Assembly: GCA_047495785.1 (NCBI GenBank)
Contig: JBLDXI010000004.1
Span: 2,232,001-2,296,000 of the forward strand
Source: Lepidodermella squamata
Taxonomy: Eukaryota > Animalia > Gastrotricha
Reading direction: 5' to 3'
DNA: 64,000 bases
Position numbers and translations under genes: made by a program. Below the pieces are notes generated by a model. It was given only the letters and a program-made list of their open reading frames with translations, was not told where the DNA came from and searched no databases. Positions 1 to 64,000 of the stretch are shown piece after piece. Position 1 is the first letter of the stretch, and the number at the start of each line of letters is the position of its first letter.

Positions 1-3000
1 GCGTATGAGTCCTGCCATCCAAGCGGGTAACTGCCACATTGGTGTAAAGAGGCTAGATTAACCAAATCAAATGCGACGAAGACGATGGCAATGTCAGATT
101 TCATGCCAGAGTTATCGATTCGATAGTCATCGATAAGTTTTGATTGATTGGTTTATCGATTTTGGCCCCTTTTGTCACCTCGGGATGGCTTTTTCACGAA
201 TGGTGATGTCTGGCGGGCTGAAAATTTGCAAATATTCAGAATCAGCATTGTCGAAAACCCCTGTACAGTCATTTGGGCCATAGGCGGCTCAGTTTTGACA
301 AAATTTACCCTTTTTCGTGAGCTTTAAAGGCCAGGCGGCTATGCTTTAAGTCCGTTTGAATGTCCATTTTACAAACGGTGATGAATTTAGGTCTAATTTT
401 TTGCAGATGTTGAGATTCAGCATTGTCGATAACCCTTGACAAATAAATTTGACATTCGTACTGGCCAGATTTCCAAAAAATGTCAATTTACGGTGAAAAA
501 AACAGCAAATTTCAAGTTTGCGCAAACTCAAGTCAAATTTTCAATGCGTATGAGTCCTGCCATCCAAGCGGGTAACTGCCACATTGGTGTAAAGAGGCTA
601 GATTAACCAAATCAAATGCGACGAAGACGATGGCAATGTCAGATTTCATGCCAGAGTTATCGATTCGATAGTCATCGATAAGTTTTGATTGATTGGTTTA
701 TCGATTTTGGCCCCTTTTGTCACCTCGGGATGGCTTTTTCACGAATGGTGATGTCTGGCGGGCTGAAAATTTGCAAATATTCAGAATCAGCATTGTCGAA
801 AACCCCTGTACAGTCATTTGGGCCATAGGCGGCTCAGTTTTGACAAAATTTACCCTTTTTCGTGAGCTTTAAAGGCCAGGCGGCTATGCTTTAAGTCCGT
901 TTGAATGTCCATTTTACAAACGGTGATGAATTTAGGTCTAATTTTTTGCAGATGTTGAGATTCAGCATTGTCGATAACCCTTGACAAATAAATTTGACAT
1001 TCGTACTAGCCAGATTTCCAAAAAATGTCAATTTACGGTGAAAAAAACAGCAAATTTCAAGTTTGCGCAAACTCAAGTCAAATTTTCAATGCGTATGAGT
1101 CCTGCCATCCAAGCGGGTAACTGCCACATTGGTGTAAAGAAGCTAGATTAACCAAATCAAATGCGACGAAGACGATGGCAATGTCAGATTTCATGCCAGA
1201 GTTATCGATTCGATAGTTATCGATAAGTTTTGATTGATTGGTTTATCGATTTTGGCCCCTTTTGTCACCTCGGGATGGCTTTTTCACGAATGGTGATGTC
1301 TGGCGGGCTGAAAATTTGCAAATATTCAGAATCAGCATTGTCGAAAACCCCTGTACAGTCATTTGGGCCATAGGCGGCTCAGTTTTGACAAAATTTACCC
1401 TTTTTCGTGAGCTTTAAAGGCCAGGCGGCTATGCTTTAAGTCCGTTTGAATGTCCATTTTACAAACGGTGATGAATTTAGGTCTAATTTTTTGCAGATGT
1501 TGAGATTCAGCATTGTCGATAACCCTTGACAAATAAATTTGACATTCGTACTGGCCAGATTTCCAAAAAATGTCAATTTACGGTGAAAAAAACAGCAAAT
1601 TTCAAGTTTGCGCAAACTCAAGTCAAATTTTCAATGCGTATGAGTCCTGCCATCCAAGCGGGTAACTGCCACATTGGTGTAAAGAGGCTAGATTAACCAA
1701 ATCAAATGCGACGAAGACGATGGCAATGTCAGATTTCATGCCAGAGTTATCGATTCGATAGTCATCGATAAGTTTTGATTGATTGGTTTATCGATTTTGG
1801 CCCCTTTTGTCACCTCGGGATGGCTTTTTCACGAATGGTGATGTCTGGCGGGCTGAAAATTTGCAAATATTCAGAATCAGCATTGTCGAAAACCCCTGTA
1901 CAGTCATTTGGGCCATAGGCGGCTCAGTTTTGACAAAATTTACCCTTTTTCGTGAGCTTTAAAGGCCAGGCGGCTATGCTTTAAGTCCGTTTGAATGTCC
2001 ATTTTACAAACGGTGATGAATTTAGGTCTAATTTTTTGCAGATGTTGAGATTCAGCATTGTCGATAACCCTTGACAAATAAATTTGACATTCGTACTAGC
2101 CAGATTTCCAAAAAATGTCAATTTACGGTGAAAAAAACAGCAAATTTCAAGTTTGCGCAAACTCAAGTCAAATTTTCAATGCGTATGAGTCCTGCCATCC
2201 AAGCGGGTAACTGCCACATTGGTGTAAAGAAGCTAGATTAACCAAATCAAATGCGACGAAGACGATGGCAATGTCAGATTTCATGCCAGAGTTATCGATT
2301 CGATAGTCATCGATAAGTTTTGATTGATTGGTTTATCGATTTTGGCCCCTTTTGTCACCTCGGGATGGCTTTTTCACGAATGGTGATGTCTGGCGGGCTG
2401 AAAATTTGCAAATATTCAGAATCAGCATTGTCGAAAACCCCTGTACAGTCATTTGGGCCATAGGCGGCTCAGTTTTGACAAAATTTACCCTTTTTCGTGA
2501 GCTTTAAAGGCCAGGCGGCTATGCTTTAAGTCCGTTTGAATGTCCATTTTACAAACGGTGATGAATTTAGGTCTAATTTTTTGCAGATGTTGAGATTCAG
2601 CATTGTCGATAACCCTTGACAAATAAATTTGACATTCGTACTGGCCAGATTTCCAAAAAATGTCAATTTACGGTGAAAAAAACAGCAAATTTCAAGTTTG
2701 CGCAAACTCAAGTCAAATTTTCAATGCGTATGAGTCCTGCCATCCAAGCGGGTAACTGCCACATTGGTGTAAAGAGGCTAGATTAACCAAATCAAATGCG
2801 ACGAAGACGATGGCAATGTCAGATTTCATGCCAGAGTTATCGATTCGATAGTCATCGATAAGTTTTGATTGATTGGTTTATCGATTTTGGCCCCTTTTGT
2901 CACCTCGGGATGGCTTTTTCACGAATGGTGATGTCTGGCGGGCTGAAAATTTGCAAATATTCAGAATCAGCATTGTCGAAAACCCCTGTACAGTCATTTG

Positions 3001-6000
3001 GGCCATAGGCGGCTCAGTTTTGACAAAATTTACCCTTTTTCGTGAGCTTTAAAGGCCAGGCGGCTATGCTTTAAGTCCGTTTGAATGTCCATTTTACAAA
3101 CGGTGATGAATTTAGGTCTAATTTTTTGCAGATGTTGAGATTCAGCATTGTCGATAACCCTTGACAAATAAATTTGACATTCGTACTGGCCAGATTTCCA
3201 AAAAATGTCAATTTACGGTGAAAAAAACAGCAAATTTCAAGTTTGCGCAAACTCAAGTCAAATTTTCAATGCGTATGAGTCCTGCCATCCAAGCGGGTAA
3301 CTGCCACATTGGTGTAAAGAGGCTAGATTAACCAAATCAAATGCGACGAAGACGATGGCAATGTCAGATTTCATGCCAGAGTTATCGATTCGATAGTCAT
3401 CGATAAGTTTTGATTGATTGGTTTATCGATTTTGGCCCCTTTTGTCACCTCGGGATGGCTTTTTCACGAATGGTGATGTCTGGCGGGCTGAAAATTTGCA
3501 AATATTCAGAATCAGCATTGTCGAAAACCCCTGTACAGTCATTTGGGCCATAGGCGGCTCAGTTTTGACAAAATTTACCCTTTTTCGTGAGCTTTAAAGG
3601 CCAGGCGGCTATGCTTTAAGTCCGTTTGAATGTCCATTTTACAAACGGTGATGAATTTAGGTCTAATTTTTTGCAGATGTTGAGATTCAGCATTGTCGAT
3701 AACCCTTGACAAATAAATTTGACATTCGTACTGGCCAGATTTCCAAAAAATGTCAATTTACGGTGAAAAAAACAGCAAATTTCAAGTTTGCGCAAACTCA
3801 AGTCAAATTTTCAATGCGTATGAGTCCTGCCATCCAAGCGGGTAACTGCCACATTGGTGTAAAGAGGCTAGATTAACCAAATCAAATGCGACGAAGACGA
3901 TGGCAATGTCAGATTTCATGCCAGAGTTATCGATTCGATAGTCATCGATAAGTTTTGATTGATTGGTTTATCGATTTTGGCCCCTTTTGTCACCTCGGGA
4001 TGGCTTTTTCACGAATGGTGATGTCTGGCGGGCTGAAAATTTGCAAATATTCAGAATCAGCATTGTCGAAAACCCCTGTACAGTCATTTGGGCCATAGGC
4101 GGCTCAGTTTTGACAAAATTTACCCTTTTTCGTGAGCTTTAAAGGCCAGGCGGCTATGCTTTAAGTCCGTTTGAATGTCCATTTTACAAACGGTGATGAA
4201 TTTAGGTCTAATTTTTTGCAGATGTTGAGATTCAGCATTGTCGATAACCCTTGACAAATAAATTTGACATTCGTACTGGCCAGATTTCCAAAAAATGTCA
4301 ATTTACGGTGAAAAAAACAGCAAATTTCAAGTTTGCGCAAACTCAAGTCAAATTTTCAATGCGTATGAGTCCTGCCATCCAAGCGGGTAACTGCCACATT
4401 GGTGTAAAGAGGCTAGATTAACCAAATCAAATGCGACGAAGACGATGGCAATGTCAGATTTCATGCCAGAGTTATCGATTCGATAGTCATCGATAAGTTT
4501 TGATTGATTGGTTTATCGATTTTGGCCCCTTTTGTCACCTCGGGATGGCTTTTTCACGAATGGTGATGTCTGGCGGGCTGAAAATTTGCAAATATTCAGA
4601 ATCAGCATTGTCGAAAACCCCTGTACAGTCATTTGGGCCATAGGCGGCTCAGTTTTGACAAAATTTACCCTTTTTCGTGAGCTTTAAAGGCCAGGCGGCT
4701 ATGCTTTAAGTCCGTTTGAATGTCCATTTTACAAACGGTGATGAATTTAGGTCTAATTTTTTGCAGATGTTGAGATTCAGCATTGTCGATAACCCTTGAC
4801 AAATAAATTTGACATTCGTACTGGCCAGATTTCCAAAAAATGTCAATTTACGGTGAAAAAAACAGCAAATTTCAAGTTTGCGCAAACTCAAGTCAAATTT
4901 TCAATGCGTATGAGTCCTGCCATCCAAGCGGGTAACTGCCACATTGGTGTAAAGAGGCTAGATTAACCAAATCAAATGCGACGAAGACGATGGCAATGTC
5001 AGATTTCATGCCAGAGTTATCGATTCGATAGTCATCGATAAGTTTTGATTGATTGGTTTATCGATTTTGGCCCCTTTTGTCACCTCGGGATGGCTTTTTC
5101 ACGAATGGTGATGTCTGGCGGGCTGAAAATTTGCAAATATTCAGAATCAGCATTGTCGAAAACCCCTGTACAGTCATTTGGGCCATAGGCGGCTCAGTTT
5201 TGACAAAATTTACCCTTTTTCGTGAGCTTTAAAGGCCAGGCGGCTATGCTTTAAGTCCGTTTGAATGTCCATTTTACAAACGGTGATGAATTTAGGTCTA
5301 ATTTTTTGCAGATGTTGAGATTCAGCATTGTCGATAACCCTTGACAAATAAATTTGACATTCGTACTGGCCAGATTTCCAAAAAATGTCAATTTACGGTG
5401 AAAAAAACAGCAAATTTCAAGTTTGCGCAAACTCAAGTCAAATTTTCAATGCGTATGAGTCCTGCCATCCAAGCGGGTAACTGCCACATTGGTGTAAAGA
5501 GGCTAGATTAACCAAATCAAATGCGACGAAGACGATGGCAATGTCAGATTTCATGCCAGAGTTATCGATTCGATAGTCATCGATAAGTTTTGATTGATTG
5601 GTTTATCGATTTTGGCCCCTTTTGTCACCTCGGGATGGCTTTTTCACGAATGGTGATGTCTGGCGGGCTGAAAATTTGCAAATATTCAGAATCAGCATTG
5701 TCGAAAACCCCTGTACAGTCATTTGGGCCATAGGCGGCTCAGTTTTGACAAAATTTACCCTTTTTCGTGAGCTTTAAAGGCCAGGCGGCTATGCTTTAAG
5801 TCCGTTTGAATGTCCATTTTACAAACGGTGATGAATTTAGGTCTAATTTTTTGCAGATGTTGAGATTCAGCATTGTCGATAACCCTTGACAAATAAATTT
5901 GACATTCGTACTGGCCAGATTTCCAAAAAATGTCAATTTACGGTGAAAAAAACAGCAAATTTCAAGTTTGCGCAAACTCAAGTCAAATTTTCAATGCGTA

Positions 6001-9000
6001 TGAGTCCTGCCATCCAAGCGGGTAACTGCCACATTGGTGTAAAGAGGCTAGATTAACCAAATCAAATGCGACGAAGACGATGGCAATGTCAGATTTCATG
6101 CCAGAGTTATCGATTCGATAGTCATCGATAAGTTTTGATTGATTGGTTTATCGATTTTGGCCCCTTTTGTCACCTCGGGATGGCTTTTTCACGAATGGTG
6201 ATGTCTGGCGGGCTGAAAATTTGCAAATATTCAGAATCAGCATTGTCGAAAACCCCTGTACAGTCATTTGGGCCATAGGCGGCTCAGTTTTGACAAAATT
6301 TACCCTTTTTCGTGAGCTTTAAAGGCCAGGCGGCTATGCTTTAAGTCCGTTTGAATGTCCATTTTACAAACGGTGATGAATTTAGGTCTAATTTTTTGCA
6401 GATGTTGAGATTCAGCATTGTCGATAACCCTTGACAAATAAATTTGACATTCGTACTGGCCAGATTTCCAAAAAATGTCAATTTACGGTGAAAAAAACAG
6501 CAAATTTCAAGTTTGCGCAAACTCAAGTCAAATTTTCAATGCGTATGAGTCCTGCCATCCAAGCGGGTAACTGCCACATTGGTGTAAAGAGGCTAGATTA
6601 ACCAAATCAAATGCGACGAAGACGATGGCAATGTCAGATTTCATGCCAGAGTTATCGATTCGATAGTCATCGATAAGTTTTGATTGATTGGTTTATCGAT
6701 TTTGGCCCCTTTTGTCACCTCGGGATGGCTTTTTCACGAATGGTGATGTCTGGCGGGCTGAAAATTTGCAAATATTCAGAATCAGCATTGTCGAAAACCC
6801 CTGTACAGTCATTTGGGCCATAGGCGGCTCAGTTTTGACAAAATTTACCCTTTTTCGTGAGCTTTAAAGGCCAGGCGGCTATGCTTTAAGTCCGTTTGAA
6901 TGTCCATTTTACAAACGGTGATGAATTTAGGTCTCATTTTTTGCAGATGTTGAGATTCAGCATTGTCGATAACCCTTGACAAATAAATTTGACATTCGTA
7001 CTGGCCAGATTTCCAAAAAATGTCAATTTACGGTGAAAAAAACAGCAAATTTCAAGTTTGCGCAAACTCAAGTCAAATTTTCAATGCGTATGAGTCCTGC
7101 CATCCAAGCGGGTAACTGCCACATTGGTGTAAAGAGGCTAGATTAACCAAATCAAATGCGACGAAGACGATGGCAATGTCAGATTTCATGCCAGAGTTAT
7201 CGATTCGATAGTCATCGATAAGTTTTGATTGATTGGTTTATCGATTTTGGCCCCTTTTGTCACCTCGGGATGGCTTTTTCACGAATGGTGATGTCTGGCG
7301 GGCTGAAAATTTGCAAATATTCAGAATCAGCATTGTCGAAAACCCCTGTACAGTCATTTGGGCCATAGGCGGCTCAGTTTTGACAAAATTTACCCTTTTT
7401 CGTGAGCTTTAAAGGCCAGGCGGCTATGCTTTAAGTCCGTTTGAATGTCCATTTTACAAACGGTGATGAATTTAGGTCTAATTTTTTGCAGATGTTGAGA
7501 TTCAGCATTGTCGATAACCCTTGACAAATAAATTTGACATTCGTACTGGCCAGATTTCCAAAAAATGTCAATTTACGGTGAAAAAAACAGCAAATTTCAA
7601 GTTTGCGCAAACTCAAGTCAAATTTTCAATGCGTATGAGTCCTGCCATCCAAGCGGGTAACTGCCACATTGGTGTAAAGAGGCTAGATTAACCAAATCAA
7701 ATGCGACGAAGACGATGGCAATGTCAGATTTCATGCCAGAGTTATCGATTCGATAGTCATCGATAAGTTTTGATTGATTGGTTTATCGATTTTGGCCCCT
7801 TTTGTCACCTCGGGATGGCTTTTTCACGAATGGTGATGTCTGGCGGGCTGAAAATTTGCAAATATTCAGAATCAGCATTGTCGAAAACCCCTGTACAGTC
7901 ATTTGGGCCATAGGCGGCTCAGTTTTGACAAAATTTACCCTTTTTCGTGAGCTTTAAAGGCCAGGCGGCTATGCTTTAAGTCCGTTTGAATGTCCATTTT
8001 ACAAACGGTGATGAATTTAGGTCTAATTTTTTGCAGATGTTGAGATTCAGCATTGTCGATAACCCTTGACAAATAAATTTGACATTCGTACTGGCCAGAT
8101 TTCCAAAAAATGTCAATTTACGGTGAAAAAAACAGCAAATTTCAAGTTTGCGCAAACTCAAGTCAAATTTTCAATGCGTATGAGTCCTGCCATCCAAGCG
8201 GGTAACTGCCACATTGGTGTAAAGAGGCTAGATTAACCAAATCAAATGCGACGAAGACGATGGCAATGTCAGATTTCATGCCAGAGTTATCGATTCGATA
8301 GTCATCGATAAGTTTTGATTGATTGGTTTATCGATTTTGGCCCCTTTTGTCACCTCGGGATGGCTTTTTCACGAATGGTGATGTCTGGCGGGCTGAAAAT
8401 TTGCAAATATTCAGAATCAGCATTGTCGAAAACCCCTGTACAGTCATTTGGGCCATAGGCGGCTCAGTTTTGACAAAATTTACCCTTTTTCGTGAGCTTT
8501 AAAGGCCAGGCGGCTATGCTTTAAGTCCGTTTGAATGTCCATTTTACAAACGGTGATGAATTTAGGTCTAATTTTTTGCAGATGTTGAGATTCAGCATTG
8601 TCGATAACCCTTGACAAATAAATTTGACATTCGTACTGGCCAGATTTCCAAAAAATGTCAATTTACGGTGAAAAAAACAGCAAATTTCAAGTTTGCGCAA
8701 ACTCAAGTCAAATTTTCAATGCGTATGAGTCCTGCCATCCAAGCGGGTAACTGCCACATTGGTGTAAAGAGGCTAGATTAACCAAATCAAATGCGACGAA
8801 GACGATGGCAATGTCAGATTTCATGCCAGAGTTATCGATTCGATAGTCATCGATAAGTTTTGATTGATTGGTTTATCGATTTTGGCCCCTTTTGTCACCT
8901 CGGGATGGCTTTTTCACGAATGGTGATGTCTGGCGGGCTGAAAATTTGCAAATATTCAGAATCAGCATTGTCGAAAACCCCTGTACAGTCATTTGGGCCA

Positions 9001-11992
9001 TAGGCGGCTCAGTTTTGACAAAATTTACCCTTTTTCGTGAGCTTTAAAGGCCAGGCGGCTATGCTTTAAGTCCGTTTGAATGTCCATTTTACAAACGGTG
9101 ATGAATTTAGGTCTAATTTTTTGCAGATGTTGAGATTCAGCATTGTCGATAACCCTTGACAAATAAATTTGACATTCGTACTGGCCAGATTTCCAAAAAA
9201 TGTCAATTTACGGTGAAAAAAACAGCAAATTTCAAGTTTGCGCAAACTCAAGTCAAATTTTCAATGCGTATGAGTCCTGCCATCCAAGCGGGTAACTGCC
9301 ACATTGGTGTAAAGAGGCTAGATTAACCAAATCAAATGCGACGAAGACGATGGCAATGTCAGATTTCATGCCAGAGTTATCGATTCGATAGTCATCGATA
9401 AGTTTTGATTGATTGGTTTATCGATTTTGGCCCCTTTTGTCACCTCGGGATGGCTTTTTCACGAATGGTGATGTCTGGCGGGCTGAAAATTTGCAAATAT
9501 TCAGAATCAGCATTGTCGAAAACCCCTGTACAGTCATTTGGGCCATAGGCGGCTCAGTTTTGACAAAATTTACCCTTTTTCGTGAGCTTTAAAGGCCAGG
9601 CGGCTATGCTTTAAGTCCGTTTGAATGTCCATTTTACAAACGGTGATGAATTTAGGTCTAATTTTTTGCAGATGTTGAGATTCAGCATTGTCGATAACCC
9701 TTGACAAATAAATTTGACATTCGTACTGGCCAGATTTCCAAAAAATGTCAATTTACGGTGAAAAAAACAGCAAATTTCAAGTTTGCGCAAACTCAAGTCA
9801 AATTTTCAATGCGTATGAGTCCTGCCATCCAAGCGGGTAACTGCCACATTGGTGTAAAGAGGCTAGATTAACCAAATCAAATGCGACGAAGACGATGGCA
9901 ATGTCAGATTTCATGCCAGAGTTATCGATTCGATAGTCATCGATAAGTTTTGATTGATTGGTTTATCGATTTTGGCCCCTTTTGTCACCTCGGGATGGCT
10001 TTTTCACGAATGGTGATGTCTGGCGGGCTGAAAATTTGCAAATATTCAGAATCAGCATTGTCGAAAACCCCTGTACAGTCATTTGGGCCATAGGCGGCTC
10101 AGTTTTGACAAAATTTACCCTTTTTCGTGAGCTTTAAAGGCCAGGCGGCTATGCTTTAAGTCCGTTTGAATGTCCATTTTACAAACGGTGATGAATTTAG
10201 GTCTAATTTTTTGCAGATGTTGAGATTCAGCATTGTCGATAACCCTTGACAAATAAATTTGACATTCGTACTGGCCAGATTTCCAAAAAATGTCAATTTA
10301 CGGTGAAAAAAACAGCAAATTTCAAGTTTGCGCAAACTCAAGTCAAATTTTCAATGCGTATGAGTCCTGCCATCCAAGCGGGTAACTGCCACATTGGTGT
10401 AAAGAGGCTAGATTAACCAAATCAAATGCGACGAAGACGATGGCAATGTCAGATTTCATGCCAGAGTTATCGATTCGATAGTCATCGATAAGTTTTGATT
10501 GATTGGTTTATCGATTTTGGCCCCTTTTGTCACCTCGGGATGGCTTTTTCACGAATGGTGATGTCTGGCGGGCTGAAAATTTGCAAATATTCAGAATCAG
10601 CATTGTCGAAAACCCCTGTACAGTCATTTGGGCCATAGGCGGCTCAGTTTTGACAAAATTTACCCTTTTTCGTGAGCTTTAAAGGCCAGGCGGCTATGCT
10701 TTAAGTCCGTTTGAATGTCCATTTTACAAACGGTGATGAATTTAGGTCTAATTTTTTGCAGATGTTGAGATTCAGCATTGTCGATAACCCTTGACAAATA
10801 AATTTGACATTCGTACTGGCCAGATTTCCAAAAAATGTCAATTTACGGTGAAAAAAACAGCAAATTTCAAGTTTGCGCAAACTCAAGTCAAATTTTCAAT
10901 GCGTATGAGTCCTGCCATCCAAGCGGGTAACTGCCACATTGGTGTAAAGAGGCTAGATTAACCAAATCAAATGCGACGAAGACGATGGCAATGTCAGATT
11001 TCATGCCAGAGTTATCGATTCGATAGTCATCGATAAGTTTTGATTGATTGGTTTATCGATTTTGGCCCCTTTTGTCACCTCGGGATGGCTTTTTCACGAA
11101 TGGTGATGTCTGGCGGGCTGAAAATTTGCAAATATTCAGAATCAGCATTGTCGAAAACCCCTGTACAGTCATTTGGGCCATAGGCGGCTCAGTTTTGACA
11201 AAATTTACCCTTTTTCGTGAGCTTTAAAGGCCAGGCGGCTATGCTTTAAGTCCGTTTGAATGTCCATTTTACAAACGGTGATGAATTTAGGTCTAATTTT
11301 TTGCAGATGTTGAGATTCAGCATTGTCGATAACCCTTGACAAATAAATTTGACATTCGTACTGGCCAGATTTCCAAAAAATGTCAATTTACGGTGAAAAA
11401 AACAGCAAATTTCAAGTTTGCGCAAACTCAAGTCAAATTTTCAATGCGTATGAGTCCTGCCATCCAAGCGGGTAACTGCCACATTGGTGTAAAGAGGCTA
11501 GATTAACCAAATCAAATGCGACGAAGACGATGGCAATGTCAGATTTCATGCCAGAGTTATCGATTCGATAGTCATCGATAAGTTTTGATTGATTGGTTTA
11601 TCGATTTTGGCCCCTTTTGTCACCTCGGGATGGCTTTTTCACGAATGGTGATGTCTGGCGGGCTGAAAATTTGCAAATATTCAGAATCAGCATTGTCGAA
11701 AACCCCTGTACAGTCATTTGGGCCATAGGCGGCTCAGTTTTGACAAAATTTACCCTTTTTCGTGAGCTTTAAAGGCCAGGCGGCTATGCTTTAAGTCCGT
11801 TTGAATGTCCATTTTACAAACGGTGATGAATTTAGGTCTAATTTTTTGCAGATGTTGAGATTCAGCATTGTCGATAACCCTTGACAAATAAATTTGACAT
11901 TCGTACTGGCCAGATTTCCAAAAAATGTCAATTTACGGTGAAAAAAACAGCAAATTTCAAGTTTGCGCAAACTCAAGTCAAATTTTCAATGC
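1..11992 (+). repeat. Satellite block 1, forward orientation (22 monomers)
   Basis: Monomer starts at 1+545k up to 11991, where GCGTATG is replaced by GCTGATTCTG. Confidence 0.97.
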
Positions 11993-14900
11993 TGATTCTG
12001 AATATTTGCAAATTTTCAGCCCGCCAGACATCACCATTCGTGAAAAAGCCATCCCGAGGTGACAAAAGGGGCCAAAATCGATAAACCAATCAATCAAAAC
12101 TTATCGATGACTATCGAATCGATAACTCTGGCATGAAATCTGACATTGCCATCGTCTTCGTCGCATTTGATTTGGTTAATCTAGCCTCTTTACACCAATG
12201 TGGCAGTTACCCGCTTGGATGGCAGGACTCATACGCATTGAAAATTTGACTTGAGTTTGCGCAAACTTGAAATTTGCTGTTTTTTTCACCGTAAATTGAC
12301 ATTTTTTGGAAATCTGGCCAGTACGAATGTCAAATTTATTTGTCAAGGGTTATCGACAATGCTGAATCTCAACATCTGCAAAAAATTAGACCTAAATTCA
12401 TCACCGTTTGTAAAATGGACATTCAAACGGACTTAAAGCATAGCCGCCTGGCCTTTAAAGCTCACGAAAAAGGGTAAATTTTGTCAAAACTGAGCCGCCT
12501 ATGGCCCAAATGACTGTACAGGGGTTTTCGACAATGCTGATTCTGAATATTTGCAAATTTTCAGCCCGCCAGACATCACCATTCGTGAAAAAGCCATCCC
12601 GAGGTGACAAAAGGGGCCAAAATCGATAAACCAATCAATCAAAACTTATCGATGACTATCGAATCGATAACTCTGGCATGAAATCTGACATTGCCATCGT
12701 CTTCGTCGCATTTGATTTGGTTAATCTAGCCTCTTTACACCAATGTGGCAGTTACCCGCTTGGATGGCAGGACTCATACGCATTGAAAATTTGACTTGAG
12801 TTTGCGCAAACTTGAAATTTGCTGTTTTTTTCACCGTAAATTGACATTTTTTGGAAATCTGGCCAGTACGAATGTCAAATTTATTTGTCAAGGGTTATCG
12901 ACAATGCTGAATCTCAACATCTGCAAAAAATTAGACCTAAATTCATCACCGTTTGTAAAATGGACATTCAAACGGACTTAAAGCATAGCCGCCTGGCCTT
13001 TAAAGCTCACGAAAAAGGGTAAATTTTGTCAAAACTGAGCCGCCTATGGCCCAAATGACTGTACAGGGGTTTTCGACAATGCTGATTCTGAATATTTGCA
13101 AATTTTCAGCCCGCCAGACATCACCATTCGTGAAAAAGCCATCCCGAGGTGACAAAAGGGGCCAAAATCGATAAACCAATCAATCAAAACTTATCGATGA
13201 CTATCGAATCGATAACTCTGGCATGAAATCTGACATTGCCATCGTCTTCGTCGCATTTGATTTGGTTAATCTAGCCTCTTTACACCAATGTGGCAGTTAC
13301 CCGCTTGGATGGCAGGACTCATACGCATTGAAAATTTGACTTGAGTTTGCGCAAACTTGAAATTTGCTGTTTTTTTCACCGTAAATTGACATTTTTTGGA
13401 AATCTGGCCAGTACGAATGTCAAATTTATTTGTCAAGGGTTATCGACAATGCTGAATCTCAACATCTGCAAAAAATTAGACCTAAATTCATCACCGTTTG
13501 TAAAATGGACATTCAAACGGACTTAAAGCATAGCCGCCTGGCCTTTAAAGCTCACGAAAAAGGGTAAATTTTGTCAAAACTGAGCCGCCTATGGCCCAAA
13601 TGACTGTACAGGGGTTTTCGACAATGCTGATTCTGAATATTTGCAAATTTTCAGCCCGCCAGACATCACCATTCGTGAAAAAGCCATCCCGAGGTGACAA
13701 AAGGGGCCAAAATCGATAAACCAATCAATCAAAACTTATCGATGACTATCGAATCGATAACTCTGGCATGAAATCTGACATTGCCATCGTCTTCGTCGCA
13801 TTTGATTTGGTTAATCTAGCCTCTTTACACCAATGTGGCAGTTACCCGCTTGGATGGCAGGACTCATACGCATTGAAAATTTGACTTGAGTTTGCGCAAA
13901 CTTGAAATTTGCTGTTTTTTTCACCGTAAATTGACATTTTTTGGAAATCTGGCCAGTACGAATGTCAAATTTATTTGTCAAGGGTTATCGACAATGCTGA
14001 ATCTCAACATCTGCAAAAAATTAGACCTAAATTCATCACCGTTTGTAAAATGGACATTCAAACGGACTTAAAGCATAGCCGCCTGGCCTTTAAAGCTCAC
14101 GAAAAAGGGTAAATTTTGTCAAAACTGAGCCGCCTATGGCCCAAATGACTGTACAGGGGTTTTCGACAATGCTGATTCTGAATATTTGCAAATTTTCAGC
14201 CCGCCAGACATCACCATTCGTGAAAAAGCCATCCCGAGGTGACAAAAGGGGCCAAAATCGATAAACCAATCAATCAAAACTTATCGATGACTATCGAATC
14301 GATAACTCTGGCATGAAATCTGACATTGCCATCGTCTTCGTCGCATTTGATTTGGTTAATCTAGCCTCTTTACACCAATGTGGCAGTTACCCGCTTGGAT
14401 GGCAGGACTCATACGCATTGAAAATTTGACTTGAGTTTGCGCAAACTTGAAATTTGCTGTTTTTTTCACCGTAAATTGACATTTTTTGGAAATCTGGCCA
14501 GTACGAATGTCAAATTTATTTGTCAAGGGTTATCGACAATGCTGAATCTCAACATCTGCAAAAAATTAGACCTAAATTCATCACCGTTTGTAAAATGGAC
14601 ATTCAAACGGACTTAAAGCATAGCCGCCTGGCCTTTAAAGCTCACGAAAAAGGGTAAATTTTGTCAAAACTGAGCCGCCTATGGCCCAAATGACTGTACA
14701 GGGGTTTTCGACAATGCTGATTCTGAATATTTGCAAATTTTCAGCCCGCCAGACATCACCATTCGTGAAAAAGCCATCCCGAGGTGACAAAAGGGGCCAA
14801 AATCGATAAACCAATCAATCAAAACTTATCGATGACTATCGAATCGATAACTCTGGCATGAAATCTGACATTGCCATCGTCTTCGTCGCATTTGATTTGG

Positions 14901-17900
14901 TTAATCTAGCCTCTTTACACCAATGTGGCAGTTACCCGCTTGGATGGCAGGACTCATACGCATTGAAAATTTGACTTGAGTTTGCGCAAACTTGAAATTT
15001 GCTGTTTTTTTCAACACATCTCGTGAGAGTTTGGAAATCTGGCCAGTACGAATGTCAAATTTATTTGTCAAGGGTTATCGACAATGCTGAATCTCAACAT
15101 CTGCAAAAAATTAGACCTAAATTCATCACCGTTTGTAAAATGGACATTCAAACGGACTTAAAGCATAGCCGCCTGGCCTTTAAAGCTCACGAAAAAGGGT
15201 AAATTTTGTCAAAACTGAGCCGCCTATGGCCCAAATGACTGTACAGGGGTTTTCGACAATGCTGATTCTGAATATTTGCAAATTTTCAGCCCGCCAGACA
15301 TCACCATTCGTGAAAAAGCCATCCCGAGGTGACAAAAGGGGCCAAAATCGATAAACCAATCAATCAAAACTTATCGATGACTATCGAATCGATAACTCTG
15401 GCATGAAATCTGACATTGCCATCGTCTTCGTCGCATTTGATTTGGTTAATCTAGCCTCTTTACACCAATGTGGCAGTTACCCGCTTGGATGGCAGGACTC
15501 ATACGCATTGAAAATTTGACTTGAGTTTGCGCAAACTTGAAATTTGCTGTTTTTTTCACCGTAAATTGACATTTTTTGGAAATCTGGCCAGTACGAATGT
15601 CAAATTTATTTGTCAAGGGTTATCGACAATGCTGAATCTCAACATCTGCAAAAAATTAGACCTAAATTCATCACCGTTTGTAAAATGGACATTCAAACGG
15701 ACTTAAAGCATAGCCGCCTGGCCTTTAAAGCTCACGAAAAAGGGTAAATTTTGTCAAAACTGAGCCGCCTATGGCCCAAATGACTGTACAGGGGTTTTCG
15801 ACAATGCTGATTCTGAATATTTGCAAATTTTCAGCCCGCCAGACATCACCATTCGTGAAAAAGCCATCCCGAGGTGACAAAAGGGGCCAAAATCGATAAA
15901 CCAATCAATCAAAACTTATCGATGACTATCGAATCGATAACTCTGGCATGAAATCTGACATTGCCATCGTCTTCGTCGCATTTGATTTGGTTAATCTAGC
16001 CTCTTTACACCAATGTGGCAGTTACCCGCTTGGATGGCAGGACTCATACGCATTGAAAATTTGACTTGAGTTTGCGCAAACTTGAAATTTGCTGTTTTTT
16101 TCACCGTAAATTGACATTTTTTGGAAATCTGGCCAGTACGAATGTCAAATTTATTTGTCAAGGGTTATCGACAATGCTGAATCTCAACATCTGCAAAAAA
16201 TTAGACCTAAATTCATCACCGTTTGTAAAATGGACATTCAAACGGACTTAAAGCATAGCCGCCTGGCCTTTAAAGCTCACGAAAAAGGGTAAATTTTGTC
16301 AAAACTGAGCCGCCTATGGCCCAAATGACTGTACAGGGGTTTTCGACAATGCTGATTCTGAATATTTGCAAATTTTCAGCCCGCCAGACATCACCATTCG
16401 TGAAAAAGCCATCCCGAGGTGACAAAAGGGGCCAAAATCGATAAACCAATCAATCAAAACTTATCGATGACTATCGAATCGATAACTCTGGCATGAAATC
16501 TGACATTGCCATCGTCTTCGTCGCATTTGATTTGGTTAATCTAGCCTCTTTACACCAATGTGGCAGTTACCCGCTTGGATGGCAGGACTCATACGCATTG
16601 AAAATTTGACTTGAGTTTGCGCAAACTTGAAATTTGCTGTTTTTTTCACCGTAAATTGACATTTTTTGGAAATCTGGCCAGTACGAATGTCAAATTTATT
16701 TGTCAAGGGTTATCGACAATGCTGAATCTCAACATCTGCAAAAAATTAGACCTAAATTCATCACCGTTTGTAAAATGGACATTCAAACGGACTTAAAGCA
16801 TAGCCGCCTGGCCTTTAAAGCTCACGAAAAAGGGTAAATTTTGTCAAAACTGAGCCGCCTATGGCCCAAATGACTGTACAGGGGTTTTCGACAATGCTGA
16901 TTCTGAATATTTGCAAATTTTCAGCCCGCCAGACATCACCATTCGTGAAAAAGCCATCCCGAGGTGACAAAAGGGGCCAAAATCGATAAACCAATCAATC
17001 AAAACTTATCGATGACTATCGAATCGATAACTCTGGCATGAAATCTGACATTGCCATCGTCTTCGTCGCATTTGATTTGGTTAATCTAGCCTCTTTACAC
17101 CAATGTGGCAGTTACCCGCTTGGATGGCAGGACTCATACGCATTGAAAATTTGACTTGAGTTTGCGCAAACTTGAAATTTGCTGTTTTTTTCACCGTAAA
17201 TTGACATTTTTTGGAAATCTGGCCAGTACGAATGTCAAATTTATTTGTCAAGGGTTATCGACAATGCTGAATCTCAACATCTGCAAAAAATTAGACCTAA
17301 ATTCATCACCGTTTGTAAAATGGACATTCAAACGGACTTAAAGCATAGCCGCCTGGCCTTTAAAGCTCACGAAAAAGGGTAAATTTTGTCAAAACTGAGC
17401 CGCCTATGGCCCAAATGACTGTACAGGGGTTTTCGACAATGCTGATTCTGAATATTTGCAAATTTTCAGCCCGCCAGACATCACCATTCGTGAAAAAGCC
17501 ATCCCGAGGTGACAAAAGGGGCCAAAATCGATAAACCAATCAATCAAAACTTATCGATGACTATCGAATCGATAACTCTGGCATGAAATCTGACATTGCC
17601 ATCGTCTTCGTCGCATTTGATTTGGTTAATCTAGCCTCTTTACACCAATGTGGCAGTTACCCGCTTGGATGGCAGGACTCATACGCATTGAAAATTTGAC
17701 TTGAGTTTGCGCAAACTTGAAATTTGCTGTTTTTTTCACCGTAAATTGACATTTTTTGGAAATCTGGCCAGTACGAATGTCAAATTTATTTGTCAAGGGT
17801 TATCGACAATGCTGAATCTCAACATCTGCAAAAAATTAGACCTAAATTCATCACCGTTTGTAAAATGGACATTCAAACGGACTTAAAGCATAGCCGCCTG

Positions 17901-20900
17901 GCCTTTAAAGCTCACGAAAAAGGGTAAATTTTGTCAAAACTGAGCCGCCTATGGCCCAAATGACTGTACAGGGGTTTTCGACAATGCTGATTCTGAATAT
18001 TTGCAAATTTTCAGCCCGCCAGACATCACCATTCGTGAAAAAGCCATCCCGAGGTGACAAAAGGGGCCAAAATCGATAAACCAATCAATCAAAACTTATC
18101 GATGACTATCGAATCGATAACTCTGGCATGAAATCTGACATTGCCATCGTCTTCGTCGCATTTGATTTGGTTAATCTAGCCTCTTTACACCAATGTGGCA
18201 GTTACCCGCTTGGATGGCAGGACTCATACGCATTGAAAATTTGACTTGAGTTTGCGCAAACTTGAAATTTGCTGTTTTTTTCACCGTAAATTGACATTTT
18301 TTGGAAATCTGGCCAGTACGAATGTCAAATTTATTTGTCAAGGGTTATCGACAATGCTGAATCTCAACATCTGCAAAAAATTAGACCTAAATTCATCACC
18401 GTTTGTAAAATGGACATTCAAACGGACTTAAAGCATAGCCGCCTGGCCTTTAAAGCTCACGAAAAAGGGTAAATTTTGTCAAAACTGAGCCGCCTATGGC
18501 CCAAATGACTGTACAGGGGTTTTCGACAATGCTGATTCTGAATATTTGCAAATTTTCAGCCCGCCAGACATCACCATTCGTGAAAAAGCCATCCCGAGGT
18601 GACAAAAGGGGCCAAAATCGATAAACCAATCAATCAAAACTTATCGATGACTATCGAATCGATAACTCTGGCATGAAATCTGACATTGCCATCGTCTTCG
18701 TCGCATTTGATTTGGTTAATCTAGCCTCTTTACACCAATGTGGCAGTTACCCGCTTGGATGGCAGGACTCATACGCATTGAAAATTTGACTTGAGTTTGC
18801 GCAAACTTGAAATTTGCTGTTTTTTTCACCGTAAATTGACATTTTTTGGAAATCTGGCCAGTACGAATGTCAAATTTATTTGTCAAGGGTTATCGACAAT
18901 GCTGAATCTCAACATCTGCAAAAAATTAGACCTAAATTCATCACCGTTTGTAAAATGGACATTCAAACGGACTTAAAGCATAGCCGCCTGGCCTTTAAAG
19001 CTCACGAAAAAGGGTAAATTTTGTCAAAACTGAGCCGCCTATGGCCCAAATGACTGTACAGGGGTTTTCGACAATGCTGATTCTGAATATTTGCAAATTT
19101 TCAGCCCGCCAGACATCACCATTCGTGAAAAAGCCATCCCGAGGTGACAAAAGGGGCCAAAATCGATAAACCAATCAATCAAAACTTATCGATGACTATC
19201 GAATCGATAACTCTGGCATGAAATCTGACATTGCCATCGTCTTCGTCGCATTTGATTTGGTTAATCTAGCCTCTTTACACCAATGTGGCAGTTACCCGCT
19301 TGGATGGCAGGACTCATACGCATTGAAAATTTGACTTGAGTTTGCGCAAACTTGAAATTTGCTGTTTTTTTCACCGTAAATTGACATTTTTTGGAAATCT
19401 GGCCAGTACGAATGTCAAATTTATTTGTCAAGGGTTATCGACAATGCTGAATCTCAACATCTGCAAAAAATTAGACCTAAATTCATCACCGTTTGTAAAA
19501 TGGACATTCAAACGGACTTAAAGCATAGCCGCCTGGCCTTTAAAGCTCACGAAAAAGGGTAAATTTTGTCAAAACTGAGCCGCCTATGGCCCAAATGACT
19601 GTACAGGGGTTTTCGACAATGCTGATTCTGAATATTTGCAAATTTTCAGCCCGCCAGACATCACCATTCGTGAAAAAGCCATCCCGAGGTGACAAAAGGG
19701 GCCAAAATCGATAAACCAATCAATCAAAACTTATCGATGACTATCGAATCGATAACTCTGGCATGAAATCTGACATTGCCATCGTCTTCGTCGCATTTGA
19801 TTTGGTTAATCTAGCCTCTTTACACCAATGTGGCAGTTACCCGCTTGGATGGCAGGACTCATACGCATTGAAAATTTGACTTGAGTTTGCGCAAACTTGA
19901 AATTTGCTGTTTTTTTCACCGTAAATTGACATTTTTTGGAAATCTGGCCAGTACGAATGTCAAATTTATTTGTCAAGGGTTATCGACAATGCTGAATCTC
20001 AACATCTGCAAAAAATTAGACCTAAATTCATCACCGTTTGTAAAATGGACATTCAAACGGACTTAAAGCATAGCCGCCTGGCCTTTAAAGCTCACGAAAA
20101 AGGGTAAATTTTGTCAAAACTGAGCCGCCTATGGCCCAAATGACTGTACAGGGGTTTTCGACAATGCTGATTCTGAATATTTGCAAATTTTCAGCCCGCC
20201 AGACATCACCATTCGTGAAAAAGCCATCCCGAGGTGACAAAAGGGGCCAAAATCGATAAACCAATCAATCAAAACTTATCGATGACTATCGAATCGATAA
20301 CTCTGGCATGAAATCTGACATTGCCATCGTCTTCGTCGCATTTGATTTGGTTAATCTAGCCTCTTTACACCAATGTGGCAGTTACCCGCTTGGATGGCAG
20401 GACTCATACGCATTGAAAATTTGACTTGAGTTTGCGCAAACTTGAAATTTGCTGTTTTTTTCACCGTAAATTGACATTTTTTGGAAATCTGGCCAGTACG
20501 AATGTCAAATTTATTTGTCAAGGGTTATCGACAATGCTGAATCTCAACATCTGCAAAAAATTAGACCTAAATTCATCACCGTTTGTAAAATGGACATTCA
20601 AACGGACTTAAAGCATAGCCGCCTGGCCTTTAAAGCTCACGAAAAAGGGTAAATTTTGTCAAAACTGAGCCGCCTATGGCCCAAATGACTGTACAGGGGT
20701 TTTCGACAATGCTGATTCTGAATATTTGCAAATTTTCAGCCCGCCAGACATCACCATTCGTGAAAAAGCCATCCCGAGGTGACAAAAGGGGCCAAAATCG
20801 ATAAACCAATCAATCAAAACTTATCGATGACTATCGAATCGATAACTCTGGCATGAAATCTGACATTGCCATCGTCTTCGTCGCATTTGATTTGGTTAAT

Positions 20901-21041
20901 CTAGCCTCTTTACACCAATGTGGCAGTTACCCGCTTGGATGGCAGGACTCATACGCATTGAAAATTTGACTTGAGTTTGCGCAAACTTGAAATTTGCTGT
21001 TTTTTTCACCGTAAATTGACATTTTTTGGAAATCTGGCCAG
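11987..21041 (-). repeat. Satellite block 2, inverted orientation (~16.6 monomers)
   Basis: Reverse complement of the monomer; the repeated 61-aa ORF switches to the + strand (12251-20611). Confidence 0.97.
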
Positions 21042-24000
21042 ATTTCCAAAAAATGTCAATTTACGGTGAAAAAAACAGCAAATTTCAAGTTTGCGCAAAC
21101 TCAAGTCAAATTTTCAATGCGTATGAGTCCTGCCATCCAAGCGGGTAACTGCCACATTGGTGTAAAGAGGCTAGATTAACCAAATCAAATGCGACGAAGA
21201 CGATGGCAATGTCAGATTTCATGCCAGAGTTATCGATTCGATAGTCATCGATAAGTTTTGATTGATTGGTTTATCGATTTTGGCCCCTTTTGTCACCTCG
21301 GGATGGCTTTTTCACGAATGGTGATGTCTGGCGGGCTGAAAATTTGCAAATATTCAGAATCAGCATTGTCGAAAACCCCTGTACAGTCATTTGGGCCATA
21401 GGCGGCTCAGTTTTGACAAAATTTACCCTTTTTCGTGAGCTTTAAAGGCCAGGCGGCTATGCTTTAAGTCCGTTTGAATGTCCATTTTACAAACGGTGAT
21501 GAATTTAGGTCTAATTTTTTGCAGATGTTGAGATTCAGCATTGTCGATAACCCTTGACAAATAAATTTGACATTCGTACTGGCCAGATTTCCAAAAAATG
21601 TCAATTTACGGTGAAAAAAACAGCAAATTTCAAGTTTGCGCAAACTCAAGTCAAATTTTCAATGCGTATGAGTCCTGCCATCCAAGCGGGTAACTGCCAC
21701 ATTGGTGTAAAGAGGCTAGATTAACCAAATCAAATGCGACGAAGACGATGGCAATGTCAGATTTCATGCCAGAGTTATCGATTCGATAGTCATCGATAAG
21801 TTTTGATTGATTGGTTTATCGATTTTGGCCCCTTTTGTCACCTCGGGATGGCTTTTTCACGAATGGTGATGTCTGGCGGGCTGAAAATTTGCAAATATTC
21901 AGAATCAGCATTGTCGAAAACCCCTGTACAGTCATTTGGGCCATAGGCGGCTCAGTTTTGACAAAATTTACCCTTTTTCGTGAGCTTTAAAGGCCAGGCG
22001 GCTATGCTTTAAGTCCGTTTGAATGTCCATTTTACAAACGGTGATGAATTTAGGTCTAATTTTTTGCAGATGTTGAGATTCAGCATTGTCGATAACCCTT
22101 GACAAATAAATTTGACATTCGTACTGGCCAGATTTCCAAAAAATGTCAATTTACGGTGAAAAAAACAGCAAATTTCAAGTTTGCGCAAACTCAAGTCAAA
22201 TTTTCAATGCGTATGAGTCCTGCCATCCAAGCGGGTAACTGCCACATTGGTGTAAAGAGGCTAGATTAACCAAATCAAATGCGACGAAGACGATGGCAAT
22301 GTCAGATTTCATGCCAGAGTTATCGATTCGATAGTCATCGATAAGTTTTGATTGATTGGTTTATCGATTTTGGCCCCTTTTGTCACCTCGGGATGGCTTT
22401 TTCACGAATGGTGATGTCTGGCGGGCTGAAAATTTGCAAATATTCAGAATCAGCATTGTCGAAAACCCCTGTACAGTCATTTGGGCCATAGGCGGCTCAG
22501 TTTTGACAAAATTTACCCTTTTTCGTGAGCTTTAAAGGCCAGGCGGCTATGCTTTAAGTCCGTTTGAATGTCCATTTTACAAACGGTGATGAATTTAGGT
22601 CTAATTTTTTGCAGATGTTGAGATTCAGCATTGTCGATAACCCTTGACAAATAAATTTGACATTCGTACTGGCCAGATTTCCAAAAAATGTCAATTTACG
22701 GTGAAAAAAACAGCAAATTTCAAGTTTGCGCAAACTCAAGTCAAATTTTCAATGCGTATGAGTCCTGCCATCCAAGCGGGTAACTGCCACATTGGTGTAA
22801 AGAGGCTAGATTAACCAAATCAAATGCGACGAAGACGATGGCAATGTCAGATTTCATGCCAGAGTTATCGATTCGATAGTCATCGATAAGTTTTGATTGA
22901 TTGGTTTATCGATTTTGGCCCCTTTTGTCACCTCGGGATGGCTTTTTCACGAATGGTGATGTCTGGCGGGCTGAAAATTTGCAAATATTCAGAATCAGCA
23001 TTGTCGAAAACCCCTGTACAGTCATTTGGGCCATAGGCGGCTCAGTTTTGACAAAATTTACCCTTTTTCGTGAGCTTTAAAGGCCAGGCGGCTATGCTTT
23101 AAGTCCGTTTGAATGTCCATTTTACAAACGGTGATGAATTTAGGTCTAATTTTTTGCAGATGTTGAGATTCAGCATTGTCGATAACCCTTGACAAATAAA
23201 TTTGACATTCGTACTGGCCAGATTTCCAAAAAATGTCAATTTACGGTGAAAAAAACAGCAAATTTCAAGTTTGCGCAAACTCAAGTCAAATTTTCAATGC
23301 GTATGAGTCCTGCCATCCAAGCGGGTAACTGCCACATTGGTGTAAAGAGGCTAGATTAACCAAATCAAATGCGACGAAGACGATGGCAATGTCAGATTTC
23401 ATGCCAGAGTTATCGATTCGATAGTCATCGATAAGTTTTGATTGATTGGTTTATCGATTTTGGCCCCTTTTGTCACCTCGGGATGGCTTTTTCACGAATG
23501 GTGATGTCTGGCGGGCTGAAAATTTGCAAATATTCAGAATCAGCATTGTCGAAAACCCCTGTACAGTCATTTGGGCCATAGGCGGCTCAGTTTTGACAAA
23601 ATTTACCCTTTTTCGTGAGCTTTAAAGGCCAGGCGGCTATGCTTTAAGTCCGTTTGAATGTCCATTTTACAAACGGTGATGAATTTAGGTCTAATTTTTT
23701 GCAGATGTTGAGATTCAGCATTGTCGATAACCCTTGACAAATAAATTTGACATTCGTACTGGCCAGATTTCCAAAAAATGTCAATTTACGGTGAAAAAAA
23801 CAGCAAATTTCAAGTTTGCGCAAACTCAAGTCAAATTTTCAATGCGTATGAGTCCTGCCATCCAAGCGGGTAACTGCCACATTGGTGTAAAGAGGCTAGA
23901 TTAACCAAATCAAATGCGACGAAGACGATGGCAATGTCAGATTTCATGCCAGAGTTATCGATTCGATAGTCATCGATAAGTTTTGATTGATTGGTTTATC

Positions 24001-26832
24001 GATTTTGGCCCCTTTTGTCACCTCGGGATGGCTTTTTCACGAATGGTGATGTCTGGCGGGCTGAAAATTTGCAAATATTCAGAATCAGCATTGTCGAAAA
24101 CCCCTGTACAGTCATTTGGGCCATAGGCGGCTCAGTTTTGACAAAATTTACCCTTTTTCGTGAGCTTTAAAGGCCAGGCGGCTATGCTTTAAGTCCGTTT
24201 GAATGTCCATTTTACAAACGGTGATGAATTTAGGTCTAATTTTTTGCAGATGTTGAGATTCAGCATTGTCGATAACCCTTGACAAATAAATTTGACATTC
24301 GTACTGGCCAGATTTCCAAAAAATGTCAATTTACGGTGAAAAAAACAGCAAATTTCAAGTTTGCGCAAACTCAAGTCAAATTTTCAATGCGTATGAGTCC
24401 TGCCATCCAAGCGGGTAACTGCCACATTGGTGTAAAGAGGCTAGATTAACCAAATCAAATGCGACGAAGACGATGGCAATGTCAGATTTCATGCCAGAGT
24501 TATCGATTCGATAGTCATCGATAAGTTTTGATTGATTGGTTTATCGATTTTGGCCCCTTTTGTCACCTCGGGATGGCTTTTTCACGAATGGTGATGTCTG
24601 GCGGGCTGAAAATTTGCAAATATTCAGAATCAGCATTGTCGAAAACCCCTGTACAGTCATTTGGGCCATAGGCGGCTCAGTTTTGACAAAATTTACCCTT
24701 TTTCGTGAGCTTTAAAGGCCAGGCGGCTATGCTTTAAGTCCGTTTGAATGTCCATTTTACAAACGGTGATGAATTTAGGTCTAATTTTTTGCAGATGTTG
24801 AGATTCAGCATTGTCGATAACCCTTGACAAATAAATTTGACATTCGTACTGGCCAGATTTCCAAAAAATGTCAATTTACGGTGAAAAAAACAGCAAATTT
24901 CAAGTTTGCGCAAACTCAAGTCAAATTTTCAATGCGTATGAGTCCTGCCATCCAAGCGGGTAACTGCCACATTGGTGTAAAGAGGCTAGATTAACCAAAT
25001 CAAATGCGACGAAGACGATGGCAATGTCAGATTTCATGCCAGAGTTATCGATTCGATAGTCATCGATAAGTTTTGATTGATTGGTTTATCGATTTTGGCC
25101 CCTTTTGTCACCTCGGGATGGCTTTTTCACGAATGGTGATGTCTGGCGGGCTGAAAATTTGCAAATATTCAGAATCAGCATTGTCGAAAACCCCTGTACA
25201 GTCATTTGGGCCATAGGCGGCTCAGTTTTGACAAAATTTACCCTTTTTCGTGAGCTTTAAAGGCCAGGCGGCTATGCTTTAAGTCCGTTTGAATGTCCAT
25301 TTTACAAACGGTGATGAATTTAGGTCTAATTTTTTGCAGATGTTGAGATTCAGCATTGTCGATAACCCTTGACAAATAAATTTGACATTCGTACTGGCCA
25401 GATTTCCAAAAAATGTCAATTTACGGTGAAAAAAACAGCAAATTTCAAGTTTGCGCAAACTCAAGTCAAATTTTCAATGCGTATGAGTCCTGCCATCCAA
25501 GCGGGTAACTGCCACATTGGTGTAAAGAGGCTAGATTAACCAAATCAAATGCGACGAAGACGATGGCAATGTCAGATTTCATGCCAGAGTTATCGATTCG
25601 ATAGTCATCGATAAGTTTTGATTGATTGGTTTATCGATTTTGGCCCCTTTTGTCACCTCGGGATGGCTTTTTCACGAATGGTGATGTCTGGCGGGCTGAA
25701 AATTTGCAAATATTCAGAATCAGCATTGTCGAAAACCCCTGTACAGTCATTTGGGCCATAGGCGGCTCAGTTTTGACAAAATTTACCCTTTTTCGTGAGC
25801 TTTAAAGGCCAGGCGGCTATGCTTTAAGTCCGTTTGAATGTCCATTTTACAAACGGTGATGAATTTAGGTCTAATTTTTTGCAGATGTTGAGATTCAGCA
25901 TTGTCGATAACCCTTGACAAATAAATTTGACATTCGTACTGGCCAGATTTCCAAAAAATGTCAATTTACGGTGAAAAAAACAGCAAATTTCAAGTTTGCG
26001 CAAACTCAAGTCAAATTTTCAATGCGTATGAGTCCTGCCATCCAAGCGGGTAACTGCCACATTGGTGTAAAGAGGCTAGATTAACCAAATCAAATGCGAC
26101 GAAGACGATGGCAATGTCAGATTTCATGCCAGAGTTATCGATTCGATAGTCATCGATAAGTTTTGATTGATTGGTTTATCGATTTTGGCCCCTTTTGTCA
26201 CCTCGGGATGGCTTTTTCACGAATGGTGATGTCTGGCGGGCTGAAAATTTGCAAATATTCAGAATCAGCATTGTCGAAAACCCCTGTACAGTCATTTGGG
26301 CCATAGGCGGCTCAGTTTTGACAAAATTTACCCTTTTTCGTGAGCTTTAAAGGCCAGGCGGCTATGCTTTAAGTCCGTTTGAATGTCCATTTTACAAACG
26401 GTGATGAATTTAGGTCTAATTTTTTGCAGATGTTGAGATTCAGCATTGTCGATAACCCTTGACAAATAAATTTGACATTCGTACTGGCCAGATTTCCAAA
26501 AAATGTCAATTTACGGTGAAAAAAACAGCAAATTTCAAGTTTGCGCAAACTCAAGTCAAATTTTCAATGCGTATGAGTCCTGCCATCCAAGCGGGTAACT
26601 GCCACATTGGTGTAAAGAGGCTAGATTAACCAAATCAAATGCGACGAAGACGATGGCAATGTCAGATTTCATGCCAGAGTTATCGATTCGATAGTCATCG
26701 ATAAGTTTTGATTGATTGGTTTATCGATTTTGGCCCCTTTTGTCACCTCGGGATGGCTTTTTCACGAATGGTGATGTCTGGCGGGCTGAAAATTTGCAAA
26801 TATTCAGAATCAGCATTGTCGAAAACCCCTGT
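21034..26832 (+). repeat. Satellite block 3, forward orientation (~10.6 monomers), out of phase with block 1
   Basis: Forward monomer resumes at CTGGCCAG 21034-21041; monomer start at 21119; exact match ends at GAAAACCCCTGT 26832. Confidence 0.97.
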
Positions 26833-27167
26833 GTTCTCAATTTGGCCATAGGCGCGTGACAGAATTTTGACAGAATTTTATTATTACTGCGGTTTGATAT
26901 GTTTACTATAATAATAATAATAAATGTACGCAAATCGCGAGACATTTAACTGACTATAACTAATTAATCGAGTCTCGTATTGCAAATATATTTACATATT
27001 CTTGCTCGTCGCAATGAAGCGGTCATTTTGACACCAGTCTCGAGGCGATATTCGACAAAATAACTTTTTTTATTTTTTATTAAAGACTATACGCACACTA
27101 GCTACATTTCAGCACTGCGGTGACGTTATCACGATGAAGCAATTGATACAATATCACATAAATATCC

Positions 27168-28103
27168 TTGGTTCTCAAGCGCCGAAAACGAGAGCAATCC
27201 AATTGGCTTAACTCAAATAAGTTTCCTTTAGATAATGACCATATTCGATCGGAGACTGTTACGCCAAGTCACAGCCCTCTGATAAAATCGTGTAAAATTT
27301 TGGATATTTTTCCTCTCTACTTTAAGGAAGATGATTATTGTGTCATCTCTCCATTTTTACTCTTTACAAATCTTTACACAGCTATAGATTGTGACGACGG
27401 ACAGTTTCAGATACTCAATGCTAATCTCAACAAGTGCCATCGAAAACATGAAACAATACTATGCCCCTGGGAAGCATATACGAGTCGAACTATGGTCAAC
27501 TGGATGCATCCGACGAACGAAACAAGTCAACTCAACATATGCAAAGCAACAGCCAACTTCTGCGATAATCTACCACCATGGATACAGCTCAACAACACCA
27601 CTTTCTGGCTAGCAAAAGCGACAATGGTTTCGCACGTAAGTCATACAAGCTTTGCACTCAAATTGCTATCAGCCACACTGATTACTCTGGCGACAGGCAC
27701 AATAGGATACGGTAATCACGAAATGCTACAAGTCGAAGGTGACGTCAATATCACCAACGGCAGTTTTAGCGCCTCAACCTTTGTTATCATCGGGAAAAAC
27801 ATGTTAATGCAGCCTAATTCTTCAAAAATTGAGCTGCCTAGACACACCATGGTCAAATCGTGTCAAATTTTTGAAACTACACCTGAAATGACCAATTCCG
27901 GGATAACTTGGTGGGGAGCGAGTATCATTGTTGTGGTCATCCTTAGCTCAATTATGATATTTGTGCTCCTAAAGTGCCTAACGAATATTCAGATGGGGTG
28001 TGAAAGGCAACACCGAAGCCATGACAACATTTACGAACCAATGACGCGCGCCAAAAAGGTGTTTCGACGAAAACAGCCAAAAACCATATGCAGCTCTATA
28101 TAA
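27168..28103 (+). pseudogene. 5'-truncated envelope-like type I membrane glycoprotein (possibly errantivirus/baculovirus F-like Env)
   Basis: 311-codon ORF starting at TTG with no signal peptide; Cys-rich ectodomain (LNKCHRKHETILCP); N-glycosylation sequons NET, NNT/NTT, NIT, NGS, NSS; TM helix WWGASIIVVVILSSIMIFVLL; cytoplasmic YEPM and basic tail; lies just upstream of PPT/LTR. Confidence 0.7.
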
Positions 28104-28273
28104 GCAGCGAAATGCGACGTCTCTGGGACGATCGCCTGGTTATTTAAGCAAACTATGTAATTTATATTTTCTCTTTTAAACATTCAATCCGCGCTAACTT
28201 GACTTTTCTAACCTTTTCTAGCAAAACCGTTTATACCTAACTTCTGGTAAATTTTACGTTTCACGTATAAACT

Positions 28274-28283
28274 AGAGGGGAGG
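28274..28283 (+). other. Polypurine tract
   Basis: AGAGGGGAGG directly before the TG start of the LTR. Confidence 0.8.
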
Positions 28284-28626
28284 TGTGAAAAGGTTGAAAA
28301 GGTTGAGAACTAGTTAACACCGATGATTCATAGCGGTGAATCAGCATCCTACAAACGTACCGGTAAGTGCGTCAGAACTTCCGTTACGTGCGTCAAGCTG
28401 TTACCAAAGTGCGTCAAAGGTGTTACCAAAGTGCGTCAGAGACAAGGAAGATGCGCAGGTAATGACTCACGTGTATTGTATATAAGCAGGATGAAATTGT
28501 GTGAAGAACAACAAGTTATTAGCTCTTTTGGTTTATGAGTTTAATAAAACCTTTAGTGGTAACTCTTGGAATTAGCGTCTTTGCTACCTTTTGTTGGCTA
28601 CTGGCTACTCATCTTCTGGTATCACA
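28284..28626 (+). repeat. Long terminal repeat (343 bp)
   Basis: Inverted termini TGTGA (28284) and TCACA (28622-28626); TATATAA 28479-28485; AATAAA 28543-28548; repeated U3 motifs. Confidence 0.8.
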
Positions 28627-30221
28627 GAATTAACACCTTTAATCGTCACCTTTAACGTCACAGTCGAACTCACTAGTTTCCTAAAAGTTTCAGTGTGACA
28701 ACTTGACAAATTATTTCAGGTTTCTAATAATTTTGTTGAAATTTCTCCAATTTGTTCAGTTTTTCCCCTACATTTTACAGGGAGGAAAATTTCTTACCGC
28801 AGTTGGTTGTCATCCAATCTTGTTTAACTGAGACTCGGCATTGGATGATCGGATACCGAAATTGACGAAATTGACTGAAATTCGGCCGTTTACCAGTCAG
28901 TCTTGTGAGGCAGATTCGACAGGATATGAGGTAGCTACAACCTACAACAATTAAGGTGGAATTTTCGGAACAAATATCAAACCAAGTAGATCACGGCTGC
29001 CCAAGTATGCAACGTTGAACCTGAAGCCATTTCACAAACAATCGACGTGACGGGCGAGAATGGTTGACGTTTAACGATCCTAAGAAAAATAATTTTTAAC
29101 AAAATTCAGGAAAAAATAGACGGTCATTTCAAGCCTGTACTACGGCCGAATTTCCACGCTTCTACGCAGGAAGTCCGCGATAATTGCGATTCCCCATTTC
29201 TCGACCGTGACAACGTGACAACGGCATAGAAATTGATAAAATTCTAAAAATATGAAATGTGTGAAAGCTACCCAGTCGGTTAAATTGGGGTTCGAAAACT
29301 AGAAACTAGAAACTACATGTGGTTTAGCGGTTATGTGGTTTCATAATAAGTTTACTAAGACTATCAACTAAGAGTGTTGAGGTAGCAGCATAGCCTTAGC
29401 CCTTAGCATAGCAGTGAAAAAAGCAAGTCAGCCTCAACAAAATCAAACCAAAATTATGATGAAAAATAACAAATTCGAATTAGGTTGAAGAATTGCGAAA
29501 TGAGAGATTTATTTCATTCTCAAAGTAGTTCAGAAATCCGATGCTGTAACAATGCTGCGTCATAACGACACGTGCTGGACTCAAACCAATTTTGAATCGA
29601 ACAAGACAATTTATGACCTGAATATTTCCATGTAGGTCATCTGTAGATCTATCGCCTTAGATCCATGTGTGTGAAATTGATGACCTAGAATGTGGCTAAG
29701 CCAGTGGTTAAATTAGAGCATCGCTGCTGGTGGGTCGACCCTGGCTAGATCGATCTGGTTAGATCCTATTTAAACGACCCTGTCCTACTCCAAGTGGCTA
29801 AACCTTCGTTGAGTAATTAAATGTGCTGATTATTGCCAATGAATTGTCTGAAGCTGCACGAAATCTGACCTAGCGGCGATCGAGGAGCCTCGATCTATGG
29901 GAATAGACGCAATGTACACGATTCGGCCTGTTTGAATGGTCGCCTCGGTCTAGCTGTGACCAAATTTCTACGATCATAGTTGATAGATCTTTATTCAATC
30001 CTAATTCGATCATTCCGCTATTTCTCGGTCTACTGATTTCCGACTGGGATGTTGGGAATTCAAAATATTTATTCCTTTAACTCGTTTCACCAGGTTGCTC
30101 AGATGTTTTTGTATTTTTTTAGTGCAGGCGGCTTAGTTGGAAGTTTCAACACACAATAAATCAAAACTCATGATATTGTTCGATAAATAAAATGAATACA
30201 ATCAGGAAGTCGTGGAGCTGA

Positions 30222-30736
30222 TCACCCTTGAATATGCTCGCATAGGCCGGCGGTAGTTGCATCAGCGCAGGAAGCTCGTAGAAGCGAACCAGAAGATAGA
30301 ACCCCGCCTGAGAAAATAAATTGATCATATCATCATAATAAATCTGTTTTTCATTCCTAGCAGTGAATTTTGTCGTCTGGCGCGCCGTTTAACGTGAACA
30401 GTGCGCTGTTGAAGGGGTCGCCCGTTATCCAAGAATAAGAGACCAAGTCCCGCCGTTTCCCACCGATGAATTTTTGCGATCCAACCAGCAACTTAGCAGC
30501 ATCAAATGTCGCTTGATCCTTGATTGTGGCCAAAGTTTTCCCGATGCTGACGCAGTAAGCTGCCAGATCGGCACTAACGGCATTCGTTGATGTCAGTTCA
30601 AGGGTGGACGGACTCTACAAAAGTAAATACTTCCTAAAGTTGTCATAAGAATGCAGTGTACTTACATTGCCGCAAAGACCATACGTGGCCCCATTGCATA
30701 GAAAGTCCGTAAAGCCGCCATTTGTCAAAAGCATAC
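30222..30736 (-). pseudogene. Orphan last three exons of a C-type-lectin-like gene (paralog of 60894-63750)
   Basis: Exons 30736-30666 (MLLTNGGFTDFLCNGATYGLCGN), 30614-30362 (...LAAYCVSIGKTLATIKDQATFDAA...FIGGKRR...SWITGDPF) and 30307-30222 (CGVLSSGSLLRASCADATTAGLCEHIQG*); same intron positions as the 61-kb paralog; last donor is non-canonical GCTAGG; no upstream exons seen nearby. Confidence 0.75.
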
Positions 30737-33700
30737 CTGCAAATCAGCAAATGAATGTGAACCGATGAAACAAAACAAAAAAATGTAAAGCATTTTAACC
30801 TTCGTACTTCGTTGTAAGACTCAGTGGATGAAGTAGGATCCTCGAAGTACGTTTTGTATGTTCAGCCTCGAATTCATCTGACCGAAGAGTAAAAGAGTAC
30901 CCCTGTTGGAGGTGGTTCGGTACCCCCCACACTTCGCACACTGGAATCAGTGATGTTTTTACTTTGTAGGGCTACAAGTATGTCATCATTCCAAATTCGA
31001 CAAATTCCGTATGATTGAGACCTTCAAATCAATTGAGTCAAGCCCAGCGGACCAAATTTGATAACTTTCAGATTTTTCAGTACAAAGTCTTTCGCTCAGA
31101 TGCAAAATGCAAAGGAAAGCAAGTAAATTTAGAAGATTTTCCACTAAAACACGCTCCAAAACTTCTCAAAAATGACGAAACAGTGGCTAAATGTTCATTT
31201 TCTTGTCCGGCCTGGCCGATGCCGATCTGGGGAATAATATCCCCCATCCCCCTGGGCCAGGTGAGAAAACCCCAAAACCCACAAGCCTAAGCCATATAAT
31301 TCCGGGAACGAAAACACCAGTGGATGAACATAGTGCCGCCGGCATTGCGTGGGGACTGATTTTTAAGAAACGACCTGATTTTATTAATTAACAGGGGTTC
31401 ATATTTTCGAATTATAAATAAAACAATATTTCAAACCACGGAAAAATATAAAAAGGCTTCCGTATTGGTTTTCACATCAATTTATTAATGAGAACTGGCG
31501 CGCAATCAGGTTTTTGGCTGGTGTTAGGCAGTCGTTCGTGTTGCCCGTGGGTTGGGCTCGTCAAGTTAACTTTCGGCTGTCTGGCAGTGCATTAGTGCTT
31601 ATTTTAAGTTGCGGCATTGTATATTTGATCAATTTTTGCTATTGTAGGCGGCAGTGGAGTGGTTAAGCAGCATATTTTTCAGATGTATCAGTTAGATCGG
31701 CTTGTTGCTGGCTGTTCTTCTGCAACTCATGGCTTTGAAGATGAGCAAGCGACCATGTTTTGGTCTGAATTAGGAGCGCTTTGCTGTGACTTGAAACTCC
31801 TTATATCCAGGACACCACTCGTTTTCATAAATTTCGGAAATTTCTCGCGGAGTTACTCTGATTCACATTTTAGATGCTACTGGAGTTCACAAGTTAGAGA
31901 TGGAGTTTAATGGATTCTGCTTGTTTATGTTGGCTTGGCATGAGAGTACTAGAATTTACTTTCTTAATGCTTTTCTGTCTAAGAATTCAATCTAATTTTG
32001 CCCTAGGGTCTCTTTGCTGTCTTTCTAAAACCGAAGTTACGGCGTCGATGCACTCGGGGACGTTGTGTGTTATGTGCATTTGATGCTGGTAGGAGTCTCG
32101 AGTGTTGCATTATTTTAATCTTGAACTTCTAGATATAACCGCTAATAACGGTCCGCTAGGGTTGTAACATCTCTGGGCCTCTCAGTCCAGGATCGAATGA
32201 ATGATGGAAAATATGTAAGGCAACATCTAAACTTGAAATGCTTCTGGCTTCTGCTGTTTGTGAGCTGGCGTGATTCAACGAAAGTTGAGTGTGGATGAGG
32301 TGGCGCTGTTTGAGCACTCTGAATTAAGCTGGCACATTTAAGGTGACTAATGACTAGTAAGAATCCGACTTTACGCCTTTCATTTCAAGTCAACTGAACT
32401 TTCTTTAGTTCTTTCATCAGTTTGAGTCATTAGCCAGATTATTTCCGAGTTACTTATTTGGTAGCGCTAAAGATATCCATCCAAACTCACACTAGCTAAT
32501 CACGAGCAAAATAACCAACGCTTGAAGCCGACAACAGAATGAAGAATGGGATGTTATAAACAAGACTTGTTAAGAGATGCCATGATAAATTTGTTTCATT
32601 TTGATTTCCGCCTTGCTTTGAAATGTATGATGATTATTTACGAAATTCAGTCGTGAGGTTAAATTGCGTTAATATCTCATGTATGTTTAGAGTAATAATT
32701 TACATTTTTTTCTTAGAATTAATCGATCAAACTTCAAATGGCTAGTCAAAAGGAGAATACGATGCGACTGATACGATCTATGCCTTGAGCAGTCGGCTCT
32801 TCAGGCGCTTGACTCGCGGCAGACTAAATCAAAGCAAGAGAAACCAAACCGAAGATACTGGGTGTGTTTTTCAGCCACGACCACAAATGGTACTTTTAAT
32901 GTTGAATTTCTTAAAAAATTGGAAAAAATATAATTATTTTCAAGGGATCGGAGAACTCTTCTAGAAGATAAATACGAAAATAATATCGTGGATCTATGAG
33001 CTAAAGTAAAATGGTCGAATCCAGGAGCGTGGTATGTTAGAATTTCAACTGTTGTCCAGCCGCAATAATTTTATTCCGATTATTTTCTCAGGTGGTCTGA
33101 GATTTTTGAGACCAGTTTTGGTATCGATTTCGAATATGTCGGATCTGTTGGCGCAAGAGAAATACCGTCTATAATCAAGCTAATATTTAACGTTGTCTTT
33201 GTTTCAATGTCGCGGTTAAACTGTTATTGAATTTCTAAATAATTTTTCGGGGTAAAAATGCCAATAAAATGTGGAAACCAAAAGTGTAATTTTTCCGTGT
33301 AAATCTGTTTAAATCCATCTTAAGTATCGATTGAGTGGCCGTGGCTGATGGCAGATGATGACGAAGGATGGCCCACTGCTCTATATCTGACAGGTTTTCA
33401 TTCAGGCAGAGATTGAAGCAGAAGCTAAAAAATGGCGAAAATATTTCATAACCACCAGTAAAAGAACCCGGCCTTGGGACCGGTTCCGGGTAAAAACCGC
33501 GGAAGGCCTTTACAATGCTAGCATTGCCCTCAGGATTGTATACACCTATTGCCGCAAATGAGAAATATTGCGAATATTCTCAGGCCCGCTATCGAAGGCG
33601 AAACTGTTTGAGCGAAAAAGAAAGCCAGCAAAGAAATGATAATTTTTCGCATATTTCGTCGCCGCCGAAATTTTAAACTGAGCAGGACAACTACAGCGTG

Positions 33701-36700
33701 TCCCATAAGTAACGCATGCAAAGAAAATACACGGTTCAGAAAATTTAAAATGAGAGGCGAAGTCACACCTCGTGGCCAGAAAATTTGTAGAAAAATTCAA
33801 AATATCACACGAAAGCAAGTATGCGTCACTTTAAATGGGATTAAAAATTCTGGAGAAATTGGTCCAACCCGGTAAAATACCGAAAATTACCGAACCAGTT
33901 ACCATCGGGGTTTTCCGGGATTTCTCCAATAAATCTTTTATTTTATCGCGGTTAAATCGCCGATAAAAGATGGAAATTCTCTCGGTAGGTTTAATTTAAT
34001 AAAATTAATTAATTTCCTATTAAAAGTTGCTAAATTAAAAAATAGTTGCGCAAATTCTGGGACACTCTATATTTAGCCACCTTAATATCGATTTTGTCTC
34101 CATGAAACGATATTTTCATGCTTTCCGATAATGTTAATATGGCTAATACAGGTTTTTTTTTAATTTCAAATCGGCCGCCTCAGGGCGGAAAAATGAGCCG
34201 CAAGATGAGACATGCGCTGAGCTTAAAATTAGGTAAAAAAACAGGGACTGGTCGAGGGTCGAGGGTCGAGACACCTCACACTGTGTCCATCATTGTGGAA
34301 CCACTGGTAAGTTGAACCTTGGCGCGCACGCTGATTGGTCAATTTATCGTTGCTAATGACTCCGGAATGAAACATTTCCGTCCTGCGATCCACTAATAAA
34401 TTATTTCATATTTATGAAAAAAATGACCTTGCCACACCCCCTACCCGGTTTCCATTGACCACGAGCGTAAACTCCATATTAATTGTGGTAAATTGCTGCG
34501 GCAAAAAACACTTGTTGCAAAAAATCTTATGGATCGCACGACAGAACGTTTCATCCGGGAGTCATAGCAACGATCGATTGACCAATCAGCGTGCGCATTG
34601 GATTGGACTTTTAAGTGGTCACACAATGATAATATTAGCCATGGAGGTACAGCCATTGGCCGTGGCCCGTAATTTTGGGTTGGCGGAGTCTGGTAATAAT
34701 GAGCCAGGCGGCGCCCGCCGTTGCCGGTCGAAATTAATTTCAAGATGAATCAGAAAATATTATTCTTCTGGCTGTAGATAATAGTCAAAAAAGCCGAAAT
34801 AGCAAAAACAAAAATAGCAACAAAAACAAAGAAGCATTTGCGTACCATACATAACCAGCTAACATTACCAGGAGCGCGTATACCAGGTACCAGGTAGGTA
34901 CCATAATCGGCGGGGAGAAAAATCGGCTTTAGTCGCATTAAATGCACAAAATTACCGCCGGTTTCAATGTTACTAAAAATTTTGTTGAATTTAGGGTTAT
35001 TAAGTTTTCGAAAATTTAGGGAAAAATCGCATGGAACCGTGAAAAATGCAGCGTGGCATTGCGGGACTTTCCATAGATATATTAAAAAAGGAAAAAATCC
35101 ATTGAAACTACCCACACGTCGGATGAAGGAATGCCTAATAAATGGTAAGAGCTGACTTTTCACCTGAGTGGAAAGAAATTGAGGTTTTAAAATATGTGTA
35201 GTCCCAGTCTTTAAATTTCGCGTCGAAAATCTCACTCAGAAAAAATCAGCACTGTTTGTGTGACAAGCTTATGGCATTTACTGTCTTTGAGTTTAATTTA
35301 AAAGCGATTAAGAGTCACGTGACTAGTGTGGCTGTGTTAATGACGCAACAATGAAGGCAGGCGCCCTTCTAAACGGAGGGCCGTGATTTTTTTTGGAATT
35401 CTCCTTAAATAGAGGTGATTTTCTCGGTCAGTTTGTAAAATTTTCGAATTTTGAACATATCCTAAGATTCCTCTGCTCTTACATTATAATATCACTTAGG
35501 AATAGCTTCAGAATACATTTTACCATTAAAATGCAGGCTGAAATACCTGTAATATATGCCCATTTTGAGGATTGTTCTGGTTGCTTGTTGACCATTGTCT
35601 AGCGATTTTAAGCGTTTTTAACCGGATTTTCGAGCGATATATTGTTGCTAGCAGTCGTGGCAATTAGATTGTCGAGAAAAAACGGATGCCGAAGCATTAA
35701 AACTGGCAGAAATTTACCTTTGACGTAAGTGAAAAAGCAATAAAAACTGCCTTTTTCACGCACAAATTTTCAATCTGTGCGCTGCCCATGTGTTTTTTTA
35801 AATTATCGATGAGTGAGAATTTTGCACAATGCTTTTTTGCGAGAGAGTAATTTTGTGCATGTGCGAAGCAAGTTTTGACAATTTTTCAGATTTTAGATTT
35901 TAGAACATAGAATTTTGTTAGAAATGCCCAACTTTACAAAATTCATTCGCCTGGCATCAAGGGTATAGATCCTGAAATCAAGGGTATAGATCTACATTCC
36001 GATAAATATTCCTAGGTAATTCAAACTATCTTCGGTTAATTCAAAGTTTTAATTTTAATTTTGAATTTATTGATTTTCGAATTATTTTTATGAAATTCCC
36101 CGGCAACTTGCATTTGCGTCCATCCGTTCGGTTTATGTTTTATCAATAAGTTTTAACCTTTGAAGCTGTTCAGTATTGATTGCCAGCGACGCCAGAAATT
36201 TTAGATGGTTTATTCAATTATTATTATTTTTATTGCACCGAATTTATCAGTTTCGTCTCTAATATTCGTCTGACCCCATTGGTTATGGCATCTGGCTATG
36301 GCATATTAAGTCTAGATTTTGACAGCGTGACAATTCTTTACACTTGCCAATACCAGGAAGCTGAAAATTCCTGCGAATGACCGGAATGAATCAGTACAAT
36401 TTTAACCATTATTTTAGTTAGAACTATAAATTATTTGTATATTTTATCGCGGTTTTTGCGAAAAATTGTCAACGGACATGTTAAATTGCTTCAGCCTCCG
36501 ACAGTTGCATTGCTTCGGGGGTCCACGTAAAATTAATTGCCTTTCACGCTTGCAGCTGAAATTGTTACATGCTATTTTAAAAGAAATTTTTTTGAATTTT
36601 TTTCAAAATTTGCCTTCCATTTTTTCTACGTGGCTTTGCTGACGTTTTTGGTCTTCATGTCATAGCTCATCCCATTTGATCCACGGATAATTTCTGCTGC

Positions 36701-39700
36701 CAGCCGCCGCAGCTGACCAGGTCATACGTTGAGGCCGTGACCTAATTATGCCGCCGTAAAAGGTGTAATAATCCGCGAACTCGTTTTATTACTGCTGTTT
36801 TATTACTTGTCAGGTCATGATGTTTGTTTGTGTGTGCGTGTAGAAAGAACCGATTTTCCTCGTCGACCTCCTGCGCTATGCAATTTCAGCATCCGTAGAT
36901 TTCCATTAAAATATTAAATATTTCGATAATTTTTGAGTTTTAATTTTATTGTTATTCTAGACCACCAGATTAGCATTTAATTATTATTGTGTTATTCACT
37001 CCCGCCCGTGGCTGCCCCAATTTTCGGCATTATTTGTCCTTCATCGGTCACTGCTTGCCTGGCTGCTAATACTTGGTACGTTTTACCTTCTGCTTCCACA
37101 GGATTGAGGTGGGGGGAAGAATCAAATCAAATCATTACCCATTTTGTTGTGAGACAGAATTTCCGAGCTATCACTTTTTTTCCCGGATTTTTTCCTGAAA
37201 ATATTGAGGAATTTTTGCGACATGGGAATTTATTGATAACATCGAAATATAATTCGTGTCAAATTCGTAATTTCTTCTGCTGCAATTATCGGTGCACCCG
37301 ATGGAGCCCGTTCACTCGCGGGTAATTTCGCGATAGCTAAGGTGAACAGAATTTCAAGTTTCGTTGGTTTTTCGATTTTTCCAATTTTTCATCTGTTATA
37401 TTAGTAAATTTATCAATTTAAGAAGTAGTCAGCCTAGTGAATAGCCATGATTGAACTGGTATCTGGAAATTCGCCGGAGCGTTGTGTTGATCGCCGATGA
37501 TCACCTGCATTTTGTTATTTTATTTCAATTTTCCGGTATTTTTTTATATTCCCGCAATTTTTTGTTCTCAGACCGCTCGCGTCCTTAATTTGTAGCGTGC
37601 ATGAAAATGTAAGTAATGGAGATCATTGTGGCTCGGAGATGACGCAAGATCAGATTGTTCTCGACTTAGTTTCATAAAACCCCTGTTACACAACAGAGGA
37701 AAGCGTTCCATATTAGCGATTTTATTCCTTCATTTCTCCATTATTTTCTATTTTCTATTAATTTCTCGAAATCGTTAGGCAGCTTTTGATGCAACGTCTC
37801 TACACTCACCTCTTTGCTGCAATGCAGTGCTGCAATGCGACTGCTACCTAATGCGGGTAACTTTTACCCACTCAGATGACCCACCTCAATGAATTATTTG
37901 TAGCTGCCGTTAATGCTGTTGCTCTAACCAGTCGCTCATCAACTTCGCCTCACCGCGACTACATGTCGGATTGCTCGGATTGAATTATTGGATAATTCCA
38001 ACAATCGTGTTCAATCAAATTTCGGATTATTTTTGATATCAGTTCAGACTTGGCTTGCGTTAGAAATGAAATATTTGTGTGGCATGGTTAATAAAATATT
38101 GCCCCATCATTGGGCGTCCAAAGGCTTATGACTTTTAATTTTGCAACCAGCATTGATGATACTTGATTAATTGCTCGGAGCAGGTAAATTTAATTTGCGC
38201 ATGATTTGGCTGATGGTAATCGAATCCGGAGGGACAGTATAGGCCACTAATTTTGAACGCCAACATTCCATAAATCACGGTCTAGCATTTCAAGATTTGC
38301 CCGTAAAAGTTTTTCGAATTTTGCAGCAAAGAATCTACGAGGGCAAAAATCTGAGAGCACATTTCAGTTGAGCTATTGTTTATAAAATTCAAGAGAATAA
38401 GCGCCACGTCTTGCTGTTTTTTGACCCAAAGTAGGAAAATCTCATTTGTTCCCGTCATGCTTCATCTAAGAAAAATTCTTATCAAATCCAGGTAATGCCT
38501 AGGAATATTCGCGAATAAATATTGAGACTTCCCGATTGGTTATCACCGTTTTAATCATAAAGAAAGAAATGAGTTGGAAAAAGCAGGAGTTTTTGTAACT
38601 CCATGGGTAATTCAGCTAAAGTATTTAGTTTACATATCCTGGGATATATTTTTGCTAACCGGAATTATTTCATTTTTTCTAACTTTTTTTCATTTTTTTC
38701 ATTTTTTATTAGATTCTTGAATCTGACGGTCCTTCATGTTTCATTCCTTCATCCGGCTGTTGTTAAGGCGCCGCGGTTTTCATGCATCCGTCGCCTTGAT
38801 GGAGTGATCATCAGTCCGAAAATCTGCTCCCCGAATCAAATATGCGTTCAAAGTCCTGCTGAAAAATTTCGAATCGAACGGCTGGTAGCCAGGAGGCGCT
38901 GGCTACAACACTGTGCATCTGTTAAACTCAACTTGTTGCAATCGCTTATCGCGTACTTTGACGGCATCTCATTTTCGAAATAGCCTGTCGATCGAATGCT
39001 ATTGTCCCGATGTTTTGTCAGATCGGTCGCTATTTCGCATCTCGTTATCGCTGGAAAGAAATGATTTCTTCTGGAACTCTCGAACTGATTCAGCTCAGAA
39101 TGCAGTGATCACAAGCCGAATCACTCCTGGAACCATTCACAAAGGTTAGAAAAGTTGAAAATATTTTCTCCTATATCGGGAAATTTTATAAAAAATTCGG
39201 GTTCGATTCGGGTTTGTCGATGTCTAAGCGCGATTTCAGGGTGAGAAATTTTTGTAAACCTCTGCTGAGCATGGTTTCGCATTTTTACCGAAAATAAATT
39301 CCAACACTGTGATAATGATTTTCCTAAAATTTGAAAAATGCAAAAAATATAAATCAGTTTTTGATTTCTAATTTTTCTTTCTTGAAAGTTTCATTTTCTA
39401 GAAATTCACGATTTGATCCATAAGTACCCCAGTTGCTGCTCATCCCAAATAGTAGCCCAGGGTTGAGGGGTCAAGTCGGTTCGACGACATTACAAATTAA
39501 CGATTCAACTGACATTAGTTTTCGAATTTTTTAAATTTTATCGAAAATTTATGTTGAAACTGAAGCGCAGTTTTCACCTAGCCTTGCAGTCCGAAATATT
39601 GAAACGATTTTTTTTCCGAAATCAGACAAAGTATCAAGAGTATCACTGTTTTTCCGGAGCCATTTTTCAGCGTGAGATGCCCCCTCAAATTTAGAAAAAA

Positions 39701-39825
39701 AAAACACATGTATGGCAGATAAATCCTAACTGCTTGCCCTATGACACATAAAGTTGAGAACTAAGAATAGCTATTGTTTCTAGTTTATATATTGTATTAT
39801 ATCAAGGTGCTAATGAGCTAGTGTG

Positions 39826-40557
39826 CTACTTGTTATTATACAAGTGGTAATGTAAAATTCGGCACGAGTCCTTTACTACAGAAAGAACAATATCGTTCAA
39901 CAAGGATTTATTAAGGTTAAGTTTGTTAAAAAGTTCGATTAGTCCACGCGTAACAGTTCCGCGCGCTCCGACGAATACTCCGCTGACTTCAATTGATTTG
40001 AGTTTGTATACGTCCATCAGATACGGCACACATGGTAGATAGTGGTCGCGTTTTACTCTGTCTGCATCTTCAAACTGCGTTGCTGAGTTCTCGATCCTGA
40101 TCGTCGGATCAAGAATGATGCCAAACTTCGTTTTCGGATCATATGCAATGATGTCCACGCGTTTCCATGATCCCCCTTCCTGCATTACCTGCACCTCTTC
40201 ATGTGCCTTCATGCCGTTTTTCCGCAAGGCTGTGGCAATCATGGATCGGACCTTGTCATGGCGGTTGTTGATCATCAGTTTGTTGTGTTCACATGAGCCA
40301 AGAACGTGTCCCAGAGTTTCTTTCTCAGCACCGCAAGAGCGGCACTGGGTTCCGTCGCTCACGTTACTTACCAACTTGCTGCTTCTAACAGCCACCATTC
40401 GGGTCGACATCTTCAGGGCCGTGGTGTATTCGCTAGACGAGAGGCCGGTTTTGTTGATAATGAGATTGTTTCCAGCAGGGTAGTCTTTGAAAAGTACCGC
40501 CCCCTTTCCACTAGGCTTCTCACACCATTCGTCAAAACAGCGTTCCCGTTTCAGCTG
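39826..40557 (-). mobile_element. 5'-truncated non-LTR retrotransposon with restriction-like endonuclease (R2/NeSL/R4-type), C-terminal ORF fragment
   Basis: CCHC knuckle CRSCGAEKETLGHVLGSC, RHD motif, KRVDIIAYD...DPTIR...KRDHY endonuclease motifs; frame stays open upstream to ~40557 (ERCFDEWCEKPSGKGAVLF); no RT domain. Confidence 0.88.
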
Positions 40558-40709
40558 TAAAAATGTCTTGTTTTAGTTATTTTCCGAATTTTAGTTTAAT
40601 TTTTTCAACTGGCTTTACAATTAGCTGAACTCGCATCCTTTGAAAAAGATGAATGGCGCATGATTGTTGAAAATTATGAATTTTTCGGAAAAAGCAGAAT
40701 CTTCAACTG

Positions 40710-40811
40710 TGGAGGTGGGTAAGGATCAATCTTCAATCTTTGCCTACCTTCGCCCTCTTCAAAACCGGAAACGGTATAAGGACGTACAGTCTAGGAGAGG
40801 CTAAATGAAAC

Positions 40812-40846
<35 letters not shown>
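40710..40846 (+). mobile_element. Short retroposon-like insertion ending in a (TAT)n tail
   Basis: (TAT) x~12 at 40812-40847; TTCAACTG direct repeat at 40702-40709 and 40847-40854 as a candidate TSD. Confidence 0.5.
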
Positions 40847-40850
<4 letters not shown>

Positions 40851-41490
40851 ACTGGTGAAATTGTTAGGAATGGCCAGGTGATTTTTGGCCTCAACATCGA
40901 TGTCTGAGATTATTTAGTTAGCAACGTTTCAGTCTAAAATTGTGGAGTATTGTTTTGGCAGTTGATGGAACAAATAAAACAAAATGAAGGAAAATGACCT
41001 AGTTATACTTCAATTTCTCATCGTGGATTTTTATTAGCTCTTGGTATGAAAAATCAAATTTCCTGAAAACGTTGTTCTATTTAACTTTTGGAAGCTGTTG
41101 CCTTGGTTTATTTCGGAATGCAAAAAATTTCCTAATATTTTATCAGTTCCTTTATTATTCAAATTGCGGAAAAAATATCACCGTGTTCCTCCTGAAGATA
41201 TCTATCTGATGACATTTGGTTTTTTATACTCTGGCCATTATCGCTAATCGACGGTTGGAATTTTGATTTTTTCGATTTTAAGCCTTCAAGAAATAGATAA
41301 GTCAGCAGACGATCTAGCGCCCATGTTCAGAATTGATGAACGCCGAAAATATAATCTAGCCTAAAAAGTTTCGATTTTAGTTTGATTTGAGGGATAATCA
41401 GGGCCGACAAAAATTTAATGAAAGACCAGTCATACCTTTGTGGCTGGTCCACAAAATCCGGACGAAATTCCGGTTTCTTTGCCAGAAAAT

Positions 41491-43843
41491 TATGGACATT
41501 TTCGTATGAGTCTCGAACTTCTCAATTAGTATTAATTCACGAAACAGCCTATATCATTTTATATATAGCTGTTTTGTCTTATTTTCAGATGATTTTTCAA
41601 TTATTCGAGTCGATTGAAAAGTGGGACATTCTCGCGCTCAGCACCTACCTGCGAGCGTGGCCTTCGCACCGTGCATCAATACGACTACGGCGAGCGTGAC
41701 ATAACAAAACCAATGTCGACAACCACTGGCCCTTGCAACTCGAGAAAGACGAGAGCGTGTTATCCTAGTAACAAGGATTGCTCGGGTTGACGAGGGAACT
41801 GGCTCCGATGTCATGCGTCGAGATCCAATCAGCATGTCCCATCCATGAATCGGTAAGAATTTCCTTATTCGTTTTTCATCTGATTGGCAAACTTATCAGA
41901 TTCAGAGGTAGATCCGCACGGTATATTCGTTCAGTGGAATTTTGCGCACGTATTATTTCCGCATGGAATAATGAGTGATGGGAATTTTGCGCGTAAATTC
42001 GTGCTAACGCCGGATAACTTGTCTAGGCGTTAAGGTCGCCCTGATCTAACGCTTAATTATGGCTATAATGTAGAGGAATTTTCCTAACGTCTCGTTAACG
42101 TGTAATAAATGCCTGGTTTTACGGTTGATAAGTCTTGGATGGGCTGAGTTTCAGGAATTATTTTGGCATTTTCTAAAAGCATTTCCAGGAATCTTTCGAC
42201 CAAGGCTTGATAATTCTTGACTATTCAAAAACCAGGTATTTTCTGCCGTTATTCACACATTTCCCCGTCAGACTAACGTTATGTCCGAAGGCATTTGCAG
42301 GCGTTAAAATAGATCCACCTTAACGCGTTAGCTTGCTTAGAGTGGTGTTGCGATGATTAACAAACTATTTTTGTCTGTGATCTCCATAGAGCTATTTTTA
42401 AGATAGAGGTCCTACTCCTGACTTGTTGGAAAAGTAAACAAATCAGGCGATTTTTTGATTCCCGATGTCTCATTCATATGGTAATTTCCTTGACGAAAAA
42501 TTTGGTGGTACCAGATAGCGCTTCAAATGGGGAACACTGCGATTATTTTTTCGAAATTTTCAGAGAAATTTAGAGCAGGTAAAAACAATTATTTGATTTC
42601 GAATAAATGGAAATTAACTAATAATTAGATCGAAAATCGAAATTGAAGCATGTTTCGAATTTAGTGGGTTATATCCTGATCACACTCTATTTTGATGCTT
42701 GGGGCGAGCTTGGACGATTTTTTTCTGATTTTCTATAATTTTATAAATTATTCTGCTTGGATTTTACATTATAAAAATCGAGATTGCCCGTTGGATTCAA
42801 TCCAGAATCTTTCTTGACAGCTTGTGCGCCACGTGTGGCTGAGTTGAGTCCGGAGCTGGAACGGAGTTCGAATGCAGTGAAAAGCCATTCATTCAACTAA
42901 TAAAAAAATTCCAGAAAATCAGGAAAAATTCGTCCAAGCTCTCTAAGCACTGAAATGTGGAGCTTGATCAGAACTACCTGGTCCGTTAAAAATACGCTTA
43001 AATTTCGCAGCTGTCATGTTTTATTATTGATTAATTTCCTTTTTATGCGATTTTTCCCATTTCAAAAAATATTTAAATTTCGGAAAAATAATCAATGTGC
43101 TCGTCGTTTCAAGAGCCATCTCGAACCGCCGGGTATGATTGATTGTAATCAATCGTTTACGAATAACGAGCGATCGAAACTCACCTGCTTTGTTTACTTT
43201 TCCAACCACTCGACGCTGATTCATCCATCCGGCGCCCATCGCGTTTACAGGCTTAGTAAGGAGTAGGACCTCTATCTTAAAACTAGCTCTATGGTGATCT
43301 CTCGTGCGAAAAAATCCTCTCTAAAATAAAAGTTGTGCGGAACATTCCGCTTAAATAATATTTCAGATATAAATTTAAAATTGTGGCTTCACGCGGAAAA
43401 TTCCACACAATTTGCGAGAAAAATATGGAACTTTTCGTATGCATCTCGAACTTCGGACTTCTCGACTAAAATTCCATCATGAAAAACCCCACGTAATTAA
43501 ACCTATTTTCTTTTATTTTCAGATGCCGTATTTCAATTTTCCGAGTCGATTGAAAAGTATTACATTCTCGCGCTCAACACAGTGAACAGCGAACGCTGCC
43601 TCCACAGAATGCGCCAGCACGACTACGGCGAGCGTGACAACAGTACCAGGGTCGCCAACCACCGGCGCCACCACCGGCCCAAGTAACCCATGAAAGAGGA
43701 TCGCGTGTTATTCGGGTGGCAGGAATGTTAATTGAATGATTGGTTGACGAGGGCGCTGGCTCTAGCATACGTCAAGATCTAGTCAACATGCCTCATCGAT
43801 GAATTGGTAAGAATTTGCTTATTTTTACCTGATGGGCAAAATT
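41491..43843 (+). repeat. Diverged direct duplication of an exon-like block (41491-41895 and 43424-43843)
   Basis: Shared TTTTCAG|ATG acceptor, GAGTCGATTGAAAAGT, CATTCTCGCGCTCA, ACGACTACGGCGAGCGTGACA and G|GTAAGAATTT donor. Confidence 0.8.
42385..43293. mobile_element. MITE with ~35-bp TIRs and 8-bp TSD (P-element- or hAT-like)
   Basis: TIR CATAGAGCTA(T/G)TTTTAAGATAGAGGTCCTACTCCT at both ends; TSD GTGATCTC at 42377-42384 and 43294-43301. Confidence 0.9.
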
Positions 43844-44335
43844 AGCAGCCGATTACCTTATCATTTATCATCGAAAAAAATGTGCTAGACCTTTGAGTTA
43901 CCATTTGCATCGAAAACACTCATTGTTTTTTAATGGTCTAATTTCAGCGGCATGCATGCCCGAAATTTCAGAATTTATTCCTTGATAGCTTTAATGAAAA
44001 TTTAGCGAAAATTCAGCTATTTATTATTAAAATTCCAGGATTACGGGCGTTTCTCCGATTGATTTCCGAAATTTGTGTATAGATCACCGAAGGTCGCCCA
44101 GAAATTTTTTACAGGAACAATCCGATGAAACCAGATTAAGTTAATTGAAAAACCATAGACGTAATTTCCGATTAATTCCGATCGAGTTTTAGTCGCGGTT
44201 TCCTCAGTTGTCTTGTTTGAGCTCCATCCTCATTCGATCCCCTCGCTATCAATTTTTCACTTTTTTCGCCCGCTCAGAAATATAGCATTCGTTTCAAAAA
44301 TATAGTGTTAGTAGGTATGCTCATGCAATATTTTT

Positions 44336-44473
44336 TGATACAGCACTCGTAAATCGTCTATATCTGAACTCGCCGTACTCGGTTTACTCATCTCCACTCG
44401 TCTTCGACTCGTTCCGATTCGTAAATCTCGGCCGGCTCCGTTCAGATATAGACTCTTTACTCGTGCTATATCA
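44336..44473. repeat. Imperfect palindromic (hairpin) element
   Basis: Arms TGATACAGCACTCGTAAATCGTCTATATCTGAAC and GTTCAGATATAGACTCTTTACTCGTGCTATATCA around a CTCGTCTTCGACTCG centre. Confidence 0.75.
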
Positions 44474-45796
44474 GACAAATATGAACGTCAAATAATCGGG
44501 AATAATTTACGGATTTTATGCTCACTTTTTTGCGGTCAATTTTCCCCTAATAATATGTTTTCAATGCTAAATGCCAACTTTCTGAACGCCTTGAAATCGA
44601 ATTGTATTGTTATGAATTGAGACCGACTATTTTTGGACACCCTAAACTCCATTTTGCCCTATGTTACTCAGGATAAATAACCCGCGATTATTCTAAATAG
44701 TTTTCTGATATTTAGCAATTCGGAATTGTTGTAATTTTTATCCTAAATAACCGGCCGTGCTAAATAGCGAACTTTTTTTATAGTGAAGCATTTTCCCGGT
44801 TTTCCCTGGTAAATGTTGTTATTCCTTCGGTGAAATTGCGGATCAAGGACGTGGCTGGGGGTTAATGAGAGGTCGAATAATTTAGAAAAATATTCAAATT
44901 TCCTGCGAAACTTTGAAATATTAGAAAGCTACCAACTTCGCTATGAAAAACGCCGTGAAGAGCGGCATACCTTAATTAGATCTTAGATGAAATCGAACTA
45001 TTTTTTTCCGCTCGCTGTTTTTTTTAATAAGACATGAGTTCAGAGATTTTAAGGTAGATTTTATACAATTTGAAGACCTAATGTTAGCCTTGGAGCATCG
45101 ATACTCTACAATCACTTTAAATTTTAAATTAAGAACTTTCTGTGTTGATTTTTCCAATTTATTGTTTTTCATCGTTCTTTATAGATGGCGGGTCGCTATC
45201 CGACGCCGTTGAAAATTGGGACATGTCCACCTCAACATCGTTGCCATCTAGAGTGGGCACAAATCGCAGTGTGGCCTAGCAACGCAAAAGCGGAAGCAGG
45301 CCCCTATGTCCGCAAGTTTTCTGCTCAGCCGGATTTGAAATCGAATGGCGACCCGATCAAGATTCTGGCTGTGATATCAGACGCCAATTTTCGTCGGCAT
45401 CGATCAATGACCTATCGGTAATTATTTCCTCTGTTTTTTTCAGGCTTCTTGAATTTGAAAATTTTCATTTTGAATTTTCAAAAATTGCAAATTTGAAACA
45501 AATCGGTATTTCATTTTGTCATCGCTCGGTCGTTTTTAGGACACATTTCGAGAAAGGTGATCACTAATAATTAGCCTTAGAATTAAAATAATTGGAAGGC
45601 TTCGAGAATTTTTCCTTTAGAATTTTAGAATCATATAGGCATGGCGTTAAACACCTTTTCCCGTGAGTAGACAGTCTATACTAATATTATGTCGTATGTA
45701 AAGAATTGATCAACGTCGAAAAAATAATCTAGCCGCAATTAAATAATTCAGACCCATGAATATTTTTTTCCCGGGTAGATTGGCCTGATCGGTTTA

Positions 45797-46228
45797 CCGT
45801 ATTTTACGAATTATAAGACCCTGCCCTGTACTTTTTTAAACGAGGTACAAGTCCTGCCCTGTATTTAGGGTCTGCCCTTTAATTTTTGGAACCTAATCAG
45901 CCATCTGAAGAGTACTGGCATTAACTGTTAAAACAGCCGAGTAACAGCTATAGCTACTGCTTTCCACTTTCCTCCTGTGACTACACGCGTGAAGTGTGTG
46001 CTCAAGTGGATTAAGGTGGATAAAGGACGATTAGTGCTACTGACGAAAAATCGCAACCTATCCAACTTTAACCACTTACCCAGCAGGCGCTCATGTAAGC
46101 CACTTCATACAAGGCCCTGCCTATTAATACGGTTCTGCCCTTTATTATTTCAAATGACCATTACCCTCTGCCCTTTATTCCGGTTCTGCCCTATATTTGG
46201 GTCCTGCCTAATAATTCGTAAAATACGG
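45797..46228. mobile_element. Tc1/mariner-pogo-like MITE
   Basis: Perfect 18-bp TIR CCGTATTTTACGAATTAT / ATAATTCGTAAAATACGG flanked by TA; subterminal CTGCCC repeats. Confidence 0.85.
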
Positions 46229-48534
46229 TAGTAATCGGGAAAAATTTACTCTTCACAATTTTGCGTTTTTGCTATATCAATTTTTCACTTATTTCGCCCT
46301 CTCTAAATCAAATACAACCAGTCCAAAATCGGGAAAATTCGTGAATAAATAATTCTTTATTAGATGCCCTCGTTAGCGATTTTTCAAATTTTTCCGCCTG
46401 CTCCTGAAACGTCAAAAAATCGGGTAACTTAACGGATGAAAGAATGTGCCTCGTCACATATTTTGCTCTCAATTTTCCCGAAATGATAACAGTAGTTATT
46501 TCTTCAAATATTTGAATTGCATATTGCGAAAAAATTGAGAAAATTATGGCAAATTTAGAGGCCAGGAAATTTTAGACAATTTTAGATGCAACTTCGAAAA
46601 ATATCCTCCTCAGTTTCCTCTTAGAAGGTTCCGAAATTCCTATCTTTTCCTGTCATCCACTCGAATTTATTTCTATTCTAATATTTTGCGAATCAAATGT
46701 CAAATTATCGCATTTTTTATCCAATTTATTTTGTGTTTCAGCCTTTCCACGTGCCGAAATCTATCTGCGAGTCGATTGTCGATGTCGACAAGCTGCAAGT
46801 TTCGAGCTAGCTCAGCACATTCAACGCGTCGATGCAATTGCTATAGGTCTGAAGCTGTCCCTAAATTAGACATCCGTTCGTCGCTCATTTGTCAGCGGTC
46901 ACTCGTGTTTTTCAAACTGCCCACGTCTTTAGCGGTGATGGCCCAGGTCAACATGCGGGCCTAGATCTGGCGAAGATGCGGCATCGCCTGTTCTTCGAAA
47001 ACAAATATTCGCCTCTGAATGAGGTTTTCTACGCGTTATGGATGAAGCATGGATAATATCACCATTTTTATGATGAGAACGTCAGACTTCCTTGACCCTT
47101 GTCCTATAGAGGCTCTTGACTCACCCGTTGTAAAAGAGCTAAGTTTGCCCATTGTCTTTGGCTCTTAAATTTATATTTCCGTTTGCTGTTTTTCGTTGGA
47201 AATTAGTGTCTCTGTGTGCTGTATTTCAAAGGTATGAAGTAGCGCATAAACACCGGCCTGGTTTGTTCATTTTTCTACGTGTCTTCCGTCAAGATTTGCC
47301 TGTTTTGTGTGATTAATCTTCATTTATGATAGAGCGTCTCATCCTTTTGATCTCCAATCATCCTTAATAATTTTGAAAGATCCTATTCATGTAATTACTT
47401 AGCACTCGAAACTATGGCTGTCACTGTGCGATTATTAGATCTGCTTTTGTTCATTGATGACTACTTACTGCATATACCTGTTCTGAAATTTTAATAACAT
47501 TATTTTATAAGGATTTTATTTTGATCACGTGTTGTTTGTTTCAGTTTCGTTCGAGGAATCGCTTCGACCCATTGGCGTGTTTGAGTTCTTGAATAGCTCA
47601 TCTATCGTTATTTCTGCTTACTCATTCCAGTTTGACTAAATCTTATTTGATTTTGTCTTTAACAGTATTGTCATTCGATGCGATGAGCCGCTGCTGATGA
47701 GTTTTCTCGATTAATAAGCGAACTCGAATGATAACTATCGGTTGATTGTTCTCCTTATAGCCTGATTCCCAATTCGTAAATTATGTTTATTACTTATCAC
47801 GGTGACTCCTGGCTTCCCGCTACTCAGCGGGACAACTGAGACTATATGTTATTCAAGCATTCCACGACCTTTGTAATACAGCAAACTTGAAGTTCCGATG
47901 GTCTAGATCTTTTCATTCAGATACTTATCATTTGCCGCAACTTAACTGCTCTGAGTTCTTCAGTTGAATGATGAGGTCTTTCACATTATTCAGTGCGCTA
48001 CTTGTCGATGTCTTGTTAGCATGGCTAATAAATGGCTAATAATAAACAAATAAGACTTCTAATAACTTGTTCGCTATCATTTGTGATGCAATTCAACTGC
48101 AGATGGAGAGGAAGGGCCCACTCGTTTACTTTTTCGTAACAATACCGCGAGTAGCATCGAGATGGTCATATTGAGGCGTGCTGAACTCGGGACTTGGGTG
48201 GCTGTTAATTCAACTTGAGGGTTACAATCCTATATGCATCTAGCATCTAGCACAGATAAATTGGCCGATAACGCTCAGGAAATTTACTCGAGCGTTAACC
48301 CACTTCAAATTACTCACCTCACGCCTCAGCATGAGCAAACGCGAGGCAACGCGAGACTACAACAGCTGATAAACAATTCCAATCGCCATAGAAACTCTAA
48401 ATTTAATTATTTTCTTTATGAAATTAATAATAACTTTCATTAACCAATTTATTTACAACAAATAATTAAGAAATAATTGATTTTGCCGCAGAATCCCGTT
48501 CCGCTTGGTTGAAAACGGCCACGCAAAGTTGGCG

Positions 48535-51500
48535 TCACTATGCACGTATAATTTATTCACAGATTATTCAATGTTAAATGTTATGATCTGAAACTTACAG
48601 TGCCAGCACAAAGCCCATACCTTACAGCAGTACAGCTCGCATCTACGAAGCCGGTATAAGCCAGGACCATACCTGCAATTAAAATCAAATAGATAAGATA
48701 ACATAAATTCAATAGTTTCAGAACAAGCAAATACTAGGATAGTGTGCGATCTTGGATTCTGGAGCTGCCTGTAGTTGCCAAATTCAGTTGGGATTTCAAC
48801 AACAAATTAGCGAAGCGAGGACATTTTGAAGATTTTTCCCTAAAACACGCTTCAAAACCTCTCAAAATAAACAGTGAGATAAATTGTTATCAGTGAGCTA
48901 GAGGGAGATGGTGTGGGATGACTTCCATCTGAAAGTCGCACACTGACTGCATTACTTTAAAATTGACAGAATAAGTAAAATTCAGCTAACATGCTTTTGT
49001 ATAAATAGTTTAAGAATAACATTGCATCGAACTCACAATTGCCGTTGCTGCCTGGGCCGATGCTATCCCAAAACGGTGAGTATCCCATTTGCACGAGGGT
49101 ATTATCGTCGTCCCACCTGAAATCAGCTATTAACCCGACGAGCGCAGGTGAAGTCGCAGCCTTTAGTGCCGCCGCGTAATCATCTGCAGTGAAAAAAGTC
49201 GCCAGGCGTCCGCCATCCGTCTTACACGCCTCCATTTGTTGCCGAAATAAACCATTAGCGAGCGAGGATAGAAAATATTTGGTTATCTGTAGTTAAAATA
49301 GTAGTAGTGATATGCTAACCAGATCTGTAGTTTACAAATAACAATAAATGCAGGGTTTTTCGAGCATGGTATTCTGTTAACTAATTCGCGAAATGTGAGC
49401 TATCGGTGGTCAGGCTTCGTGCTGTCTCTAAGCCTGCATAGCCTAGTAAAGGCTAGCCTGCAAAGCCGAAATCGGTTTGACAAATTACTCATTTTTCCGA
49501 TATAAACAGGTTAAGAACATGAAATCATTCTTAGCCAGAAATAGCAAATTCCACGGGGGCATCGATCAAGCTAGGATAAAGTTTTAGTTGTGAAATGTAA
49601 TTTCGTTAAAATAATCACCACTGAAAGCTAGCGTAAAAGCTCTCACCATCATCTAATATTTAATTCAAGCCTCTTTGACCTCCAGCCCCTTGAATTTTAT
49701 CGGCCCCGGTCGAAATTTGCGGCGATGCTCATAATGGTCATATCAGAGATGGAAACAAGTTGCGTAAACAGGCCGGTATAAAAACAGGTTACCGGTATGG
49801 GTCTGGTTTTGGTCGGGTTTGAACAAAAAATGACCGGTTCACCAGGAAATCATATCATAACGCAAAATGGCTTCTTACAGTGTCGACGCCAGTGAGGTAG
49901 TCCTAGGCAACAGTGCGCGAAGTAAGATCCTGGAACTAGGGGGTATTTTCAGGCCCTAATTTTATGAAAAAAGGGTCCCCCTTGTGTTTTTTTTGGAAAG
50001 TTCCCACTTTGGCCTTGCGAACTGGGGGTACGATACCCCCCATTCCCCCCGTAATTCGCGCTCTGTTCGCTTAAGATCGTAAGCAGTAAATAAAACGATA
50101 AGCGCTAACAATTCTTCATTTTTTGCTTCCAAGAAATTGAGCGGGCAAACATTGCAAACATGGGAAAGGTTGGGTTGGGAGAAAGCTACCTGTATCCACC
50201 TCGGGGTCATATATCGAAAATGTTCATACCTGAGGGACCTGAGATTGCAAGCAGTCAGCATAGTTGCCAGAAAAGTCTGATTTCGCCCGAAAAATTGTTA
50301 CCTGAAAAATAGAACTCACTGATTATGAGATCACAAGCATGGAAGGAACTTCTCATATGTCTTCGAATAAAACAAAATTGAATTAATCCGACAAAAACAT
50401 TGTGAACTACGAAAAAAGACCCTTTGGTCGGAATTCGAGGCTGAAAATACCCAGGGGATCCTCGGGGGTCCTACTTCACCCACTGGCTTGGAATAGATTT
50501 GGTGTAATTTTAGCCCAACAGCTTTGAATAAATTTGATAAAAGTTAAGCCTACCACTGTCATAGGAGACGGGCACGTATTTCGGCAAACCATTGAACCAG
50601 ACGTCGAACATAGGGCAGCAGGCTGCAAAATGCGAAAATTACCACTTAAACAAAGAACATATTTCAAAAACGAACGCCTGCGACGCAGTGGAATCTGTCG
50701 ATGTAAGTTCCGCTACTGTAAGACTAACAAAAAAAGTAGGAATCCATACAAAAGTGTTCCAATTTATTAAAAGCGACTATACCTGAGTCATTGTGGCTGT
50801 ATGGCATGGCATCGATTGGCAGCCGACGAAAGACCGATCGCTTTGCAGGAAACATCGATTGAAGGGCACGAAATCGGGATTATTTCGGACATCTGTATAA
50901 ATAAATCAGAATAAACCTGGTTCAAGACATTGTAACTGCGAAAGAAACCGGTAAAATTACGAAAAATTAAGCGCAAGCGTGGACTTTTACTACTTATTGA
51001 TATTGACAAATTCGAACAAACGTTTCTCCTGTGCCATGCAGAGTTGCATCGTTGTATAACTGCCGACTGGTGTCTGCGTTGAAAAGAAACAAACAAAGCG
51101 AATCAATTCGGATTTACTTTTATGGAAACTCACTCCGCCATTTGGGCACGAGCCGTAGATCGGAATACATGTACGCTCGCCGTTTTGGTCACAGACTGTC
51201 GCAGGAGTATTCTGATTTAAAAATAGACAGGCCAAAAGAATATCTCAAATCTGCATCTCAAAATTGCTATTAATAAGCGCAAAAAGACCGATTCGAACAA
51301 ATTTAAAATCAAACCAAGAAATGTTTAATCGTCCATCGGCACAGATCGTACTGCGTTGCGAAGACCTCTCCGAGAAATTCTGCCGTCTGTTTTGAGTAAC
51401 AAGTCGAGGCATGGAAAGTTGTTGTGAAATCACAGGCACATACTAAAACTTCATCGTCCTTATCGCAGCCAAGATTACGTGGGATGCATCGCATGTTGAC

Positions 51501-51820
51501 CGTTTTGTAGTTGAAGCAGCTTCGGGCGGCCTAAAATCAACTTTAGGATCATCAATTAGGGGAAAATGAGAGCCCTCACGCCGGATTTGCAACTCGCCAA
51601 CGAATTCAGCTTGAGCCCGAGCTTTTTGGAATTCGGTTAAAAATAGAAAAGAAAATCTGACGTTGAATAAAGGGCTTACCTGAACGTCATCGAGGAATGA
51701 GCAATTCTCTTTACAACCTGCGAAAGAATCATTCAAACGGGAGAAACACCGCTTGAATTCCTGTGAATAGGCTGATGCTGCTAGGCTCAAGATGAGAAAG
51801 ATGCGTATTATGTCAGGCAT
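48535..51820 (-). CDS. Multi-exon secreted Cys-rich-repeat protein with one C-terminal C-type-lectin-like domain
   Basis: ATG 51820, signal peptide MPDIIRIFLILSLAASAYSQ, donor GTAAG at 51679; Cys-rich exons (RCIPRNLGC, PATVCDQNGERTCIPIYGSCP, PAALCSTSGSMVCRNTCP); CTLD exons 49286-49037 (ACKTDGGRLATF...VGLI..F.W) and 48672-48599; TAG acceptor followed by TGA at 48537-48535; AATAAA near 48450. Internal exon boundaries are approximate. Confidence 0.8.
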
Positions 51821-52150
51821 TTTTGAAAGCTGAATTTGAGCTGAAAAAATAATTGAATGAAATAAAAACAGCAACTATTTTTAGTGGAGGTTGAGTACGT
51901 GATGTTTTTCAGAGAAAAACAACTGGCAAATGACGCGCTTTTGTTTTGTGTCCTAGCACACAGGGGCGGTGGTGTCTTTTTTCATCTAACCATATTTCTG
52001 TCCTGGAAATTGATATCTTTGGAAATGTTCGTGTAATTCGTGTAATACAGTGCTCCCTACCCCGTGGCGCCATCCTTAAAAGAACTCCAACGTTTGTAGA
52101 CCGTAATTTTGGACCTTGGTAAATAAATTAGTTTTACATTTTTGATTAAA

Positions 52151-52224
52151 TAAAAAATAATTATTTGATAGATAAAAAATAATTATTTGATAGATAAAAA
52201 ATAATTATTTGATAGATAAAAAAT
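52151..52224. repeat. 22-bp tandem repeat, ~3.4 copies
   Basis: TAAAAAATAATTATTTGATAGA x3 plus a partial copy. Confidence 0.9.
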
Positions 52225-52238
52225 TAAGGGTGAAAGAG

Positions 52239-53038
52239 CAGGGGTTCTCAAACAGGTGCACGCGTGCGACTTGGGGCACGCCGGCCCATTTTTGTCCGTT
52301 TCCAGTTTTCTTATTTCTCATTCATAAAACGCAAAAGGAACTCATTGTCTTAGGACTAATAGCAGTATGGAATCGAAACTAGCGGAAAATTCTTCTGATC
52401 GGGGCAAAAAATGCGATTTTTGTGAGTGATGCAAAATGGGCTATGAGTGCTGTGACCATGGGACTTGGATTTTTAGATTCCTCAACTTACGACGAATCGC
52501 TTTATATAAAAAACTGCTCAACTTTAAGATCTGAGTCGAAAAAATTCATTGATCGAAAAATGCCTCTTAAATATGGCAGCAATGCTTTGAGTCATCGCGA
52601 TTTTGCATATTCATGAAACTTGAAGCTGATGCCTAAAAAAACGTTGGTAAAACTGCGAATAAATTAAATAAAAAAGCTTAGAAGTAGAAAATAAGTCGAA
52701 TTTTTATATAAAGCGATTCGTCGTTAGTTGAGGAATCTAAAAATCCAAGTCCCATGGTCATTGCACCCATATACCTGAGAAGCAGTTAAGCAGTTAATTG
52801 CCAAGTCCACCTGAAAAAAACGACGAAACGATGGCCGAGTTGGTGAAAATTTCAGTTATTTTCGTTGTTGCGTTTTGTTCAGATGAGTGTGAAATACCTA
52901 CTCGAACCAAATATAATCAAGTTAACTGCAAAGAAAAAGAGATATCTGCGTTTTTAGAAGGATTTAATAGTGGGGCACGCAGCCTTGGTTGCGTGCCCTA
53001 AATGGGGGCACCGCCGCGAAAATGTTTGAGAACCACTG
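52239..53038. mobile_element. hAT-family MITE (800 bp) containing an internal inverted repeat
   Basis: TIRs CAGGGGTTCTCAAAC and GTTTGAGAACCACTG; 8-bp TSD TGAAAGAG at 52231-52238 and 53039-53046; subterminal TGGGGCAC motifs; ~60-bp IR at 52453-52513 / 52701-52760. Confidence 0.92.
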
Positions 53039-54022
53039 TGAAAGAGTTAAACTAATAAAGCGTTCCTAGAAACCTAGCGGCGCGTTGGCGTGGTTTTGAG
53101 AGATCCAGTTTTTTCCAGTTTAGTTAAAAGATCATCAGTGCATTAAGCTGTTCTTGTGGCTCTGAAATGATTTTATGAGTGTGTGGATTAGCTGCCACTC
53201 AAGTCGTGCTGCGAGTCGTCCTGTTTTTTAGTTGAAATTCCACCAGATATTACGCCAGTTCATCAGAAAAAAATATTTCTGGCCCCACCATCTTAGTACT
53301 TCTCGAACTTGATGTCTTTCTCACTAGGGGGTGGTGTAATACTCACGGAAGGTTTGACTGGGTGCGTTTGAAGCATTATCAGGCTAATTGCTATTCCGTG
53401 GCGACAATGAAATGAAAACCGTTAGCCAAAGCTCGCTTCGCTCGTGAGTGGATGATTCCTCATTGAATCTTAATATAGTTTGATGAGAATATGTTACAGC
53501 TTAGATTTATTGGAAGTGGGGTCGCTGAAATTTGTGGAATCGCGATTGGCAGGAAAAAGTTATAACATGTCTAGGAAAGTTATAGACAAGCCTGCCATTT
53601 TTAGACTATTTTCATCTCGAATTGTTCAAAAATACCGTTCGCTAAAGCTCGCATTTTTCAGCAATGTAGTTTTTCAATTTAGTTGGCAGGTTGATTACCG
53701 GAAAATGTCATAGCTTTGAGAGGTTTTGGAGTATTTCTGAGAGACAAATCTTCGAAATCTTCGACAAATCTTTCGCTCGAGATGTGGTTCAAATTACAAT
53801 TAATTTTCACCAAAAAAGCCAGACCCCCCAACCGTGAAAGGCTGGTTACACCCCTGCCGCTATAGCAAATTTGGTTCAGCCCACTGTAAAAAGAGGACCC
53901 ATTTATTAAAAATTCCGTGAAAATGTGTGAAACTCTGCAATATCAGAAGCATGTACGACAAAATAAATAATAAATAAAGCAATAAAGAGAGGAAATAAAG
54001 TAGGGTTTGGGAATTTCGCCGA

Positions 54023-55266
54023 GGTTCGCCATACTTTTCTCAACCGTACTTTTCCGAACAGTGTATTTCGTTCTCAACATGCAGCTACTCAACCCGCATT
54101 TTTCTCAACATGCATAAAAGACCCCGCCTTTCGTGACTCGAGTCCCTCTTCAGAGCACCTCTCACTGCGTGCGGTCCGCCACCTTCACAGCACTACTCCC
54201 GTCTTTTCTAAGCGCTCTTATAATCCCGCAGCGTGGAGTAACTTGGCCTTAATAACCAGAAGCCAAATGTTTGATTATGGGTTGAGTAAAACGGAAAAGC
54301 AATAAACACCAAGTGGTCCAAGCAGATATATGGCTTAGGGGTTTTGGATCGAAATTTTTTGAAAAATTTACCTTTGAAATTCATGCGCTTTCAAAATAAT
54401 GCACATATACCTAATCGAAATATCGAGTTCAATTCCGGGCAACAATTCTGGCGGAGGCTAAATTTTAATTCAAGTCAGCATTCCACATGCTACCAATTAT
54501 TCTGATCGAAGTCTGCCATCAGCCGCGGCAAAATATTGCGCGAAATACCGTATTTTAGTGGTATTAAGGCCGCGGCGACTATTTTTCCTGATTTTCGTAT
54601 AAAGGGTAAAAAGCCGCGATTACCCCTTAGTTTTATTTGAGTGCAAGTGCGGCGTTTATTTGAGCCGCGGCCTTTATACCACTAAATACGGTAACCACAA
54701 ATGTGTATGAAATTAACACGGATGAGCAAGGCAAGCAGGCAATCGGCAAACCGGTCACCGTGGCTGATGGATGACCGGCCGATTGCAGACTTTGAAACGC
54801 GACCCAAATGACGAGAGGCTTGGACTCATTTTAATTTTGGCACACCAATTCGAGTGTACTCTGTCTTGGAAATCACCGCGCGCAGTACAGAATTAAAGCG
54901 CCATAAAAACTCCGATTTTTGCCAATTTTACAGAAATAAAGTGCACAAATTTTCCGATTTTTGCCAATTTTTCTTGTCACTTTTGACTAGCTGGGTACCC
55001 GAAAATGTTCAAATTGCAGTAAAAAGTCAAAAATAATTAACATTTTGAATTATTGCCAGACTGTTTACCCTCTTAAGAAGGAGAATCATGTCGATTGGGG
55101 TCTAATGGTAACAAGACTATTAGACTGGAGAGGCACTCGCATGCGCCCCCCGCATCGCCGGGGCTCACGCTCGCGCGTCAAGTTGAGAAACACACCTGTT
55201 GTGTAAACAACACGTTGAGAAAGCTACATGTTGAGAAAAGTACAGTTGAGAAAAGGCGGCACTACC
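54023..55266. mobile_element. Degenerate foldback-like TIR element with modular TTCTCAAC subterminal repeats
   Basis: Left TTTTCTCAACCGTACTTTTC...TTCTCAACATG; right CATGTTGAGAAAAGTACAGTTGAGAAAAG; no TSD found. Confidence 0.55.
54548..54691. mobile_element. Small Tc1/pogo-like MITE nested in the foldback-like element
   Basis: TA-CCGTATTTTAGTGGTATTAAGGCCGCGGC ... GCCGCGGCCTTTATACCACTAAATACGG-TA. Confidence 0.8.
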
Positions 55267-55895
55267 GTTTTAATTTCCTGGAAAAGTTTCCGTATTTTTA
55301 TCTACGACTTCAAAGCACATAAGTGATTTGGCAAACTTGAATGTCCGGATGTGAAGTCCCGGCATTGAGCACATATTATTAATCCAAATTAAGAGGTGAT
55401 TTGAAAAATATTCATGGATACGAACCACGTGGAGTGTTCCCGCAGCGTATAAACATTAGTCTCTTCAAGCGAGAAAGTAACACTCTAAGCCTGCCACAAG
55501 ATCGATTTGTTTTGTAAAATAAAAAAGTAAATTGAGCTAATGAGATTCCAGTTTCTGTTTTCGTTTTGAGTTCATTAACCCCAAGCAGGACTGAACGTCA
55601 CAGTAAAAACCATGGCAAACAATGGTAACCAGTCAAATCAAAGTCGCCCTGGCAACACTTGGCGACGCACTTATGATTCATCGCTTTATCGTTTCACAGC
55701 CTGCAGCGAGCTAAATTTTCAATTACACATAATTCCTGTCCGCCTCTTTCAGCGCGTTGACATGGCAACTGTCTTAAGACGTAGCAACGGTCTATTTTTA
55801 GCTCCTGCATTCAATTAAAGCCCTCGTTATAGCTTTCTCTTGTTTAACGACCGGGTCTGGCTCCCGACCCAGTGCCTTTATCGAGGGAGCCCTGT

Positions 55896-58745
55896 ATATC
55901 GTTCGTGTTGCGACGTAAGAGACCGCGTTAGGCAGTACTTCCATGCTGTTTGTAATAAAATACTTGGTACTGGTATAAGCTACTTTTTATTTGCCGGTAA
56001 TAGCATCATTATTTCGGCGCATCCGATACCGAACGGTTGCAACGCCTACCAGAATGCGAACTACGCACAAAGGCTTCAGAACATTTCTCCGTTATCATGG
56101 CTAAATTCTTAAGATCAACCAAATTTATCCTCCTCTTCTTGATTTCACCTTCGTTTCCTTCGAGCGCAGTCTAGGATAATTATCTATCAATTTTATAATT
56201 ATAATTATATAATTTTTATTTTTCAATTCCATCATTCTATCAATTCAATCAATATCCATAGGGTAAACTCATAGGGTAACATCTCTGTCTCTGTCTCTCT
56301 CGCTCTCTCTGCATAGTCTTGTTGAACCACGACTATCACCACTTATTGTTCAAACATGACCAGAGTCTGCTTTCGAATGGGCACAATTTTTAGTTTCCAA
56401 TTCCCGGAGCATAATTTTATGCGACCCATGCAGTTATCATCACGAAAAGTGCATATTACGGAATTATGGACTATGACTATGAGCCAATTTTTATTCTGTG
56501 CCAAGAAAATGCCAAGAGAGCACTTATTACGCTATTAGTTATCAACTATTTTGTGGTTATCCTTCTCCATTATCTCGCAGCTCGGAGGCATTTCGATATC
56601 CTTCTTAAATTGTATTGCATGAAAAAGCGATCAAGTATTTTTCTAATCGCGTTTCAAGTTTTATCAAATATGAGCCGTTGAGCTGTTGCGAAAAACTGAA
56701 CTACAACCTTGCGCGAAGCTCGCGGAATCGCTAAAGTAGATTCGCAGCAACATGAGGTCAAAAGTGGAATAAGCCAAAGTTTACAAAGTTGGTAGCATTC
56801 GAGAATTGCTAGGATGACTTTTATCCCTGCATCCTAAGAAATATGCGGATTGTCTTGGTAATGTGATCTGTGATCTGGTTAGCGATTTAGCGATGATTGA
56901 TGATTAGCAATTAGCAACGAAACCGCCGTATTCGAGGAATGCTTGACATGCAACTCGCTTGGCATGATTCGTATACAACAAAACGGGACCCACCATTTGA
57001 GTTTGGGATTCACGATTTTTGCGCGGACTTCTTAATGAAATAGTACGTCACATTTAGTCTGATGGTGTTGAACCGATTGCAAAATGCCACGGACTAATAG
57101 TTATCAAAGAAAGCAATCATGCGCAGAAGTAATTTACAATGCGCATCCACTTGATCATTTTAGCTGGAATCTTAACTATAATTAGGTCAATCTAATGGCA
57201 CTTCAATCTAATGGCGAGAATGCAGAAAAACTTTCAGGGCAGTGTGGTCCAAAGTGTGACTCCCAGTCATTTTGACTCTTTTGAGATTTTTTACTCTTTT
57301 ACAAAAATAACGAATTTTGTTAAAAAAACCAGTCGAACCCCGCAAAAAGTTGCAGCGATAGGTGAATATAGAGAGCAATTTTCGCGCTAGAACGGGAATT
57401 GGAGTGATATTTAGACGTAAAATTTATCGGTGTTTATCGGCGTTTTAATGGTTTTAACTCTTCTTGGCCCAATTTTGACTTGGGTTTGTGACTCGCCAGT
57501 TCCCGGCCGTGGACCACACTGTTTCAGGGTTTCAGATGAATTGAAGGCAAATAAGTGGCGCGTACTTCATGATGAGAACGACTTGGGGGTAGATTTCTGA
57601 ACCAATGGAGCAATTTGTTCTCCTTGTCAAGGCTAAATCCTGAATCAAAGCGCAGCTTTTTAGAGACAAATCTTATCTGCTCTAGGTATTGAAATTCAAC
57701 ACTTAATTGGTATACAATAGATATGGACATTCTTTGTTTTTAAATGGAAGAAAAAAGCTAAACCAAAGCTGTCAAATCAAAATGAACCGCTATCACTGCG
57801 CCGTAGTCGTACCGTAGTCGTTAGCGTCGTTGAATACAACTCAGATGTGGGCTTGTTCACGTCAGTTACAGACAGTTGACAGGTGACAAGTTTGCTTCTC
57901 TCTTCGTTCACATAAAAACTCTAAAATTTCCAGGGGCGAGATCTACTTTCAATAACATTGCATGTGCATGAATATCATTCTATAATTTTTCGTAGAAATC
58001 AGAGGACCTTTAAATTTAGAATGGCTCGTTTGTAAAATACGTAATAGGAATTCATAACATCTTATTGCACTTTCTCTCGCAGCTATTAAAGTAGCTAAGT
58101 ACATCCTATTAGCTGCTGTATTAAATTATAAATTCTGCATTGTTGATAGGGTTATTATACCTCAACTTTTAATCGAATTCGGCACTCAAGTTATAGCTGA
58201 TCGGATAAAGATGGGATATTGGATATTGATTGGGAATCGGAAAAGGAAAATTCCGCCATAAGGTCGCTAATAAACTATTGCAGAGTGCTGGCTCTTTCGA
58301 TATATTCAACCTGTTATCGCCATTTCTGTTAAACAAAGTGTGATGAATTATTCTCTTTGTTTCATTTCCTTGGTTCGTTTTCAATCATTTCGCTGCATTG
58401 AAAATAAAGATTTACGGCACCGAGTCACGGATAGTAATAGTTTTTCATTGGTCACGGCAGCTCGTTTTTCCACCTGTAAAATCTGCAATCAAAAGATTCC
58501 AGAAGAACGCGAGAAAACTTAGATGAATTATAGGTGAAAAAGCTGAATTTCTCTTATCTCTTCAAGAGTCCAAGAACGCACTATAGCAATCGCAGCTAAT
58601 GGCAATTTTATAGCCCTTGAACCAAAGATAGTAATTTGGGATGCAACCGCTCCGCAGTTCTAAACAACCGCAATATAGCGGTATAATGATATATAGAAAT
58701 ATGCGCTAGTACTGGCGGTCCCTTACGTCGCAACACGAACGATAT
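55896..58745. mobile_element. ~2.85-kb non-autonomous TIR element
   Basis: 31-bp inverted repeat ATATCGTTCGTGTTGCGACGTAAG(A/G)GACCGC with one mismatch; possible TA TSD; no transposase ORF inside. Confidence 0.75.
57240..57521. mobile_element. hAT-like MITE (282 bp) nested in the 2.85-kb element
   Basis: Perfect 12-bp TIR CAGTGTGGTCCA / TGGACCACACTG; 8-bp TSD TTTCAGGG at 57232-57239 and 57522-57529. Confidence 0.92.
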
Positions 58746-59346
58746 GTTTTCATCTAACCAGAATCTTTTTCAATATAAACCAGGAATCCGACCCTTTAAT
58801 AATTCAGCTAAAACAGCGGTTCCCAAACTATTTGTCTCGTATGACACAATAGTGTCCTATGAGAATGGCTAAAATGAATAAAATTCGGTTGGGAATGGGA
58901 CAATTTGTTCGCCTACTTGCTGAGAATAAAAAGTGATTGCTTGTTAACGGTGGTTTTTGATGGCTACACCTCAACATTGGAAAAAAATCGCACATGAAAT
59001 TTAGACCAATCGTGCGAGCGAAGCGAGAATATTTTTTATTTTGACACTGAAAATCGACGTAAAACTTCTTAAAAATGAGACGTTACCTCGGGGCTTTCCC
59101 AGAAACTCAATTTGGAGTTTCCGTTCGCAATTATTCATTTCGATTAATCTTGTTGTCAGGTACAATCTGTAACGTGCTCAAATAACTCAGTTTAACCACT
59201 GTTCTGCGTTGAACTAGACCTGCTCCAAATGTATACAAATTTATTTATCAGTCGTCATCCCAACCTCGGGACTCCGTCGAAGTTTGCATGTCTTTCTTGA
59301 AAGTCTTGAAGGCGCTTAACGAACCTCGCACCTCGCGCTTTCATTA

Positions 59347-59733
59347 ATGCAACTCTTGAGAAAAAGGGGGAAGGCGGCTTCTACGTCATACCAGATCAGC
59401 GTGGTCGGCGTAAATCGTCGCGTTAACTGGGCCATGTTGGTTCAGATACGAGAAAGAACCAAAAAAGCTATCGACTTCGCTTTTCATACTTTCTTCGCCA
59501 AGCGCTACAACAAAGACGTAATATTATTTCATTTCCAACTTGTTCGAAAATACGAAAAGCGATTGCCGATCGAATCAAGCCTCAAGAAAGATCTCATCGA
59601 AATGGATAACAAAGGCATAATTCCAGAAGCTTACGGGTCAGTCATTATGGCTTACGAGGAAGGAGCCGACAAACCGGCTGCATGTATCATTGACTCTAAA
59701 CTTCTCACTTGCAATTTTAAGGCCTTTCGATGA
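59347..59733 (+). pseudogene. Possible decayed DNA-transposase C-terminal fragment
   Basis: RVNWAMLVQIR and YEKRLPIESSLKKDLIEMDNKGIIPEAY resemble, from memory, the C-terminus of arthropod Sola-like transposases; not verified by any search. Confidence 0.35.
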
Positions 59734-60893
59734 TACTCGTGAACAATTTCAAAATACATAAAACTAACTTTAAACTGCTATTTCTTTGAGGTTTCAAAAG
59801 AGAAATTGATTTATCAGTTCATTGAATATCGCAGGACAGTTACCCCTCATGAGTATCGCGGAATTTTCCTTCACAAAGAATATCACCATTAAATCAACTT
59901 CCTGGTACATTGCTGGTCATTTCTCCACTGCATTCATTATTTTACAAAGCATGCAATAAGCTATGAGCACAGTGTATATATAGTGCGCAGTACTATGTAT
60001 AGAATGTCTTTCTTCCTTGTCTGCGCATTTTAGCGTAACAACATCGATATTCACGTGATTGAAGCCATTTTGCCGTTTTTTTTTCATTTTGATTTCTGAC
60101 GATATTTGGCAAATAAGTATTATTTTATACATGTAAATTGCAATATTTGTTTGGTCAACATGTCGCATCCACCTATATACGTTATGGCGCCTTTTATGTT
60201 GCATTGTATCATTTTGTGTTATTACGTTTTGGGCTAACCCCAGGTGTTTTGGGCTAACCCCAGCATTATAAATGAGGGATGCTAACAGTGTCGAGTCTAT
60301 AGATTATTAGTCCCAAGAACAATTCAGTTCTATACCGGATTTTTCATTATGATAATAAAAGATATTGATTCAAACACCTTGTCCCCCAGGCCAGTAAATT
60401 TTCTGTTCTATTGTGCGAGTCTTTCGGCCTCAGTAAAACGTTAACTGATATCGTCAGCTGATCACGCTCCTGAAACACTTGATTGAACTGTACCCAGTAC
60501 CGGTAAAAAGTACTGAGTGAAACTGGGTCTCAAAAAACGCGGTATATTATAGAAACCACGGCGCAACATTCTTGCAATAGATGATGTGTGAGATGAATAT
60601 TTTTGAGGAACGAAACTGGGTAGTACTTGTTGCAGTCCCGGCATTAGCGGCGTTATGTCTACACCCGTTCTGTTCCACGGATGAGATCGTTGAGCGCTCG
60701 AGCGTCATGCCAAATAATGATTTACTGAAATATATTTCAAGATAATCAAGATAATCAAGATGTGAATCTCAGTACAAATAGACGTCAGAATATCTTCGAG
60801 GTTAGCTAGCCAGACAAATATACAGAAATCAGCCACATTAAATTTTATTTTTCACAGTTGTTCATAGATGTATTCGAAAACATTCCTGCAACT

Positions 60894-63750
60894 TTAAATA
60901 CGCTCGCATAGGCCAGGCAAGACGCTAGAGCAAGGTTGGCGTAGGACTGACCCGTTTGATAGCACCACGCCTAAATAAGAAAAGTTAACTAGTTCAACGA
61001 CTAATAACCCGTGTGGCCTCACAGTGTATGGTGACGTCAAAAGAATTCCCGAAATAGAAGACCGTGAAGTCGAATGGCTGGCCGGTTATCCAAGAATATT
61101 CCTCTAAGGTTCGTCTACCTCCAATGAAGGCCTTCGGGGATGTAACATTGATGGTGCTCAGAGCAGCCATAGCAGCGTCGTATGTCGCCTGATCCTTGAT
61201 TATAGCAAGCCATTTTCCAAATCCATCGCAATAAGACGCCATTTGAGGCCATGTACCGGTTGAATTTGAGATTGTCATATCAGCAAGTGCCTGAGAAAAT
61301 GTTGTTCATCTGAGAATGCTACTAGGCAAAACTTACATCGCCTTCACAAAGTCCATACAACTGAGCAGGGCATGCCGTATCAACGAAGCCGGTATTTGAG
61401 AGAGCCATGCCTACAATGATCAATTTAAGCAAACAAATACTACATTTAAAACTTTTAAATGGTAAGCCTATCAGGCAAATGGGAATGGTCATATAAAGGC
61501 TTCTATTAACGTCCACATAATAACATCCTATCGAACTCACAGAATCCGGCGGCGCCAGGGCTTAGGCTATCCCAAAACGGCGAGTCGATTTGGACGAGGC
61601 TAAGATCGCTTACCCAGTTGAACTTTGTAATTAGCCCGATAAACGCTGGTGAAGTCGCAGCCTGCTGTGCCGCTATAAAATCATCTGCCGTGAAAATAGT
61701 CGCCAGGCGTCCGCCTTCCGCCTTACACGCCTCCAATTGTGGTCGAAATTGACCGCCGGCGAGCGAAGATAGAAAATATTTCGGCTGCAATTAACATAGT
61801 GGTAGTAGTGAATAGTTCAGAAATGTGTGCTCATTTTTTGGCAAAAAGCGAATAGAACCAATGTGAAAGAAATAGAATTTGCAGACCTTGGGGGCCTGAG
61901 ATTGCAAGCAGTCAGCATAGTTGCCAGCAAAGTCTGATTTCGCCCGGAAAACCGTTACCTGACAAATAGAAATCGCCGATACAATCAGATCAGATTAGGA
62001 GAACATTAATTTCGAATAATTTGCTCGAATGCATAAAAGTATAAAATGATGCAAAAAACAATCTGTCGAATTAGCCAAAATGACGCCGAATGACGATAGT
62101 CCAGTATTTTTCTTAATTTCTCACCTCGATAAACCTATAAAACAGCCTTTGGCCCGTAAATTAGGAGAGCAGGCTATTCACTATTGGTAGATTCAGCTTT
62201 GAATCAATTTGATAAAAGTTAAGCCTACCACTGTCATAGGAGACGGGCACGTATTTCGGCAAACCATTGAACCAGACGTCGAACATAGGGCAGCAGGCTG
62301 CAATATGCGAAAAATGCCACTTAAACAAAGAACATATTTCAAAAACGAACGCCTGCGACGCAGTGGAATCTGTCGATGTAAGTTCCGCTACTGTAAGACT
62401 AACAAAAAAAGTAGGAATCCATACAAAAGTGTTCCAATTTATTAAAAGCGACTATACCTGAGTCATTGTGGCTGCATCGCATGGCATCGATTGGCAGCCG
62501 ACGAAAGACCGATCGCTTTGCAGGAAACATCGATTGAAGGGCACGAAATCGGGATTATTTCGGACAACTGTATAAATAAATCAGAATAAACCTGGTTCAA
62601 GACATTGTAACTGCGAAAAAAACCGGTAAAATTACGAAAAATTAGGCTCAAGCGTGGATTTTTACGACTTATTGGTATTGACAAATTCAAACCAACTTTT
62701 CTCCCGCATCATGCAGAGTTGCATCGTTGTATGGCTGCCGATTGGGGTCTGCGTTGAAAAGAAACAAACAAAGCGAATAATTCCAGAATTTACTTTTATT
62801 AAAACCCACACCGCCGTTTGGGCACGAGCCATTGATCGGAATACACGTTCGTTGGCCGTTTTGGTCACAGACTGTCGCCGGAAAATTCTGATAAAAAGCA
62901 ACCTCAAAATTAGGAAAATAGAATAATCTTTTGAATATTGCTATGATAAGTCGAGCTATTTTTGTTTTTTCAAACGAGATTTGTGACATTTTCGACTTGT
63001 ATTCTACGTGCAATGTAATGATTTAGACTCGTGTCCGAAGATCATAGCTAGAAATATAATTGAATCTACCTGAATTTAGAATTTGAAACAAAACAAAAAA
63101 ACAAGGAACGGCAATTTTTTCTTTTAATTTACCTTTTGTTGGAATCATGATTTTAAAATTATTTTGAATTAAAACGGTTTTGAAACGGTTATATAAAAAT
63201 GTATGAACATTTTTTATTCAAGCTGCGAGAAAATTCAAAATCAAACCAAGAAATTTTTAATTGTCCGACGGCACAGATCGTACTGCGTTGCGAAGATGTC
63301 TCCGAGAAATTCAGCCGTCTGTTTTGAGGAATTAGAGGAGGCGTGGGAATTTCATGTGACATCTCAGGTGCATACCAACACTTCGTCGTCCTTATCGCAG
63401 CCAAGATTACGAGGGATGCATCGCATGTTGATTATTTTGTAGTTGAAGCAGCTTCGAGCGGCCTGAAATGCAATTTAAGGTGAGAAATTAGCCGTATATT
63501 TAAGAACTCACGCCGGATTTACAACTCGCCAACGAATTCAGCTTGAGCCCGAGCTTTATCGGATAGGGAAAATTAGAGAGGAAAATCTGACGTTGAATAA
63601 AACGCTTGCCTGAACTTCATCCTGGAATGAGCAATTATCTTTGCAGCCAGCGTAAGAATCATTCAAACGAGAGAAACATCGTTTGAATTCTTGTGAATAG
63701 GCTGATGCTGCTAGGCTCAAAATTAGGAAGATTCGTATAATTTCAGCCAT
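60894..63750 (-). CDS. Multi-exon secreted Cys-rich-repeat protein with two C-terminal C-type-lectin-like domains
   Basis: ATG 63750, signal peptide MAEIIRIFLILSLAASAYSQ; exon 1 ends 63610 with a GC donor; CTLD1 exons 61784-61541 (ACKAEGGRLATIF...FIGL) and 61410-61337; CTLD2 exons 61290-61023 (YCDGFGKWLAIIKD...FIGG...SWITG) and 60970-60894 (...GLCERI*). Confidence 0.85.
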
Positions 63751-64000
63751 TTTTTAAATGAATTTGATACAGAAAAACAAATAAAATAAAAATTAAACTG
63801 ATTTTAGAGGAGGTTTGTGTATGTGATCTTTTGTCAGGGATAAACAAATGACGAATGAGGCGCTTCTTATTCCATGTCCAAACACACAGAAGTGATAAAA
63901 ATACATCGAAAACAACATTGCAAAAAATGAGACCATCCGAAAGAAAAGGTCCCATTTAATTTCATATTATTTGTTCATTTTATTATTTTCATGGGCATGT

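Follow-up and report, generated by a model that had tools for sequence, protein, structure and literature searches.

The closest described counterparts of a tandem array that reverses its orientation twice are the inverted triplications formed by ODIRA at the yeast SUL1 and GAP1 loci (PMC4689423, PMC10766183, PMC11790251). Their layout is forward/inverted/forward, their two fold-back junctions are non-reciprocal and lie at short inverted repeats, and the nascent strand pairs with a template of the same sense. Two successive template switches and an inverted middle segment are also found in DUP-TRP/INV-DUP rearrangements and in small inverted triplications (PMC11293582; PMC13334657). In the small inverted triplications the median microhomology is about 6 bp, and palindromic 3' ends were proposed to invade the opposite strand (PMC11293582; PMC13334657). 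In fold-back inverted duplications, sister-chromatid fusion and breakage-fusion-bridge events (PMC3907307; PMC3834830), an end that is broken or has stalled forms a palindromic junction through short homology. Comparable junctions arise as chimeras of whole-genome amplification and as fold-back artefact reads (PMC9984789; PMC6218980; PMC13265396; PMC12870357; PMC10908179), which share with the locus described here an overlap of 5-8 nt, an offset of 250-300 nt or zero and a preference for palindromes and inverted repeats.

We analyzed a window of 64,000 nt from the gastrotrich Lepidodermella squamata (GCA_047495785.1, JBLDXI010000004.1:2,232,001-2,296,000, forward strand), which carries a satellite array with two such junctions, J1 (forward to reverse) and J2 (reverse to forward). 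The locus resembles ODIRA products in its layout, in the polarity of pairing and in the spacing of the J1 arms, which falls in the range of Okazaki gaps; it differs in that the event is internal to a homogeneous tandem array, that the J2 palindrome is an uninterrupted 8-bp motif and that variants are not mirrored. The inverted block of 9 kb is intermediate between small inverted triplications (about 160 bp) and the rearrangements of human disorders (tens to hundreds of kb), and its substrate is a satellite, unlike that of DUP-TRP/INV-DUP, which involves long inverted low-copy repeats. Breakage-fusion-bridge events are terminal, with loss of distal sequence and a centre that is usually asymmetric, whereas here the right flank is intact. 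Amplification chimeras are normally single molecules that assemblers remove; here, a megabase-scale contig would have to contain two.

Results

A homogeneous 545-bp satellite arranged in three blocks

Positions 1-26832 of the window consist of 49.2 copies of a 545-bp monomer with about 99.9% identity. The period of 545 is dominant (24,844 recurrences of 20-mers at that distance, lag-545 identity 99.88%), and TRF missed the array solely because its period was capped at 500. The array is satellite DNA, a head-to-tail non-coding unit repeated over many kb; the longest open frame in a monomer trimer has 59-64 codons. The monomer matches no Rfam family and has no nucleosome-sized sub-period, and its sole internal structure is a 36-bp direct subrepeat. 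Exact-protein look-ups with the monomer ORFs and one flank ORF matched no record, and scans of metagenomes with 22-24-mers of the monomer gave no match. The longest inverted repeat in the monomer is 14 bp at most. It contains 15 inverted-repeat pairs of at least 8 bp, five of which are palindromes; palindrome centres with arms of at least 4 occupy 5 of the 545 monomer positions, and the dyad content shows no significant enrichment over shuffled sequences.

Homogeneity was also assessed in one public sequencing run of this genome (run X1), available as k=31 contigs with no library type on record, which may be the assembly's own data. The main satellite contigs have word depths of about 8,000-8,500 and the variant contigs of 3-74; the homogeneity is thus real at the read level too. 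The satellite is very young and homogeneous. It was not found in a run from another species of the same study (run X2).

A k-mer phase walk along the array revealed exactly three blocks, forward, inverted and forward, with no further switch, and GC and AT skew change sign at the same two places. The first forward block (1-11992, + strand, 22.0 copies, register 0) extends past the start of the window and departs from the consensus only at positions 1008, 1141, 1218, 2098, 2231 and 6935. The inverted block (11993-21037, - strand, 9,045 bp, 16.6 copies) is identical to the consensus throughout, except for a 16-bp patch at 15014-15029. The second forward block (21038-26832, + strand, 5,795 bp, 10.6 copies) carries zero variants and falls short of the inverted block in length; in an array this homogeneous, nothing can be concluded from block lengths. 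The patch is a same-length replacement in one inverted monomer, corresponding to forward positions 478-493. No template for it was found in the monomer or in the window, which rules out a micro-inversion, and comparison by eye with the mirror-image flank position gave no match. Variants are few and none is mirrored across J1 or J2, neither the variant at 6935 nor the patch having a mirror partner.

Two non-reciprocal junctions at inverted motifs

J1 (11987-11992) is a switch from forward to reverse at the 6-nt inverted microhomology CAATGC, which is common to forward positions 542-545, 1 and 2 and to the reverse complement of positions 245-250. The forward register runs through 11992 (monomer position 2) and the reverse register starts at 11987 (position 250), giving an overlap of 6 nt; monomer position 2 is joined to the reverse of position 244-250 with an offset of 243 nt (ahead) or 297 nt (behind). 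Microhomology of at least 6 nt is offered by 0.36% of all possible forward/reverse joins (P=0.0036 for J1 by chance). J2 (21034-21041) is a fold-back from reverse to forward at the native 8-bp palindrome CTGGCCAG, monomer positions 461-468. Here, the reverse register extends up to 21041 and the forward register begins at 21034, with an 8-nt overlap formed by CTGGCCAG itself. This makes J2 a perfect palindrome without spacer, centred at 21037/21038, with arms of at least 5,795 bp and zero differences. Placement of such a junction on one of the five palindrome centres has a chance probability of 0.009. The two switch points fall on inverted microhomology or on a native dyad far more often than expected by chance.

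An initial annotation had described an ultra-homogeneous 545-bp satellite in forward/inverted/forward order, and the copy number, the identity and the phase walk bear this out to the base. The register overlaps at 11987-11992 and 21034-21041 also reproduce the monomer coordinates that it had given for both junctions, and its reading of the junctions as non-reciprocal holds, as in the reciprocal of J1 the reverse of position 3 would be followed by position 251. A single reciprocal inversion by recombination between inverted repeats accounts for the presence of an inverted block and for nothing more; inverted repeats of the monomer do not exceed 14 bp, and the phases of J1 (2 with 244-250) and J2 (461-468 with 461-468) are not reciprocal and refute it, which leaves it a negligible chance.

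The array terminates at a palindrome centre

The second forward block stops at monomer position 264, which is the centre of the native palindrome CTGT/ACAG (slash at the centre). It is followed by a satellite remnant (26833-26878, + strand), in register and about 79% identical to monomer positions 265-306, and then by unrelated unique sequence that is intact up to 64000. The array end against the unique flank is a second boundary on a palindrome centre, and at this place a chimera is impossible. Derivation of the satellite from the adjacent unique sequence was considered and rejected: the 42-bp in-register remnant is all that was found, with nothing else in 9 kb of flank. A breakage-fusion-bridge origin predicts a mirror arm, with reverse-complemented flank to the left of 15243; the sequence there is pure satellite.

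Fold-backs at other palindromes of the monomer

The exact sequence of J2 is present in run X1 contigs (11 diagnostic letters, the palindrome, then the matched sequence), and two of three sampled J2 words are present in the run. These junction words come from contigs and carry no usable junction depth. The fold-back survey covered the 8 contigs listed out of 112, and a unitig of J1 (54 nt) would be shorter than the lengths listed. Among the contigs listed, perfect fold-backs were found at native palindromes centred at 325, 464 and 521, in both polarities at 464 and 521. They amount to at least five forms, spread over three palindromes in a 250-bp stretch of the monomer; at least four of these forms are absent from the window. 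Each of them reaches exactly 15 nt beyond the centre, as expected of a k=31 graph with true fold-back words. Among the same contigs, the 10-bp palindrome centred at 228 had no fold-back words, and no non-palindromic inverted-repeat join of equal length was found in the region examined. The graph retains error-level contigs with a depth of 3-4, and at a satellite depth of about 8,000x events as rare as 0.05% enter it.

Discussion

Origin of the forward/inverted/forward layout

The two junctions are probably real. We propose that the layout exists in the genome and arose through two strand switches, each directed by inverted microhomology, a reading to which we give a rough probability of 0.45; if real, it would belong to the known replicative class of template switches and fold-backs (ODIRA, FoSTeS/MMBIR, small inverted triplications). 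At J1, a forward 3' end in CAATGC would pair with GCATTG of a same-sense strand about 0.25-0.3 kb away and be extended backwards. At J2, a 3' end in the self-complementary CTGGCCAG would pair with another copy of that motif on a like strand, possibly either the lagging-strand template or the sister chromatid, and extension would resume forward. DNA folding prediction does not favour snap-back of a lone 3' end within one molecule at palindromes of 8-14 bp; such ends do not self-fold, so that a second like strand is needed for pairing. Leading-to-lagging template switching supplies like-strand pairing of this kind (PMC10766183). We infer that the events were replicative rather than break-repair events and that they took place in the germline.

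Strand switching at the satellite's own dyads is supported. The initial annotation had suggested template switching of the ODIRA type at these dyads; the part concerning the dyads stands, as both switches lie on microhomology or a dyad beyond chance, whereas the few variants, none of them mirrored, and the block lengths do not demonstrate a strict ODIRA triplication. Rolling-hairpin growth and a centromeric or eccDNA-derived array, which it had also suggested, are speculative. Its expectation that switch points elsewhere would be non-random with respect to dyads agrees with the fold-backs at 325, 464 and 521 among the contigs listed from run X1.

The main competitor, less probable but a substantial possibility, is that both junctions arose in the tube, at self-complementary motifs, and that the true array is all forward. 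If a low-input sample was amplified (whole-genome or by PCR), or if ends were filled in during end repair, polymerase strand switching or pairing between like single-stranded ends could have occurred, and chimeric long reads would have been threaded into the contig because an array with 100% identity has no contradicting overlaps. Inverted chimeras of MDA overlap by 5-8 nt (peak 7) and span less than 10 kb, with distances peaking at about 80 and 250-300 nt (PMC9984789), a profile into which both J1 (6 nt, 243/297 nt) and J2 (8 nt, 0 nt) fall; it is also shared by template switching in vivo and therefore does not discriminate. Fold-back reads are able to tangle assembly graphs (PMC12870357), and in short-read preparations palindromes and inverted repeats are the specific sites of chimera formation (PMC10908179), which would account for finding, at 8,000x depth, fold-back words in both polarities at several palindromes. 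The 9-kb inverted block is below the typical long-read length, and J2 is perfectly symmetric and spacerless. A spacerless perfect palindrome of at least 11.6 kb is expected to be unstable in vivo, which counts against a real J2. So does the central asymmetry that is usual for natural fold-back junctions (PMC3834830). Several points speak against an artefact. Fold-back reads are virtually absent from unamplified HiFi data, and those of ONT, which come from un-split strands, sit at molecule ends and not at native palindromes, where J2 lies (P=0.009). Modern assemblers discard single-read junctions, and both artefacts, 9 kb apart, would need to survive this, in an assembly whose megabase-scale pieces are unusual for MDA data. 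The 10-bp palindrome at 228 gave no fold-back words among the run X1 contigs listed, though it is expected to pair better than CTTTAAAG, which has them. Finally, the genuine end of the array also lies on a dyad centre.

If the layout is real, it could also result from repair of a two-ended break: 9 kb of the array would have been cut out or broken and put back the other way round, or a free array fragment or eccDNA-derived piece captured, and microhomology-mediated end joining would have closed both ends, at the cost of about 0.46 kb of target (plus whole monomers). Microhomologies of 6 and 8 nt are typical of alternative end joining, and an insertion plus a deletion is compatible with block lengths and phases. 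Because palindromes make up 5 of the 15 inverted-repeat pairs of at least 8 bp, joins in opposite orientation with at least 8 nt of microhomology would have one and the same monomer position on either side in 20-33% of cases, with no hairpin involved. Such repair requires two independent microhomology joins and a deletion, and leaves unexplained why run X1 has only zero-spacer palindromic fold-backs in the region examined among the contigs listed; we regard it as unlikely. Classical ODIRA in the strict sense would place an origin inside the array, with switches at both forks and re-integration of an inverted-dimer circle by homologous recombination to give an inverted triplication. It is a sub-case of the strand-switch explanation, so that its probability is not to be added to that of the latter. 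In its favour, the two fold-back junctions here have opposite polarities and lie at short inverted repeats, and in-register re-integration anywhere in the array would lift the equal-copy rule on block lengths. The arms of J1 (6 bp, 542-2 and 245-250) form a short interrupted inverted repeat, and their spacing of about 0.3 kb is within Okazaki-gap size (PMC10766183). The J2 palindrome is an uninterrupted 8-bp variant of the interrupted repeats typical of ODIRA, no origin is known in this organism, equal copy length and threefold dosage are undefinable in a homogeneous array, and neither the variant at 6935 nor the patch at 15014-15029 is mirrored. This strict form is even less likely than break repair.

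Consequences for tandem arrays

If the two junctions are real, they represent an unusually clean case, in an array so young that both switch points survive to the base. Strand switching at ordinary inverted motifs of 6-8 bp would have changed the orientation of the satellite and probably increased its size, which would provide a concrete and testable route to orientation switches in tandem arrays. A broader possibility is that dyad-centred fold-back is a recurrent process in vivo, acting in both polarities and at the stronger palindromes, with a snap-back or template-switch pathway unusually active or tolerated genome-wide that builds and reshapes tandem arrays; the fold-back forms of run X1 and the array end on a dyad centre would then be its products. 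This is doubtful; were the process recurrent, a fold-back pathway acting across the animal's genome would be indicated. Should the junctions be artefacts, palindromes of this assembly would need validation at the read level before biological use, and ultra-homogeneous arrays would be the places where chimeric reads slip through. Structural markers lie no more than 6 kb apart across the layout, so that ordinary long reads are able to anchor it.

Organization of the 545-bp satellite array

Positions 1-26,832 of the window consist of a single tandem array with a unit of 545 bp and 49.2 copies, which escaped TRF solely because the maximum period was set at 500. The distance of 545 accounts for 24,844 20-mer recurrences, and identity at this lag is 99.88%, compared to about 25-33% at adjacent lags. 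A k-mer phase walk, with the first monomer as reference in both orientations, gave the orientation blocks: a forward block (1-11992), a reverse block (11993-21037, 9,045 bp) and a second forward block (21038-26832, 5,795 bp), with no further orientation block in the array. The block borders coincide with sign flips of GC and AT skew. The homogeneous three-block satellite described in the initial annotation was thus confirmed.

Only seven variant events are found in the 49.2 copies. Four are substitutions that recur two monomers apart (1008/2098 and 1141/2231) and two are lone substitutions (1218 and 6935). The recurrent ones lie at monomer positions 463 and 51, and their period of 1,090 bp records that a dimer was recently duplicated through unequal exchange. 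The seventh is a same-length replacement of 16 bp in one inverted monomer (15014-15029; 11 of the 16 bases changed), located between the two orientation switches, 3.0 kb from junction 1 and 6.0 kb from junction 2. A micro-inversion was ruled out and no template was found in the monomer or the window; the patch could be the scar of a templated repair or a third small switch. Homogeneity extends genome-wide, as satellite words in the only public run holding this genome reach a depth of about 8,000-8,500 and variant contigs only 3-74. No match to the monomer was obtained in metagenome scans.

Both junctions lie on inverted microhomology

At junction 1, the exact forward register ends at 11992 (monomer position 2) and the exact reverse register starts at 11987 (position 250). 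The two overlap by 6 nt, CAATGC, an inverted-repeat pair of the monomer (542-2/245-250) whose arms are offset by 243 nt ahead or 297 nt behind. At junction 2, the two registers share 8 nt, CTGGCCAG, a native palindrome at monomer positions 461-468. This junction forms a perfect palindrome without spacer, centred at 21037/21038, with arms of 5,795 bp that show no difference up to the exit of the right arm from the array. These register ends and overlaps bear out the coordinates initially assigned to both junctions, and they refute a single reciprocal inversion, as had been argued.

Joins with at least 6 nt of microhomology represent 0.36% of all possible forward/reverse joins, and palindromes with arms of at least 4 occupy 5 of the 545 possible centres (P=0.009 for junction 2). 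These low chance rates indicate that both joins were guided by base pairing. The monomer is not enriched in palindromes relative to dinucleotide shuffles (P=0.06-0.12). Moreover, of the 15 inverted-repeat pairs of at least 8 bp in the monomer, five are palindromes, so that a symmetric junction 2 is expected in 20-33% of opposite-orientation joins at microhomologies of at least 8 nt without any single-molecule hairpin. Both results limit the proposal that the satellite expands through its own dyads. In DNA folding predictions, no self-pairing is seen for a single 3' end with these palindromes, and the partner must be another strand with the same sense: in the cell, the lagging-strand template or the sister chromatid; in the tube, a displaced strand or another fragment.

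Fold-backs in the public run

The run (2024, unrecorded library) is kept as k=31 contigs. It contains two of three sampled words from a 60-base stretch spanning junction 2, and 0.75 of those sampled from the unique flank. In a script comparison, five of six loose contig ends proved to be exact fold-backs on native palindromes: at centre 325 (CTTTAAAG) in the forward-to-reverse polarity, and at centres 464 (CTGGCCAG) and 521 (14-bp palindrome) in both polarities. Each runs exactly 15 nt beyond the centre, the expected yield of a k=31 graph at a true fold-back. The reverse-to-forward form at centre 464 matches junction 2 letter for letter, showing that the sequence of junction 2 is present in reads. 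The four other forms are absent from the window, and none of the six loose ends is a fold-back at the 10-bp palindrome (centre 228) or at any 6-bp palindrome. At a depth of 8,000x, molecules present at a frequency of 0.05% clear the count threshold of 2, and error-level variants are visibly retained (depth 3.5-4.4), so the fold-backs of this run may have formed either in vivo or in vitro. Over junction 1 +/- 250 bp, the graph breaks up into 112 short contigs, and the 54-nt unitig expected for junction 1 is shorter than each of the eight listed.

The sixth loose end belongs to a contig mapping at 12081 that leaves the satellite at forward monomer position 156, so more array boundaries are probably present elsewhere in the genome; the contig marks one of these or an insertion into the satellite. 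Its 255 nt past the satellite were not found in the window.

Origin of the forward/reverse/forward layout

We tentatively favour, with a probability of about 0.45, a real structure that owes its layout to two switches of strand, each guided by inverted microhomology, and that would belong to the replicative template-switch or fold-back class. The closest model is ODIRA (PMC4689423, PMC10766183), with further likeness to iterative template switching (PMC11293582) and to small inverted triplications, in which microhomology has a median of 6 bp and 3' flaps are palindromic (PMC13334657). If real, the structure is of an already known kind. Chance rates and the fold-backs of the public run support the initial proposal as regards dyad- or microhomology-guided switching. 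A strict ODIRA triplication is at most a possibility, as are self-amplification of the satellite and a centromeric identity. For the triplication, none of the variants has a mirror partner on the other side of a junction, neither dosage nor equality of copy length is definable in a homogeneous array, and there is no known origin. The pattern of a breakage-fusion-bridge fold-back was not found either, as pure satellite makes up all 9,045 bp of the inverted arm, which is not a mirror of the second forward block plus flank; the intact right flank also disfavours it.

An artefact of library or assembly is a possibility to be taken seriously. Chimeric reads arise specifically at palindromes and inverted repeats in short-read preparations (PMC10908179), fold-back reads make up about 0.55-0.6% of ONT genomic libraries and virtually none of unamplified HiFi (PMC12870357), and amplified material from microscopic animals is pervaded by palindromic reads (PMC13265396, PMC6218980). 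Inverted MDA chimeras overlap by 5-8 nt, with a peak at 7, and their distances are most often 250-300 nt (PMC9984789), a profile closely matched by junction 1 (6 nt; 243/297 nt). However, fold-backs due to unsplit strands or missed adapters would miss native palindromes, single-read junctions are dropped by assemblers, and two artefacts 9 kb apart would both need to have persisted within a piece of megabase scale. No two neighbouring markers in the array are separated by more than 6 kb, which lets reads of ordinary length anchor the layout, and the genuine right end of the array likewise falls exactly on a palindrome centre. That an inverted array fragment was sealed by microhomology end-joining at both ends, with a deletion of about 0.46 kb, appears improbable. 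Beyond this locus, recurrent dyad fold-back in vivo, shaping this satellite and other arrays genome-wide, is doubtful.

Right end of the array and neighbouring sequences

Within 26825-26878, the array ends exactly at monomer 264/265, where the native palindrome CTGT|ACAG has its centre (P about 0.01). Beyond it lies a 42-bp in-register monomer remnant (about 79% identity; score 37 vs a shuffle maximum of 29), followed by an AT-rich flank unrelated to the satellite. The adjoining 311-codon open frame (27168-28103, + strand) has a C-terminal transmembrane segment, no Pfam match and weak protein-atlas leads to viral/transposon-type fusion glycoproteins (scores 0.90-0.92, with low recognition); an endogenous retroelement may have left this frame as an envelope-like remnant. 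A 194-aa frame (39826-40410, - strand) is similar to the zinc-knuckle region at the C-terminus of ORF2 proteins from non-LTR retrotransposons: it scores 0.97 in the atlas against a 'PO24 protein' cluster, and zf-RVT occurs in related clusters. Judged by this resemblance, it is a LINE fragment. Further along, 49015-51828 and 61519-63758 are diverged tandem copies of a gene segment that includes C-type-lectin-like exons; they share 76-98% identity and are spaced about 11.7-12.5 kb apart. An AT-rich 22-bp tandem repeat (3.8 copies) occupies 52141-52224, and a 71-nt inverted repeat pair at 52442-52771, 94% complementary with a 188-nt spacer, resembles a small MITE.
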